Assembly: GCA_026770705.1 (NCBI GenBank)
Contig: JANJGN010000385.1
Coordinates: forward strand, 1-64,000
DNA from: Isurus oxyrinchus
Taxonomy: Eukaryota
Reading direction: 5' to 3'
Length of the DNA stretch: 64,000 nt
Part shown: one piece after another, positions 1 through 64,000 of the stretch
How the letters are laid out: each line of letters begins with the position of its first letter
Numbering within the stretch: position 1 is the stretch's first letter
The notes under the pieces: generated by a model
The model's database searches: none
Told to the model about the DNA's origin: nothing
What the model saw: the letters and a program-made list of their open reading frames with translations, nothing else
Position numbers and translations under genes: made by a program

Positions 1-818
1 TCATTCCCTGAGAAATGTTTTTGAACAGTGGATGCTGTGGAACAGTAGGAAACATGGCAGACAATTTCTGCACAGCAGGATCCCACAAACAGCAGTGAGA
101 TACAGACCCAGAACATCTGTTTTTTTTAATGATGTTGGTTTAGGGATAAATATTGGTCCCAGGACACTGGGGATAACTGCCCCCACCCGACTCCATACCC
201 ACCCCCTACACTTCACCCAAAAAGTGTCCATGGGTTTTTGACATCCATCCGAGGTGTCCACTCTGTGCCTGTTCCCAGGATCTTGAGGCTCAAGACCCAA
301 CATTGGGTTCACTTTGAGCCTATCCAATTGGGCACAGGGACTGTTCCCCACGAACTGCCAGAGCCCTGACTTAAGGCTATTGTTCTCTCTCGGCATGAGA
401 GGGATGATGGGTTGAAGGTCATCTTTCACCCGAATCCTGTCTTAACAACATTGTAAACGCAGTAGGAAAAATCCCACTGGCCCCTTGTATCTTAACAACA
501 TCGTAAACACGACCTAAAGAATCCCCTGGTCACCCCTGAGTGTTTCTAATATTGTAAACACAGTGGATATATTTCCTCCAGCCTCTGAGAGGTAAAACTA
601 TGACACTAGAGCACCGCCATTGGCAGGAGGGTGTAACTATAGTGTGACATGTTTACATGGGAATGTTACATTACAAATGAAGGTACATGATTGTAAATAA
701 TGAAAAGGGCATGTGATAACAGGAAATGGTGCCTTGAGAATGGAATTATTCACCAGAGAATGGTATTCACATTTGAAAAACAATGTACAGAAATGTGTCT
801 GAGCATTTTAATTGCTTG

Positions 819-2905
819 TTTTTTTATATTCATTTATGGATGTGGGTGGCGCTGTCTAGGCCAGAATTATTGCCCATCCCTAATAGCCCTTGAGAATGTG
901 GTAGTGAGCTGCCGTCTTGAACTGTTGCAGTCCATGTGGGGTAGGTACACCCACAATGCTGTTAGGGAGGGAGTTGCAGGATTTGGACCCAGTGACAGTG
1001 AGGGGAACGGTGATATATTTCCAAGTCAGAATGCTGAGTGACTTGGAGGGTAACTTCAGGTGGTGGTGTTACCATGTATCTGTTGCCCTGTAATTCGAGA
1101 TGGTAGTGGTCGTGTGTTTGAAGGTGCTGCCTAAGGAGTCTTGGTGAGTTCCTGCAGTGCACCGTGTAGATGGTACACACTGCTGCTACTGTTCATCGGT
1201 TGTGCAGAGAGTGGATCTAGCGGGGCTGCTTTGTCCTGAGTGGTGTTGAGTTTACTGAATCTTGTTGGAGCTGCACTCATCCAGGCAAGTGGAGAGTCTT
1301 CCATCACACTCCTGACCTGTGCCTTGAAGGTGGTGGACAGGCTTTGGGGAGTCTGGAGTGAGTTACTCACTGCATGATTCCCAGACTCTGACCTGCTCTT
1401 GTAGCCACAGTGTTTTTATGGCTAGTCCAGTTCAGTTTCTGGTCAATGGTAATCCCCAGGATGTTGATAGTGGGGGATTCAGCAATGGTAATGCCATTGA
1501 ACATCAAGGGGCGATGGTTAGATTCTCTCTTATTGGAGATGGTCATTGCCTGACACTTGTCAGCGCAAGCCTGAATATTGTCCAGGTCTTGCTGCATTTG
1601 GACAAGGGCTGCTTCAGTATCTGAGGAGCCGTGAATGGTGCTGAACATTGTGCAATCGTTAGTGAACATCCACACTTCTGTCCTTATGATGGAAGGAAGG
1701 TCATTGATGAAGCAGCTGAAGATGGTTGGGCCGAGGACACTACCCTGAGGAACTCCTGCAGTGATGTCCTGGAACTGAGATGATTGACCTCCAACAACCA
1801 CAACTATCTTCCTTTGTGCTGGGTATGGCTCCAACCAGCGGAGAGTTTTCCCTCTGTTATGATGTGGTAGATGATGTGTGCCAGGGGGACCAAATCCACA
1901 AGGGAAACTTGGTCACACTATCACAACGGTTTTGCAATTTGTATTTATTATGAGATGTGTGCACTGAATTCAGGAGTAATGTGTCAACCAAGACATTTAG
2001 AGATCTTAAAAATTAAATTTTAATATTTATTTAATATTTAAAGCACACACATAAGGATACGGTTACTATTATAACAAATCCTAAACTTCCTAATTAACCT
2101 TGAAGATGGTGGTCAGGCATTGGGAAGTCTGGAAGTGAGCAGTAAAACTCCTTTTAGGCAATAAACCAAAATAGATTTTAGATTTAAAAACAAAACCAGC
2201 AAGTTAACACAGAACACACTTGAGAGTGGATTTCCAAATGGCTTTCTCAATCTATAGTCACTGAACATAACAGACCTATGGACAAATGCCTGGAGGCTTC
2301 TTCAAGGCTGATTCACACACTCTTGTTAGATTTTACATGGTCCCCAAAATAGCCTTTCATTCTCCTTTGTTGATGTTCCTCTCTCTTTGATATGTAAATT
2401 TCATTGTTCCATATGTCTTTGGAATTATACTTTTCCCATAATATAAAAACTTTCATGTTGCCAATGTTGTCAATAACCTTTGGGGAAAAATAAACACACT
2501 CCTTTGCCTTGCATATCGGTCTCATTGTAAACAGACCAATAGCCCTTTGAAATCCAAACAATCCCGTCACTTATCTAAAAATGCAAATTCCCCTCACACC
2601 TTACATGCTAAGTCAGCCTCCATGTTCACTCACTAGCATTTCAATTACATTTCTACATCTAGCTTCTTTTGATAATCTCAAACTTGCAGTCTACCTGACT
2701 CCAGATGTAATTAAGCCACACAGACAGACCCATCTACACTCACACCCATAAACCTAGTTTACAACAAACCAGGAAAATATTAAGCAAATTATTATACTTT
2801 CGTACCACCCCTGATTCCCATTGATTCCAGTTTTACTCGGGATCCTAGATGCCACACACGGTCAAATGCAGCCTTGATGTCAAAGGCAGTCACTGTCACC
2901 TCACC
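819..2905 (-). mobile_element. 5'-truncated LINE (CR1/L2-like RT plus 3' end) interrupted by a ~950-bp insertion
   Basis: GVPQGSVLGPTIFSCFINDL RT motif in ORF 1367-1834; LINE sequence resumes at about 2808. Confidence 0.8.
1855..2807. mobile_element. Solo-LTR-like insertion inside the LINE
   Basis: Starts TGTTATGA; a related sequence lies inverted at about 22330-22462. Confidence 0.5.
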
Positions 2906-3097
2906 TTGTATTAACAGATGTAAAATTATACATAATTCATAAGCTTCTCACAATCTTTTACAGCATGGAAAAAGGTGCAGCATTCAGAAAGCTCACTCAG
3001 AAACAATAAAAAAAGTTCAGCAACATCATATTTCTGTTCATTACTATTTGGCCATGTTGGCTGCACACACCCCACAGCCCCGCTCCCTGTTTCACAC

Positions 3098-3346
3098 TCA
3101 GTTTTTCTGGAACCTGATCTGTGTGTATTCCGTGTCCTCGCTCCTGTGCACAGTCCTGTCACCGCCGGGCAGCTTTGAAAAGTTGATGTTGGCGTAGAAA
3201 AGCTCGTCGGGTTTGTCGGAGTTCCCATGTCCAACATCGCCTCCCACTGGACCTTCAGAGAGATCCCGGGGAGCTGGGGTCTCCCCCTCGCTAGTTGTGT
3301 CTCTGGTTGTGTTCCGGGGCTCAGTAATCAGCACGTTCTGTTTACC
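3098..3346 (-). CDS. Terminal cytoplasmic exon B (ITIM-like ELFYANINF plus TEYTQI)
   Basis: 249 bp open to stop; both tyrosine motifs match the CD33-related Siglec pattern ELxYAxLxF...TEYxxI. Confidence 0.82.
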   Translation of the reverse strand, partial: GKQNVLITEPRNTTRDTTSEGETPAPRDLSEGPVGGDVGHGNSDKPDELFYANINFSKLPGGDRTVHRSEDTEYTQIRFQKN

Positions 3347-5755
3347 CTACAGAGAAATGGAAACAGAAGACATCCTCACATCATTTACTGGCACTGATAG
3401 GGTTAAATTATTGTGCGGAGTCATTTAATTCTCTCTCTCCTACCGGATAAAAGAAACCACCTATGGCAGTGCAGCACTTCCTCAGTACTGACCCTCCAAC
3501 AGTGCAGCACTCCCTCAGTGCTGACCCTCCAACAGTGCAGCACTCCCTCAGTACTGACCCTCCAACAGTGCAGCACTCCCTCAGTACTGACCCGCTGTCA
3601 GTCCCGCACTCCCTCGGTAATGGCTCTGGTGAGTGACGGCTTGGATGCTGCACACAGGTGCCTGGTGTGAGGCTCAATAACATGAACCTTGTAATCAGAG
3701 AGAGGATGAGAGAGAGGGATAGAGGAGGGATAGAGACAGAGTGTTATGAATCTATTAATGTATGTAATGTAATTGCAAACTGTCTTTTTAAACAGAGGTT
3801 TAGTCTGTGTGTGTGTCTGTGTGTATTTTAATTGGATTAAAGCCAGCCAGTCTGGGTGCTTTGATGTATAGTAGTTTTGAGATGTAAACAAAGAGGTAAA
3901 GTGGTAATTTGCATTTTTAAATAAAACATTCAAAGTCTGAGAGTGAAATCTTAAACCAATCAACGTTTATATTACTAATAAAATTGATACGATGAAAGGG
4001 GATTTATTGTTAGAAGAGATGGAGTTCAAAGGTCCTGATGATACATTGCGAATTTACCTTCAAACAGAAGCCATAAGACTAAGACTTAGGATGAGTAATT
4101 AGACCATTCGGTCCATTTTCCCACCTTCTCCCCTAACCTTTGATCCCCTGACCAATCAGCAGCCTGTCAATCTCCATCTTCTTTACACTCAAGAGCTGGG
4201 TATAACTTGAGCAGTTTTGTTTGTGCAGAGCAGAGGCTTGTAACATCAAAGCAGCTGTAAGCCTACACCTGTCTGCAAAGGAACCAAAGTGAAAGGAAAC
4301 TCATTTGGAATTTGTGAGGTGAAAATGCTTTGCCTGGTGTCTGCTTAAAGACAATGGGTTGTCTTAGAGGAGATTAGTTTGAGAATTTGTTAAAAAGTTA
4401 TGATAATACTAGTTTGTAGCCATGTGCATATGTTTAACTTGTGTAAATTAATAAATGTTTCATGTAGTTTGATATAAAACCATCTTGAGAACTGGTGGTC
4501 TTATTCCTGAATTTAGAGTTGCATCTCAAACCTTCCACTGGGAAATATAGGTTATGACAGTTGTTTAAAGTTTCCTTCTGGGATTTTAAACAACAGCCTT
4601 TACCAGTTGCTGTATCATAACAGAGAGACAGCATGATACTGAACCATTGCTGACTCCACAGGTACAAATCAGTGGGTAACTGGGCAGGGAATCTGTGACA
4701 TGTGTTGTCTACACACTGAGATTGAAGCTTTGGAGTGAGTGTAAACAGCTCCTGTACCTGGTGCTTCACAGACAGTGAACTGGGGGTCAATGCAATGTCA
4801 CTGGTCCCTGAAACTCTCTCCTCCATCGCTGTCTTTCTCCTGCAATAACACAATATCACACTGTTGTTATCATATAGCAGAGAGTCAGTGCAGCACAGAC
4901 ACAGAGCCCACTGTAACCTTACACCAACGACTGGACTGTCTCTTTAAATCACTTCTGCACAAAGCACAGAATCAAGAAGCTTGACACCATCCAGGACAAA
5001 GCAGCCCGATTGATCTACACCCCATCCCCCACATTAAACATTCACTCCCTCCACCATGAACACACAGAGGCAGCAGTGTGTGTACCATCTACAAGATGCA
5101 CTGCAGCAACTCAGCAAGGCTCCTTCAACAGCACCTTCCAAACCCACGACCTCTACCATCTAGAAGGACAAGGGCAGCAGACACATGGGAACACCACCAC
5201 CTGGAAGTTCCCCTCCAAGTCACTCACCATCCTGACTTGGAAATATATCACCGTTCCTTCACTGTCGCTGGGTCAAAATCCTGGAGCTCCCCCCTAACAG
5301 CAGTGTGGGTGTACCTACACCACATGGACCGCAGCGGGTCAAGAAGGCAGCTCACCACACCTTCTCAAGGGCAATTAGGGATGGGCATTAATGCTGACAT
5401 CACCAGTGACAGCCACATTCGATGAAAGAATTTAAAATCTCACAGCTCAATGTATTTACTGTGATCCTGCTGCACACACGCCCTGTCGAAGGAGCCTTTG
5501 TGGTTCCATTGTTAATCGAAGCAGATCAGAGTTACTACAACTACTTGCATTTATATAGCACCTTCAATGTAGCAAAATGTCCCAAGGCTCATCCGGGGAT
5601 TGTTAGTCACATCTTCACCTGACTCTGAGGCACATGAGGAGATATTAGGGACAGGAGACCAACAGCTGAGTCAACAAAGTCAGTTATTAACGGGCATCTT
5701 AAAGGAGGAGCTGGAGATAGGGAATGAGAGACAGACACAGAAAGAAAGAGAGAGA

Positions 5756-5792
<37 letters not shown>

Positions 5793-8700
5793 TGAATCTC
5801 ACTCCCCAATGGCTCAGCATCCAGTCCTCTCTGGAGAAGCATTTCATTCCAAACCACACCAACCGCAGCCCAATTGCATCCCTTCCTCCCTCTCTCCCCC
5901 TCTCCCCCAGTGGGTTGTTTCCTGTTCCCAGGAATCTCAATCCCTACCCCCACACCCACACCTCCTCACTCACTCTCCCCATTTCTCATTCAGTTATGCT
6001 CGAACCTGATCTGTGCGTATTCCGTCTCCTCTTCCCTGTGGACAGAACCATCACCACTGGATATCCTCAAAACTTGGGGATTGGAGTAGAGAAGGGCAAC
6101 GGGATTGTCGGTGTGCCAATGTCCAGCATCGCCTCCCACTGGACCTTCAGAGAGACCCCGGGGAACTGGGGTCTCCCCCTCGCTAGTTGTGTCTCTGGTT
6201 GTGTTCTGGGACTCAGTAATCAGCACGTTCTGTTTACCCTACAGAGAAATGGAAACAGAAGACATCCTCACATCATTTACTGGCACTGATAGGGTTAAAT
6301 TATTGTGCAGCCTCGCTAGTGTCAGTCGGTCTCAATGGGTTTAACTCTCTCTCTCATGTCATCTGAAAGAAACCACCTACGGCAGTGCAGTGCTCCCTCA
6401 GTTCTGATCCCCCCCACTGTGCAGCACATCCTCAGTAGTGACCCTCTGTCAGTCTCGCACTCCCTCAGTGCTGACCCTCCGACAGTGCAGCACTCCCTTA
6501 GTACTGACCCTCCGGCAGTGCAGCACTCCCTCAGTACTGACCCTCTGTCAGTCTCGCACTCCCTCGGTAATGGCTCTGGTGAGTGATGGCTTGGATTCTG
6601 CACTCAAGTGTCTGGTGTGAGGCTCATTGACATCACCCTTGTAATCAGAGAGAGGATGAGAGACAGAAGAGAGAGAGAAAGAAAGGGAGGTAGGGATAGA
6701 GAGAGAGAATGTCATGATGCGATTAATGAATATCATGTTTTGGAAATTATTTTTATTAAAATAGTGGTTTAGTCTGTGGGTGTGTGTGTGTGTGTTTTAA
6801 TTGGATTAAAGCCAGCCAGTCTGGGTACTTTGATGTATCGTAGTTTTGAGATGTAAACAGGGAGGCAAAGAGACAATTTGTATTTTTGAACAGCGCAATG
6901 TCTGGGGGTGAAATCTTAAACCAATCAACGTTTATAATACGAATAAAATTGATACTATGAAAGGGGATTTATTATTAGAAGAAATGGAGTTCAAAGGTCC
7001 TGATGATACAATGAGAACTTACATTCAAAGAGAAGAGCTGGGTATAACTTGAGCAGTTTTGTGTGTGCAGAGCAGAGGCTTGTAACAGCAAAGCAGCTGT
7101 AAGCCTACACCTGTCTGCAAAGGAACCAAAGTGAAAGGAACCTCATTTGGAATTTGTGAGGTGAAAATGCTTTGCCTGGAATCTGCTTAAATTCTATGGG
7201 TTATCTTAGAGGAGATTAGTTAGAGAATTTGTTAAAAAGTTATGATAATACTAGTTTGTAGCCATGTGCATATGTTTAACTTGTGTAAATTAATAAATGT
7301 CTCATGTAGTTTGATATAAAACCATCCCGAGAACTGATGGTCTTATTCCTGAATCTAAAGCTGCATCTCAAACATTCCACTGGGAAATATAGGTTATGAC
7401 AGTTGTTTAAAGTTTCCTTCTGGGATTTTAAACAACAGCCTTTACCAGTTGCTGTGTCATAACAGAGAGGCAGCGTGATACTGAACCATTGCTGACTCCA
7501 CAGGTACAAATCAGTGGGTAACTGGGCTGGGAATCTGGGACATGTGTTGTCTACACACTAAGATTGAAGCTTTGGAGTGAGTGTAAACAGCTCCTGTACC
7601 TGGCGCTTCACAGAGAGTGGACTGGGGGTCAATGCAATGTCACTGGTCCCTGAAACTCTCTCCTCCATCGCTGTCTTTCTCCTGCAATAACACAATATCA
7701 CACTGTGGTTATCATATAGCAGAGAGTCAGTGCAGCACAGACACAGAGCCCACTGTAACCTTACACCAATGACAGGGACTGTCTCTTTAAATCACTTCTG
7801 CACAAAGCACAGAATCAAGAAGCTTGACACCATCCAGGAGAAAGCAGCCCGATTGATCTACACCCCATCCCCCACATTAAACATTCACTCCCTCCACCAT
7901 GAACACACAGTGGAAGCAGTGTGTGTACCATCTACAAGATGCACTGCAGCAACTCAGCAAGGCTCCTTCAACAGCACCTTCCAAACCCACGACCTCTACC
8001 ATCTAGAAGGACAAGGGCAGCAGACACATGGGAACACCACCACCTGGAAGTTGCCCTCCAAGTCACTCACCATCCTGACTTGGAAATATATCACCGTTCC
8101 TTCACTGTCGCTGGGTCAAAATCCTGGAACTCCCTCTCTAACAGCACTGTGGGTGTACCTACACCTCATGGACTGCAGCGGGTCAAGAAGGCAGCTCACT
8201 ACCTCCTTCTCAAGGGGCAATTAGAGATGGGCAATTAATAGCGGCCTCACCAGTGACAGCCACATTCGAAGAAAGAATTAAAAATCTCACAGCTCAGGAG
8301 GAAGCCACTCAGCCCATCGTGCCTGTGCTGGCCCTTTGTAAAAACTGTCTAATTAGTCCTCAACAAATGTTTATATTAAAATCAAGTTAAATCTTCAGAC
8401 TTACTTTCTCACACAGATGAAGATGAAGATTCCAGCCAGGAAAACACTCAACATGATCCCAGCCGTGAACAATCCTACTGTCCATTTACTAGAGTCTCTA
8501 CCTGTAAAAACAGCCATTAATTACTGCACTACAGATTTACAATGATGCTCCGATGTATCTCGAGAAGCGATACACTCACTCAGTGTTTAAATACTCATTC
8601 TCGGGCAATGCTGACATTTATTGTCCATCCCTAGTTTCCCCTTGAGAAGGTGGTGGGGGGTCTTCCTCCTGAACCACTGGTTTGTCCCAAACTGGGAGAC

Positions 8701-11107
8701 CAGTTCAGAGGGCAGGTAAGAGTTAACCATGTTGGTGTCTGAGACTGGAGTCACATCCACATGCTTCCCTCCCTAAAGGGTATGTAGTCTCTACACATGT
8801 AACAACCAACCTCACTGAAATAATCGACTATCAGGTCATTATCACACGGTGGTTTGCGGGATCTTGCTGTGCACAAATCAGTACCTGTGTTTCCTACATT
8901 ACAACAGTGAGCTCACTTCGATAATGCTTCACTGGCTGTTGAATGTTTAGTAATTTCTAAGCAATTTATGAATACAGGTATTGCATTTCAACATGTAACA
9001 TTTATATATAATATTTATCAATTAAAGAATGAGAAGTTCAGCAATTAAAAGGGTTGTTCAGGACAGTTAGAGAGAGAAAGGTCGTCAAGTATGGAGATTG
9101 GAAACGAAGACCTGACAGCCTTGTCCTCACAACCATTGAAGGAGAAACTGAGAGCAAAAACAGAAAGGGAGAGGAAAAATTGGATGTGTGGATAACGTGG
9201 ACTGAGCGAGGACTGAAGAAAACTGGATTAAAAACAACACGATCCCAATGGCTCCACGGAGACCACGGAGACAACAAACAAACAAATGTATCTCCACACT
9301 CACATTCCACAGTGATGGTTATGAACCCCTCCACTGCTCCATGTTCATTCTCTGCCACACACTGATAGTCTCCAGTGTCCCTGGATGTAACGTGAGGAAT
9401 CACCAACCACAGCTCATTGTTGGAACTTGTTCTGTTCATTGGGACATTAAGATGTCGCCACGTCAGGTTAGAAGCTGGGAAGCTCTCGACAGAGCAGATT
9501 ATCACTGCAGAATTCCCCTCAATTATATTGATCGATGAAGCATTAATCATATCAAGAGAGGTAAATGAGAGATTCTGTGGTGCATCTAAAAACAAATCAA
9601 GTGTTTAATGTGAGCAAGCACAATTTACAGCAAGACTCCATGCATCATCTCTCTGTATCTGATGTCTGTATGCAATTCCGGGTACCTTCCCTCCATATAA
9701 CTTCCACTGTCAAATTTATAATGGGCACTGCCTATGTAAACAGTCAAACTGGAGTTACATTCTCCCACCAGTAGAGGTGCTGTCCACTTTTAATGAAAGA
9801 AGCTTTCACATCCTCAGTATTTTGCCAAGGGATTTACGGGAATGAATTGTATTTGATCGATGGAGCACTGAGGGATAAATCTACAATTCTCTGTTCAGGA
9901 GGTTGCTCCATCCAATTCAGGGTCTTGCTGATCTGGAGTTTACCTTCCTTCAACACAGAATCGGAGCTGACACCGAGACTCCAGTGCAGCACTGAGAGAG
10001 GACAGGGAACTCATTTGTGTGTTTGTGTATGTGTTTGTGTTTCTGCACAAGTGAGAGTGTTTGTGTGAGTATGCATGCATGTGTCTGTGTGTGCATGTGT
10101 GTATGTGTTTGAGCATATCTGAGTGTCTCTTTGTGTATATTTCTGTGCATGAGTGAATGTGTGTGCATGTTTATGAGTATGTGTGTGCACGTGTGTGTAT
10201 GTGTGTGTGTGTGTGTGAGTGATGTTGAAGTTTGCAGTAACTCACGTTCCACAGTGATGGTTATGAACCCCTCCACTGCTCCATGTTCATTCTCTGCCAC
10301 ACACTGATAGTCTCCAGTGTCCCTGGATGTAACGTGAGGAATCACCAACCACAGCTCATTGTTGGAATTTGTTCTGTTCATTGGGACATTAAGATGTCGC
10401 CACGTCAGGTTAGAAGCTGGGAAGCTCTCGACAGAGCAGATTATCACTGCAGAATTCCCCTCAATTACATCGATCGATAAAGCGTTAATCACACCAAGAG
10501 AAGTAATTGAGAGATTCCGTGGTGCATCTATAAACATAGAATGATTTTAATATGAGCAAATATAGTGCACAGCAAGACTCCATGCATCATGTCTCTGTAT
10601 CTGATGTCTGAATGCATTTCCAGGTACCTTCTCTCAGGATAAGAACTTATTTCACATTTACAATGGGCACTGCCTATGTAAACTGTCACACTGCAGTTAC
10701 ATTCTCCCACCAGTGGAGGTGTCCATCTAGAATGCAGCAAACTCCCTTACAGATCCTCAAGCTGTCCCCAAAGGCTTCAAAGGCAATGAATTGTATTTGA
10801 TTGATGGAACACTGAGAGGTAAATCTACAATTCACTGTTCAGGAGGTTGCTCCATCCAATTCAGGGTCTTGATGATCTGGAGTTTACCTTCCTTCAACAC
10901 AGATTCGGAGCTGATATCGAGACTCCAGTGCAGCACTGGGAGAGGAGAGGGAACCCACATGTTTTTGTGTGTGTATGTGTGTGTTGGCTTGTGTGTGCAT
11001 GTTTCGGTACAATAAGGATGTGTGTTTGTGTTTGTGTGTGTGCACATGTGTGTCTGTATGGGCATGTGTGTGTGTGCTTGTATGAGTTGAGATTGTGTGT
11101 GTTTCTG

Positions 11108-11146
<39 letters not shown>

Positions 11147-13906
11147 TGTTGAAGTTTGCATTAACTCACATTCCACAGTGATGGTTATGAACCCCTCAAT
11201 TATATTGATCAATGAAGCATTAATCATATCAAGCGAAGTAAATGAGAGATTCTGTGGTGCATCTAAGAACAGTTAAAGATTTCATTGTGAACAAGACTCA
11301 GTACTGAGGGAGTGCTGCAGTGTTGGAGAATCAGTATTCAGGGACTGCTGCAGTGTCAGAGGTGAATTTGTATCAGTTAAAGACTATTGATTTGTTGCTA
11401 AACACAATGCAATTGTGGGATCTTGCAATGTACTAAGTAGAGCTTTCTAGCTAATGTAGAATGAAGGGTGTCCGTTCTTACCTTGCACAGTTAGTACGAG
11501 GGTCTGCTCTGCTGAAACAGATGGATATCTCACTCTGCAGCTGAGTGTGTGTCCATGGTGTTTGAGTGATGGGATCAGGGTCAGAACAGAAGTATAGGTC
11601 AGAGTGACACCATGCTGAGTTACAGTGTTTGAGACTGATCCACGTACGTCAGTGGGAATGTCCCAGGTTAAGACAGGTGCTGCTGTTCCATTGCACATTG
11701 TGTTGAAGGTGCAGCTTACATCCACACGCTTTCCTGCAATAATTTCAGCAGGGAATATCGTGGGTTTATCTGTGAAATCTAACAGACAGAGAATGGATCC
11801 TTTTAGACAAATATAACGTGAAGCATCAGTTCAACTAGAAACCACAGTCCCACAAGAGAAAGCACTTTAACAAGGATGATATCAGATCTGAGAGGTTACA
11901 ATGATCAGGAAAGATTTTCTTGCTCTTTGGCAGTAGTGTTTCTGTCTCTCAGCTTAATACACGTTCACTCCGAGACATGTGAATTGAGAACACTGGATGA
12001 GAGAAGAGGCTGAGACCAGAGATTGGAGTTAAAAGCAGAATACTGCGGATGCTGGAAATCTGAAACAAAAACAAAAATTGCTGGAAAGACTCAGCAGGTC
12101 TGACAGTATCAGTGGAGAGGAAGACAGGGTTAACGTTTCGAGTCTGTATGACTCTTCATCAGACCAGAGGTTTGAGTTCACTGGCTTCTCATTTCCTCAG
12201 TGATCTGGGTTATTTATCACCTTGTGGTTTGTTGGATCTTGCTGTGCACAAACTGCCTGCTGTGTTTTACATCTGTGACTACAATTCAGGAATAATTTCA
12301 TTGGCTGTGAAGGGATTTGGATCCTCCTGAGGTGGTAAATTGCGCTGCAGAAATGCACATCTTTCTTTTATCGATACGTCAGACTTTTAAACAGGACAGG
12401 AGAGATTGATGGGTGTGGATAACCTGATAATACAGTTAATGCTTTTCATCATTGATATTAAAGTGAGTATTGGAGGTTGCTTTAGGACTGAACTGGAAGC
12501 TATCACCAGGTTATTGAGAATCAGACAGTGTGTTATAATAAGCTTTGTTTTATTTTAATATGTGAACGTCACAGTTTGTGTTATTTCCCATTGAGAGTTG
12601 AATGTGAATTGTTGAGTAATTATAACACAGCACTTACCAGAAACATGAAGCTGGGTTACAGGGTAATAGTTATAGCTCGGACCATTGTCAAATTCTATTC
12701 TGAAAAAATAAGGTCCTGCATCTTCCCGTGTGATGTTGTTTATAATCAGGGAACAGTCGCCATCTTTCAGGTCTCCAGACAGCCGGGTCCGATGGCGGAA
12801 CCGTGGTAACTCGTGACTGTGATCCTTGGAGTGAAAGGCAATAGGAGCCCAGGGAATCTGTTTCTCATTATTAAACCAGACTCCACCTCGCGGTTGATTT
12901 TCCAAATGTGATGGATAACTGTAATGACATGGAATCTGTACACACGAACCTTCCTGCGCTGTCACCTCTCGTGGAGTGTCACCTTTCCACTCTTGTGACA
13001 GTCCAACTGGGGAGAGAAATATCAATATTTAACTCCGAATGGTTTGTAGATCCACTAGACTCGATATCCACCCCCTCCATCTCTGGAGCACAGTGGCTGC
13101 AGTGAGGACCATCTACAGGACACACATGGAACTCCCCAAGGTTTCATAATGGATGGAAGAGAATCCTGGACACAGGAGTGGACAAGTTCATTCTACATTG
13201 GCTCATGGTCCTCAGGACCCTGTTTAGTGAAGCCAGTCTTCCACCCAACGCAGTGTCTACAAGACACACAGGGAAACTGTGTAAATATCTCATCTCTCTA
13301 AACTGACTGCTTTGGCTTCGGTTTAACTTTCAGTTATTTTACTTCCTTATTGTGTTGCTATGGTGAAACTGTGCAGGAAGTGCGAGGGCTGGACTCTCTG
13401 TCTATTCTGACTGCAGCTGTGATGTAGTCGTGGTGGTTTTCAGTAAAATGAAACCCTCTGAGCTCCTCCATCGCCGAGGTTTAGGGAGTGAATTCCAGAG
13501 CTCAGGCCCCAGGCAGCTGAAGGCCCAGCCGCCAGTATTGGAGTGATGGGAATCGAGGGATGGTCAAGAGGCCGGAATTGGAGTAACACAGAGATCTGGG
13601 ACGTTGGTTGGGAGAGTTGCAGGAGGTTACAGAGATAAGGACGCAGTGTGAGGCAATGGATGCATTTGAACAAAGAGATGTGAATTTTAAGTTTGAGATG
13701 TTGTAGGACCAGGAGTCAGATAGTTTAGGGGTGATGGGTGAATGGGACTTGGTGTGAGTTTGTACACTGGCTCACTGTTGAATCGGTTCCCAATCACAGC
13801 TCCATAAGAATGTTCTTTTACAAAGACTATTCACCATAAATCTGTCCGAGCTGACGATGATATTACCTTGGAGAAGTGACAGGAGGAAGTAAGATTTCCC
13901 GATCAT
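3098..13906 (-). CDS. Gene 1: inhibitory-type Siglec-like receptor (spliced; about 622 aa with mini-exon and one tail cassette)
   Basis: Exons on minus strand: leader 13867-13906, V-set 12638-13006, C2 11482-11778, mini-exon 11170-11262, C2 10246-10527, C2 9304-9585, TM 8405-8501, then tail A (7600-7681, 6560-6637, 5990-6238) or tail B (4758-4839, 3610-3687, 3098-3346). All have AG/GT ends and compatible phases (1,1,1,1,1,1,2,0,0). Confidence 0.85.
3465..3618. repeat. Short 33-bp minisatellite (duplicate at about 6380-6568)
   Basis: Same unit, abutting cytoplasmic exon 2. Confidence 0.85.
3610..3687 (-). CDS. Cytoplasmic exon 2, cassette B
   Basis: Duplicate of 6560-6637, [26 protein letters not shown]. 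Confidence 0.5.
3742..4622. mobile_element. Solo-LTR-like element (copy in cassette B)
   Basis: TGTTATGA...TCATAACA termini, near-TSD cagag/gagag; duplicated at 6710-7464. Confidence 0.55.
4758..4839 (-). CDS. Cytoplasmic exon 1, cassette B
   Basis: Near-identical duplicate of 7600-7681 with intact splice sites. Confidence 0.7.
4970..5430 (+). mobile_element. LINE 3'-end fragment
   Basis: Reverse-complement homology to the LINE at about 830-1330; duplicated at about 7812-8280. Confidence 0.65.
5745..5789. repeat. (GA)n microsatellite
   Basis: Read directly. Confidence 0.9.
5990..6238 (-). CDS. Terminal cytoplasmic exon A (LLYSNP, TEYAQI motifs)
   Basis: ctctgtag|GGT AAA CAG...; open to stop; distal TxYxxI motif like the TEYSEI motif of CD33-related Siglecs. 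Confidence 0.8.
   Translation of the reverse strand, partial: GKQNVLITESQNTTRDTTSEGETPVPRGLSEGPVGGDAGHWHTDNPVALLYSNPQVLRISSGDGSVHREEETEYAQIRFEHN
6560..6637 (-). CDS. Cytoplasmic exon 2, cassette A
   Basis: 78 bp, phase 0-0, [26 protein letters not shown]; weak donor gtgcga. Confidence 0.55.
6710..7464. mobile_element. Solo-LTR-like element (copy in cassette A)
   Basis: TGTCATGA...TCATAACA; paralog of 3742-4622. Confidence 0.55.
7600..7681 (-). CDS. Cytoplasmic exon 1, cassette A
   Basis: ttgcag|G AGA AAG...CAG|gtacag; [27 protein letters not shown]; phase 2-0 matches the TM exon. Confidence 0.78.
7812..8280 (+). mobile_element. LINE 3'-end fragment
   Basis: [15 protein letters not shown]-terminal LINE-like peptide plus 3' UTR. 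Confidence 0.65.
8405..8501 (-). CDS. Gene 1 transmembrane exon (uncharged)
   Basis: tttttacag|...|gtaagt; encodes [33 protein letters not shown]; phase 1 in, phase 2 out. Confidence 0.88.
9304..9585 (-). CDS. Gene 1 C2-set Ig exon (copy c)
   Basis: 282 bp, near-identical to 10246-10527, canonical splice sites. Confidence 0.88.
10246..10527 (-). CDS. Gene 1 C2-set Ig exon (copy b)
   Basis: 282 bp, APRNLS...[15 protein letters not shown]...[14 protein letters not shown]; tag| and |gtgagt sites. Confidence 0.88.
10960..11145. repeat. (GT)n-rich microsatellite (paralog at about 10015-10220)
   Basis: Read directly. Confidence 0.9.
11170..11262 (-). CDS. Gene 1 internally deleted Ig mini-exon (31 codons)
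   Basis: Copy of the 282-bp C2 exon lacking 189 bp between two GAGGGG repeats; splice sites intact, frame kept. Confidence 0.55.
11482..11778 (-). CDS. Gene 1 first C2-set Ig exon
   Basis: 297 bp, DFTDKPTIF...[19 protein letters not shown]...LSCRV; carries the extra Cys typical of Siglec domain 2. Confidence 0.9.
12128..12165 (-). ncRNA. Minimal hammerhead-ribozyme-like motif in a Penelope-like fragment (gene 1 intron, sense)
   Basis: GGT-CTGATGA-A-GAGTC(ATACA)GACTC-GAAA-CGTT-A-ACC. Confidence 0.45.
12638..13006 (-). CDS. Gene 1 Siglec-type V-set Ig exon
   Basis: 369 bp, cag|...|gtaagt. Motifs [18 protein letters not shown] and [11 protein letters not shown] give the Siglec B-E disulfide pattern, no F-strand Cys, and the essential Arg. 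Confidence 0.93.
13867..13906 (-). CDS. Gene 1 signal-peptide exon [13 protein letters not shown]
   Basis: ATG plus 13 codons plus phase-1 donor CAAG|gtaata; joins the V exon as ...LLQ-VGLSQEW. Homologous exon recurs at four other places in the window. Confidence 0.85.
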
Positions 13907-14477
13907 TGTCCACTCCCAGATATTTCCTCAGCATCTAACTCTGAAGTTCTGAAAGAGAAAGGAGTTAATGAGACCTCACCTCTTGTCCAACAGCTCTCGA
14001 GAGATCAGAACTGCTTTTAGACAATGTCTTCACAGAATAGTTTGATTCTCTGTGGGATGATAGGTGCTCTGCAGAGAGTTACAAGGCTTTAAGAAGGTAA
14101 AACAATGAAGGATTTGCATTTCCATAGCACCTTTCACCACCTCAGGATGTCCCAAAGCTCATGTCTCTGCAATTCCCTCATCCCTTGAGCTAGAAAGATG
14201 TTCTGTACAACAGACTTGAGCCTCACACCCAGATCTCAATAATCAGTAGAAATCTTTCAAAGGCATCAATCATTGGAATCTGTCTTTATAAAGTCACAAC
14301 ATCATCAAAGGACGGTGTTGGTGGTGGAAGTGAATTCCAATCGTTCCGTTACTTACCCAGGACCTGTCCGACTGCTCGCCTGGGGAGGAACTGCCCACAC
14401 GCTCTGCTTGGGCTGAATGACCTCTTCCTGTGCTGCTCCCTCTGTGTGTTTAATTAGAAAGGGTGGATGTGTCACTG

Positions 14478-14497
14478 TGAGTCAAAATGAGGAAGTG
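14478..14497 (-). promoter_or_regulatory. AP-1 (TGAGTCA) plus PU.1/ETS (AAAATGAGGAAGTG) site upstream of gene 1
   Basis: Motif read directly; lies just upstream of a putative non-coding first exon ending CCTGG|gtaagt. Confidence 0.55.
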
Positions 14498-14714
14498 GGT
14501 AATGAGTGAGAAGTTCGAGGATGTTTTGTGCTCTCAGCAAAACGTTTACCATGTGTGATCTGTCAGCTCATATTTGGGCAGCTGTAGTCATCAAGCTTCT
14601 CCATTGGCTCCGTGGGATTAGACCCCTCCCCCTCATCTCAGAGGCTGAAGCGCAGGCGATAGAATTCCCAATACAGGTCTCTGGCCGTATGATACATGTT
14701 GACAATCCCTGATA

Positions 14715-16370
14715 TCATTACTGAAGGAGTGCTGCACTGTCAGGGGTATAGTACTGAGGGAGCGCTGCACTGTGTGAGGGTCAGTACTGAGTGAGTGCTG
14801 CACTATCAGAAGGTCAGTAATGTGGGATTGCTGCACTGTCAGAGGGCCAGTAGTGAAGGATTGCTGCAATGTCGGAGGGTCAGTACTGAGGGAGTGCTGC
14901 ACTGTCAGAGGGACAGTAATGTGGGAGTGCTGCACTGTCAGAGTGTCAGTAATGTGGGAGTGCTGCATTGTCAGAGGGTCAGTAATGTGGGAGTTCTGCA
15001 CTGGAAGAGGGTCATTAATAAGGGAGTACTTCACTATCAGGAGTATAGTACTGAGGGAGTGCTGCACTGTGGGAGGGTCAGTACTGAGCGAGTGCTGCAC
15101 TGTTAGTGGGGTCAGTACTGAGGGTCTGCTGCACTATCAGAGGGTCAGTAATGTGAGAGTGCTGCACTGTCAGAGGGCCAGTAGTGAAGGAATGCTGCAA
15201 TGTCGGAGGATCAGTACTGAGGGAGTGCTGCACTGTCAGAGGGACAGTAATGTGGGAGTGCTGCACTGTCAGAGGGTCAGTAATGTGGGAGTGCTGCACT
15301 GTCAGAGGGACAGTAATGTGGGAGTGCTGCACTGGAAGAGGGTCCTTAATGAGGGAGTGCTGCACTGTCAGAGGATCAGTAATGAGGGAGTGCTGAACTG
15401 TCAGCGGGTCTGTACTGAGTGAGATTTGCACAGTCGGAGGGTCAGTATTGAGGGGGTGCCGGACTGTGGGAGGGTTAGTACTGAGGTAGAGAGGAGTGTG
15501 AGAAGATATCCTTTCATGGCAAAGTTTAACTGGAATTTATTTAAACAGAGATTCTAGTACTGTGTGTTATTGCTAAAGAAAGGATATGAGGAACTAAGTC
15601 TTGTTCCCCTCAGCCTAAAAATAATTTTCACCGATTTCAATGATTTAGCATTGAAACCTCCCTCTTTGGGCACCAGTCTTGATTTAAACAACTCGCACAG
15701 CACTGTGGGAGGGTGAGTACTGAGAGTGTGCTGCACTGTGGGAGGGTGAGTACTGAGGGAGTGCTGCACTGTGGGAGGGTGAGTACTGAGGGAGTGCTGC
15801 ACTTTGGGAGAGTGAGTACTGATGGAGTGCTGCACTGTGGGAGGGTGAGTACTGAGGGTGTGCTGCACTGTGGGACGGTGAGTACTGAGGGAGTGCTGCA
15901 CTGTGGGAGGGTGAGTACTGAGGGAGTACTGCTCTGTGGGAGTGAGAGTACTGAGGGATTGCTGCACTGTGGGAGGGTGAGTACTGAGGGAGTACTGCAC
16001 TGTGGGAGGGAGAGTACTGAGGGAGTGCTGCATTGTGGGGGGGAGAATCCTGAGGGACAGCTGCATAGTGGGAGTTTGAATACTGATGGAATGCTGCCCT
16101 GTCAGAGGGTCTGTACCTAGGGAGTGCTGAACTGTTGGAAAGTCATTAGTGATGGAGGGGTACAGTATCAGAGGGTCAGTGTTCAGGGATTGTTGCACTG
16201 TCAGAGTGTCAGCCATGAGGGAGTGCTGCACGGTCAGAAGGTCAATGATGACGGGGTGCTGCACTTGAAAAGGGTCAATAATGAGGTAGTGCAGCACTGT
16301 CAGAGGGACAGTAATGAGGGAGCGCTGCACTGACGGAGGGTCAGCACTGAGGAAACGCTGCACTGTCAGT
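14715..16370. repeat. 33-bp minisatellite arrays with a ~210-bp unique spacer
   Basis: Unit approximately GTACTGAGGGAGTGCTGCACTGTCAGAGGGTCA; 11-aa periodic ORFs in several frames. Confidence 0.92.
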
Positions 16371-17084
16371 TCTGAGTGTGGTGTGCACTGTCCTAAGTGC
16401 ATTCTAGGCACTGCCCAAGATTCCGCCTGATGTCTGTGTAACAACAACATCATGTACACATCGAGAATATTTCTCACTGTGTCTGTGCAGCAGGACAGTT
16501 TTGGAATGGCACCACCACTGGCAGGAGTGTGAAACTACAATGTGACATGTTTACATGGGAAATTTCTATTATAAGGATGGGCACAGGAATTTATATAATA
16601 GAGAAAATGTGACAACAAGAAGCTTTTCTTTGAGGCAAGAATCTGGCAGCAAAATAAGAATTTTAATCCATAAGTATCTACAGAACAGGCTGAGCATTTT
16701 AATCACTTGTGTTAATCAATGTAATTTTATTCATAACCCAAATGCTTCTTACAATCTATCGCAGCATGAAAAAGGTGCAGCATTCAGAAAGCACATTCCA
16801 ATCAGAGAACAGAGTTTAGCAACGTCACATTTCTGTTCATTCCTATTCAACCATGTTGGCTGCACACAGCCAGACAATGCCGTGGTTATGATGTGTCCAC
16901 ACAGCAGGACTGGGGAGCACCAGGTATAAGGAAAAGTTTCAGCTTGCTGAGGAGAAGAAGGAGAATCTCTCGTTGCAGGTTTCTCTCCGTACATTAAGAA
17001 GCAGGCATGTCGATGTTTTATTGCACTCTGTCTGCTGATGGGAGTCCGCTTGGAAATTGCTGTTTGTGCTGATGGAAAGAATAA

Positions 17085-17690
17085 GCTTTTCATAAATGGA
17101 GGGATTGAGTACAAACACAGGGAGGTTATGCTGAACATTTATAAAGCTCTGGTTAGGTCACAACTAGAGTATTGTGTCCAGTTCTGGTCTCCTCACTTTG
17201 GGAAGGAAGTGAGGGTCCTTGAGAGGGTGGGGAGGAGATTGAGCAGAATGGGTCCAGGGATGAGGGATTTTAGCTACAAGGTTGGGTTGGAGAAGCTGGG
17301 GTTGTTCTCCTTGGAGCAAAGGAGATTGAGGGGGGATCTGATCGAGGTGTACAAGATGATGATGGGTTTAGATCAGGCAGACAAAGAGAAGCTGTTGCCA
17401 TTAGCTGATGGTACAAGGACTGGGGGACACAGATTGAAGGTTTTGGGCAGAGGGGGGATGTGAGGAGGAACTTTTTTACACAGTGAGTGGTAATGAGCTG
17501 GAACTCGCTGCCTACTAGGATGGTGGAAGCGGAGACGATGAACGATTTCAAACGGAAATTGGACGGACACTTGAGGGGAAATAAACTTGCAGGGATACGG
17601 GGATAGAGCGGGGGAATGGGACTGACTGTATTGCTCTACAGAGAGACAGCATGGAGTCGATGGGCTGAATGCCGTCCTTCTGTTCCATAA
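17085..17690 (+). mobile_element. CR1 LINE 3' fragment
   Basis: LYKALVR-like/LEYCVQFWSPH...LFSLEQRRLRGDLIEVYK; copies at about 37833-38440 (+) and 59350-59945 (-). Confidence 0.85.
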
Positions 17691-17713
17691 TGAGATTGTT
17701 GCTGCACAAAGCT

Positions 17714-17853
17714 TCAAACAGTCTGTCGACTTCCTTTCACTGTTTTTCTCTCCCAGACACAGACTCCAGCGATAGTGATAACCACAGCCACAAGGAATAT
17801 CACAGCTCGTATTCCCAGGATCAGGATCACGTGCAGAATCTCTTCTCCACTGT
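17714..17853 (-). CDS. Activating-type TM/short-tail exon (gene 2)
   Basis: ttctctag|AC AGT...TGA; DSGEEILHVILILGIRAVIFLVAVVITIAGVCVWERKTVKGSRQTV*; Arg in the membrane segment, no Tyr in the tail. Confidence 0.85.
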
Positions 17854-20800
17854 CTAGAGAACACACAGAAAGAAATCATCTCCGCTTTCAATCTCTCACT
17901 CTGGCTGAACAATCAAGCTTCATATCACTGCAACATTTGCTGTATTATTGACCCATCCACTGGGATTCAATGTGGAATGAATGTTTTCATTGTAAACACT
18001 CTAAGAGTGGACAATCGGAACTTTCCCCTTAGCGTGGAACATTGGTGAGAATGGATCATTGTGCTGTTGGACTCCCTGTCCAATTTTTCTCTCCATCGCT
18101 GTGTACAGGATTGTGTTGTAGAAAATTCTGGAAACGTTTAGTGCAGGGTGGAAATCCATCTCGGACGCGTGTGCGAATCGGGCAGGATCGAGATGGCCTC
18201 CCCAACAGACTTACACCCCCCGCTTAATAAACAGTTCCAATCTTTACCCAGAGAGAGGGGAGAATGTGGAACTCGCTCCCACAGGGAGTGGTCGAGGTGA
18301 ATAGTAGCAAATTAGGAAGGGAAATTGCTTGAAAAGCTTGGGGATGCAAGGGTTAAGTGTGACCGTGCCACCACTGGTGGGAGAGTGTAACTACAGCGTG
18401 ACGTTTACATAGGCAATCCCCATTATGAACATGGACATCATGTGAAAAATGGGCACTGGAAAGCTGAGAACATGATCTAAGCTTTTCAACAACAGGAATT
18501 CCCTTCCTAAACCTCTCCACCTCTCTCTTACTCTCAGATACTCAAACAAAATTTCACACAAAATCATGTAAGAGGAGTTAGGACAGGTGACTCGTCAAAG
18601 GATTAGGTTTCAGGAAACTTCTTAAAGGAGGATAGAGAGTTGGAGAGGCAGAGTGTATCTGTGAGTATCTCTGTGCATCTGAGTATCTCTGTGCATCTGA
18701 GTGTCTGTAATAGACCTTGCAATTTCCATATTCTTCCATAAATATGAAAGGGAACACAAAACCCAGAATCGAGGTCAATAGTCCGGTGCAGCACTGAGGG
18801 AGGTCAGGTAACCCACAGGGCAGTATGTGATAGGGTGTTTGTTTGTGAGTGTGTCTTTGTGTGTACTCATACATGTGGGATTGTGTGTCTGCAGGTGTCT
18901 GCTTAGGTCTGTATATTTGTGTGTATTTGTGTAGTGTTTGAACCTGAGAGTGATGTTGAAGTCTGTGTAACTCACGTTCCACAGTGATGGTTATGGACAC
19001 CTCCACTGCTCCATGTTCATTCTCTGCCACACACTGATAGTCTCCAGTGTCCCTGGATGTAACGTGAGGAATCACCAACCACAGCTCGTTGTTGGAACTT
19101 GTTCTGTTCATTGTGACATTGAGATGTCAGGGCAGGACTCAACAAGACAGCTCGCAGGTTTACCAACAGAAAATGAACAACAATTTATATTTAAAGGGAA
19201 GAGAGTGCTGATTGGTTGGCAAGTGGTCTCTGATTAGAGGAGGTGTTGCCATGGAAAATAACGTGTGCAAGCTGTAAAGTTTAGACAGCTTGTCACTTCA
19301 TTCAGCAATAATCAATTAAAGATCAGTTAACTTCTATCGACTGTGAAGCACTTTGAGTGGCCTGAGAATATGGATACTGAGAATGGGCTGCACTGTCAGA
19401 GGGTCAGCGCTGAGGGAGTGCTGATGTAGAATGAAGGGTGTCCGTACTTACCTTGCACAGTTAGTACGAGGGTCCGCTCCGATGAAACAGATGGATATCT
19501 CACTCTGCAGCTGAGATTGTGTCCGTGGTGTTTGAGTGATGGGATCAGGGTCAGAACAGAAGTATAGGTCAGAGTGACACCATGCTGAGTTACAGTGTTT
19601 GAGACTGATCCAGGTACGTCAGTGGGAGTGTCCCAGGTTAAGACAGGTGCTGCTGTTCCATTGCACGTTGTGTTGAAGGTGCAGCTTACATCCACACGCT
19701 TTCCTGCAATAATTTCAGCAGGGAATATCGTGGGTTTATCTGTGAAATCTAACAGACAGAGAATGGATCCTTTTAGAGAAATATAACGTGAAGCATCAGT
19801 TCAAATAGAAATCACAGTCCCACAAAAGAAAGCACTTTTACAAGGATGATATCAGATCTGAGAGGTTACAACGATCAGGAGAGAATTTCCTGCTTTGAGA
19901 CTTTGGTGTTTCTGTCTCTCAGCTTAATATACGTTCACTCCGAGAAACTTGAACTGATAATAGTGGGTGAGGGTGGAGGAGCAGACCAGAGTTTGGAGTG
20001 CACTACCCCATCATTCACTCAGCGATCTGGGCCATTTGTTACCTGTCAATTGTGGGAGCTTGCTGTGCGCAAATTGGTTGTTGTGTTTCCCACATTACAA
20101 CAGTAACTACAATTCAGGAATCAGCTCATTGGCTGTGAAATGATTTGGTCTGTGCTGAGGTGGTGAAAGGTGCTACAGAAATGTGAATCATTCTTCTGTC
20201 GATATGTCAGACTTCGAGACAGGATTAGAGAGATTGATGGGAGTGGATAACCTGATAACATTGATGGACACAGTCAATACATTTAATCATTGATATTAAA
20301 CGTGATTATTAGAGTTTGCTTTTGGACTGAACTGGAAGCTATCACCAGGTTACCAGGTTGCATGTTAACTCAAAATTAAGAATCTAAATGGTCTAGAGGA
20401 GCATAGAACAATAGATTATATTTATATAGTGCCTATATTGTAATATAACATGCCAAGGTGCTCCACAGGAGCATTATAATAGAAAGTATGGTCCCACGCC
20501 ATATAAGGAGATATTAGGTCAGATAATCAGAACTTTGGTTGAAGAGGTGGGTTTTAAGGAGCACCTTAAAGGAGGAGATAGAAAGATGAAAGGATTTAAG
20601 TCTCAGGACCCAGGCTACTGAAGGCTTGGCCGTCCATGCTGGAGCGATGGAAATCAGGGATGCTGAAGAGTCCAGAGGTAGAGGAGTGCAGAAATCTGGG
20701 AAGGCTGTCGCACAGGAGGAGATTACAGAGATAGGGAGGAAGCAAGGACGAGCATTTTGAAATCAAGACATTGCTTGTCCAGGAGCCATTCAAGGTCAGA

Positions 20801-23800
20801 GAGTACAGGGGGGGATAAGGGAACGGGAGTTACTGCTGGTTACGACAGGGGCAGCTGAGTTTTAGATGACCCCAAGTTTACAGAGGGTAGAATGTGCGAG
20901 ACCAGCCAGGAGTGAGTTGGAATAACCGAGCGGGATGAGATGAGATGGAGATTGAGATCTCCGAGGATGGGAATTCAGTCGGTGCAGAGACGGAGGGAGG
21001 AAAGCAGTGAAGATATCCCGGGGCGAAGATGTTTATCATTCCTGGAGTGATCAGCGATAGAGAACGAGAATTTAGAAGGAGAGATGAGAGGGGTGGAACA
21101 CGGTGAGATATTCAAAGGAGCAGAAAGTGCCAGAGGAGGTGGGGGTGGGGGTCAGGCCAAGGTGTGATTTGGTGATAAGCTCCGCACTGTCACCAGGTCA
21201 GTCCTGACGGTGTGAGGGGTGGAAGGTGTAGTGGGGAGGAGACACGTCATTCAGGGGGGAGGTGTCATCACCCCTCAGCTCGGTTTACGTTACAGCTATG
21301 ATGTCAATTCAATCACACACAATAAGCTCATGGATCTGGGAGCAGAAATAGACAAATCATTAAAAATAGTGACGCTGGTTAACACGGCCAAAAAACAAGC
21401 AAATCAAACACTATTATTTCCCATTGAGTGTTGGATGTGAATTGTTGAGTAATTATAACACAGCACTTACCAGAAACGTGAAGCTGGGTTACAGGGTAAT
21501 AGTTATGGCTCGGACCATTGTCAAATTCTATTCTGAAAAAATAAGGTCCTGCATCTTCCCGTGTGATGTTGTTTATAATCAGGGAACAGTCGCCATCTTT
21601 CAGGTCTCCAGACAGCCGGGTCCGATGGTGGAACCGTGGTAAATCGTGACTGTGATCCTTGGAGTGAAAGGCTATAGACAATGTATTCCATTTGTCCCTC
21701 CTCATATTCCAGATTCCGACACGTGTTTTCTCTAACAAATGTGATGGGTAATTGTAATGACATGGAATCTGTACACATGAACCTTCCTGCGCTGTCACCT
21801 CTCGTGGAGTGTTACTTTCCCATTCTTGTGACAGTCCAACTGGGGAGAGAAATATCAATATTTAAATCTGGATAATTTGTAGATCCACTAGACTCGATAT
21901 CCACTCCCTCCATCACTGGGGCACAGTGGCTGCTGTGTGGACCATCTACAGGACACACATGGAACTCCCCAAGGTTTCACAACGGATGGAAGGGAATCCT
22001 GGACACAGGAGTGGACAAGTTCATTCTACATTGGCTCATGGTCCTCAGGACCCTGTTTGTGCACAAGCCTGCTATCCAACAGAACTGAAGTTGGGGAAAA
22101 TCCATTTGGAATTCCACTGTCCAGGGCATTGGGTTAACTTGCTGAGTTTGTTTTAAATCTTACATCTATTTTTGGTCTGTTGCTTTAAAATGAGTGTAAC
22201 TGGGGATCAGGTTAATTAGGAATTCGAGGAGTTATTATAGCAGTCATTGTAGTCTTATGTATGTGCTTGAAACCTTTTATTTTGATGACAAATATTTTAA
22301 TTTATTTTTTTAATTCTCTAATTTTCTTGGTGTAATTAGTGCTTCTGAATTCAGTGCACACATCTCATAATAAATACAAATTGCAAAATCATTATGATAG
22401 TGTGACCACCTTTCTCTCATGGACTTGGTCTGCCTGGCACACATCACCTGCCAAGTGATAACACTGTTGTAATATGCCTTTCAGGGACAGCAGCATGACA
22501 TCACTCGAGGGGAAGTGTGTCATGTGATCTATAGGAACGGCGGTTGGCTTAAGTCAGTTCTATGTGTCTATTTGTGTGTTAGGCATAAGGTCTATCTTTA
22601 AGTTCAAGTTTAGTTTGTATTTTTGTGTTTAGGTGTTTTGAAAAGATAGAATTTGACTTTAAAAGAAGCCAGCATTCCTTTGAGGTTTTATGACTGTTGA
22701 AGGGAAGTCAAAACAAACACAAGGTGTAAGAAACTGTGCTGTTGCCCAGCAACAGTGATCCAGAGGGAAGGACCCACAGAGACAGAGAAAAACAGAAAAG
22801 TACTTTCAGTTCTGTTGAAAGGAGTTGCCAGGAGAAGCAGCAAAGGAGCGGGACAGATAGTCAGTCCCAAAGTAAAGAAGAAGCCAAAACCATCGAGTGG
22901 AACAGGAGAAAGGGCCCAAGAAAACCTTCTAGTCAAATCTGGAAAAGGCCCTGTTAAGTGAAGTTAAGAGTGAGGAGCAGAAGAAGGCTTCAAACATAAA
23001 GGGAGAAAGCAGCAGGACACAGACCTAAAGCAAAATAGGCTTGTGAGAAGCCAGAAGATCCTAGGAGACACCACAGGTTGGTGACTCATTACTACGGCCA
23101 TGTGAAGCCATGGTGTTCCATTGACACGGCTGAGCATTGGAGAGACAGGGCGTGGAAGGAAGGCTGAATGCACCTGGCGATCCAGGGGGCAGGAACATGG
23201 GAAGGAGAGTTTGAAATAGTGAAAGTGGACCCTTGTGGAAGGTATCTGAGTGAAAGTGTCATGTTGGAGAAGATTCCAAAGAAAGCACTTGGCTCTCTTT
23301 GAGATTGGAAACTCTCATGTGAAAGACGCAGTTTCGTTAGACCAGTTGCCTCACGGTGTAACAATTGTCTGGAGTAGGTTGAGGAGGGACCCGGAGCATT
23401 TGTTTCACGTGGGTTCTGTCACTTGGTTTCAGAATGTGGTATCCCTGACCACAGGTCATCTATTGGTTTACATCGACTGTGTACTTAGTGTGAACATGAG
23501 AGTATAAGATAGTTATTGTAATTGTGTTATCCTTATGAATCTGTAAATGTATAGGTCTGGGTGAAGGAGGAATGTAATATAGTTTGTCTTTCCTAGTTTA
23601 ATAAATGTTTTATTCTTTTGTTAGAAGGTCATCAGATGACTTCTGTGACTCTGTTCAGTAGCCGCACTCCACATTCCTAAATAAAAAATAAAAGTTAGGA
23701 CCTATCAAGCTGAGTTCCACCCTGGGATCTGACTTGCCCAGTAGTAACATCAGTTGGGATGATAACACCATTCAGTCCAAGTTTCACTTTGGCCTGTGAG

Positions 23801-26800
23801 CAGAACACAGCTCACACAGTTTGGCTGCAGGTGTCTCCCAGCTTTCTATCCTTGTATATCTGTTCTCATGTCCCTGTTCTAAATAACTGAACCCACAATG
23901 TATTTACCCAATTCCGTATCAGTGGTTGGTGCCTTTATATCATTATAAAAACACAACATGGTGATCAGCGGTGGCCAAACATTCTGGCAGCAAGATTCAG
24001 TACAGGTATGACGTGGTGAACAGCCTTAGATCGAGCTACATGACATGAGACGACCCTCGACGCTTTGGTCAGACCACAACAGAGACACAGCATCAGAGAG
24101 GGTTGAAATTGCAGTGTACTGACTGCTCAGGAAACCTTTGAAGACACAGTGACGGGAAAGAGCTCAAGTAAAGAGCTGGGGAGCAGACGGATCCCTCGTG
24201 GTGAGATTACAGCACACGGCCTGTAGGTCAGTGAGTGGGACAGTGTGTATCGCCAGGACCAGCAGCGGGTTAGCTCAGTCAGGGAAGGCGAGTGACCAGG
24301 GTGTGGGCTGGATCGATAGTGAGCAAGCGAGAGTCAAACACACAAAAACCATTATAAAAATCAGGCCAGAGAAGTTAGTGATTATAACGGGCGGCTTCGA
24401 GATTGCTGAACAGCAAATTGAATAAAAAACAAAGACTCCATTACTCCGTGGTGTGTTCCTGCCACAACCCGTCTTCGTGGGCGGAGCTTCGGAAAAGCAC
24501 ACAAAAGGGGCTAAAGCGACACTCATCCCAGGTCCTGTAGGAGAAGGAAGGTCAAAGGAATATTGTCAGAATGTCCACAAAATTCCCCAGTTTGAACTGG
24601 GATGTAGCTGACCGACTATCTGAATTCAGAATGTTTAAACAGCGTACAGAGCTCTGGTTTCCTGATTCAGGTGTGACTGAACCAGACGAGCCACCCATAA
24701 AAATTCACCTCGTGATTGGGAATGAAGGTCTACACAGGCTGAACACGTCAGGATTAACAGCAGAAGAGTGAAAGGATCCCCAATAGATATGGACGATATT
24801 GGAAGACAGGTTCAGAATCAGGTGAAACTCCATATTCATCAACTAGAGTTTATGTCATTTCATCAGCCTACACAATCCATAGACCACTTTGTCAGCCAAT
24901 GTAGAGAAAAGGGTACGCACTGTGATTTCAAACACAGAGCCTGCAGACAGAGTTGTTGAGTTGGTGATCGCATCCACTCCCATGGAAGCCTTCCAGAAAG
25001 ATCTGCTAGATAAGTCCAAAACCTATAGCATTGAAGAGCTACTCAAGGATGGACATAAATACGAAGTAATCCTCGCAGGTCAACGAAGCTTACAGGTCCT
25101 CAGTACAACATCAATTGTTGACACACTCACTAGAACATCCAAACCTAGTGAGACGTGTGGAAGGTGTGGCCTTCTGCAGGCACCAAGGAAATGCCCAGCT
25201 TTCCACCACTCCTGCAAGGCTTGTGGCAGAAAGGGCCATTGACAGCGGCAGGGCACTAGAGCAAAGGCTGATGCAGCTACAAAGAGCCGTGCGCTGATCC
25301 AAACAGACCCTACACAACTGGGAACCTTCAAGCAATAAGAATGACCATCCACTATCCCATCAGGAACATATACATGTGGTGACAGACAAACCAGGAAATG
25401 GCGATGATGTGCACGGTGAGACGAGGAGCGGTGATCGATATTCCACCTCTCACACATATCCTGACGTGGCTTGCCAATAAATTGTGGATTGTTGTCCTTA
25501 ATGATCTCTCTCAGCACATCAAATAAACTGAAAATGTCCCATAGGGGTGGGATTTTCTGGCCCCACCCACTGCCAGGATTATCCAGTCTGGCCAAAAGCC
25601 AATGGATTTATGTTTGTCCCAGTTTCACATACTACCCCATCACCTCAATTCATGACATAACATTGAAATATGCAGAAAGTTTCAACAATATTGGCAGTTT
25701 CAAAGGAGCTCCAACATTACACCTGCTGGACAATGCAAGTCTGTCAATTGATCTAGTCCATTTAGCACAACACAAATGCCAGCAGCTGCAAGAGGGAACG
25801 GTGAAAGCTTCTACGCTACAGAAACTGAGGAAGCATCATTGAAGGATCTCCTGATTCAACTTGATCTTATTGGGATGAGCAAGGCATCTCCCAGGGAGTC
25901 ATTTTTAAAGGCAGGCAGGGCATCATACTGGAATCTTTGTGATCCGATATTCTTCAACAACTTGGCAGTGGGAAATAGTGGGGACAGCCTGTCAAGGTAA
26001 GAAAATGAGGGGCCCATTGGCAGGTGTCAGTACTGTCCACATGTGTGTCCATCTCAGGCTGTTGGCTGGCCGAGTGCTTACAAGGATTTGAGATCACCTA
26101 CAACATTTTGACTGTGACTCTCAGCACTCCACTGTGCCTGCTCTTGGACAATGTCCTTTACCGCGCATCGAAGGGAGGGCCTGCTGAACCTGCAATGTGA
26201 AAAACTGCCCAGTGGGACAATTCCAACCTGGCCAATCACCACCTTATTAATTTACTCTTCATCATAAGCAAAGTGACAAAGGTGTAATGGACATTAAGAG
26301 GCATTGACTCAACAATAACCTGCTCATCCAGCATGGTGGTAGTGCCACACAACACAATGGAGGGTATCCTCAGTGAAAGGACGGGACTTCATCTCCAAGG
26401 TTTCTGTTCAGGACCAGGGTCCTATGGAATCATTACACACAAAGGATCAGCGGTGAGGCCTAACCGAGGATAAATCAGATCCATTCCCGCTCCTCAATCA
26501 CCGTACAGTCCTGTTGCATGGAGTCATCGGGCTGAATTTTCCCGTTGGCGAGCAGGGGGCAGGGCCTGCTCAGCGACACTATGATGATGCGGGATGACAT
26601 CAGGAGGAACCCCCGACATCATCCTGCCCCATTTAAATATTCAGACCCACCCCCCCCGACAGGCAGGAAATTCAGCCCATAGAGTCATAGATTCACAGGG
26701 GTCCACAGCACAGTAAAAGGCCCTTTGGCCCATCGAATCTGCGTCGGTCAAACAAGTACCTAATTATTCTAATCCCATTAATGCACTGGGCCCAAAGCCT

Positions 26801-29800
26801 TGTATGCGATGGCATCACAAGTGCACATCCAAATACTTCTTAAATGTTATGAGGGTTTCTGCCTCTCCCACCCTTTCAGGCAGTGAGTTCCAGATTCAAT
26901 CTATGCAACATCCTGGTAAATCTCCTCTGCACCCTCTCTAGGGCAATCACATCCTTCCTATAATGTGGGTTCCAGAACTGCACGCAATATTCTAGCTGTG
27001 GCCTAACCAGTGTTCTATACAGTTCCAGCATAACCTCCCTGCTCTTATATTCTATCTCTCGGCTAATAAAGGCAAGTATTCCATATGCCTTCTTAACCAC
27101 CTTATCCACCTGTCCCACTACTTTAAGGGAACGGTGGACATGCACACCAAGGTCCCTCTGATCCTTGTTACTTTCCAGGGTCCTACCATTCATTGTCTAT
27201 TCCTGTGCCTTGTTTATCCTGCCCAAGTGCATCACCTCACACTTATCCAGGTTAAATTCCATTTGGCACTGATCAGTCCATCTGACCAGCCCGTCTATAT
27301 CCCCCTGTAATCTAAGGCTATCCTCTTCATTATTTACCACCCCATCAATTTCCATATCATCCGCGAAGTCACTGATCAACCTTCCTACATTCAAGTTTAG
27401 ACCGTTTATATATACCACAAACAGCAAGGGACCCAACACCGATCCCTGTGGAACCCCACTGGACACAGGCATCCAGTCACAAAAACACCCGTCGACCATC
27501 ACCCTCTACTTCCTGGCACTCAGCCAATTCTGGATCCAATTTGCCAAATTCCCTTGGATCCCATGTGCTCTTACTTTCGTTTACAGTCTCCCATGCTGGA
27601 CCTTATCAAAAGCCTTGCTGATGTCCAAGTTGACTATGTCAAATTCATTGCCCTCATCTACACAATTGGTCACCTCTTCAAAAAATTCAATCAAACTGGT
27701 CAGACATGACCTCCCTTTAACAAAACCATGCTGACTGTCCTTGATTAATCCCTGCCTCTCCAAGTGTAGATTAATTCTGTCCCTCAGAATTGCTTTCAAT
27801 AGTTTCCCCACCACTGAGGTTAGACTGACTGACCTGTTGTTCCCTGGTTTATCCCTTCCTCCCTTCTTGAATAACGCTACCACATTGGCTGTCCTCCAGT
27901 CCTCTGGTACCTCTCCTCTGGCCAGAGATGTATTGAAAATTATTGCCAGCACCCCTGCTATCTCCTCCTTTGCCTCACTCAACAGCCTGAGATACATTTC
28001 ATCCGGGCCTGCAGATATATCTACGTTTGAGACTGCCAGACAACTTAGAACCTCGTTCCTTTCTATTCTAATTTCTTTAACTATATCACAGTCCTTCTGC
28101 CTGATTTCCAAACCCACATTGCCCCTCTCACTTGTGAACACTGACACAAAGTGTTCATTTAGAACCCTACCTACATCTTCCGGTTCCACACACAAACTAC
28201 CAATATGGTCCTTAATGGGCCTTACTCTTTCCCTAGTTATCCTCTTACTCTTAATGTACTTGTAAAATAACTTTGGATTTTCCTTCATTTTTCCTGCTAA
28301 TGTTTCTTCATGGCCCCTTTTTGCTCTACTAATTTTCTTTTTAAGGTCCCCCCTACACATTCTATACTCTTCTAAGGCTTCCACTGTTTTGAGCCTTTGG
28401 TATCTGCCATAAGCCTCCCTTTTTCTCTTTATCCAATCCTGTAAATCTCTCGACATCCAGGATTCCCTGGATTTGTTGGTCCCACCCTTTGCCTTTACTG
28501 GAATATGTTGGCCCTGTACTCTCCCCACTTCCTTCCTGAATGAGTCCCATTGCTCTGACGCAGATTTCCCTAAAGGTAGCTGCTCCCAGTTCCACTCTGG
28601 CCAAATCATATTTGATCTTATTAAAATCAGCCTTCCACCAATTGAGAACTCAGATTTCTGGCCCATCCTTGTTCTTTTCCATAACAACCTAGAATCTAAT
28701 GGAATGATGATCACTATCTGCACAATGCTCCCCCACTGATACGTCTACAACTTGCCTGGTTACATTCCTTAAAATTTACTCCAGGACCGACCCCTCTCTT
28801 GTAGGATTTTCTATGTACTGGCTTAAAAATCTCTCCTGGATGCATTTTAACAATTCTGCCCCCTCTAAAACTATCACACTATGACTAACCCAGTTATTGT
28901 TGGGGAAGGTGAAAAGCCCCACCATTACAACCCGATTATTTTTATACTTCTCTGAATTTTGCCTTTGTATCTGCACTTCTATTTCTCTGAGTGTCATTGG
29001 GCCTGTAGAACACTCCCAGCAAGCTGATTGTTCCTTATTTGTTTTTAGGTTCTACCCATATGGCTTCATTTGAGGAGCCCCCTAAGGTGTCTTCCCTCCT
29101 CACTGCAATAACTGATTCCTTGATCAATCTTGCAATACCCCCTCCTCTTTTACCTCCTTCCCTGTCTTGCCAGAAGACCCTGTATCCTGTAATATTGAGC
29201 GGCCAATCCTGCCCCTCTCTAATCCATGTCTGTGACAGCAATGACATCATACATCCATGTGTTATTTGTGCCCTCAACTCATCTGCTTTATTCGTCAGAC
29301 TCCTTGCATTAAAGTAAATATAATCCAACTTTGCCACGCTATCTTGTGCCTTAACTGGCCAATAATTTCTCTGCCTTCCAGGTTCACTTGCTCTCTCTTC
29401 TAATTTTGGCTGTGCATCTCCCTCTGCTGAACCTCCTCTCTGGATCCCATCCCCTGCCTCCCCAATTGCATCAAGGGTAAAATGCCAATTGAAACCAGGG
29501 ACAACATCCAAGAATGACAATCCCACAGATCACTGTGAGCATTTAAAGACACCTCCAGACAAGGTTACCAACACAAGATCTGGGCGTAAGTGCAGATTAC
29601 CTCTACTCTTTAGACACTCAAATATTCAACAAATCTATACTGTTATGTAATTGTCAATAAAATTGAAAATGATACCAGAAACCTCTTGTTCCCTGTCCTT
29701 CTCAAAGATCCATCCCTGCAGCTGGAGCCTTAAGAGTTATTGATGTGGGTCTTAATTTATCAGATTGTAGAATGATCGGGAACAAAAGGAAGCCATTTGG

Positions 29801-32800
29801 CCCATCGAGCCTGTGCTGGGCTTTTGAAAGATCTGTCCAATTAGTCCCACACTCACCTCTGCTCTCTCCTCCACAGCCCTGCAAAATGTCACCTTCAAGT
29901 ATTTATCCAGTTCCCCTTCTGAAAGTTCCTGTTGAATCTGCTTCCACCGCCCTTTCAGGCAGTGAGTCAATGGTCTCTCTCTGAGCTGCAAAGTGCTCAG
30001 ATTCTGTGAAATTTAAACTCTGCAGCAGGTCAGAGACACTCATGATAACTCAGAATATTTGACAGTTTTACACACGGACAGCTTTACCTTCCTTCTCTCT
30101 TTCAGTTATCTTGCTCCCTTATTGAAGTATCTAGCAAGGTGAGAATGGACAGGAAGTGTGACACTGAACAGCCTGTCTATTCTAGGAGCTGCTGTGTTGT
30201 CTTCATGGGCAATTTTGAATAAAGGCAGCAAAGGACACAAATTTCAGGTCATTGCTATCGGAGACCTCACATTAGGATAGACTTCATCCCCCAGTTTTTA
30301 TCCCTGATTTTCTATTCAGCCGATCGCTGCCCTGTCATTGGCTGACCTACACTAACTCTCAGTCCAGCAATGACTCAAATTTCAAATTCTCATCATTGAT
30401 TTCTTACCCCACCATCCCCCCTCTACACTCTCTATCTGTGTAACCTCCTCCAACCCTAAATCCCTCTGAGATCTCTGCTCTCCTCCAATTCTGCTGTCAG
30501 ACAGGAGGTCAGTGTGTATCAGTAAGCACAGGGGTGATGGGTGAATGGGACTTGGTGTGAGTTTGTACACTGGCTCACTGGCTCAATCGGGCAGGATTGA
30601 GATGGACTCCCCCACGGACTTACACCCCCCGCTTACTAAACAGTTCCAATCTTTACCCAGAGAGAGGGGAGAATGTGGAACTCACTCCCACAGGGAATGG
30701 TTGAGGTGAACAGTATCGATGTATTTAAGGGGCATGAGGGTTGGTAACCAGAGGGACACAGATTGATGAACCGGATGGGGAATTTGTTTTGACAGAGCGA
30801 GTTGTTGTGATCTGGAAGGTGCTGCCTGAAAGGGCGGTGGAAGCAGATCCAATAAGAACTTTCAAAAGGGAAATTGGATAAACACTTGAAGGAGGAAGAT
30901 GGGGGCAAAGTGGAGTGGTGGTTAGTGGATCTGATTGGATAGAACATTGAAAGACCTGGCACAGGCTCAATGGGCTGAATGGCCTCCTCCTGTGCTGTAT
31001 CATTCTCCGCTTCCATGATCTCTCCCCCAGTCAGTAACCACTCCAGATCCCTCTTGAAGGTGACAGAGAGACAGTAACCACCACACCCTCTGACAGCACA
31101 TTCCCGAGGATCACTACTCTCTGGGAAAAGATGAACTCCCCAACATCCAGCCTATTCCTGCTTCCCAGAGAGTGTAAACCCTTCAGGGAGGCACTGAGGG
31201 AGTTTTCAATAAAATGACATCAAATCCACCGTTTGAGAAACAATTGAATTCCGAAGAACTCACAGCTTGTGTAGCAAACTGGGAAGTAGAGTTGCTGGGA
31301 AAGCTGGGAAACACAAGGATTAAGGGCTACAATGCCACCACTGGTGAGAGGCTGTAACTACAGCGTGACGTTTACATAGGCAGTCATCATTATAAACAGG
31401 GGCTTTGGACATACTGGGAATTATGTGCACGGAAATAGTGAGAACATTATGTAAGCTTTTCACCAGCAGGAATTCTCTTCCTAAACCCCTCCAACTCTCT
31501 CTTACTCTCAGATACACAAAGAAAATCACACAGAATCAGATAAGGAGGAGTTGGGTTGGTGATTCGTCAAAGGGTTAGGTTTCAGGAAGCTTCTTAAAGG
31601 GAGAGAGAGAGAGTTGGAGACGCAGAGAGTATCTGTGAGAGCCTCTAAACATCTGAGTGTCTGTAATAGTAATTTCCATATTCTTCCATAAATATGAATG
31701 GGAACACAAATCCCAGAATTCAGGCTAACTCTCCAGTGCAGTAGTGAGGGAGGTCAGGTAACCCATGAGGGAGTGAGTGTTAGTGTTTGTGTGTGAGTGT
31801 GTCTTTGTGTGTGGTCATATATGTGTGTCTGCACGTGTCTATTTAGGTGTGTATGTTCGATGGTGTTTGTGTAGTGTTCGAATCTGAGAGAGATGTTGAA
31901 GTCTGTGTAACTCACGTTCCACAGTAATGGTTATGAACCCCTCCACTGCTCCATGTTCATTCTCTGCCACACACTGATAGTCTCCAGTGTCCCTGGAGGT
32001 AATGTGAGGAATCACCAACCACAGCTCATTGTTGGAACTTGTTCTGTTCATTTGGACATTCAGATGTCATGGCAGGAATCAAGAAGCCCGTTCACAGGAT
32101 TACCAACAGAAAGTGAACAACAATTTATACTTAATGGGAAGAGAGTGCTGATTGGTTGGCAAGTGGTCTCTGATAGGTGGAGGTGTTGCCATGGAGAATG
32201 GTGTGTGCGAGATGTAAAGTTTAGACAGCTTGTCTCTTCATTCAGCAATAATCATATAAAGATCAATTAACTTCTATCGACTTTGAAGCACTTAGAGAGG
32301 CCTTAGAATGTGGATACTGAGAACGGGCTGCACTGTCAGAGGGTCTGCGCTGAGGGAGTGCTGATGTAGAATGAAAGGTGTATGTAATTACCTTGCACAG
32401 TTAGTACGAGGGTCCGCTCCGATGAAACAGATGGATATCTCACTCTGCAGCTGAGAGTGTGTCCATGGTGTTTGAGTGATGGGATCAGGGTCAGAACAGA
32501 AGTATAGGTCAGAGTGACACCATGCTGAGTTACAGTGTTTGAGACGGATCCAGGTACGTCAGTGGGAGTGTCCCAGGTTAAGACAGGTGCTGCTGTTCCA
32601 TTGCACGTTGTGTTGAAGGTGCAGCTTACATCCACACGCTTTCCTGCAATAATTTCAGCAGGGAATATCATGGGTTTATCTGTGAAATCTAACAGACAGA
32701 GAATGGATCCTTTTAGAGAAATATAACGTGAAGCATCAGTTCAAATAGAAACCACAGTCCCACAAGAGAAAGCACTTTTACAAGGATGATATCAGAACTG

Positions 32801-34818
32801 AGAGGTTACAATGATCAGGAAAGATTTTCTTGCTCTTTGGCAGTAGTGTTTCTGTCTCTCAGCTTAATACACGTTCACTCTGAGACATGTGAATTGAGAA
32901 CACTGGATGAGAGAAGAGGCTCAGACCAGAGATTGGAGTTAAAAGCAGAATACTGTGGATGCTGGAAATCTGAAACCAAAACAAAAATTGCTGGAAAGAC
33001 TCAGCAGGTCTGACAGTATCAGTGGAGAGGAAGACAGGGTTAACGTTTTGAGTCCGTATGACTCTTCATCAGACCAGAGGTTTGAGTTCACTGGCTTCTC
33101 ATTTCCTCAGTGATCTGGGTGATTTATTACATTGTGGTTTGCTGGATCTTGCTGTGCACAAACTGCCTGCTGTGTTTTACATCTGTGACTACAATTCAGG
33201 AATAATTTCATTGGCTGTGAAGGGATTTGGATCCTCCTGAGGTGGTAAATTGCGCTGCAGAAATGCACATCTTTCTTTTATCGATACGTCAGACTTTTAA
33301 ACAGGACAGGAGAGATTGATGGGAGTGGATAACCTGATAATACAGTTAATGCTTTTCATCATTGATATTAAAGTGAGTATTAGATGTTGCTTTAGGACTA
33401 AACTGGAAGCCATCACCAGGTTATTGAGAATCAGACAATGTGTTAAAACAAGCTGTGTTTTGTGTTAATATGTAAACGTCACAGTTTGTGTTATTTCCCA
33501 TTGAGTGTTGAATGTGAATTGTTGAGTAATTATAACACAGCACTTACCAGAAACGTGAAGCTGGGTTACAGGGTAATAGTTATGGCTCGGACCATTGTCA
33601 AATTCTATTCTGAAAAAATAAGGTCCTGCATCTTCCCGTCTGATGTTGTTTATAATCAGGGAACAGTCGCCATCTTTCAGGTCTCCAGACAGCCGGGTCT
33701 GATGGCGGAACCGTGGTAACTCGAGACTGTGATCCTTGGAGTGAAAGGCTATGGGAGCCCAGGGAATCTGTTTCTCATTATTAAACCAGACTCCACCTCG
33801 TGGTTGATTTTCCAAATGTGCTGGATAACTGTAATGACATGGAATCTGTACACACGAACCTTCCTGCGCTGTCACCTCTCGTGGAGTGTCACCTTTCCAC
33901 TCTTGTGACAGTCCAACTGGGGAGAGAAATATCAATATTTAACTCTGGATGGTTTGTAGATCCACTAGACTCGATATCCACCCCCTCCATCACTGGGGCA
34001 CATTGGCTGCAGTGTGGACCATCTACAGGACACACATGGAACTCCCCAGGGGTTTCATAATGGATGGAAGAGAATCCTGGACACAGGAGTGGACAACTTC
34101 ATTCTACATTGGCTCATGGTCCTCAGGACCCTGTTTAGTGAAGCCAGTCTTCCACCCAACACAGTGTTTACAAGACACACAGGGAAACTGTGTAAACATC
34201 TCATCTCTCTAAACTGACTGGTTTGTCTTCGGTTTAACTTTCAGTTATTTTACTTCCTTATTATGGTTGCTATGGTGAAACTGTGCAGGAAGTGCGAGGG
34301 CTGGACTCTCTGTCTATTCTCACTGCAGCTGTGATGTAGTCGTGGTGGTTTTCAGTAAAATGAAACCCTCTGATCTCCTCCATCGCCGAGGTTTAGGGAG
34401 TGAATTCCAGAGCTCAGGCCCCAGGCAGCTGAAGGCCCGGCCGCCAGTATTGGAGTGATGGGAATCGGGGGATGGTCAAGAGGCCGGAATTGGAGTAACA
34501 CAGAGATCTGGGACGTTGGTTGGGAGAGTTGCAGGAGGTTACAGAGATAAGGAGGCAGTGTGAGGCAATGGATGCATTTGAACAAAGAGATGTGAATCTT
34601 AAGTTTGAGATGTTGTAGGACCAGGAGTCAGATAGTTTAGGGGTGATGGGTGAATGGGACTTGGTGTGAGTTTGTACACTGGCTCACTGCTGAATCAGTT
34701 CCCAATCACAGCTCAATAAGAATGATCTTTTACAAAGACTATTCACCATAAATCTGTCTGAGCTGACGATGATATTACCTTGGAGAAGTGACAGGAGGAA
34801 GTAAGATTTCCCGACCAT
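17714..34818 (-). CDS. Genes 3+2: putative fused activating Siglec-like receptor L-V3-C2-V2-C2-TM(Arg), about 503 aa
   Basis: Exons 34779-34818, 33548-33916, 32392-32688, 21471-21839, 19452-19748, 17714-17853; all phase 1 and open. No leader for gene 2 and no TM for gene 3 was found between them; deletion junction at about 30585. Confidence 0.6.
18976..19128 (-). pseudogene. Remnant 3' half of third Ig exon (gene 2)
   Basis: HLNVTMNRT...TITVE retained; 5' half and acceptor replaced by unrelated ~190-bp sequence; in-frame TGA at the junction. Confidence 0.8.
19452..19748 (-). CDS. Gene 2 first C2-set exon
   Basis: 297 bp, intact splice sites, open frame. Confidence 0.88.
21471..21839 (-). 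CDS. Gene 2 V-set exon
   Basis: 369 bp, SCVQIPC, DCSL and YFFR intact; distinct loop LEKTRVGIWNMRRDKWNTLS. Confidence 0.9.
22464..23766 (+). mobile_element. LTR-like element
   Basis: TGTTG...ATAACA termini, AATAAA near the 3' end, no coding homology recognised. Confidence 0.45.
23780..26500 (+). mobile_element. Degenerate Gypsy-like LTR retrotransposon (LTR end, PBS-like site, gag)
   Basis: ACA|TGGTGATCAGCGGTGG at 23959; gag remnants and Cys knuckles CGRCG...CPA...CKACGRKGH. Confidence 0.7.
26678..29460 (-). mobile_element. CR1 LINE ORF2 (endonuclease plus RT), frameshifted
   Basis: YFNARSL...DREGGKRGGG (APE endonuclease); QHGFVKGRSCLT, LDISKAFDKV, GVPQGSVLGP, FADD (RT). Confidence 0.92.
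31916..32068 (-). pseudogene. Remnant 3' half of third Ig exon (gene 3)
   Basis: Same replacement and TGA junction as 18976-19128. Confidence 0.8.
32392..32688 (-). CDS. Gene 3 first C2-set exon
   Basis: 297 bp, open, ttag| and |gtaatt. Confidence 0.88.
33548..33916 (-). CDS. Gene 3 V-set exon
   Basis: 369 bp; differs from the gene 1 V domain at 5 residues. Confidence 0.9.
34779..34818 (-). CDS. Gene 3 signal-peptide exon [13 protein letters not shown]
   Basis: 40-bp coding part with phase-1 donor. Confidence 0.83.
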
Positions 34819-35389
34819 TATCCACTCCCAGATATTTCATCAGATTCTCACTCTGAAGTTCTGAAAGAGAAAGGAGTTAATGAGACCTCACCTCTTGTCC
34901 GACAGCTCTCGAGAGATCAGATCTGCTTTTAGACAATGTCTTCACAGAATAGTTTGATTCTCTGTGGGATGATAGGTGTTCTGCAGAGAGTTACAAGGCT
35001 TTAAGAAGGAAAAACAATGAAGGATTTGCATTTCCATAGCACCTTTCACCACCTCAGGATGTCCCAAAGCTCATGTCTCTGCACTTCCCTCATCCCTTGA
35101 GCTCGAAAGATGTTCTGTACAACAGACTTGAGCCTCACACCCAGATCTCAATAATCAGTAGAAATCTTTCAAAGGCGTCAATCATTGGAATCTGTCTTTA
35201 TAAAGTCACAACATCAACAAAGGACGATGTTGGTGGTGGAAGTGAATTCCAATCGTTCCGTTACTTACCCAGGACCTGTCCGACTGCTCGCCTGGGGAGG
35301 AACTGCCCACACGCTCTGCTTGGGCTGAATGACCTCTTCCTGTGCTGCTCCCTCTGTGTGTTTAATTAGAAAGGGCTGATGTGTCACTG

Positions 35390-35409
35390 TGAGACAAAAT
35401 GAGGAAGTG
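35390..35409 (-). promoter_or_regulatory. PU.1/ETS site upstream of gene 3 (AP-1 mutated to TGAGACA)
   Basis: Same position in the conserved promoter block. Confidence 0.5.
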
Positions 35410-35627
35410 GGTAATCAGTGAGAAGATTGAGGATGTTTTGTGCTCTCAGCAAAACGTTTACCATGTGATGATCTGTCAGCTCATATTTGGGCAGCTGTAG
35501 TCATCAAGTTTCTCCATTGGCTCCATGGGATTAGACCCCTCCCCCTCACCTCAGAGGCTGAAGCGCAGGCGATAGACTTCCCAATACAGGTCTCTGGCCG
35601 TATGATACATGTTGACAATCCCTGATA

Positions 35628-37115
35628 TCATTACTGAAGGAGTGCTGCACTGTCAGGGGTATAGTACTGAGGGAGTGCTGCACTGTGTGAGGGTCAGTAC
35701 TGAGTGAGTGCTGCACTATCAGAAGGTCAGTAATGTGGGATTGCTGCACTGTCAGAGGGCCAGTCGTGAAGTATTGCTGCAATGTCGGAGGGTCAGTACT
35801 GAGGGAGTGCTGCACTGTCAGAGGGACAGTAATGTGGGAGTGCTGCACTGTCAGTGTGTCAGTAATGTGGGAGTGCTGCATTGTCAGAGGGTCAGTAATG
35901 TGGGAGTTCTGCACTGGAAGAGGGTCATTAATAAGGGAGTGCTTCACTGTCAGGAGTATAGTACTGAGGGAGTGCTGCACTGTGGGAGGGTCAGTACTGA
36001 GCGAGTGCTGCACTGTTAGTGGGGTCAGTACTGAGGGTCTGCTGCACTATCAAAGGGTCAGTAATGTGGGAGTGCTGCACTGTCAGAGGGCCAGTAGTGA
36101 AGGAATGCTGCAATGTCGGAGGATCAGTACTGAGGGAGTGCTGCACTGTCAGAGGGACAGTAATGTAGGAGTGCTGCACTGTCAGAGGGTCAGTAATGTG
36201 GCAGTGCTGCACTGTCAGAGGGACAGTAATGTGGGTGTGTTGCACTGGAAGAGGGTCCTTAATGAGGGAGTGATGCACTGTCAGTGGGTCAGTAATGTGG
36301 GAGTGCTGCACTGTCGGAGGCTCTGTACTGAGTGAGATTTGCACAGTCAGAGGGTCAGTATTGAGGGGGTGCCGGACTGTGGGAGGGTTACTACTGAGGT
36401 AGAGAGGAGTGTGAGAAGATATCCTTTCATGGCAAAGTTTAACTGGAATTTATTTAAACAGAGATTCTAGTACTGTGTGTTATTGCTAAAGAAAGGATAT
36501 GAGGAACTAAGTCTAGTTCCCCTCAGCCTAAAAATAATGTTCTCCGATTTCAATGATTTAGCATTGAAACCTCCCTCTTTGGGCATCAGTCTTGATTTAA
36601 ACAACTCGCACAGCACTGTGGGAGGGTGAGTACTGAGGATGTGCTGCACTGTGGGAGGGTGAGTACTGAGGGAGTGCTGCACTGTGGGAGGGTGAGTACT
36701 GAGGGAGTGCTGCACTGTGGGAGGGTGAGTACTGAGGGAGTGCTGCACTGTGGGAGTGAGAGTACTGAGGGAGTGCTGCACTGTGGGGGGGAGAATCCTG
36801 AGGGACAGCTGCATAGTGGGAGTTTGAATACTGAGGGAATGCTGCCCTGTCAGAGTGTCTGTACCTAGGGAGTGCTGAACTGTCGGAAAGTCATTAGTGA
36901 TGGAGGGATACAGTATCAGAGGGTCAGTATTCAGGGAGTGTTGCACTGTCAGATTGTCAGCCATGAGGGAATCCTGCACGGTCAGAAGGTCAATGATGAC
37001 GGGGTGAAGCACTTGAAAAGGGTCAATAATGAGGTAGTGCAGCACTGTCAGAGAGACAGTAATGAGGGAGCGCTGAACTGACGGAGGGTCAGCACTGAGG
37101 AAACGCTGCACTGTC
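35628..37115. repeat. 33-bp minisatellite arrays (duplicate of 14715-16370)
   Basis: Same unit and spacer. Confidence 0.92.
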
Positions 37116-37832
37116 AGTTCTGAGTGTGGTCTGCACTGCCCTAAGTGCATTCTAGGCACTGCCCAAGATTCCGCCTGATGTCCGTGTAACAACAACATCA
37201 TGTACACGTCGAGAATATTTCTCACTGTGTCTGTGCAGCAAGACAGCTTTGGAATGGCACCACCACTGGCAGGAGTGTGCAACTACAATGTGACATGTTT
37301 ACATTGGAAGTTTCTATAATAAGGATGGGCACAGGAATTTATATAATAGAGAAAATGTGACAACAAGAAGCTTTTCTTTGAGGCAAGAATTTGGCAGCAA
37401 AATAAGAATTTTAATCTATAAATATTTACAGAACAGGCTGAGCATTTTAATCACTTGTGTTAATCAATGTAATTTTATTCATAACCCAAATGCTTCTTAC
37501 AATCTATCGCAGCATGAAAAAGGTGCAGCATTCAGAAAGCACATTCCAATCAGAGAACAGAGTTTAGCAACGTCACATTTCTGTTCATTCCTATTCGACC
37601 ATGTTGGCTGCACACAGCCAGACAATGCCGTGGTTATGATGTGTCCACACAGCAGGACTGGGGAGCACCAGGTATAAGGAAAAGTTTCAGCTTGCTGAGG
37701 AGAAGAAGGACAATCTCTCGTTCCAGGTTTCTCTCCGTACATTAAGAAGCAGGCATGCCGATGTTTCATTGCACTCTGTCTGCTGATGGGAGTCCGCTTG
37801 GAAATTGCTGTTTGTGCTGATGGAAAGAATAA

Positions 37833-38440
37833 GCTTTTCATAAATCGAGGGATTGAGTACAAACACAGGGAGGTTATGCTGAACATTTATAAAGCTCTGG
37901 TTAGGTCACAACTAGAGTATTGTGCCCAGTTCTGGTCTCCTCACTTTGGGAAGGAAGTGAGGGTCCTTGAGAGGGTGGGGAGGAGATTGAGCAGAATGGG
38001 TCCAGGGATGAGGGATTTTAGCGACAAGGTTGGGTTGGAGAAGCTGGGGTTGTTCTCCTTGGAGCAAAGGAGATTGAGGGGGATCTGATCGAGGTGTACA
38101 AGATGATGATGGGTTTAGATCAGGTAGACAAAGAGAAGCTGTTGCCATTAGCTGATGGTACAAGGACTGGGGGACACAGATTGAAGGTTTTGGGCAGAGG
38201 GGGATGTGAGGAGGAACTTTTTTACACAGCGAGTGGTAATGAGCTGGAACTCGCTGCCTACGAGGATGGTGGAAGCGGAGACAATGAACGATTTCAAAAG
38301 GAAATTGGATGGACACTTGAGGAGAAATAAACTTGAAGGGATACGGGGATAGAACGGGGGAATGGGACTGACTGGATTGCTTTACAGAGAGACAGCATGG
38401 AGTAGATGGGCCAAATGCCGTTCTTCTGTTCCATGATGAG
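37833..38440 (+). mobile_element. CR1 LINE 3' fragment (duplicated copy)
   Basis: Near-identical to 17085-17690. Confidence 0.85.
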
Positions 38441-38459
38441 ATTGTTGCTGTCCAAATCT

Positions 38460-38599
38460 TTAAACAGTCTGTCGACTTCCTTTCACTGTTTGTCTCTCCC
38501 AGACACAGACTCCAGCGATAGTGATAACCACAGCCACAAGGAATATCACAGCTCGTATTCCCAGGATCAGGATCACGTGCAGAATCTCTCCTCCACTGT
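38460..38599 (-). CDS. Gene 4 TM(Arg)/short-tail exon
   Basis: 140 bp ending in TAA, near-identical to 17714-17853. Confidence 0.85.
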
Positions 38600-41500
38600 C
38601 TAGAGAACACACAGAAAGAAATCATCACTGACTCTCCGCTTTCAATCTCTCACTCTGGCTGAACAATCAAGCTTCATATCACTGCAACATTTGCTGTAAT
38701 ATTGACCCATCCACTGGGATTCAATGTGGAATGAATGTTTTCATTGTAAACACTCTAAGAGTGGACAATCGGAACTTTCCCCTTAGCGTGGAACATTGGT
38801 GAGAATGGATCATTGTGCTGTTGGACTCCCTGTCCAATGTTTCTCTCCATCGCTGTGTACAGGATTGTGCTGTAGAAAATTCTGGAAACGTTTAGTGCAG
38901 GGTGGAAATCCATCTCGGACGCGTCTGCGAATCGGACAGGATCGAGATGGACTTCCTCACGGACTTACACCCCCCGCTTAATAAACAGTTCCAATCTTTA
39001 CCCAGAGAGAGGGGAGAATGTGGAACTCGCTCCCACTGGGAGTGGTTGAGGTGAACAGTATCGATGTATTTAAGGGGCAGGAGGCTCGGTAACCAGAGGG
39101 ACACAGATTGACGAACCGGAGGGGGAGATGAGGAGAATTTGTTTTGACAGAGCGAGTTGTTGTGATCTGGAAGATTCTGCCTGAAAGGGCGGTGGAAGCA
39201 GATTCAACAGGAACTTTCAAAAGGGAAATTGGATAAACACTTGAAGGAAGAAGATGGCGGCAAAGTGGAGTGGTGGTTAGTGGATCTGATTGGATAGAAC
39301 ATTGAAAGATCTGGCACAGGCACAATGGGCTGAATGGCCTCCTCCTGTGCTGTATCATTCTCCACTTCCATGATCTCTCCCCCAGTTAGTAACCACTCCA
39401 GATCCCTCTTGAAGGCAACAGAGAGACAGCAACCACCACACCCACTGACAGCACATTCCCGAGGATCCCTACTCTCTGGGAAAAGATGAACTCCCCAACA
39501 TCCAGCCTATTCCTGCTTCCTGGAGAGTGTAAACCCTTCCCAGAGCGTGGATGAACCTTTCAATAAACTGTATTATCAAATCTACTGTTTGATATATAAG
39601 TTAATTTCGATGAACTTACAGCATGTGTAGCAAATTGTGAAGTGAAGTTGGCTGAAAAGCAGGGAGGTGCAAGCTTAAGCACCACAGTGCCACCACTGGT
39701 GGGAGGACGTAAAGACAGTGTGACGTTTACATAGGATGCCCCCATTATAAACAGGGTCATTGGACATGATGGCAAAACTGAACACTGGAAAGGTGAGAAA
39801 ATGAAGTAAGCTCTTCACTAACAGGAAATCCCTTCCTAAACTTCCTTATTTCTCCCTTTCTCTCAGATACACAAAAAATTTGACACAGGGCATTATAAGG
39901 AGGAGTTAGGACAGGCAAGAGTTAGGGAATAGGAAGCTTCTTAAAGGAGGAGAGAGATACATGGAGAGGTGGGGAGTATCAGTTGGAATCTTTGTGCATG
40001 TGAGTTTCTGGAATAGACTTCGTAATTTGGATATTCTTCGATAAATATGAATGGGAACACATATCCCAGAATCCAGGAGAACTCTCCAGTGCAGTACTGG
40101 GGGAGGTCAGGTAACTCACAGGGAAGTGTGTACTACTGTGTTAGTGTGTGAGTGTGTCTTTCTGTGTGCTCATGAGTGTGGGATTGTGTGTGTGCATGCA
40201 CTTTGGGTCTGTACATTTGTGAGTGCTTGTGTGTGTGTGTGTGGGAGTGCATCTGAGTATATGTGTTCGGAGATGAGAGAAATATTAAAGTCTGTGTAAC
40301 TCACATTCCACAGTAATGGTTATGAACCCCTCCACTGCTCCATGTTCATTCTCTGCCACACACTGATATTCTCCAGTATCCCTGGATGTAACGTGAGGAA
40401 TCACCAACCACAGCTCATTGTTGGAACTTGTTCTGTTCATTGGGACATTAAGATGTCGCCACATCAGGTTAGAAGCTGGGAAGCTCTCGACAGAGCAGAT
40501 TATCTCTGCAGAATTCCCCTCAATTATATTGATCGATGAAGCGTTAATCATATCTGGAGAAGTAATTGAGAGATTCCGTGGTGCGTCTAAAAACAAATAC
40601 AGATCAGTTAACTTACACTGACTGTGAAGCACTTTGAAAGACACTGAGAATGTGAAAGGTGTGATGTCAATGTAGGTTCTTTCACCACATAGCCCGTAAT
40701 CCAGGCAGACACTTCAGTTCAGTATTGAGGGCGTGCTGCACTGTCAGAGGGTCAGTACTGAGGGAGTGCTGCACTGCCAGAGGTTCAGTACTGAGGGAGT
40801 GCTGCACTGTCAGAGGGTCAGTCCTGAGGGAGTGCTGCACTGTAGGAGGGACAGTACTGTGGGAGCGCTGCACTGTAGGAGGGTTACTGCTGAGATAAAA
40901 CTGCACAGTCAGAGCGTCAGTTCTGATTGACCAGTGCAATGTTGGAGGAGCACTACTGAGGGATCATTACACTATTAGAGAGACAGTAATGAGGGAGTGC
41001 TGCACTGTAGAAGGGTCAGTGCTGAGGAGGCAAACATGCTGTTATGTGTGTACTATAGGCCTCCTGTGATAATGTGGAGTGCCAGGTACCTTTAAGAGAA
41101 TACAAGTGGATAAACCATGTGACAGTACTGACCAATCACTGGACAGTGTGGGCCACTGGTTAACTGTAAGTCTGGAGCTGGAGGTGGTTGTGGGAGCAGG
41201 CAAGGATTTAGTGCTCTGCCCTCTGTTACAATAAATAATCAGCTTGTTCTAATGTCGGTCTCTCTTGGTTATTGATAGCGAGCATCAGCTAAGAATAACT
41301 CAACAGGTCTGGCAGCATCGGGGGAGAAGAAAAGAGTTGATGTTTCGAGTCCTCATGACCCTTCGACAGAACTGAGGTCATGAGGACTCGAACCGTCAAC
41401 ACTTTTCTTCTCCGCCGATGCTGCCAGACCTGCTGAGTTTTTCCAGGTAATTCTGTTTTTGTTTTGGATTTCCAGCATCCGCAGTTTTTTTGTTTTTATC

Positions 41501-44500
41501 AACTAACAAGTGTATATGAAGGAATGCAATTCGAGTTTACTCAACCAGTGAACTCATAGACTCAAGATATAAAACCAACAAACAGTCAGGGAGAGATGGA
41601 CAATCCAACATGTGATCACATTTCAGAGATGTGTAAGAATAATAAAGCAGTAATACTCAGGGATTTTAACTACCCAAATATTAACTGGGACAGCTTTAGT
41701 GAGCAAGGTAGGGAGGGAGAAAAATTCTGAAGTTGCATCCAGGAGAAGATTTTTAGTCTGTGCATAGAAAGCTCAACAAGGGAGGGGACAGTTCTGGACC
41801 TAATATATGGAAAAGCGCCGGGGAAGTTGGAAAGCGTATCAGTAGGGGAGATGGTGACTGTAACTCAATTGGATTTAGGATAGTTATGGAGAAGGATAAG
41901 TTTGTGCTGGGAATAAAAATTCTAAACTGGGGAAAGGCTAATTTTACTAAGATGAGATATGATTTGGCCCAAGTGGACTGGGAGAAGCTCTTTGCAGATA
42001 AAACTGTGTCAGAGCAGTGGGAGGCATTCAAGGAGGGAATAGCGAGAGTACAGAGCAGATATCTTCCTGTAAAGACAAAGAGGGAGACCAAGTCTGGAGA
42101 ACCCTGGAAGACAAGGAACATAAAGGTTAGGATTGAGAAAAAAGAGAAGCTTATGGCAGATACTGAGGGCTCAATACAGCAGAGTCCCTAGAGGAGTATA
42201 AATAGTGCAGAGGGGAACTGAAAAAGGACATTAGGAAAGATAAGAGAGTGCATGAGAAAGCACTGGTGTGTAGAATAAAGCAAAACCCAGAGGGATTTTT
42301 TAAATATGTAAAGAGCAGCAGAATAACTCGGGAAAGAGTGGGGCTGATTAGGGACCATCGAGGTAATGTGTGTGTGGACCTGGAAGACGTGGGTACAGTC
42401 CTCAATGAATACTTTGCATCAGTCTTCACTATGGAAAAGGATGATGCAGGTATAACATCAGGGTGGAGGACAGTGAAATATGAGAGGAAATTAACACAGA
42501 GAGAGGAGGTACTAGTGGGTTTAGCGGCCTGAAAAGTGGATAAATCCACAAGTCCGAATGAGATGAATCCAAAGCTGTTGAGGGAGGAAAGGGAAGAGAT
42601 ATCAGGGGCCCTGGCAGTAATTTTCAAATCCTCTCTGGCCACAGGTGACGTGCCAGAGGACTGGAGGATGGCTAATGTTGTCCCATTATTAAAAAAGGGA
42701 GGAAGGGATAGATCAGGAAATTACAGGCCAGTCAGTCTAACCTCGGTGGTGGGGAAGTTACTAGGAAGAATTCTGAAGGACAGAATGAATCTGCACTGGG
42801 AGAGACAAGGATTAATCTGGGATATTCAGCTGGATTTGTTAAGGGAAGGTCATGTTTGACAAACCTGATCAAATCTTTTGAGGAGGTAACCAGGAGTGTT
42901 GATGAGAGTAATGCCTTTGATGTGGTCGACATGGGCTGAGGAAGGCTTTTGATAAGGTGCCTCTTGGCAGAGAGGCCAAGAAAGTAAGAGCCCATGGGAT
43001 CCAAGGCAAAGTGGCACGTTGGATCCAATATTGGCTGAGGCAGGAAGCAGAGGGTGATGGTGGAGGGATGTTTCTGTGACTGGATGTCTGTTTCCAGTGG
43101 GGTTCCACAGGGCTCAGTGCTGGGGCACTTGCTGTTTGTGGTGTATATAAATGAATTGGACGTAAATATAGGGGGGATGATCACGACGCAAATGGACTTC
43201 AACCTGGAAAAGTGTGAGGTGATGCACTTAGGGAGGGAGTTGCTGACCAGAATGGACATGATGGGCTAAATGGCCTCCTTCTGTCCTGTAAGTGTCTATG
43301 AGTCTATGAGTCCAAGATGCACTGTCGGAGAGTCAGTAGTAAGGATGTACTGCCTGTCAGGGCTCACTTTTACCAGTTAAAGACCAATGGTTTGTTTATA
43401 AACAAAGTGCAGGATGTGGGAGCTTGCTGTGCACATTTGATACTATTCCAGCTAATGTAGAATGAAGGGTGTTTGTACTTACGTAGCACAGTTAGTACGA
43501 GGGTCCGCTCCGATGAAACAGATGGATATCTCACTCTGCAGCTGAGAGTGTGTCCGTGGTGTTTGAGTGATGGGATCAGGGTCAGAACAGAAGTATAGGT
43601 CAGAGTGACACCATGCTGAGTTACAGTGTTTGAGACTGATCCAGGTACGTCAGTGGGAGTGTCCCAGGTTAAGACAGGTGCTGCTGTTCCATTGCACGTT
43701 GTGTTGAAGGTGCAGCTTACATCCACACGCTTTCCTGCAATAATTTCAGCAGGGAATATCGTGGGTTTATCTGTGAAATCTAACAGACAGAGAATGGATC
43801 CTTTTAGAGAAATATAATGTGAAGCATCAGTTCAAATAGAAACCACAGTCCCACAAGAGAAAGCATTTTTACAAGGATGATATCAGAACTGAGAGGTTAC
43901 AATGATCATTAAAGAATTGTCTATTTTTACACTTGTTGAATCTCTGTCACTCAGATTAATACACTCTCACTCAGTGACCCTTGATTTGACCAGACTGGGT
44001 GAGGGTGGAGGAACAGCTCACAGCTCGGGGAGAACAGACTCAGCATTTGGAAAAGGATATCGAGACACTGGAGAGGGTGGTAAAAAGCTTCACAAGGATG
44101 ATCTCAGCAATGTGAGGCTTTACCTATCAGGAGAGGATGTACAGGCTGGGTCTCTGTTCTCTTGAACAGAGAAGGTTGAGGGGTGACCTCATTTGACCTT
44201 TGAAGTAATGAAAGGTTTTGATCGAGTAGACATGGAGAGAGTGTTTCCACTCCTCACAATGAACAAAACCAGAGGCTGACAATATAACATCCTCACTAAT
44301 AAATCCAATGGGGAATTCAGGAGGAACTTCTTTACCCAGAGAGTGGGGAGAATGTGTGCTTCAAGAATCACTTCATTGGCTGTGAATCAGTTTAGGATCG
44401 TCCTGAGGTGGTGAAAGGCGCTATGGAAATGTGAGACTTGCTTTTGTATTTTGAAAGCAGGTTTCCAAGATTGAGATGGGAACTGAGAGGTAACAACAAT

Positions 44501-46425
44501 CAGCAGCAACTTTCCTATTTTCAAACTTGGTGGGGAATGTGTCACTGAGCTGAATACACTTTCACTCCCAGACCCTTGAATTGCCAACACTGGGGTGTGG
44601 GTGATGGAGCAGTCCACAGCTCATGGAACCCTGGCTCATCATTCTCTCAGAGATCTGGGTCACTGATCCCATTGCTCTCTGTGGGAGCTTCCTGTGAACA
44701 AACTCACTGCCACGTTAGACAGTGACTATACTTCAAGAATTTCTTCATTGTCTGTGAAATGATTTGAAGTTTGCTGAGGTGGTGTAAGGCGCTATAGGAA
44801 TGCACATCCTTCTTTTGTCAAATTGTTAGACATTTAAAAAGCATTAGGTAGACTGATGGGAGTGGATAACCTGATAACATTGATGGACACAGTCAATACA
44901 TTTAATCATTGATATTAAAGTGAGTATTAGAGGTTGCTTAAGGACTGAACTGGAAGCTATTAGCAGGTTATTGAGAATCAGACAGTGTGTTATAATAAAC
45001 TGTGTTTTGTGTTAATATGTAAACGTCACAGTTTGTGTTATTTCCCATTGAGTGTTGGATGTGAATTGTTGAGTAATTATAACACAGCACTTACCAGAAA
45101 TGTGAAACTGGGTTACAGGATAGTAGTTGTAGTTATTTGTACTTCCAAATTCTATTCTGAAAAAATAAGGTCCTGCATCTTCCCATCTGATGTTGTTTAT
45201 AATCAGGGAACGGTCGCCATCTTTCAGGTCTCCAGACAGCCGGGTCCGATGGTGGAACCGTGGTAACTCGTGACTGTGATCCTTGGAGTGAAAGGCAAAG
45301 GGATTGTCGAATTTGTGTTTCTCGTTATTAAACCAGATTCCGACTCGTGGTTGGCTTTCCAAATGTGCTGGATAACTGTAATGACATGGAATCTGTACAC
45401 ACGAACCTTCCTGCGCTGTCACTTCTCGTGGAGTGTCACCTTTCCACTCTTGTGACAGTCCAACTGGGGAGAGAAATATCTCTATTTAATTCTGGATCCT
45501 CAATGTCAACTGAATCTTCATTGTCACTTCATTGTCTAAGGAATCTCTTTGGATCCTCAATGTCTAAGGGATTATTTCTGATCCAAACCCCATATTGTTG
45601 TATTGTTGATTCCAATGCAGCATTGTAGACTGACTTGTCCCCAAGCTCAGCACTGACCCTACTCCAGCAGACACTGTGAAACACACTAACAAAGTGCCTC
45701 TAGCCTGAGCTCTGCATGTGTCGAGAGAAAGACAAATATACAAACTGAATATTGACACCTTTACACACGGACAGCTTTACCTTCCTTCTCTCTTTCAGTT
45801 ATCTTGCTCCCTTATTGAAGTTTCTAGCAAGGTGAGAATGGACAGGAAGTGGGACACTGAACAGCCTGTCTATTCTAGGAGCTGCTGTGTTGTCTTCATG
45901 GGAAATTCTGACTAAAATCAGCAAAAGACACTAATTTCAGGCCATTGCTGTCAGAGTCTCAGCATCAAGATAGACTTCATCCCCTGAATTTTGTGTTTGA
46001 TTTTCTACTCAAACTTTCACCTCCCCAAACCTCCACCCCGACCCCACAAGTCACTCGCTGACCTACACTGGCTCCCAGTCCAACAATGCCTCGATGTGAT
46101 TATTTTCACACTTGATTTCCAATCCCTCCATCACTCCGCTCCACTTCCTATCTCTGTAACCCCCTCCAAACCTACAACCCTCTGAGATCTCTGCACTCCT
46201 CCAATTCTGCTGTCAGACAGGGAGTCAGTGTATATCAGTGAGCACAGGGGTGATGGGTGAATGGGACTTGGTGTGAGTTTGTACACTGGCTCACTGCTGA
46301 ATCAGTTCCCTATCACAGCTCAATAAGAATGGTCTTTTACAAAGACTATTAACCATAAATCTGTCCAAGCTGACGATGATATTACCTTGGAGAAGTGACA
46401 GGAGGAAGTAAGATTTCCCGATCAT
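38460..46425 (-). CDS. Gene 4: activating-type Siglec-like receptor L-V-C2-C2-TM(Arg), about 375 aa
   Basis: Exons 46386-46425, 45095-45463, 43483-43779, 40305-40586, 38460-38599 sum to 1128 nt, open to TAA; TM ILHVILILGIRAVIFLVAVVITIAGVCVW. Confidence 0.85.
40305..40586 (-). CDS. Gene 4 second C2-set exon
   Basis: 282 bp, complete with both Cys. Confidence 0.88.
40720..41030. repeat. 33-bp minisatellite
   Basis: Same unit. Confidence 0.85.
41040..41286 (+). mobile_element. Short solo-LTR-like element
   Basis: TGTTATG start, AATAAA, ends ...CATCA; local similarity to the LTR-like sequence at about 50630. Confidence 0.35.
41290..41500. mobile_element. Inverted (palindromic) Penelope-like terminal repeat pair
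   Basis: Arms ctcaacaggtctggcagcatcgg...gagtcctcatgacc and ggtcatgaggactc...ccgatgctgccagacctgctgag around a 15-nt spacer. Confidence 0.55.
41560..43310 (+). mobile_element. Degenerate CR1 LINE in a gene 4 intron
   Basis: NWGKANF, VPEDWRMANVVP...NYRPVSLTSVVGK, GVPQGSVLG motifs across broken ORFs. Confidence 0.9.
43483..43779 (-). CDS. Gene 4 first C2-set exon
   Basis: 297 bp, canonical splice sites. Confidence 0.88.
45095..45463 (-). CDS. Gene 4 V-set exon
   Basis: 369 bp; YFFR kept; DCSL changed to DRSL. Confidence 0.88.
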
Positions 46426-46990
46426 CGTCCACTCTCAGGTATTTCATTCGCTCTCAAGCTGTGAAAGAGAAAGGAGTTAATGAGACCTCACCTCTTGTCC
46501 GACAGCTCTCGAGAGATCAGAACTGCTTTTAGACAATGTCTTCACAGACCTAATTTGACTCTCTGTGGGATGATAGGTGCTCTGTAGAGAGTTACAAGGC
46601 ATTAAGGAAGAAAAACAACGATGAACTTGCATTTCTATAGCACCTTTCACCACCTCAGGATGTCCCAAAGCTCATGTCCCTGCACTTCCCTCATCCCTTG
46701 AGCTAGAAAGATGTTCTGTACAACAGACTTGAGCCTCACACCCAGATCTCAATAATCAGTAGAAATCTTTCAAAGGCATCAATCATTGGAATCTGTCCTT
46801 ATAAAGTCACAACATCAACAAAGGACGGTGTTGGTGGTGGAAGTGAATTCCAATCGTTCCGTTACTTACCCAGTACCTGTCCGACTGCTCGCCTGGGGAG
46901 GAACTGCCCACACGCTCTGCTTGGGCTGAATGACCTCTTCCTGTGCTGCTCCCTCTGTGTATTTAATTAGAAAGGGTTGATGTGTCTCTG

Positions 46991-47010
46991 TGAGACAAAA
47001 TGAGGAAGTC
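46991..47010 (-). promoter_or_regulatory. PU.1/ETS site upstream of gene 4
   Basis: tgagacaaaatgaggaagtc in the conserved block. Confidence 0.5.
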
Positions 47011-47234
47011 AGATCAAAGTGACAGAGCAGCTGATGTTTAGAGTTTTTTGAAGCTGTTAACCCTTTGCGTTCTGGACTTGTGATGATATTTCTGCTCAAA
47101 AGTGGAAAGTCATTGACCAGGAATTTCTCCTGTGGGTCACTGGGTTTCGAACCCTCTCTCGCTCTCTGAGTGGATGGTCACCTGTTCGAGATTCATTTGG
47201 CAAAATTCAGGCTGGCAAAGCAGATCAGCACTCA

Positions 47235-47945
47235 GTGTCAGGACTGAGAGTCCTGCACAATCGGAGGGTCAGTACTGAGAGAGAGCTGCACTGTTGGAGG
47301 GTGAGTATTGAGGGAGTGCTGCATAGTCAGAGGGTCAGTACTGAGGGAGTGCTGCAAGGTCAGAGGGTCAGTGCTAAGAGAGAGCTGCACTGTCAGAGGG
47401 TCAGTACAGAGGGACTGCTGCACAATCGGAGCGTCAGTACTGAGGGAGTGCTGCACTGTCAGAGGGTCAGTACTGAGGGAGTACTGCACTGTTGGAGGGT
47501 CAGTACTGAGGGAGTGTTGCACTGTGAGAGGGTCAGTACAGAGGTAGAGCTGCACTGTCAGAGGGTCAGTACTGAGGGAGTGCTGCACTGTCAGAGGGTC
47601 AGTACTGAGACAGAGCTGCACTGTCAGATGGGCAGTACTGAGGGAGTGTTGCACTGTGGGAGGGTCAGTACTGAGAGAGTGCTGCACAGTCGGAGGGTCA
47701 CTACTGAGGGAGTGCTGCACAATCGGAGGGTCAGTACTGAGGGAGTGCTGCACTGTCGGAGGGTCAGTACTGAGGGAGAGCTGCACTTTCGGAGGGTCAG
47801 TACTGAGGGAATGCTGCACTGTTGGAGGGTCAGTACCGAGGGAATGCTGCACCATCGGAGTGTCAGTACTGAGGGAGTGCTGCACTGCTGGAGGGTCAGT
47901 ACCGAGGGACTGCTGCACTGTCACAGGTTCAGTACCGAGGGAATG
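47235..47945. repeat. 33-bp minisatellite (about 21 units)
   Basis: Same unit. Confidence 0.92.
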
Positions 47946-48279
47946 TAAACCGAACCCATTGGTCAACTAAAATAGTGACAAGGGTTGAATAAACTGGTGA
48001 TGAGGTGAAAAACAAGGAAGAAAAAGCAAGGAATGAAAGCAAGCAAATTGAAATCTGGCCGTGCCTCGCACAGTGATTATAAATATAATTTCCATCCTAA
48101 TAACCGAAGCAGTCCCCTCGAAGAATGCTGCAGTTTGGAAGAGTTGATCCTTTCGACCCAACGGTGGGCGATTGGTCTCATTATGGTGAACTTCTCGCGT
48201 TCTTTTTCCAAGTGAAAGACATTGATGGGGAGGAGAAGAGGCGAGCGACCCTCTTATCCACGTGTGGGAGTAAGATTTA

Positions 48280-51200
48280 GGGATTGATGCGAACTTTAAT
48301 GCCACCCGGTGCCATGGATTCAAAAAGTTTAGATGATATAGTGAACCTTGTGAAGATTCCTTCCCAGCCCCAGCCCTCGGTAACGATGCAACGGTCCAAA
48401 TTTAACTCAAGAAATAGAGTCCCAGGGGAGGTAGCTGCATGTTATGTGGAAATTCTGAAACAGTTCACAGGACATTGTGAGTTTGGTAAATCTATAAATG
48501 ATATGCTGAGAGATCGACTGGTGTGCAGTATAAATGAAGATGCGATTCAGAAGAGATTACTGTCTGAAACAGAACTGGATATTCAGAAGGCGCTGGGAAT
48601 AGTGCTGGCTAAGGAAAGAGCAGTGAGGGACTCGAAAAACATATGGTGAGTGCAAAATGTCACCGTCCTCATGTTGGGTGAGGAGCCTCAGCCAAGAAGT
48701 GCGGGAAAATGTACAGCTCTGATGAGAAACGGGAAACCTCCACCACTAGCAGCAAATAAAAAGGAATGACTTATCAGAGGAAACATGGAATAATGTGAAC
48801 GGAGGTGAAGCAGACAACCTCGTAGTGAATGGAACTTTAAAAAAATCAATTGTTTTTACTGTCATCGAAACAGAGAGCCCATGAGAGATTGCAAGGATAG
48901 AATCAGGCAGAGTTTCAACCAAGAGAGAAAACCCTGTGAGATCCATAACATAGAAGAGCCTGAAGTAACAGATTCAGATAGTTATTCATTGTATAATTTA
49001 AAGGTAGGAAGAACAGAGCCAATCTATGTAACAGTGAGGGTGAATGATAGAGCTCTCAGAATGGGGGTGGACACAGGAGCTAACATTACGCTAATTGGTG
49101 AGCATACTTTCAAATACTGGAATCATGGGGAAAGTCAATTAAATTTGGAAGAAACAGATGACTAATTGAAAACTTACACGGGAGAAGACATTCAAGCCAA
49201 AGACATAAGCAGGGTTATTATACAGTATGGAAGTCAATCAGTAAAATGATCCTTGATGATGGGAGCTGGTGAGGGACCAAGCCTCCTTGGACGAAACTGG
49301 CTGAAAGATATTAAACTGGATTGGTCTGAGATCTTCCAACTGAGAGCCAGTGGGCTACCTGAGCTACTACAAAAATACATCTCAGTTTTCCAAGATGAAC
49401 TCGGGGAGATCCAGGGGCTGCAAGCAAAAATTCATGTGGATCCAGACTCCACCCCTCTGATTTATGAAGGCACGGCCAGTACCTTATGCAATGTGGGAAA
49501 AGGCAGATGCTGAATTGGGCAGGTTCTAGAAACTGGGAGTGATACAATCTGTGCTGTCCTCAGAATGGGCAGCACCAATAGTCCCTGGACCTGAGCCTGG
49601 CCAAAGTGTTTGAATTTGTGGAGATGACAAGAATTGACTGGAACGGCCTACACGGAGCTGCTATGAGCCTTGCTTATCAACAATTGGAGTTCGAGAAGGC
49701 CTCCCAGAAGTTTGTCACAATTAATACACACAAAGGGTTGTATCAATAAACCGGTTTGCCTTTCAGAGTCTCCTCTGCAGGATCACAGAGTCTTAATGGC
49801 ACAGCAGGAGGCCATTCAGCCCATCGCGTCTGTCCCAGCTCTCCAAATGAGCATCATGACCTAGTGTCATTGCCCTGCCTTTCCCCATGCCCCTGCACCT
49901 TTTCTCTATCCAAATAACCATCTAATGCCCTCCTGAATGCCTCGATTGAACCTGCCTCCACAACACTTCCAGGCCGTGCATTCCAGGCCCAAAACTTAGT
50001 TGTGTGAAAAAGTTTTTTCTCACGTCACATTTGCAACATCAGTCATGCTAAATGTCAGCGGGAAGGTGGAAAGGAGTCCAGGAAGACAGGAAACTGGACA
50101 TGACTGGCATAGTCATGACAGGAAGCTGACCGTAGGAGAGACGGTATATGTGAACGATTTTAGAGAAGGGCCAAAGTGGTCACCGGGTGAAATAAATGCA
50201 GCGATTGGAACTCTTTCTCACCATGTGAAAGTGGAAGACCGAGTCATATGGAGACATGTGGGTCATATAAGGAGGAGAGAAACAAAGTACCAAGAAACAA
50301 TCCCACCAGTCTTCACGGCAGCATCTATGTCTCCTGTTGAAAGAACTCAGCTGAGAACAGATGTGTCTGAAGGGTCCGTTGGACCTGCAAGAGTTGAGGA
50401 AACAGGTTTGCAGGTGTCCACCGAAGAAGCTGGAGTTGGGACAACATCAGAAAAGGAGACTCCTGACAAAGTATCTGAAGCTGTGGATCTGAGACGTTCC
50501 AGACGCATAAGGAAACCCCCCAGAAAGACTGAATTTGTAAATTACTGATCTGTGTAAATCATTTGATACTTTGAGAAAATGGTAAAAGTAAGTGTAAAAT
50601 GTATTTCTGAGTAAAGGGGGAGGGTGGTGGTAATCTGATGTGTGATATACCTTTAAGAAGAAGGTTACAATGGAAGATAACATGAGCTCAGTGTTGTGGT
50701 GTGTTCTCAGAATCAACCTCAGGCCTGGCTAAAAACAGAACTCTACCCATTACAGGGAAACCATCTTTTTTGTTCACAGAGTTAGTCACGTACACATTGG
50801 GTTATTTAAATTCAAATCTTGTCAGTACATAATCACATAATAAGCAGATGTTCCCAGTCCCAGGTACATATCTGCTCCTTACCCAAGCAAGAACTGTTTA
50901 TCTCGTTCTAGCCTGGTGCTGTTTGCCTTTACCTTATCTCTTTACCCTCAGCATCTCTTTATGTCTCTTCTCGAGTTAATCCCTCGTGATCTTCAAGGCC
51001 TTTCTGGAGAGTTCTGCTGATGTCAGCCCCATGGTGCACAAGGTTCACCTGGAGAATTCTGCTGACCTTTGGTTTTCACTAATAGAAGTCCCTGTTTAAC
51101 TCTTATATCAGTGTCCAACAGCCGAGTGGCGCAGGTACCTCAGTAGTCGGTCACCTTTGGTTAGAGTCTGTAATGCGGAGACAGGGCTTGAGTTGAAAGC

Positions 51201-51355
51201 ACACAAGTGTAGCTGCTGAGTTCCTTTGTAAATAAGCAGAATGTGTTTCATCTAAGAACTGTCTGCTGATCTACTCTGTCTATTGTACCTACTCAGCCTC
51301 TCCAAAACAAGCCTGGATCCATAAGTCCCAACAAACTCGTGAGCAGCATCCAACA
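48280..51355 (+). mobile_element. Degenerate Gypsy LTR retrotransposon (gag, protease, partial RT, integrase C-terminus, PPT, 3' LTR)
   Basis: LRDRLVC gag, VDTGA protease, SLLGRNWL, VYV...KWSPG...WRHVGHIR; purine tract at about 50612 then LTR-like sequence ending CCAACA. Confidence 0.82.
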
Positions 51356-51464
51356 GTATCAATATTTAATGTATGTATTGTGGGTGGAATTTTCGATTAG
51401 GATCAATAATACTAAACACTGATCACTCTGATTGTCACTCTGATCATTTCTGTTTCTATTACAG

Positions 51465-51581
51465 AAGAAAGATGAGAAGGATCTGGAAATGAAATCTAAC
51501 CGCGGAGTCAATCCTGATACAGATGATGATCTTTACGCAAACTGTGATTTTGCCAAGGATTCTGTTTATGGGAATTTATAA
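51465..51581 (+). CDS. Orphan terminal cytoplasmic exon with two Tyr motifs
   Basis: tttctattacag|AAG...TAA encodes KKDEKDLEMKSNRGVNPDTDDDLYANCDFAKDSVYGNL*; no upstream plus-strand partner exons found in the window. Confidence 0.55.
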   Translation, partial: KKDEKDLEMKSNRGVNPDTDDDLYANCDFAKDSVYGNL

Positions 51582-52916
51582 ACTGAGCAAGAATGAGACA
51601 CACACAGTGTGGGGAGAATACAGAACGGGAGAATCATTCAAAACTCCAATTTACCTTCCTAATATCCACAGGAACTCACTCCCAGGAAATAGATTTAAAC
51701 CTCTTGTTACAATCTGATGGAATTTCTTCGGAATGATCTATCAAGGATGATTGTCTGTGGGTTTCAATTTGAACATCCTCCTTCAGATTTGTCCCTCACT
51801 GTTGGAAACATCCTTCTCTCCATTCTGATTGTAAATGTCTTTAGATATCGTTCGATGATGTACCAGGACAGAATGGACAAATTCAATCCCGTGTCCGTGA
51901 TTATGAGTTAATTTTCATTCTGTTATTCACCTTCCTGTCTGTCAGTGTTTACAGAATATTCATCAGCCAGTGTAGACTTCAGGGAATGCAGGATCGGTGG
52001 ATAATTGGAGCAGAGGAGATTGGTAAAATTTACTCAGCATTTTGTAGTCAAATGTATTTTCAGATATATATTTGGATTTTACACTTCATCGTTAAAGAGC
52101 AAAACCATCAGCAATCCCGGAAACAGGGAAACAATTTGATTGGAGATTTGAGAAATTCTCTGCAGCTCAGAGGATAACAGATGTGATACAGTGCCACCAC
52201 TGGTGGGAGGACATCATTTCAGCGTGACATGTTTACATTGATGTTGCCAATGAACATAGGAAATTATGATGTGAAAAATTGGTTGCAGGTTTACCTTCTT
52301 CAATATGTCATGGATGGATGAGACAGCTTTGACAACAGAATGAGATATAGCTGCAATAAACCTCAATTTTAGTCTTTCACACTTGGAGAGTACAATGAGC
52401 ATCCATCCTGAAGGCTGAGTGGATGGGTGGACTGTGCGATGTGTTACAGATCACAGAGACCAACATCCTTGATCCTGGTTCTGCTCTGTGTTTGATGAGA
52501 TACTTGGATAAAAGATTGGGAAAATAAATAATCCTCCGGCATTAACCTGTAACTGGTCTCTCCTTCTGTCAATGTCCTGAGGACAGAATTGGGTTCGAGG
52601 TCCAAAATCAGACATTCTTTGACTGCCCATTGAATAGGAACAGGAGGAGGCCATTCAGCCCCCTCGAACCTGCTACACAAGAACAAGAGGGCACCTGATA
52701 CAAAAACAGAAAATGCTGGAGAAACTGAGTTGGTCTGGCAGCATCTGTGCAGAGATAAACAGAATTAGCATTTTGTGTCCTTATGACCCTTGTTCAGAGT
52801 CTATAAGCAAAAACTCTGTTTCTCTCTCCACAGCTGCTACCAGACCTGCTGAGTTAATGCAGCATTTTCTGTTTTTATTTCAGATTTACAGCATCTGCAG
52901 TATTTATTTTTAATGA

Positions 52917-53990
52917 CAGGAGGACATTCAGCCTCTTGATCCTGTTACACAGGAACAGCAGGAGGCCATTCAGCCCCCTCAAGCCTGTTACACAGGAACA
53001 GGAGGAGGCACATTCAGCCCCTCGAGCCTGTTACACAGGAACAGGAGGAGGCCCATTCAGCCCCCTCGAGCCTGTTACACAGGAACAGGAAGAGGCCCAT
53101 TCAGCCTCTTGATCCTGTTACACAGGAACAGCAGGAGGCCATTCAGCCCCCTCGAACCTGTTACACAGGAACAGAAGGAGGCCCATTCATTCCCTCGAGC
53201 CTGTTACACAGGAACAGGAGGAGGCCCATTCAGCCCCCTCGAACTTGTTACACAGGAATAGGAGGAGGCCCATTCATTCCCTCAAGCCTGTTACACAGGA
53301 ACAGGAGGAGGACCATTCAGCCACTCAAGCCTGTTACATGAGGACAGGAGAAAGCCCATCAGCCTCTTGAGCCTATTATACAGGAACAGGAAAAGGACAT
53401 TCAGTCCCTCAACACCCTTCCACAGGAACAGGAGAGAGTCTCAGCTCCTCGAGCCTGTTACCCAGGAAAAGGAAGAGGACATTCAGTCTCTCATCCCACT
53501 TACACAGGAATAGGAAACCCATTCAGTCCCTCGTGCCTGTTACACAGGAAAAGGAGGAGGCCCATTCTGTCCCCTTGAGCCTGTTACACAGGTACAGGAG
53601 ACCCATTCAGCCTCCACAAGCTTGTTACACAGGAACATTAGGGGCTCCATTTAGCCCCATCAAGCCTGTTACACAGGAACAGGAGGAGGCACATTCAGCC
53701 ACTCAAGCCTGTTAGATAGGAACAGGTGGAGGCCCATTCAGCCCCATGATGCTGTTACACAGGAACAGGAGGAGGCCCATTCTGTCCTCTTGAACCTGTT
53801 ACACAGGAACAGGAGGCGGCCCATTCAGACCATCTAACCTGTAACACAGGAAAACAAGGAGATCCATTCAGCCTCTTGAGCCTGTTACACAGGAACAGGA
53901 GGAGGCCCATTTAGACCCCTCGAGCCTGTCACACAGGAACAGGAGGAGGCCCATTCAAACCCTCGAGCTTGTTGCATATGAACAGTCGAT
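52917..53990. repeat. 43-44-bp minisatellite
   Basis: Unit CCTGTTACACAGGAACAGGAGGAGGCCCATTCAGCCCCTCGAG; starts at 52941, 52984, 53027, 53071 and so on. Confidence 0.92.
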
Positions 53991-54078
53991 GGCCCGTCAA
54001 CCACATTATTGGCACGCAAAGGGTTAACAGTTTTCTAACAGTGCGAGGCAAAGAGTTGCTTTCTCACTTGGTACCAAG

Positions 54079-54098
54079 CACTTCCTCATTTTGACTCA
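54079..54098 (+). promoter_or_regulatory. PU.1/ETS plus AP-1 site upstream of gene 5
   Basis: cacttcctcattttgactca. Confidence 0.5.
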
Positions 54099-54647
54099 CA
54101 GTGACACATGCACCCTTTTTAATTAAACACAAATAGGGAGCAGCACAGGAAGAGGTCATTCAGCCCAAGCAGAGCGTGTGGGCAGTTCCTCCCCAGGCGA
54201 GCAGTCGGACAGGTCCTGGGTAAGTAACGGAACGATTGGAATTCACTTCCACCACCAACACTGTCCTTTGTTGATGTTGTGACTTTATAAGGACAGATTC
54301 CAATGATTGATGCCTTTGAAAGATTTCTACTGATTATTGAGATCAGGGTGTGAGGCTCAAGTCTGTTGTACAGAACATCTTTCTAGCTCAAGGGATGAGA
54401 GAACTGCAGAGACATGAGCTTTGGGATGCCCTGAGATAGTGAAAGGTGCTATAGAAATGCAAATCAATCATTGTTTGTCTTACTTAAAGACTTGTAACTC
54501 TCTGCAGAGCACCTATCATCCCACAGAGAATCAAATTAGTCAGTGAAGACATTGTCTAAAAGCAGTTCTGATCTCTCGAGAGCTGTCGGACAAGAGGTGA
54601 GGTCTCATTAACTCCTTTCTCTTTCACAGCTTGAGAGTGAGAAGTGG

Positions 54648-57600
54648 ATGGAATATCTGGGAGTGGACGATGGTCAGGAAATCTTACTCCTGTCACTTCT
54701 CCAAGGTAATATCATCATCAGCTCGGACAGATTTATGTTTAACAGTCTTTGTAAAAGATCATTCTTATCTCTTTATCTCTGTAACCTCCTGCAACTCACC
54801 CAAACAACTTCCCAGATCTCTGTGTTACTCCAATTCCGGCCTCTTGACCATCCCCCGATTCCCATCACTCCAATACTGGCGGCCGGGCCTTCAGCTGCCT
54901 GGGGCCTGAGCTCTGGAATTCACTCCCTAAACCTCGGGGATGGAGGAGCTCAGAGGGTTTCATTTTACTGAGAATCACCACGACCACATCACAGCTGCAG
55001 TCAGAATAGACAGAGAGTCCAGCCCTCGCACTTCCTGCACAGTTTCACCATAGCAACCACAATATGGAAATTTAAAAATACTGAAAGTTAAACTGAAGCT
55101 CAAACCAGTCAGTGTAGAGAGATGAGATGTTTACACAGTTTCCCTGTGTATCTTGTAGACACTGTGTTGGGTGGAAGACTGGCTTCACTAAACAGGGTCC
55201 TGAGGACCATGAGCCAATGTAGAATGAACTTGTCCACTCCTGTGTCCAGGATTCTCTTCCCTCCGTTGTGAAACCTTGGGGAGTTCCTTGTGTGTCCTGT
55301 AGATGGTCCACACTGCAGCCACTGTGCCCCAGTGATGGAGAGGGTGGATATCGAGTCTAGTGGATCTACAAACCTTCCAGAGTTAAATATTGACATTTCT
55401 CTCCATATTTGGACTGTCACAAGATTGAAAAGGCGACACTTCACGAGAGGTGACAGCGCAGGATGGTTCGTGTGTACAGATTCCATGTCATTACAGTTAC
55501 TTATCAAATTTCATAGGGAGATCACGTGTCGGAATCTGCTTGAAAGGAATAGATGGGAACCCACAGCCGAAATGGTCTATAGCCTTTCATTCCGAGGGTC
55601 ACAGTCACAGGGATCAAAGATTCCACCATCGGACCCGGCTGTCTGGAGACCTGAAAGATGGCGACTTTTCCCTGATTATAAACAACATCAGACGGGAAGA
55701 TGCAGGACCTTATTTTTTCAGAATAGAATTTGACAATGGTCCGAGCCATAACTATTACCCTGTAACCCAGCTTCACGTTTCTGGTAAGTGCTGTGTTATA
55801 ATTACTCAACAATTCACATTCAACACTCAATGGGAAATAACACAATCTGTGACGTTTACATATTAACACAAAACACAGCTTATTATAACACACTGTCTGA
55901 TTCTCAATAACCTGGTGATAGCTTCCAGTTCAGTCCTAAAGCAACCTCTAATACTCACTTTAATATCAATGATGAAAAGCATTAACTGTATTATCAGGTT
56001 ATCCACACCCATCAATCTCTCCTGTCCTGTTTAAAAGTCTGACGTATCGATAAAAGAAAGATGTGCATTTCTGCAGCGCAATTTACCACCTCAGGAGGAT
56101 CCAAATCCCTTCACAGCCAATGAAATTATTCCTGAATTGTAGTCACAGATGTTAAACACAGCAGGCAGTTTGTGCACAGCAAGATCCAACAAACCACAAG
56201 GTGATAAATCACCTAGATCACTGAGGAAATGAGATGCCAGTGAACTCAAACCTCTGGTCTGATGAAGAGTCATACGGACTCGAAACGTTAACCCTGTCTT
56301 CCTCTCCACTGATACTGTCAGACCTGCTGAGTCTTTCCAGCAATTTTTGTTTTGGTTTCAGATTTCCAGCATCCGCAGTATTCTGCTTTTAACTCCAATC
56401 TCTGGTCTGAGCCTCTTCTCTCATCCAGTATTCTCAATTCACATGTCTCGGAGTGAACGTGTATTAAGCTGAGAGACAGAAACACTACTGCCAAAGAGCA
56501 AGAAAATCTTTCCTGATCATTGTAACCTCTCAGTTCTGATATCATCCTTGTAAAAGTGCTTTTTCTTGTGGGACTGTGATTTCTATTTGAACTGATGCTT
56601 CACGTTATATTTCTCTAAAAGGACCCATTCTCTGTCTGTTAGATTTCACAGATAAACCCATGATATTCCCTGCTGAAATTATTGCAGGAAAGCATGTGGA
56701 TGTAAGCTGCACCATCAACACAACGTGCAATGGAACAGCAGCGCCTGTCTTAACCTGGGACACTCCCACTGACGTACCTGGATCAGTCTCAAACACTGTA
56801 ACTCAGCATGGTGTCACTCTGACCTATACTTCTGTTCTGACCCTGATCCCATCACTCAAACACCACGGACACACACTCAGCTGCAGAGTGAGATATCCAT
56901 CTGTTTCATCGGAGCGGACCCTCGTACTAACTGTGCAAGGTAAGTACATACACCTTTCATTCTACATCAGCACTCCCTCAGCGCTGACCCTCTGACAGTG
57001 CAGCCCGTTCTCAGTGTCCACATTCTCAGACCTCTCAAAGTGCTTCACAGTCGATTGAAGTTAATTGATCTTTATTTGATTATTGCTGAATAAAGAGACA
57101 AGCTGTCTAAAGTTTACATCTCGCACACACCATTCTCCATGGCAACACGTCCACCTATCAGAGACCACTTGCCAACCAATCAGCACTCTCTTCCCATTAA
57201 GTATAAATTGTGGTTCACTTTCTGTTGGTAATCCTGCGAACGGGCTTTTTGATTCCTGCCCTGACATCTTAATGTCCAAATGAACAGAACAAGTTCCAAC
57301 AATGAGCTGTGGTTGGTGATTCCTCCCATTACATATCGGGACACTGGAGACTATCAGTGTGTGGCAGAGAATGAACATGGAGCAGTGGAGGGGTTCATAA
57401 CCATCACTGTGGAACGTGAGTGTACACAGACATCAACATCTCTCTTAGATTCAAACATTGCACAAACACACACAAATATACAGAACTAAATAGACACATG
57501 CAGACACACATGTATGAGCAATTACAAAGACACACTCACGAACAAACACACTAGCACACACTCCCCTGTGGCTTACCTGAGTACTGCACTGGAGAGTTGG

Positions 57601-59226
57601 CCTGGATTCTGGGATTTGTGTTCCCAATCATATTTATGGAAGAATATGGAAATTACAAAGTCTATTACAGACACTCAGATGCATAGAGACACTCACAGAT
57701 ACTCTCTGCCTCTCCAACTCTCTCTCTCCCTTTAAGAAGCTTCCTGAAAGCTAACCCTTCGAACAATCACCGGCCCCAACTCCTCCTTATCTGATTCTGT
57801 GTGATTTTGTTTGTGTATCTGAGAGTAAGAGAGAGGTGGAGAGGTTTAGTTAGAGAATTCCTGCTGGTGAAAATCTTACATCATTTACTCACCTTTCCAG
57901 TGCACATATTTCCCAGTATGTCCAATGCCCCTGTTGATAATGATGACTGCCTATGTAAACGTCACGCTGTAGTTACAGTCTCCCACCAGTGGTGGCATTG
58001 TAGCACTTAATCCTTGTGTTTCCCAGCTTTTCAAGCAACTCCACTTCCCAGTTTGCTACACAAGCTGTGAGTTCATCAGAATTAAATTATTTCTCAAATG
58101 ATAGATTTGATAATTCATTTTATTGAAAACTTCCTCAGCGCCTCCCTGAAGGGTCTACACTCTCTGGGAAGCAGGAATAGGCTGGATGTTGGGGAGTTCA
58201 TCTTTTCCCAGAGAGTAGGGATCCTTGAGAATGTGCTGTCAGTGGGTGTGGTAGTTCCGGTTTCTCTGTCGCCTTCAAGAGGGATCTGGAGTGGTTACTG
58301 ACTGGGGGAGAGATCATGGAAGCGGAGAATGATACAGCACAGGAGGAGGCCATTCAGCCCATTGTGCCTGTGCCAGGTCTTTCAATGTTCTATCCAATCA
58401 GATCCACTAACCACCACTCCACTTTACCCCATCTTCCTCCTTCAAGTGTTTATCCAATTTCCCTTTTGAAAGTTCCTATTGAATCTGCTTCCACCGCCCT
58501 TTCAGGCAGCACCTTCCAGATCACAACAACTCGCTCTGTCAAAACAAATTCTCCTCATCTCCCCCTCCAGTTGGTCAATCTGTGTCCCTCTGGTTACCAA
58601 CCCTCCTGCCCCTTAAATACATCGATACTGTTCACCTCAACCACTCCCTGTGGGAGTGAGTTCCACATTCTCCCCTCTCTCTGGGTAAAGATTGGAACTG
58701 TTTATTAAGCGGGGGGTGTAAGTCCGTGGGGGAGTCCATCTCGATCCTGCCCGATTCGCACACGCATCCGAGATGGATTTCCACCCTGCACTAAACGTTT
58801 CCAGAATTTTCTACAGCACAATCCTGTACACAGCGATGGAGAGAAACATTGGACAGGGAGTCCAACATCACAATGATCCATTCTCACCAATGTTCCACGC
58901 TAAGGGGAAAGTTCCGATTGTCCACTCTTAGAGTGTTTACAATGAAAACATTCATTCCACATTGAATCCCAGTGGATGGGTCAATATTACAGCAAATGTT
59001 GCAGTGATATGAAGCTTGATTGTTCAGCCAGAGTGAGAGATTGAAAGCGGAGAGTCAGTGATGATTTCTTTCTGTGTGTTCTCTAGACAGTGGAGGAGAG
59101 ATTCTGCACGTGATCCTGATCCTGGGAATACGAGCTGTGCTATTCCTTGTGGCTGTGGTTATCACTATCGCTGGAGTCTGTGTCTGGGAGAGACAAACAG
59201 TGAAAGGAAGTCGACAGACTGTTTGA
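54648..59226 (+). pseudogene. Gene 5: activating-type Siglec-like gene with disabled V exon
   Basis: Leader 54670-54705 has a 4-bp deletion. V 55409-55783 has acceptor cag>tat and TGA at 55426-55428. C2 56643-56939 is intact. Half-exon remnant at 57265-57415. TM(Arg) 59087-59226 is intact. Confidence 0.8.
56256..56293 (+). ncRNA. Minimal hammerhead-ribozyme-like motif (gene 5 intron, sense)
   Basis: GGT-CTGATGA-A-GAGTC(ATACG)GACTC-GAAA-CGTT-A-ACC. Confidence 0.45.
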
Positions 59227-59349
59227 AGCTTTGTACAGCAACAATCTGGTCAGTCAGTGCGGACAAATAACGTGTGATGTTGGGTTAAGTTGTAATGAAA
59301 CTGGTCAGTGTCCTGGTTAGAATCACCTTCGTATCAGAGAGGCATTCCA

Positions 59350-59945
59350 GCACAGTAGGAGACCATTCAGCCCATTAAGTCCATGCTGTCTCTGTGTAGA
59401 GCAATACAGTCAGTCCCATTCCCCCTCTCTATCCCCGTATCTCTGCAAGTTTATTTCCAAGTGTCCATCCAATTTCCTTTTGAAATCGTTCATCGTCTCC
59501 GCTTCCACCATCCTCGTAGGCAGCGAGTTCCAGCTCATTACCACTCGCTGTGTAAAAAAGTTCCTCCTCACATCCCCCCTCTGCCCACAACCTTCAATCT
59601 GTGTCCCCCAGTCCTTGTACCATCAGCTAATGGCAACAGCTTCTCTTTGTCTACCGTATCTAAACCCATCATCATCTTGTACACCTCGATCAGATCCCCC
59701 CTCAATCTCCTTTGCTCCAAGGAGAACAACCCCAGCTTCTCCAACCCAACCTTGAAGCTAAAATCCCTCATCCCTGGACCCATTCTGCTCAATCTCCTCC
59801 CCACCCTCTCAAGGACCCTCACTTCCTTCCCAAAGTGAGGAGACCAGAACTGGACACAATACTCTAGTTGTGACCTAACCAGAGCTTTATAAATGTTCAG
59901 CATAACCTCCCTGTGTTTGTACTCAGTCCCTCCATTTATGAAAAG
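59350..59945 (-). mobile_element. CR1 LINE 3' fragment (inverted duplicated copy)
   Basis: ORF 59568-59993 peptide. Confidence 0.85.
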
Positions 59946-60659
59946 CTTATTCTTTCCATCAGCACAAACAGCAATTTCCAAGCGGACTCCCATCAGCAGA
60001 CAGAGTGCAATGAAACATCGGCATGCCTGCTTCTTAATGTACGGAGAGAAACCTGGAACGAGAGATTCTCCTTCTTCTCCTCAGCAAGCTGAAACTTTTC
60101 CTTATACCTGGTGCTCCCCAGTCCTGCTGTGTGGACACATCATAACCACGGCATTGTCTGGCTGTGTGCAGCCAACATGGTCGAATAGGAATGAACAGAA
60201 ATGTGACATTGCTAAACTCTGTTCTCTGATTGGAATGTGCTTTCTGAATGCTGCACCTTTTTCATGCTGCGATAGATTGTAAGAAGCATTTGGGTTATGA
60301 ATAAAATTACATTGATTAACACAAGTGATTAAAATGCTCAGCCTTTTCTGTAGATACTTATGGATGAAAATTCTTATTTTCCTGCCAGATTCTTGGCTCA
60401 AAGACATTATTTCATGTTGTCACTTTTTCCAGTCAGATGAATTCCCGTGGCCATCTTTATAATGGAAATTTCCAATGTAAACATGTCACATTGTAGCTGC
60501 ACACTCCTGCCAGTGGTGGTGCCATTCCAAAACTGTCTTGCTGCACCAGCACAGTGAGAATTATTCTCGACATGTACATGATGTTGTTGTTACTCAGACA
60601 TCAGGCGGAATCTTGGGCTGTGCCTAGAATGCACTTAGGACATTGCAGACCACGCACAG

Positions 60660-62480
60660 AACTGACAGTGCAGCGTTTCCTCAATCCTGACCCTCGGTCA
60701 GTGCAGCGCTCCCTCATTACTGTCCCTCTGACAGTGCTGCACTACCTCATTATTGACCCTTTTCAAGTGCAGCACCCTGTCAGCACTGACCTTCTGACAG
60801 TGCAGCACACCCTCATGGCTGACAATCTGACACTGCAGCACTCCCTCAGTACTCATCCACCCACAGTGCAGCACTCCCTCAGTACTGATCCTCTGACACT
60901 GTATCCCTCCCTCACTACTGACATTCCGACAGTTCAGCACTCCCACGGTACACACCTTCTGACAGTGCAGCACTCCCTCAGTACAGACTCTCTGACAGTG
61001 CAGCACTCCCTCAGTACTCACCCTCCCACAGCGCAGCCCTCTCTCAGTACTCACCCTCCCACAGTGCAGCACTCCCTCAGTACTCACCCTCCCACGGTGC
61101 TGTTCGAGTTGATTCAATCAAGACTGGTGCCCAAAGAGGGAGGTTTCAATGCTAAATCATTGAATCGGTGAAAATTATTTTTAGGCTTACGGGAACAAGA
61201 CTTAGTTCCTCAAATCCTTTCTTTTGCAATAAAACACAGTACAAGAATTCTGTTTAAATAAATTCCAGTTAAACTTTGCCATGAAAGGATATCTCCTCAC
61301 ACTCCACTCTACCTCAGTACTAACCCTCCCACAGTCCGGCACCCCCTCAATACTGACCCTCTGACTGTGCGGAACTCACTCAATACAGACCCGCCGACAG
61401 TTCAGCACTCCCACATTACTGACCCTCTGACAGTGCAGCACTCCCTCATTACTGACCCTCTGACAGTGCAGCACTCCCTCGGTACAGACGCACTGACAGT
61501 GCAGCACTCCCTCAGTACTGACACTCTGACAGTGCAGCACACCCTCACTACTGACCCTCTGACAGTGCAGCACTCCCTCAGTACTCAGCTTCCCACAGTG
61601 CAGCACTCCCTCAGTACTCACCCTCCCACAGTGCAGCACTCCCTCAGTACTCACCCTCCCACAGTGCAGCACTCCCTCAGTACTCACCCTCCCGCAGTGC
61701 AGCACTCTCTCAGTACTGACCCTCCCACAGTGCAGCCCTCCCTCTGTACTCACCTTCCCACAGTGCAGCACTCCCTCAATTCTCACCCTCCCACAGTTCA
61801 GCCCTCCCTCTGTACACACCCTCCCACAGTGCAGCACTCCCTCAGTCTCACCCTCCCACAGTGCAGCACTCCCTCAGTACACACCCTCCCACAGTGCAGC
61901 ACTCCCTCAGTACTCACCCTCCCACAGTGCTGTGCGAGTTGTTTCAATCAAGACTGGTGCACAAAAAGGGAGGTTTCAATGCTAAATCATTGAAATCGAT
62001 GAAAATTATTTTTAGGCTTATGGGAACAAGACTTAGTTCCTCAAATCCTTTCTTTTGCAATAACACACTACAAGAATTCTGTTTAAATAAATTCCAGTTA
62101 AACTTTGCCATGAAAGGATATCTTCTCACACTCCGCTCTACCTCAGCACTAACCCTCCTACAGTCTGGCACCCCCTCAATACTGACCCTCCGACTGTGCG
62201 GAACTCACAGTACAGACAATCTGACAGTGCAGCACTCCCTCATTACTGACCCTCTGACAGTGCAGCACTCCCACATTACTGACCCTCTGACAGTGCAGCA
62301 CTCCCACATTACTGACCCTCTGACAGTGCAGCACTCCCTCATTACTGACCCTCTGACAGTGCAGCAATCCCACATTACTGACCCTCTGACAGTGCAGCAC
62401 TCCCACATTACTGACCCTCCCACAGTGCAGCACTCCCACAGTAGAGTCCCGCTGACAGTGCAGCACTCCCTCCGTAATGA
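60660..62480. repeat. 33-bp minisatellite arrays, inverted orientation, spacer present twice
   Basis: Reverse-complement unit; spacer at about 61098-61310 and 61928-62140. Confidence 0.92.
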
Positions 62481-62697
62481 TAACAGGGGTCGTTGAAATG
62501 TATCATACGGCCCGAGACCTGTATTGGGGACTCTATCGCCTGAGTTTCAGCCTCTGTGGTGAGGGGGAGGAGTCTAATCCCACGGAGCCAATGGAGAAGC
62601 TTCATGACTACAGCTGCCCAAATATGAGCTGACAGATCACACATGGTAAACGTTTTGCTGAGAGCACAAAACATCCTCGATCTTCTCACTGATTACC

Positions 62698-62717
62698 CAC
62701 TTCCTCATTTTGTCTCA
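62698..62717 (+). promoter_or_regulatory. PU.1/ETS site upstream of gene 6
   Basis: cacttcctcattttgtctca. Confidence 0.5.
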
Positions 62718-63288
62718 CAGTGACACATCCACCCTTTCTAATTAAACACACAGAGGGAGCAGCACAGGAAGAGGTCATTCAGCTCAAGCAGAGCGTGTGG
62801 GCAGTTCCTCCCCAGGCGAGCAGTCGGACAGGTCCTGGGTAAGTAACGGAACGATTGGAATTCACTTCCACCACCAACACCGTCCTTTGTTGATGTTGTG
62901 ACTTTATAAAGACAGATTCCAATGATTGATGCCTTTGAAAGATTTCTACTGGTTATTGAGATCTGGGTGTGAGACTCAAGTCTGTTGTACAGAACATCTT
63001 TCTAGCTCAAGGGATGAGGGAAGTGCAGAGACATGAGCTTTGGGACGTCTTGAGGTGGTGAAAGGTGCTATAGAAATGCAAATCCTTTAATGTTTTTCTT
63101 TCTTAAAGTCTTGTAACTCTCTGCAGAGCACCTATCATCCCACAGAGAATCAAATTAGTCTGTAAAGACATTGTCCAAAAACAGTTCTGATCTCTTGAGA
63201 GCTGTCGGACAAGAGGTGAGGTCTCATTAACTCCTTTCTCTTTCAGAGTTTGAGAGTCAGAAGCTTATGAAGTATCTGGGAGTGGACA

Positions 63289-63328
63289 ATGATCGGGAAA
63301 TCCTACTTCCTCCTGTCACTTCTCGAAG
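63289..63328 (+). CDS. Gene 6 signal-peptide exon [13 protein letters not shown] (gene continues beyond the window)
   Basis: ATG...GAAG|gtaata, preceded by the conserved promoter block. Confidence 0.8.
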
Positions 63329-64000
63329 GTAATAACATCGTCAGCTCGGACAGGTTTATGGCTAATAGTCTTTGTAAAAGATCATTCTTATTGAGTGTGA
63401 TTGGGGACCGATTCAGCAGTGAGCCAGTGTACAAACTGACACCAAGTCCCATTCACCCATCACCCCTGTGCTCACTGATATACACTGACTCCCTGTCTGA
63501 CAGCAGAATTGGAGGAGAGCAGAGATCTCAGAGGGATTTAGGGTTGGAGGAGGTTACACAGATAGAGAGTGTAGAGGGGGGATGGTGGGGTAAGAACTCG
63601 ATGATGAGAATTTGAAATTTGAGTCATTGCTGGACTGGGAGTCAGTGTAGTTCAGCCAGTGACAGGAGAGCGATCCACTGACTAGAGAATCAGGAATCCC
63701 AACTGGGGGATGAGGTCTATCCTGATGCTGGGACTCGGATAACAATGCCCTGAAATTTTGTGTCTTTTGCTGATTTTAGTCAGAATTTCCCATGAAGACA
63801 ACACAGCAGCTCCTAGAATAGACAGGCTGTTCAGTGTCACACTTCCTGTCCATTCTCACCATGCTAGATACTTCAATAAGGGAGCAAGATAACTGAAAGA
63901 GAGAGGGAAGGTAAAGCTGTCTGTGTGTAAAGCTGTCAAATATTCTGAGTTATCATGATTGTTTCTGATCTGCTGCAGAGTTTAAAGTTCTCAGAATATT

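What the first reader, a model, noticed from the sequence alone, without database searches (positions are those of the whole stretch)
3098..8296. Tandemly duplicated three-exon cytoplasmic cassette gives one receptor two alternative signalling tails
Seen: after a single TM exon, a ~2.9-kb unit (cyt1, cyt2, terminal exon, with shared LTR-like and LINE pieces) occurs twice with intact splice sites and open frames; upper breakpoint at about 8296/5449. The terminal exons are near-identical in the first half, then diverge without indels over the Tyr motifs. Tail B has ELFYANINF plus TEYTQI; tail A has ALLYSNPQV (Pro at Y+3 breaks the ITIM consensus) plus TEYAQI. Inference: alternative terminal-exon choice could switch between an ITIM+ITSM-type and an ITSM-only output.
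Basis: partly seen in the sequence, partly recalled or inferred. Interest (0 to 1): 0.75.

Follow-up and report, generated by a model that had tools for sequence, protein, structure and literature searches.

The report
Shark Siglec with stitched double tail
A shark immune receptor gene of the Siglec type carries its two-exon signalling tail twice, and a hidden splice site inside the first "last exon" likely stitches both copies into one long tail with four tyrosine docking sites, rather than mainly offering two either-or tails.

Summary
The duplication, breakpoints and motifs are real, but the cassette has two exons, not three: 0 of 60 related shark proteins carry a 'cyt2' segment, and RNA-type contigs join cyt1 directly to the terminal exon. 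The gene is a Siglec-like receptor of a lamniform shark (inferred from homologs). Terminal exon A holds an internal GT donor (6006) in the same phase as the second cyt1 acceptor (4839). That exact 1166-nt skip appears in three RNA-type runs (two samples, two organisms) and not in the DNA-type run laid. It is also built into 18 of 60 white/basking shark protein models. The main product is therefore likely one 216-residue tail: YxNP + ITSM + ITIM + ITSM; shorter B-only and A-only forms are likely side products. All 10 distinct internal modules are the ITIM-less A type. A and B types also exist as single tails on separate paralogs, so they predate this tandem. The ITIM loss probably came from a five-codon compensating frameshift. 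The junction evidence is family-level, not locus-specific, and signalling is untested. No paper describing this was found. Verdict: new variant of a known kind, moderate interest.

The parts
13867..13906 (-). Leader exon (ATG, 13 codons + 1 nt)
   Evidence: same leader in homologs
12638..13006 (-). V-set Ig exon, Siglec type, with F-strand YFFR arginine
   Evidence: Pfam V-set E 7e-13, Ig_CD22 E 3e-9; best PDB hits Siglec-5, MAG, Siglec-7
11482..11778 (-). First C2-set Ig exon
   Evidence: Pfam C2-set_2; splice sites
11170..11262 (-). 93-nt mini-exon candidate: a C2 exon copy with an internal deletion, in frame
   Evidence: use not tested
10246..10527 (-). Second Ig exon
   Evidence: Pfam Ig_3/I-set
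9304..9585 (-). Third Ig exon (96% identical to the second)
8405..8501 (-). Single transmembrane exon, no charged residue in the helix, ends in phase 2
5957..8296 (-). Cassette A (LINE-like piece, cyt1A, LTR-like piece, minisatellite, terminal exon A)
7600..7681 (-). cyt1A exon, 82 nt, phase 2 to 0
6560..6637 (-). Rejected 'cyt2' candidate A (open frame, weak sites, no support)
5990..6238 (-). Terminal exon A to its own stop: LLYSNPQV (no ITIM) and TEYAQI (ITSM consensus)
6000..6008 (-). Internal splice donor CAG|GTTCGA; last exonic base 6006, 233 nt into the exon, phase 2
   Evidence: junction to 4839 in X1, X2, X5
4840..6005 (-). 1166-nt GT-AG intron of the stitched form
   Evidence: table 5
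5450..5989 (-). Spacer, inferred 3' UTR of exon A
   Evidence: unique to A; contigs cover it
5455..5460 (-). AGTAAA, 5 nt above the breakpoint; reads AATAAA in related contigs (C5459T on +)
   Evidence: table 3, 48
3066..5449 (-). Cassette B
4758..4839 (-). cyt1B exon, 82 nt, phase 2 to 0, 3 differences from cyt1A
3098..3346 (-). Terminal exon B to stop: LFYANINF (ITIM-like) and TEYTQI (ITSM consensus)
2026..2031 (-). First AATAAA below exon B, 1067 nt after the stop (candidate poly(A) signal; another at 1944-1949)
   Evidence: use not tested

Best explanation
This Siglec-like shark receptor gene has a two-exon tail cassette duplicated in tandem, and its main product is likely one long tail in which exon A is spliced from an internal donor into the second cassette, giving four tyrosine motifs in the order YxNP, ITSM, ITIM, ITSM. 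Shown: the donor at 6006 is in phase with the cyt1B acceptor, the joined frame is open (670 aa, 216-aa tail), and this junction exists in RNA-type contigs and protein models of close relatives. Inferred: exon A works as a composite exon whose internal donor competes with a poly(A) signal left 5 nt above the breakpoint (weakened to AGTAAA here); skipping gives B-only tails, and donor-to-exon-B splicing gives a short A-only tail. Inferred: the tandem arose by unequal recombination in an array of paralogs that already had A-type and B-type tails, with later gene conversion homogenising the upper parts. Inferred and untested: B recruits SHP-1/SHP-2 like CD33-related Siglecs; A, whose ITIM was probably broken by a five-codon compensating frameshift, adds an ITSM plus a YxNP adaptor site.
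For: Phase match and open frame. Joint 4838/6005, 1166 nt, CT..AC on + (GT..AG on -), in X1 (depth 5054), X2 (500) and X5 (29), not in X14. 18 of 60 fetched proteins carry an internal module spliced at this very codon; they come from 8 white shark and 2 basking shark gene models by accession/LOC. All 10 distinct internal modules are A type, 0 are B type. The window's A groups 98/91 with two white shark modules that are both internal. In the white shark gene with the same A+B layout, 3 of 6 isoforms are stitched and 0 of 6 end at A's stop. A and B types split 100/99 in the whole-module tree and 99/99 in the second-half tree but are mixed in the first-half tree. All 7 non-lamniform proteins with a scored tail have one B-type module. 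Frameshift: only blocks starting at codons 53-56 of 70 fit frame -1 of exon B better than frame 0 (3 vs 8 changes for PQVFR).
Against: The junction rests on one contig per run with 25-29 letters on the short side, laid at 85% likeness, so it may come from paralogs; the runs hold only 0.15-0.26 of the words of exon A, 'RNA' is the tool's guess, X1 and X2 are one sample, and X14 was read to about 86% with some joints uncounted. Contigs cannot rank isoforms. The donor matches only 6 of 9 consensus positions (as does the cyt1 donor), and exon B has a similar site (5 of 9). Exon A keeps an intact stop, and 11 distinct A-type modules are last in their proteins. I could not see the RNA support behind the NCBI models, and some white shark models may be alleles of one gene. 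With the window's own exon A, a second shifted-frame match (codons 41-45) also appears, so short shifted matches can be chance.
Confidence: 0.7

Rival explanations
1. One reading: A and B are mainly mutually exclusive last exons; A ends at its own stop and poly(A) site, and the choice switches ITSM-only against ITIM+ITSM output.
For: Both exons have intact acceptors and stops. A poly(A)-like hexamer lies 530 nt below A's stop and is canonical AATAAA in related contigs. B-only isoforms X4 and X5 are modelled in the white shark gene. Single A-type tails exist.
Against: The A-to-cyt1 junction is in RNA-type contigs; 0 of 6 isoforms of the matching white shark gene end at A's stop; the window's hexamer is AGTAAA and the breakpoint falls 5 nt below it.
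Confidence: 0.15
2. The stitched form is splicing noise from a neutral by-product of unequal crossing-over in a fast-turning gene array; the working protein is the B-only (or one single-tail) form.
For: The window is full of partial and broken copies of the gene. dN/dS between the diverged halves is about 1 (0.371/0.378). The donor is weak.
Against: Stitched tails occur in two genera in three layouts (A+B, A+A, A+A+), always with A inside and both tyrosines kept; the junction contig is deep in X1.
Confidence: 0.12
3. The tandem is an assembly artefact (two alleles or paralogs joined).
For: Upper parts are 96-97% identical; no genome was held to check depth.
Against: Identity is a mosaic from 74% to 97%; an independent 419-nt contig in X2 runs across the breakpoint, 5362-5720 (table 8); the same layout is modelled in two other species' assemblies.
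Confidence: 0.03

Closest known systems
CD33-related Siglecs (Siglec-5, -7, -9, CD33)
   Same: V-set with YFFR arginine, C2-type domains, uncharged TM, and in module B a proximal ITIM-like plus distal ITSM pair, the arrangement described for CD33rSiglecs (10.1101/2022.01.04.474948, passages).
   Different: The motif pair is repeated in one tail, and the inner copy has lost its ITIM; orthology with mammalian CD33rSiglecs was not tested.
White shark gene XP_041037215-221 and relatives; basking shark LOC144671602 (automatic NCBI models)
   Same: Same exon layout and same stitched junction; this locus is a member of that lamniform subfamily.
   Different: They are named only 'MAG-like', 'Siglec-like' or 'uncharacterized'; the window pairs an A subtype that sits in A+A genes in the white shark models (P0003, P0031) with a B module.
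Mouse Ly108/SLAMF6 tail isoforms
   Same: Alternative 3' exons change the number of ITSMs in an Ig-family receptor tail (PMC10003074, passages).
   Different: Ly108-1/-2 come from mutually exclusive exons; here a whole cassette is duplicated and the best-supported form is additive.
Composite terminal exons (internal 5' splice site competing with a downstream poly(A) site)
   Same: Exon A has an internal donor and a poly(A)-like signal in the following intron; the concept is in PMC4227790 (passages). The IgM secreted/membrane switch is the textbook case (recalled).
   Different: Here the composite state seems to have been created by duplication giving a latent donor in a former last exon an in-frame acceptor; regulation is unknown.
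APP pY682-ENP motif
   Same: A phosphorylated YxNP that docks SH2 proteins such as Grb2, Crk, Nck and Abl (PMC2723102, abstract and passages).
   Different: Only a four-letter resemblance; binding to the shark YSNP/YANP motif is untested.

Membership tests
Siglec family | N-terminal V-set Ig domain of Siglec type | tested here: met
   Pfam V-set and Ig_CD22 above cut-off; the top 17 of 43 PDB matches are Siglecs, MAG, CD33 or sialoadhesin
Siglec family | Conserved arginine for sialic acid binding (YxFR; PMC13358205 passages) | tested here: met
   YFFR aligns with YFFR of Siglec-5
Siglec family | Cysteine pattern: two Cys early in the V-set, one before the F strand, none in it (pattern recalled) | tested here: met
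   Three Cys align with Siglec-5; the first C2 exon has an extra Cys
Siglec family | Type I membrane protein with C2-type Ig domains | tested here: met
   Leader, three Ig exons and one TM exon splice into an open frame
Siglec family | Arginine-dependent sialic acid binding | not testable with these tools
   Needs a glycan binding assay
CD33-related Siglecs | Proximal ITIM, (I/L/V/S)xYxx(L/V) (PMC2832619) | tested here: inconclusive
   B is LxYxxI: Ile at +3 fits the wider consensus (recalled) but not this strict one; A is LxYxxP: not met
CD33-related Siglecs | Distal ITSM, TxYxx(V/I) (PMC2832619) | tested here: met
   TEYAQI and TEYTQI
CD33-related Siglecs | Orthology or synteny with the mammalian CD33r cluster | not tested
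   No genome held; no tree with mammalian Siglecs was built
Mutually exclusive terminal exons (Ly108 type) | Each last exon ends transcripts and they are not joined | tested here: not met
   The exons are joined in RNA-type contigs and protein models; termination at A itself was not shown or excluded
Composite terminal exon | Used internal 5' splice site | tested here: met
   at family level
Composite terminal exon | Used poly(A) site downstream in the same intron | tested here: inconclusive
   AGTAAA in the window, AATAAA in related contigs; contigs cannot show ends

The most novel reading that the evidence does not exclude
Lamniform sharks evolved a modular tail-stacking system for their Siglecs: a frameshift turned the ITIM of one tail lineage into a YxNP adaptor site, and a latent donor in that exon lets it be chained one, two or more times ahead of a terminal module, so copy number and splicing tune each receptor between inhibitory and mixed signalling without a separate activating partner.
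Probability: 0.3. Interest if true: 0.7.

Novelty: new variant of a known kind. Interest (0 to 1): 0.48.

Why it matters
It shows a simple route by which an immune receptor multiplies and mixes its signalling motifs: duplicate the last two exons, and a latent in-phase donor turns the old last exon into an internal one. It also points to a lamniform-restricted Siglec expansion with an ITIM-less tail lineage, in a group whose inhibitory receptors are barely described, and gives four defined phosphotyrosine peptides and one junction that can be tested directly. The ingredients (Siglecs, multi-tyrosine tails, alternative tails, composite exons) are all known, which caps the surprise.

Tried and rejected
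Whole genome: none held, so no depth, synteny or paralog DNA. 'cyt2' exon: rejected. Pfam finds no family for either terminal exon. Positive selection between the two exons: not supported; Nei-Gojobori dN/dS is 0.208/0.147 overall, 0.371/0.378 for codons 41-82, on few sites. Isoform abundance from contig depth: not usable; every contig reading through 5996 in X1, X2 and X14 differs from the window there, so use of this locus's own A stop could not be judged. BLOSUM scan of the window's own exon A against shifted exon B gave 10 of 75 blocks where a shifted frame equalled or beat frame 0, in two patches; the family-level test left one patch. Earlier findings: nothing by sequence or by words. Paper searches for shark Siglecs or duplicated tails listed no paper on this; the library lacks most subscription journals, and supplementary file 9 of PMC8455134, which lists Siglec gene families, was not read. 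No structure prediction or complex job was run: the tail is likely disordered and binding would depend on phosphorylation.
Full report
WHAT IS THERE. The minus strand holds an intact type I membrane protein gene: leader 13906-13867, V-set 13006-12638, Ig exons 11778-11482, 10527-10246 and 9585-9304, TM 8501-8405. The V domain scores with Pfam V-set and Ig_CD22, and its best solved relatives are Siglec-5, MAG and Siglec-7, with the YFFR arginine aligned. All 19 hits to terminal exon B are shark proteins, 15 of them from Carcharodon and Cetorhinus at up to 93% identity, so the window is inferred to be from a lamniform shark.

THE DUPLICATION. Self-BLAST pairs 4191-5449 with 7033-8296 (95.7%) and 3066-4070 with 5957-7035 (80.2%). 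Segment identity is a mosaic: LINE-like piece 96.8%, cyt1 and flanks 96.6%, upper LTR-like part 95.6%, lower part 86.5%, acceptor plus first half of the terminal exon 97.3%, second half 74.2%. In the 249-nt terminal exons 5 of 42 differences lie in the first 120 nt and 37 in the rest; 0 of 2000 shuffles match this step. The upper breakpoint cuts a dispersed repeat that is whole at 8271-8360 and truncated at 5449. A 419-nt contig of run X2 crosses 5449 with 12 differences, so the junction is not peculiar to this assembly.

TWO EXONS, NOT THREE. cyt1 (82 nt) enters in phase 2 and leaves in phase 0; the terminal exon starts in phase 0. No exon is needed between them. The only in-frame candidate (78 nt, 6637-6560) has poor splice sites. 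Of 60 proteins fetched, 0 contain its peptide and 45 show the direct join. Contigs in X1 and X2 show the direct join with one to three letters replaced (table 5c).

THE MISSED DONOR. 233 nt into terminal exon A, just after TEYAQI, lies CAG|GTTCGA, in phase 2 like the TM donor. Joining it to the cyt1B acceptor gives an open frame of 670 aa with a 216-aa tail and tyrosines at tail positions 80, 103, 185 and 208. Four of the first 19 hits scored about twice as high as single matches because they hold the module twice, joined at exactly this codon. Over all 60 proteins, 47 have a scored tail and 18 have an internal module; these belong to 8 white shark gene models (6 A+B, 2 A+A) and 2 basking shark models (A+A, and an odd model with up to two internal A modules that runs on into a downstream gene). 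Some white shark models may be alleles; three share one contig length and have separate accessions. The white shark gene XP_041037215-221 has six isoform models: three stitched, two B-only, and one where the donor meets the next terminal acceptor out of frame and stops after six residues; none ends at A's stop. The window allows the same short form. I could not see what RNA support these models have.

INDEPENDENT RNA-TYPE EVIDENCE. Of 21 runs listed for exon A I laid four on 4650-6360 at 85% likeness. The best-supported non-repeat joint skips 1166 nt between 4838 and 6005 with CT..AC ends, which is the predicted GT-AG intron. It is present in X1, X2 (one sample, organism A) and X5 (organism B), one contig each, and absent from X14. 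Limits: 'RNA' is a guess, the short side is 25-29 letters, the runs hold 0.15-0.26 of the exon's words, X14 was not fully counted, and paralogs map here. It shows that the junction is transcribed in the family, not its share at this locus.

THE POLY(A) SIDE. Between exon A and cyt1B the minus strand has no AATAAA or ATTAAA, only AGTAAA at 5460-5455 and TATAAA at 5555-5550. At 5459 all depth in X14 (19 contigs) and X2 (3 contigs), and 689 of 1545 in X1, carries the letter that makes AATAAA; X5 (depth 3) does not. So the spacer is probably the old 3' UTR of an A-type gene, cut 5 nt below its signal. This would weaken 3' end formation and favour the donor (inference); it does not exclude transcripts ending there.

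WHERE A AND B COME FROM. A tree of 38 distinct module sequences (36 from P0001-P0055 plus the window's two; P0031's second module was missed by the pattern) separates 20 A-type from 18 B-type rows (100/99); the second halves give the same split (99/99) while first halves mix (bootstraps not fully settled). The window's A groups with internal modules of P0003 and P0031 (98/91); its B lies among terminal B modules. Both types also occur as single tails. All 7 scored tails from Mustelus, Rhincodon, Hemiscyllium and Chiloscyllium are single and B-like; 2 further non-lamniform proteins had no scored tail. So B is likely ancestral, A is lamniform in this sample, and the tandem likely joined pre-existing paralog tails, with conversion explaining the near-identical first halves. 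All 10 distinct internal modules are A type.

HOW THE ITIM WAS LOST. A-type modules read PQV(F/L)(R/K) where B-type read INFSK or similar. Exon B read one base earlier gives HQLFK. Against the A majority peptide, only blocks starting at codons 53-56 of 70 fit a shifted frame better than the normal one (3 vs 8 base changes for PQVFR; median shifted distance 8), and the best DNA alignment of the window's two exons has one gap in each. A compensating frameshift is my reading (about 0.7); paralog DNA would settle it.

HOW IT LIKELY WORKS. After sialic acid engagement and phosphorylation (inferred from family knowledge), module B would recruit SHP-1/SHP-2 as Siglec-5 does through its ITIM and ITSM (10.1101/2022.01.04.474948, passages). 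By the consensus in PMC2832619 (passages) both distal motifs are ITSMs, A's proximal motif is no ITIM, and B's has Ile where that strict consensus wants Leu/Val. A's YxNP resembles the APP motif that docks Grb2, Crk, Nck and Abl SH2 domains (PMC2723102): a lead only. The expected switch is thus long (four tyrosines) against short, with an ITIM-less short form as a further option.

NOVELTY. Siglecs with the arginine (PMC13358205, passages), tail isoforms (PMC10003074, passages) and composite terminal exons (PMC4227790, passages) are known, and the stitched proteins already sit, uncommented, in automatic annotations. Seven searches listed no paper on shark Siglec tails; PMC8455134 mentions Siglecs once as gnathostome families and PMC13262535 lists the Siglec family under Tetrapoda in one table; both seen as passages only. 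The library is incomplete. Verdict: new variant of a known kind, interest 0.48.

Noticed in passing
window 18976-63334: Four more Siglec 5' units (V at 21839-21471, 33916-33548, 45463-45095 and inverted at 55409-55783, each with a C2 exon) and a lone inverted leader at 63235, but no second TM or tail exon in the window. The inverted V has an in-frame stop; three second-Ig copies (19128, 32068, 57263) are cut at the 5' end. They may be pseudogenes, secreted forms or alternative 5' ends.
   Followed up: partly
window V exons 13006, 21839, 33916, 45463, 55409: V copies are near-identical in framework but differ strongly in the stretch after the first Cys pair and before the G strand, as expected for a diversifying ligand-binding face.
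   Followed up: no
window 11170-11262: In-frame 93-nt mini-exon with intact splice sites, made by an internal deletion of an Ig exon copy.
   Followed up: partly
P0007, P0008, P0011 (Cetorhinus): The same TM and tail is modelled behind two quite different ectodomains (a different V-set family in P0008/P0011), suggesting tail sharing or shuffling between Siglec subfamilies.
   Followed up: no
P0014 cluster, P0057, P0058, P0013: Models with two to seven tandem Siglec V domains in lamniform and Mustelus proteins; some may be fused models.
   Followed up: no
window 3742-4622 and about 6710-7463: LTR-like element inside both cassettes; copy B starts TGTTATGA and ends TCATAACA and has a 123-nt insert absent from copy A.
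   Followed up: partly
window 14600-16600, 35600-37300, 47200-47950, 60400-62500: Long arrays of a 33-bp minisatellite, also present in short form in both cassettes.
   Followed up: no

Follow-up and report, generated by a model that had tools for sequence, protein, structure and literature searches.

In mammals, Siglecs with inhibitory tails and their charged-transmembrane partners are textbook examples of receptors that regulate innate immunity. An F-strand Arg in the Siglec V domain binds the sialic-acid carboxylate, and in mammalian Siglecs the C-C' loop determines specificity; certain members of the mammalian family no longer have the Arg or recognize ligands that are not sialylated. CD33-related Siglecs are usually described as rapidly evolving and largely mammalian, and their cytoplasmic tails follow the layout LxYAxL...TEYSE(V/I). 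The Siglec-5/14 pair is near-identical because of gene conversion. Like the shark genes described here, Siglec-5/14 (and Siglec-11/16) bring together an essential-Arg V-set domain, C2-set domains, and ITIM-bearing versus basic-transmembrane partners in one tandem cluster.

Fish genomes lack CD33-related Siglecs according to PMC7226832, in which the species are teleosts and cartilaginous fish go unmentioned. Our search for literature on shark, cartilaginous fish, or elasmobranch Siglecs returned nothing beyond a brief reference in the paper on the whale shark genome. The family is already present in the automatic annotation of many elasmobranch genomes and is not new to databases.

Organization of the cluster

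The window, by which we mean the whole stretch of DNA that was analyzed (64,000 nt, with 0 bases called N), contains a shark Siglec-type receptor gene cluster of five tandem copies, here called gene A and units B to E, plus the first exon of a sixth gene. Besides repeats, Siglec-like units were the only protein-coding genes identified. The exons of a unit are in phase 1 and follow one plan: a leader, a V-set exon, one or more C2-set exons, and then either of two membrane modules, one with an uncharged transmembrane (TM) segment and the other with an Arg in the membrane, TM(Arg). Canonical splice sites and phases were found for every exon of gene A and, in B, D, and E, for C2a (the first C2-set exon) and TM(Arg). 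In units B, C, and E, the third Ig exon (C2b) is a 5'-truncated remnant, and a search for in-frame acceptors for these three remnants yielded only weak internal AGs with no pyrimidine tract.

The cluster had been delimited in a sequence-only reading as extending from 3098 to 63328, and these positions proved to be exact exon ends: 3098 is the final base of the gene A stop codon, and 63328 is the final base of the sixth leader exon. Likewise, two TM(Arg) exons have their stops at 17714 and 38460, and the third starts with base 59087. A check of the window sequence found every peptide quoted in that reading at the place given for it. The reading had also taken the host to be a probable cartilaginous fish, in agreement with near relatives that are all elasmobranch; among the matches listed, the great white shark is closest (92%).

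Leader exon of the sixth gene (F)
63289..63328, plus strand: leader exon; the gene continues beyond the window end

Between units, V exons are 82-89% identical, except for A versus C (97.5%), with dN/dS of 0.6-1.15, whereas C2a exons are 96-99% identical. In our judgment, the window is probably part of a large, recently duplicated Siglec-family cluster from a lamniform-like shark. As is usual for families of this kind, the cluster is turning over by gene birth and death, and gene A is the sole clearly intact unit in the window.

The V domain

Five V exons of Siglec type were found in the window, and membership of the cluster in the Siglec family is well supported by sequence comparison. Exons of the window were queried singly, and proteins from databases served for multi-domain queries. 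Pfam domains V-set, Ig_CD22, and C2-set_2 were detected. Using phmmer to search the PDB with the gene A V exon, we obtained Siglec-5, MAG, Siglec-7/8, CD33, Siglec-10, and sialoadhesin with E values from 3e-15 to 6e-12; Siglec-15 and pIgR came next, at ~3e-7. When the V domain was modelled (pLDDT 72) and submitted to Foldseek, all ranks down to 25 were Siglecs.

The F-strand of the shark domain, GPYFFRIE, aligns with GSYFFRVE of Siglec-5 and GKYYFRGD of MAG. The motif YFFR is present in 5/5 V exons, at 12.7k, 21.5k, 33.6k, and 45.2k on the minus strand and at 55.7k on the plus strand, and its Arg is invariant in all shark homologs aligned; retention of the Siglec Arg in every V domain, as previously claimed, thus stands. 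Based on this residue, shark V domains would be predicted to bind sialic acid. Siglecs have a B-E intrasheet disulfide in the V domain and one further Cys in both V and the first C2 domain for an interdomain bond. The Cys pattern also corresponds to that of Siglecs, as EGSCVQIPC...DGDCSL in the V domain and VSCTFNTTCNG in C2a align to Siglec-5 cysteines. The full V pattern occurs only in A, B, and C, the E-strand Cys being replaced by Arg in D and by Phe in E; this loss in two of the five V exons was overlooked in the earlier reading. Differences between the V exons of the units concentrate in the C-C' region.

Gene A, an inhibitory-type receptor gene

Gene A lies on the minus strand and comprises the following exons.

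13867..13906, minus strand: leader; 13-letter peptide, phase-1 donor, the same leader as Siglec-like proteins of sharks in RefSeq
12638..13006, minus strand: V-set exon; 369 nt, intact, with the Siglec Cys pattern and the YFFR Arg
11482..11778, minus strand: C2a; has the extra Cys expected for a V-C2 interdomain bond
11170..11262, minus strand: putative mini-exon, 93 nt; a C2 exon minus an in-frame internal stretch, splice sites intact
10246..10527, minus strand: C2b; Ig_3/I-set type
9304..9585, minus strand: C2c; tandem duplicate of C2b
8405..8501, minus strand: TM exon; uncharged 25-letter segment, ag/gt sites
7600..7681, minus strand: proximal mid-cytoplasmic exon; matches RefSeq P0013/P0006
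5990..6238, minus strand: proximal terminal exon; LLYSNP (not an ITIM), TEYAQI (ITSM), stop
4758..4839, minus strand: distal mid-cytoplasmic exon; duplicate of the proximal one
3098..3346, minus strand: distal terminal exon; LFYANI (ITIM), TEYTQI (ITSM), stop

This gene corresponds to the one to which an uncharged TM and ITIM/ITSM-like tails had been ascribed, with ELFYANI at 3205..3185 and TEYTQI at 3133..3116, both on the minus strand. The distal terminal exon thereby carries the two-motif tail of CD33-related Siglecs, a proximal ITIM followed by a distal ITIM-like/ITSM motif. If the analogy with CD33-related Siglecs holds, such a tail would be predicted to bring in phosphatases of the SHP type and to dampen signalling. 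A search of the ESM Atlas with the gene A cytoplasmic exon gave nothing informative.

An Arg-bearing transmembrane exon

Three exons of 140 nt each, at 17853..17714, 38599..38460, and 59087..59226, encode a TM segment with an Arg and a 12-aa Tyr-free tail, as the sequence-only reading described. The motif ILGIRA accordingly occurs three times in the window, at 17821..17804 and 38567..38550 on the minus strand and at 59119..59136 on the plus strand. The exon product reads SG(E/G)EILHVILILGIRAV(I/L)FLVAVVITIAGVCVWER(K/Q)TVKGSRQTV followed by a stop; its core is ILILGIRAV(I/L)F, and its tail, ...ER(K/Q)TVKGSRQTV and stop, contains no signalling motif. The acceptor is canonical and in phase 1 (ttctctag/ACAGTG). 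Because the exon is only 46 codons long, its peptides are missing from the ORF list. The three exons are homologous duplicates rather than chance matches, and all three have the form of a basic-TM partner with a short, motif-free tail.

Following the analogy of Siglec-14/15/16 and other paired receptors, the TM(Arg) form would dock onto an ITAM adaptor through a TM Asp of the adaptor, leading to cell activation. Inhibitory and activating signalling by cluster members, as well as their choice of adaptor, are likewise predicted by analogy. CD3-zeta-family chains occur in sharks.

Units B and C

The window holds no leader exon for unit B and no TM exon for unit C.

21471..21839, minus strand: unit B V exon; intact, C-C' loop divergent (MRRDKW)
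19452..19748, minus strand: unit B C2a; exon intact
18976..19126, minus strand: unit B C2b remnant, 5'-truncated; donor intact, usable in-frame acceptor absent
17714..17853, minus strand: unit B TM(Arg); 12-aa Tyr-free tail, stop
34779..34818, minus strand: unit C leader; 13-letter peptide
33548..33916, minus strand: unit C V exon; intact, with identity to gene A of 97.5% (nt) and 96% (aa)
32392..32688, minus strand: unit C C2a; C2-set exon
30001..30590, minus strand: C/B junction; unit C 3' homology up to 30585, then sequence resembling intron 1 of the following gene

A blastn search of the window with the leader region returned five copies only, those of A, C, D, E, and F, and a scan for hydrophobic ATG-initiated peptides over 21.85-24.5 kb gave no credible leader candidate for B. 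For unit C, neither tblastn nor blastn identified a TM exon in the window, and homology to the unit stops at 30585. Since the TM exon of C and the leader of B are both missing, these data suggest that a deletion fused unit C to unit B. Unit B would then be expressible only through read-through from C, which could supply B with a leader because all exons are in phase 1.

Units D and E

Units D and E lie on opposite strands.

46386..46425, minus strand: unit D leader; intact
45095..45463, minus strand: unit D V exon; frame open, E-strand Cys replaced by Arg (DGDRSL)
43483..43779, minus strand: unit D C2a; donor CTAC/gtaagt
40305..40586, minus strand: unit D C2b; full-length Ig exon
38460..38599, minus strand: unit D TM(Arg); 140 nt
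54670..54705, plus strand: unit E leader; 4-bp deletion, frame and hydrophobic core gone
55409..55783, plus strand: unit E V pseudo-exon; loss of the acceptor AG, eighth codon TGA, Phe in place of Cys
56643..56939, plus strand: unit E C2a; C2-set exon
59087..59226, plus strand: unit E TM(Arg); ILILGIRAVLF

In unit D, the reading frames are open in 5/5 exons and the C2a donor is weakened. Unit E is a pseudogene, based on the leader frameshift, the loss of the V acceptor, the in-frame TGA, and the Cys-to-Phe replacement.

Transcript evidence for splicing

The proposed activating form depended on TM(Arg) exons being spliced to Ig exons, and a joint between C2a and TM(Arg) was identified in X1, X6, and X7, which are three runs from three studies. 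The runs are presumed to be RNA, and the joints themselves are the evidence for this; the data consist of contigs, and the stretch contains repeats. The joint is exactly the junction of B/E type. In the contigs with this joint, C2a ends in CAAG, a form common to A, B, C, and E and different from the CTAC of D, and their short side spans only 21-30 letters, so they are attributable neither to one paralog nor even to the window. A joint between C2a and C2b was found in X1, and unit D C2a matched contigs of X6 over 269 nt and of X7 over 101 nt without a single mismatch.

One contig of X5, a fourth run, joins the 3' half of C2b to TM(Arg). Given that the truncated C2b offers only weak internal AGs, we interpret this contig as a transcript that is aberrant or only partly processed. 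Within the TM(Arg) exon, one contig of X5 lacks 1 nt, which causes a frameshift; some transcribed copies are therefore broken.

Relatives in other sharks

Homology searches returned, among the matches listed, only elasmobranch proteins and a few from ray-finned fish. RefSeq models with the junction between C2a and TM(Arg), in a V-C2a-TM(Arg) architecture, were found in Carcharodon, two Scyliorhinus species, and Chiloscyllium. LGIRA is invariant in these models, and the Arg is kept across lamniform, carcharhiniform, and orectolobiform sharks. Both tail types are present among great white shark and basking shark models. When the TM(Arg) cassette was sought outside galeomorph sharks by a region-restricted search, Carcharodon and Scyliorhinus were the only genera returned in the length range covered.

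Aligned against the PDB, a catshark V-C2a-TM(Arg) homolog scored 102 bits with Siglec-5, 95 with CD33, 87 with MAG, 84 with Siglec-10, and 83 with Siglec-8, followed by Siglec-15 (45) and CD22 (44). Siglec-5 is the best PDB match, and by these scores Siglec-15 and CD22 are clearly more distant; the scores do not separate MAG from the CD33-related group.

Pairing and alternative explanations

The sequence-only reading interpreted the locus as a system of paired activating and inhibitory receptors, and this claim held in part. Both components are encoded, the inhibitory type by gene A and the activating type by the TM(Arg) exons, whereas all three TM(Arg) units are defective or incomplete in the window. 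At the protein level, the V domains of B, D, and C are 80%, 83%, and 96% identical to that of A, and C is the unit with no TM exon. Identity between activating-type and inhibitory V domains is thus 80-83%, with D closest, which is far from the near-identity of Siglec-5/14. A pair with near-identical V domains would exist here only if C reads through into B. Also unlike Siglec-5/14, the shark TM(Arg) is a separate, highly conserved single exon common to many paralogs, and several shark units are broken.

Only inhibitory gene A might function here, with the TM(Arg) units being decaying relics and activating receptors encoded elsewhere in the family; we regard this as possible but somewhat unlikely. 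Unit E, with its 4-bp leader deletion, V acceptor loss, TGA, and Cys-to-Phe replacement, fits such decay, as do the replacement of the E-strand Cys by Arg and the weakened C2a donor in D, the missing leader exon of B in the window, the 5' truncation of C2b in B, C, and E, and the TM-exon frameshift in one transcribed X5 copy. However, the V, C2a, and TM exons of B and all their splice sites are intact, and C could give B a leader, all exons being in phase 1. In D, frames are open in 5/5 exons, and its C2a was matched without mismatch by the 269-nt and 101-nt contig segments of two runs. The C2a-to-TM(Arg) joint, moreover, is exactly of B/E type.

Two further explanations seem improbable to about the same degree. 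The genes may be Siglec homologs by descent whose V domain was re-used for another ligand, the YFFR Arg being kept for structural purposes. V exons are indeed fast-evolving, with dN/dS up to 1.15, and some mammalian Siglecs do without the Arg or bind non-sialylated ligands; yet the Arg is invariant in 5/5 V exons and in every aligned shark homolog, the F-strand motif can be aligned in full with those of Siglec-5, CD33, and MAG, and variation falls where tuning of glycan specificity would place it, in the C-C' loop. Alternatively, the TM(Arg) form may be a tail-less decoy or competitor, or be retained in the ER, and so modulate the supply of ligand for the inhibitory form. A buried Arg in a hydrophobic helix is costly unless paired, and it is invariant across three shark orders, which argues against a decoy, as does the possession of CD3-zeta-family chains by sharks. 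The tail lacking a signalling motif is compatible with a decoy, and so is a survey from 2014, in which the shark genomes available at that time yielded no homolog of FcR-gamma (PMC4016189).

Place among Siglecs

MAG (Siglec-4) is an equal-best V match of gene A, at 59 bits, and several shark and gar relatives are named "MAG-like" in RefSeq. MAG is a single conserved five-Ig gene, whereas the shark genes form a multigene tandem array, end in ITIM/ITSM or TM-Arg modules, and have 2-4 Ig domains. CD33 has a two-Ig V-C2 ectodomain like B- and E-type units and shark RefSeq models, and the tail layout of CD33-related Siglecs resembles that of the shark genes, in which the ITIM LFYANINF is proximal and a TEYxxI motif is distal.

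A more specific proposal combines two statements: that C and B, after the deletion, are one transcription unit for a single activating receptor of four Ig domains, two of them V, the outer tip of which matches that of the inhibitory receptor (a true pair made by exon capture), and that in cartilaginous fish the shark family corresponds to the CD33-related Siglecs. We consider these linked readings unlikely. If the second reading is true, the design that combines an ITIM+ITSM tail and a partner with a charged TM would be older than the split between cartilaginous and bony vertebrates, contradicting the published view that fish lack the CD33-related subgroup. More generally, the presence of a large elasmobranch family with the same V-domain hallmarks and two-motif tail, and with a conserved TM-Arg module, leaves two possibilities: the design is as old as jawed vertebrates, or it was reinvented. 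The shark family would offer a tractable system for the early wiring of sialic-acid self-recognition, before bony vertebrates, and the window's own value is descriptive, in that it documents duplication, exon loss, apparent gene fusion, and pseudogenes within the family.

RefSeq elasmobranch Siglec-like proteins have the leader, V, C2a, both tails, and TM(Arg) in common with the window, with identity of up to 92%. These are automatic models with mammalian names assigned by similarity; those returned for elasmobranch relatives were Siglec-5/8/10/12/13/14, CD33-like, and MAG-like. They include Carcharodon carcharias XP_041037179 CD33-like (P0013), C. carcharias CD33-like P0186, and Scyliorhinus canicula "Siglec-14 isoform X2" (P0189). 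The window copies differ from these relatives by their lesions. The lesions in E, the missing leader of B, the missing TM exon of C, and the truncated C2b had gone unmentioned in the sequence-only reading.

Gene units in the window

We used tblastn of the window's own Ig ORFs against the window, together with self-blastn, to delimit homologous gene units; this analysis identified five (units A to E), with units A–D on the minus strand and unit E on the plus strand. The sequence-only reading had proposed a paired activating/inhibitory Siglec-like receptor cluster; the peptides that it quoted were all located at the places it gave, and its coordinates are exact exon ends. The window sequence contains 0 N, and its repeats are of vertebrate type (LINE reverse-transcriptase fragments, retroelement ORFs and 33-bp minisatellite arrays). 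A sixth leader exon lies at 63289..63328.

Gene A, of the inhibitory type, is complete, with canonical ag/gt sites and compatible phases throughout. C2a, C2b and C2c denote successive C2-type Ig exons 3' of the V-set exon.

Exons of gene A
13906..13867, minus: leader
13006..12638, minus: V
11778..11482, minus: C2a
11262..11170, minus: collapsed C2 mini-exon, 93 nt
10527..10246, minus: C2b
9585..9304, minus: C2c
8501..8405, minus: uncharged transmembrane (TM) exon
7681..7600 and 6238..5990, minus: proximal cytoplasmic cassette, ends LLYSNP...TEYAQI
4839..4758 and 3346..3098, minus: distal cytoplasmic cassette, ends LFYANI...TEYTQI

The mini-exon, which may be spliced in, is in frame and corresponds to a C2 exon minus its middle 189 nt, with both splice sites and the phase retained. 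In the cytoplasmic part (3066-8296, minus), a cassette of two exons (mid and terminal) is duplicated in tandem, with 80% and 96% identity between the duplicated blocks. In the distal tail, LFYANI fits the ITIM consensus and TEYTQI the ITSM consensus; LLYSNP in the proximal terminal exon is no ITIM. Both tail types are probably in use, because the RefSeq models for great white shark and basking shark include both.

Siglec family membership

Pfam identified the V exons as V-set plus Ig_CD22, C2a as C2-set_2, and C2b and C2c as Ig_3/I-set. Against PDB, the gene A V exon matched Siglec-5, MAG, Siglec-7, Siglec-8, CD33, Siglec-10 and sialoadhesin (E 3e-15 to 6e-12), followed by a group comprising Siglec-15 and pIgR (E ~3e-7). 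In the alignment to Siglec-5, GPYFFRIE falls on GSYFFRVE, the two cysteines of SCVQIPC align with Siglec-5 cysteines, and DGDCSL falls on KKNCSL. A second PDB query, a catshark homolog with V, C2a and the Arg-bearing TM exon, scored highest against Siglec-5 (102 bits), then CD33 (95 bits), MAG (87 bits), Siglec-10 (84 bits), Siglec-8 (83 bits), Siglec-15 (45 bits) and CD22 (44 bits). The gene A V exon was also modelled with AlphaFold (pLDDT 72, shallow alignment), and a Foldseek search with this model found Siglecs alone among the best 25 matches. Based on the Pfam assignments, PDB scores and Foldseek matches, we assign the window genes to the Siglec family, within the CD33-related/MAG branch, whose CD33-related and MAG members these data do not separate.

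Exons encoding a membrane Arg

Units B, D and E end in a single exon, TM(Arg), that encodes a membrane helix with an Arg and a 12-aa tail.

TM(Arg) exons
17853..17714, minus: exon 1, unit B
38599..38460, minus: exon 2, unit D
59087..59226, plus: exon 3, unit E

All three are 140 nt long, with ttctctag directly 5' and the phase-1 entry of every Ig exon. They encode SG(E/G)EILHVILILGIRAV(I/L)FLVAVVITIAGVCVWER(K/Q)TVKGSRQTV-stop, placing the Arg about one-third into the helix from the outside and leaving the tail without Tyr.

Four sequencing runs (X1, X5, X6 and X7), all as contigs, were compared with the unit D region 38400-44000. That these runs are RNA is a guess, for which the joints themselves are the evidence. 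X1, X6 and X7 (two organism codes, three studies) contain a joint that connects 43486 to 38601 and has a single letter in between. On the minus strand it reads ...GTGC-AAG|ACAGTGG; here a C2a end of the CAAG type, as found in A, B, C and E, meets the first TM(Arg) base exactly, and C2b is skipped. X1 additionally contains a C2a-to-C2b-type joint (43486 to 40588), and it holds unspliced sequence too (38591-38900, 0 mismatches). Contigs of X6 and X7 match the unit D C2a exon without mismatch, over 269 nt and 101 nt, respectively. Each joint has a short side of 21–30 letters, in sequence common to paralogs; the joints therefore prove that C2a is spliced to TM(Arg) in the family, but they do not assign the splice to any one unit.

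In a 674-letter contig of X5, 40457..40306 is joined to 38599..38439, that is, the 3' half of C2b to TM(Arg). The ends of this contig coincide exactly with the D/E homology boundaries, which indicates an E-like copy as its origin. The contig, from another individual or species, carries a 1-nt deletion at 38570 (minus) within the TM coding part; a frameshift is therefore present in at least one of the transcribed cassette copies.

State of units B to E

Unit E carries several lesions and is a pseudogene: 4 bp are missing from the leader, the V acceptor is changed from ccccag to ccatat, V codon 8 is TGA, and the E-strand Cys is replaced by Phe. In unit D, the leader, V, C2a, C2b and TM exons are all open-frame; the E-strand Cys is replaced by Arg (DGDRSL), and the C2a donor is CTAC|gtaagt in place of CAAG|gtaag. 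The V, C2a and TM exons of unit B are intact, and homology to the other units ends at 22081; a unit B leader was not found, as the leader probe matches just five copies in the whole window. The third Ig exon of B, C and E is a 5'-truncated remnant for which a usable in-frame acceptor was not found.

Unit C has a leader, V and C2a and lacks a TM exon. The stretch homologous to D and E ends at 30585, just upstream of the expected TM exon position, and the 590 bases after C (30001-30590) match the leader-to-V intron of other units (92% to 63997-63408, 82% to 45747-46303). This end of homology abutting intron-1-like sequence at 30585-30590 is a deletion signature, and it suggests that C lost its TM exon, and the next gene its leader, through a deletion that fused C and B. 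Since all exons are phase 1, a transcript starting in C could extend into B and keep the frame. A LINE with an RT domain (27.4-29.5 kb) lies between the two units (22081-30590, minus), inside the resulting 10-kb interval.

Divergence among units

Units A and C share a ~7-kb duplicated block that is ~95% identical with introns included, with 97.5% identity between the two V exons. For the remaining V pairs, identity is 82–89% and dN/dS 0.6–1.15. The V differences are concentrated at residues 33–56 (C-C' region) and 105–112. In Siglec-7, the C-C' loop determines glycan specificity. The five C2a exons (11482-11778, 19452-19748, 32392-32688 and 43483-43779, minus; 56643-56939, plus) are 96–99% identical, a level above that of the introns and V exons (82–90%), which points to either homogenisation by gene conversion or strong constraint. 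The window contributes the anatomy of turnover: one inhibitory gene is intact and has its tail cassette in duplicate, one unit is a pseudogene, one copy lacks the Cys, and units C and B are probably fused.

Relatives in other species

Among the matches listed, the close relatives are all elasmobranch RefSeq models, with a top identity of 92% in great white shark, which places the window in a related and probably lamniform species. They come from Carcharodon, Cetorhinus, Rhincodon, Scyliorhinus (two species), Mustelus, Chiloscyllium, Stegostoma, Hemiscyllium, Heterodontus, Heptranchias, Pristiophorus, Pristis, Hypanus, Hemitrygon, Mobula, Amblyraja, Leucoraja, Rhinoraja and Narcine, under the automatic names Siglec-5/7/8/10/11/12/13/14/16, CD33-like and MAG-like. 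Elasmobranch Siglec genes are already in the automatic annotation of many elasmobranch genomes; our literature search for a shark Siglec family did not find a paper on it. The nearest non-elasmobranch matches listed (37–42%) are MAG-like, CD22-like or Siglec-6-like proteins of gar, paddlefish, sturgeon and arowana. According to a study of teleost Siglecs, CD33-related Siglecs are absent from fish genomes (PMC7226832).

The TM(Arg) cassette is present, with LGIRA invariant, in models of Carcharodon, S. canicula, S. torazame and Chiloscyllium punctatum, and the Carcharodon models have two architectures (V-C2a-TM and V-V-C2a-TM). Based on the LGIRA-bearing models in these four sharks, the predicted cassette is common to lamniform, carcharhiniform and orectolobiform sharks. 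If the two end modules act as their mammalian Siglec counterparts do, the ITIM/ITSM tail would inhibit, and the TM-Arg form would signal via an ITAM adaptor with an acidic TM. FcR-gamma was not found in sharks in a 2014 survey (PMC4016189).

Many shark and ray RefSeq relatives (P0004, P0005, P0006, P0007, P0008, P0168 and P0172) have 2–4 tandem V-sets before C2, and the second-position V domains often carry an extra Cys (SYPSC). Such tandem-V Siglecs, if real, are not known to have a mammalian counterpart.

Tandem repeats

Arrays of 33-bp minisatellites with 9–50 copies (14715-16369, 35628-37114, 47237-47942 and 60662-62470) are intergenic and lie upstream of each leader exon. They yield long stop-free ORFs on both strands, which are not genes. 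A 43/87/130-bp tandem repeat array of ~1.07 kb (52918-53985) lies upstream of unit E. Microsatellites rich in (GT/CA)n occur immediately 3' of C2b-type exons (9950-10240, 18578-18970 and 40051-40300), and they give rise to the THTHTH and CVCVCV ORFs in the ORF list.

Follow-up and report, generated by a model that had tools for sequence, protein, structure and literature searches.

A probable deletion between two tandem Siglec genes of the shark Isurus oxyrinchus and its predicted two-module product

INTRODUCTION

The human SIGLEC14/5 fusion is an in-register homologous exchange between near-identical segments, and the hybrid gene has a normal exon count. In the literature on mammalian Siglecs, this allele is listed as 'SIGLEC14-SIGLEC5 fusion (SIGLEC14 deletion)', and Siglec-12 (Siglec-XII) is a member of the family with two V-set domains (PMC6288428). 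Our search of the literature on Siglec architecture in sharks or cartilaginous fishes returned nothing relevant, and in automatic annotations, Siglec-like proteins of sharks and rays commonly have two to four V domains.

Here, we describe an array of Siglec immune receptor genes in a 64,000-nucleotide stretch of DNA (the window) from the shark Isurus oxyrinchus, in which gene 3 and, downstream of it, gene 2 form an activating-type tandem pair. At the level of the assembly, this pair, with both members on the same strand, has lost the 3' end of gene 3 and the 5' end of gene 2. A first-pass annotation had attributed the loss to a microhomology deletion and had proposed a potential two-V-domain activating receptor as its product.

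RESULTS

The gene 3/gene 2 junction and its counterpart in the inverted copy

In the assembly, the pre-TM intron of gene 3 adjoins the leader-V intron of gene 2 at 30585-30590. The gene 3 to gene 2 arrangement has an inverted copy in the window, gene 5 to gene 6, which keeps 4,651 bp between the corresponding points. The features that define the comparison are the following:

30585..30590, no strand: putative deletion junction, 6 bp that the two flank alignments have in common, CCGATT in the direction of transcription
30001..30590, minus strand: remnant of the alpha-type leader-V intron of gene 2, beginning 80 bp into the intron, 91.9% identical to the gene 6 intron at 63408-63997
58757..63407, plus strand: interval of 4,651 bp retained from gene 5 to gene 6 and absent at 30585 (coordinates from the inverted copy)
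59087-59226, plus strand: TM exon in the retained interval, followed by a 3' region
60662-62470, plus strand: 33-bp minisatellite spacer between gene 5 and gene 6 in the retained interval
63289-63328, plus strand: leader exon in the retained interval, preceded by a promoter region and followed by 79 bp of intron 1, up to the end of the interval

Self-BLAST paired 30001-30590 with 63408-63997 (591 columns, 91.9% identity) and 30585-34554 with 54769-58756 (4,008 columns, 93.1% identity), in each case with the second segment reverse-complemented. Six base pairs, 30585-30590, belong to both alignments, which stop exactly at the junction, in agreement with the intron-to-intron fusion annotated earlier. 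We call Q the point where gene 5 homology ends and P the point where gene 6 homology starts; the Q-side sequence is consistent in three paralogues and the P-side sequence in four. The first-pass annotation had put the missing DNA at ~4.7 kb with a TM exon, 3' UTR, promoter and leader, and this estimate held: the interval measures 4,651 bp, and between 21852 and 31887 we saw nothing resembling a TM or leader exon.

The first introns of the array alternate between two types (gene 4 alpha, gene 3 beta, gene 2 alpha, gene 1 beta, gene 5 beta, gene 6 alpha); therefore, gene 2 was once a separate alpha-type gene. Moreover, the 33-bp minisatellite occurs in all inter-gene spacers of the array except that of gene 3/gene 2. 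The flanks, the alternation and the spacer support a deletion, which is probably real.

The join could also have arisen inside a single gene, through a non-homologous tandem duplication or an insertion of a V-C2 module. A tandem duplication running from P to Q would produce the same join topology, and V3-C2 is indeed flanked by a direct repeat, with 59 bp at 34639-34696 being 96.6% identical to 30530-30588. However, past these 59 bp, the copies split into beta-type and alpha-type introns, the beta type being common to genes 1 and 5. V3-C2 shares 93-95% identity with genes 1 and 5 but 87-91% with V2-C2, gene 5 homology stops exactly at Q and gene 6 homology starts exactly at P, as a deletion predicts, and a TM exon, a spacer and a leader are found at the equivalent place in all other units. 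Given the intron types, the paralogue identities and the exact breakpoints, we rejected such an intragenic origin, which we regard as very improbable.

The motif CCGATTC was located at both breakpoints of the inverted copy (58751-58757 and 63408-63414), as the earlier annotation had it. The junction itself reads CCCGATT followed by two copies of GAGCCAGT, whereas the paralogues read GATTCAGCAGTGAGCCAGT. One substitution and one extra base have thus produced a perfect 8-bp duplication, and comparison with the paralogues indicates that the seventh base of microhomology was lost and one base gained. In addition, the P site is CTGATTC in two of the four paralogues, so that the real microhomology amounts to 4-7 bp. 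Of the proposed 'microhomology deletion', the deletion is upheld, but the substitution and the extra base speak against a clean microhomology product; judged from these sequences, a microhomology origin is plausible.

The region 29900-34900 was further compared with short Logan contigs from two runs of DNA (X1, X6) and two of probable RNA (X14, X18). Among the contigs listed, in DNA and RNA runs alike, none bridges 30585, which leaves the assembly as the evidence for the junction. The junction might then be an assembly error, or else a structural variant of one haplotype that is not typical of the species. The cluster is rich in paralogous blocks of 87-96% identity (self-BLAST) and in minisatellites, both of which are difficult for assemblers. 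However, collapse or mis-joining of paralogues occurs at homologous positions, whereas the two sides here share 4-7 bp only, and the junction has a small scar of its own. Furthermore, contigs cover the bins on either side of 30585 in both DNA runs and, among those listed, show neither a joint nor a loose end there. An artefact or a single-haplotype variant is therefore improbable in our judgement.

Exons of gene 3 and gene 2

The exons and related features on either side of the junction, in the order of transcription, are as follows:

34779..34818, minus strand: gene 3 leader exon, 13 residues plus 1 base, phase 1; RNA joint 33916>34779 in X18
33548..33916, minus strand: gene 3 V-set exon (V3), 369 nt, open, with YFFRIE; Pfam V-set 5.3e-11, Ig_CD22 5.5e-09
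32392..32688, minus strand: gene 3 C2-set exon, 297 nt; Pfam C2-set_2 2.9e-09; RNA joint 32688>33548 in X14 and X18
31905..32066, minus strand: relic of a third Ig exon in gene 3, reduced to its 3' half; no acceptor, 5' half replaced, donor still there
26876..29526, minus strand: decayed LINE in the intron between the gene 3 C2 exon and V2, in sense orientation; RVT_1 fragments, Pfam 5.6e-10 and 1.4e-09
21471..21839, minus strand: gene 2 V-set exon (V2), open, with YFFRIE; Pfam V-set 1.1e-12, Ig_CD22 1.8e-09
19452..19748, minus strand: gene 2 C2-set exon, 297 nt, open, donor AAG/GTAAGT; Pfam C2-set_2 7e-09
18965..19126, minus strand: relic of this third Ig exon in gene 2, reduced to its 3' half; no acceptor
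17714..17853, minus strand: gene 2 TM and short-tail exon, with Arg in the membrane span (LGIRAVIFLV), ~13 cytoplasmic residues and a stop

What can be seen directly in the assembly is the junction, the loss of the parts named above and the integrity of the exons. All six exons of gene 3 and gene 2 are open, in phase 1 and bounded by canonical AG/GT sites; inspection of exons and splice sites thus bore out the earlier description of a gene 3 without TM and a gene 2 without promoter or leader. Upstream of its leader, gene 3 is homologous to the corresponding regions of genes 1, 4 and 6. We considered a further Ig exon located between C2 and TM but excluded it from the exon model, since genes 2, 3 and 5 each hold only the 3' half of a third Ig exon, with the acceptor missing.

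V2 and V3 both belong to the N-terminal V-set of Siglec/CD22 type, and each is followed by a C2-set domain. The conserved F-strand arginine motif YFFRxE, on which sialic-acid binding depends, is kept in both, which makes such binding a putative property. In the translations, the cysteines follow the Siglec pattern, with C-x4-PC and DCSL in V and one additional Cys in the first C2. The CC' loop region of V2 differs from that of V3. The TM exon of gene 2 encodes a basic residue in the helix, a ~13-residue tail and no tyrosine motif, which suggests a candidate DAP12-type activating TM predicted to pair with an ITAM adaptor.

Some features of the sequence count against a joint product. The donor of the gene 3 C2 exon is AAG/GTAATT, with T at +5, where the other four paralogues all have G (GTAAGT in three, GTAAGA in the C2 exon of gene 1), and the sense LINE could terminate transcripts early. 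As for the exons, their intactness could merely reflect a young deletion, and the V, C2 and TM exons present too few differences for dN/dS (0.2-1.1) to show constraint on those of gene 2.

Within 29900-34900, a region that leaves V2 outside, the RNA contigs join leader to V and V to C2, in gene 3 or in a near-identical paralogue, and such gene 3-like L-V-C2 splices were seen in contigs from two organisms. For the same region, no RNA joint from the C2 exon to V2 or TM2 is present among the contigs listed. A loose end in X14 at 32393, the only one listed at the C2 donor and reading YKPEISQQSE, was rejected as a gene 3 splice. This peptide comes from an inhibitory paralogue resembling Carcharodon P0160, where it is encoded by the third-Ig exon; since the exon is absent from the window, the loose end reflects cross-mapping and is not evidence on gene 3.

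A genuine deletion may also have left the locus as a casualty, with truncated gene 3 transcripts and silent, promoterless gene 2 exons that are intact since the event is recent. Truncation may occur by early polyadenylation in the LINE-laden intron, where the sense element lies, or by read-through of the weakened C2 donor, the only one of the five without +5 G, past which translation reaches a stop after 18 codons. A V-C2-V protein is also absent among close annotated relatives, and neighbouring gene 5 demonstrates that members of the cluster decay: although part of the 'undeleted' reference copy, it is itself a pseudogene. Against this stands the contrast between the six exons, where ~1.5 kb of coding sequence and every splice site are intact with zero lesions, and gene 5, a copy of the same age with three. 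Moreover, the acceptor context of V2 (25 nt) is identical to that of V1 and V3, which are working paralogues, and the TE-laden intron of 10.55 kb between the gene 3 C2 exon and V2 is ordinary, as 10-kb introns with TEs are unremarkable in shark genes. We consider the casualty a serious possibility, though one that we would not expect to hold.

DISCUSSION

The reading that we tentatively prefer, while giving it somewhat less than an even chance, is a deletion fusion that yields a one-promoter gene with a two-module receptor as its default product. In this fusion, a germline non-homologous deletion of ~4.65 kb within a tandem activating-type Siglec pair would have cost gene 3 its TM exon and 3' end and gene 2 its promoter and leader, along with the minisatellite spacer between the two. 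For the repair, we infer microhomology of a few bases or else a short fill-in from a template. The remainder would consist of one promoter and leader, V3, C2, the long TE-laden intron, V2, C2 and the Arg-bearing TM exon. With a single promoter and leader ahead of exons that all keep phase 1 and their splice sites, transcripts started at the gene 3 promoter should continue into gene 2.

Default splicing would then give an L-V-C2-V-C2-TM(Arg) protein of 503 aa with two complete V-C2 lectin modules, and in-frame skipping, for example to L-V3-C2-TM, would be equally possible. Arithmetic on the exons returned the same total as the ~503 aa first proposed for L-V3-C2-V2-C2-TM(Arg), and the Arg is present in the TM; the full-length product and the skipped isoforms that could arise are predictions of that arithmetic. 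A stronger version, in which one activating receptor is expressed with two Arg-competent V-C2 modules and different CC' loops on a single Arg-bearing TM, as a two-headed Siglec that a non-homologous deletion created at one stroke and selection has favoured, seems unlikely to us.

If the product exists, one small deletion would have turned two one-headed lectin receptors into a receptor with two different glycan-binding heads, and innate receptors could become multivalent or dual-specific by such a route. The locus would also be a clean and datable case of changed domain architecture within an immune gene cluster, because both breakpoints are placed to the base and the undeleted arrangement is preserved in a paralogous copy. 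If the product is absent, the locus would be an ordinary rearrangement casualty of a fast-turnover receptor cluster.

Among annotated proteins, the closest are the automatically annotated multi-V genes of sharks and rays (Carcharodon, Cetorhinus, Scyliorhinus, Mustelus and others), which belong to the same family. The exon peptides of the window are 91-99% identical to Carcharodon proteins, and two of these, P0160 and P0167, have a V2-type domain as their distal V. None of the ~100 close annotated shark relatives (195-621 aa) has the V-C2-V order, all being V-V-(V)-C2. Alternating V-C2-V-C2 occurs in predicted CD22-like/Siglec-like proteins of Pelodiscus (P0018), Rhinoderma (P0131), Pristis (P0063) and teleosts. 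These share 30-38% identity, are automatic models that possibly merge tandem genes, and none is known to derive from a mapped deletion.

The parallels with mammalian Siglecs drawn by the first-pass annotation hold in part. Like Siglec-12, the shark locus has two V-set domains in one predicted polypeptide. However, the V domains of Siglec-12 are adjacent, at Ig1 and Ig2, whereas the shark exon order is V-C2-V-C2, each V having its own C2 and both keeping the Arg motif; the adjacent V domains of multi-V Siglecs are thus not found here. Like the human SIGLEC14-SIGLEC5 allele (SIGLEC14 null), it carries a probable deletion between neighbouring same-strand paralogues that leaves one promoter for a hybrid gene, whose expression in the shark is a prediction. 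In contrast to that allele, neither an in-register exchange nor a normal exon number is observed: the shark breakpoints share 4-7 bp and lie in non-homologous introns (pre-TM and leader-V), so that the exon set has been doubled.

Organization of the Siglec-like gene cluster

The shark Siglec-like genes form a cluster in the window, and their exons were mapped by tblastn with the window's own exon peptides as queries. In Pfam, the V exons correspond to V-set plus Ig_CD22 and the C2 exons to C2-set_2. Carcharodon carcharias has proteins named Siglec-12, -13, -14 or CD33-like to which the V exon peptides show 77-96% identity. The C2 exons reach 99% identity to proteins of that species (91% for the transmembrane (TM) peptide of gene 2), which places the source shark close to the white shark.

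Exons of the six genes
Gene 4, minus: leader 46386-46425; V 45095-45463; C2 43483-43779; third Ig exon intact, ending at 40294; TM 38460-38599
Gene 3, minus: leader 34779-34818; V 33548-33916; C2 32392-32688; third Ig 3' half relic without acceptor 31905-32066; TM none
Gene 2, minus: leader none; V 21471-21839; C2 19452-19748; third Ig 3' half relic without acceptor 18965-19126; TM 17714-17853
Gene 1, minus: leader 13867-13906; V 12638-13006; C2 11482-11778; third Ig exon in two intact copies; a different, inhibitory-type TM near 8404-8502
Gene 5, plus: leader 54670-54705 (frameshifted); V 55409-55783; C2 56643-56939; third Ig 3' half relic without acceptor 57280-57420; TM 59087-59226
Gene 6, plus: leader 63289-63328; V past the window end

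In genes 2, 3 and 5, the relics retain the 3' 160 bp of the third Ig exon (~96% identical to the intact ones), with unrelated sequence in place of the 5' half and acceptor. Since the three genes share the same half-exon relic, the loss is older than their duplication, and the exon, having no acceptor, should stay unspliced there. The third Ig exon of gene 1 is doubled by a ~940-bp tandem duplication (9298-11197, minus; 9298-10273 versus 10240-11197, 83.6%). The youngest block in the window (11450-18306 versus 32360-39060, ~6.9 kb, 95-96% identity) reaches from one gene's pre-TM intron and TM exon across the spacer to its neighbour's leader, V and C2. One edge is 32 bp beyond a C2 donor and the other ~130 bp short of the breakpoint site in the pre-TM intron, a pattern suggestive of long tracts of gene conversion or unequal exchange, by which genes 1 and 2 would be mosaics. 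Upstream of the gene 3 leader, within the spacer, 35269-35349 (minus) is 81% identical over 27 aa to residues 475-501, in the cytoplasmic part, of the Cetorhinus Siglec-12 protein P0162, and may be the relic of a tail exon.

The junction between genes 3 and 2

By self-BLAST, two alignments to the inverted gene 5 to gene 6 copy meet at 30585-30590: 30001-30590 matches 63408-63997 in reverse complement (91.9%), and 30585-34554 likewise matches 54769-58756 (93.1%). The pre-TM intron of gene 3 thus directly adjoins sequence that lies 80 bp into the first intron of gene 6 in the inverted copy, which bears out the direct join to a leader-V intron described in the first-pass annotation. In that copy, the two breakpoints, Q in the pre-TM intron and P in the leader-V intron, are 4,651 bp apart and enclose the TM exon 59087-59226, a 33-bp minisatellite (60662-62470), the upstream region and the leader 63289-63328. 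This agrees with the ~4.7 kb (TM exon, 3' UTR, promoter and leader) said to be missing, and tblastn with the window's exon peptides found no TM-like, leader-like or other Siglec exon in 21852-31887. The motif CCGATTC is indeed present at both breakpoints (58751-58757 and 63408-63414).

The annotation had further attributed the deletion to microhomology, which is plausible, although the join is not a clean one. Read on the transcribed strand, genes 5 and 2 have ...CCTGCCCGATTCGCAC on the Q side, from which gene 4 departs at one base. On the P side, gene 6 has ...CCGATTCAGCAGTGAGCCAGTG, the sequence of gene 1 starts with CCGATTCAACAG, and genes 3 and 4 carry CTGATTC at this site. The junction itself reads ...CCTGCCCGATT, then GAGCCAGT twice, then G. 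The breakpoints have 4-7 bp in common, a range set by the original sequence of gene 2, but a simple microhomology product would lack the one substitution and the one extra base seen here, which together produce a perfect 8-bp tandem duplication. The junction would fit microhomology-mediated joining followed by drift or, equally well, end joining with short templated fill-in. Under either repair route, the event is non-homologous and out of register.

Deletion or duplication

The deletion is very probably real in the genome. Q could also become joined to P if a V-C2 module were duplicated in tandem within a single gene, but several features of the array make this, or an insertion, highly improbable. 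The first introns are of two types, common over their first 140 bp and then divergent, which alternate along the array: alpha in genes 4 and 6 and in the remnant 30001-30590, and beta in genes 1, 3 and 5. The alpha-type remnant in this alternating order indicates that gene 2 was once a separate alpha-type gene. Furthermore, the 33-bp minisatellite occurs in every TM-to-next-leader spacer of the cluster, and it is absent between genes 3 and 2 whereas all other inter-gene intervals in the window carry it.

33-bp minisatellite arrays
Inter-gene spacers (larger arrays, 9 to 50 copies, 73-87% matches): 14715-16369; 35628-37114; 47237-47942; 60662-62470
Inside genes (shorter arrays): 3467-3619; 6376-6569; 40719-41027

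A separate tandem array at 52918-53985, just upstream of gene 5, has a 43/87-bp period (~25 copies of the 43-bp unit, 78% matches).

Also against a duplication, the homology to gene 5 ends exactly at Q and that to gene 6 begins exactly at P, and the two flanks differ from the inverted copy to much the same extent (93.1% and 91.9% identity), as expected if a contiguous ancestral segment was copied inverted before the deletion. Finally, the V-C2 module of gene 3 shares 93-95% identity with genes 1 and 5 but 87-91% with the module of gene 2. If the event is real, its origin is very probably a deletion between two genes.

Gene 5 (54670-59226, plus), the undeleted reference copy, is on its sequence a pseudogene: the leader has a 4-bp deletion, the V acceptor is lost (AG to AT at 55407-55408), an in-frame TGA stop lies at 55426-55428, and intron 1 has a 161-bp deletion relative to gene 3 (34555-34715). 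Gene 5 belongs to a copy of the same age, and the six exons of genes 3 and 2 are without lesion. Their integrity would fit a fusion kept by selection as well as a deletion of recent date; dN/dS, based on too few changes, does not discriminate between the two.

Predicted product of the fused locus

Coding potential was assessed exon by exon. The leader (40 nt), V3 (369), C2-3 (297), V2 (369), C2-2 (297) and TM2 (140 including the stop), numbered by gene of origin, are each open in the phase-1 frame, with AG acceptors and GT donors. They total 1,512 nt, and the ~503 aa proposed earlier is therefore confirmed as a sum of exon lengths (503 codons plus stop). The predicted split codons encode V at leader/V and C2/V and D at V/C2 and C2/TM, the same residues as at the corresponding joins of Carcharodon proteins. 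YFFRIE and the Siglec cysteine pattern are preserved in the two V domains, which differ mainly in the CC' loop region. The predicted TM arginine was found in LGIRAVIFLV of TM2, followed by a tail of ~13 residues. Domain content and motifs would place the locus in the Siglec family, and its TM in the activating, DAP12-type class. Were the domains arranged as V-C2-V-C2, every V would retain a C2 partner of its own for an inter-domain disulfide.

Several observations speak against a working fusion. The C2-3 donor (32384-32392, minus) is AAG/GTAATT; at +5, where it has T, the four paralogues all carry G (three with GTAAGT, C2-1 with GTAAGA). Reading through this donor adds 18 residues before a stop. 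Gene 3, with this odd donor, is also the only copy without its own TM exon. The 10,552-bp intron (32391-21840) contains a decayed sense-oriented LINE with RVT_1 fragments. In a word search with Carcharodon P0024 (reach 195-621 aa), the ~100 listed matches with mapped domains were all V-V-(V)-C2 or V-C2, none with C2 between two V domains. An all-against-all representative search gave V-C2-V-C2 only in distant matches (30-38% identity), such as predicted CD22-like or Siglec-like proteins of Pelodiscus, Rhinoderma, Pristis and teleosts, all of them automatic models in which tandem genes may have been merged.

The stretch 29900-34900 was compared with short Logan contigs from two DNA runs (organisms A and B) and two probable RNA runs (X14 and X18). 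Both DNA runs cover bins on either side of 30585; among the matches listed, no DNA contig has a joint or loose end at 30585 and none bridges it. In RNA, X18 has the leader-to-V joint 33916>34779, and X14 as well as X18 has the V-to-C2 joint 32688>33548. These joints show transcription and splicing of gene 3 or of a near-identical paralogue, gene 1 for example. Among the RNA matches listed for this stretch, which ends short of V2, none links C2-3 to V2 or TM2, and only one contig (X14 at 32393) leaves a C2 donor. Its C2 exon is at least 97% identical to C2-3, and beyond it the contig encodes YKPEISQQSE, which in the inhibitory Carcharodon P0160 belongs to the Ig exon that follows. This exon is absent from the 64,000-nt window, which rules the contig out as evidence of gene 3 splicing and assigns it to an inhibitory paralogue that has a near-identical C2 exon and is expressed from another place in the genome. 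We give roughly even chances that some TM2-anchored fusion transcript is made; a main product with both V domains seems rather unlikely.

Comparison with known systems

Siglec-12 and the SIGLEC14/5 fusion allele, the latter listed only as a SIGLEC14 deletion in human (PMC6288428), had been named as parallels. Siglec-12 and the shark multi-V genes share two V domains with the fusion locus, but their V domains are adjacent, whereas here they are not. In white shark P0160 and P0167, encoded by V-V-C2 genes, the membrane-distal V is of the V2 type and has the same HLLEKTRVGIWNMRRDKWNT loop as V2, so that one domain type occurs in different architectures in closely related sharks. The human SIGLEC14/5 fusion arose by in-register homologous exchange between paralogues. 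The shark locus resembles it as a neighbour-gene deletion that leaves one promoter, but departs from it in that the exchange defining the human allele is in register and homologous, whereas the shark event is out of register.
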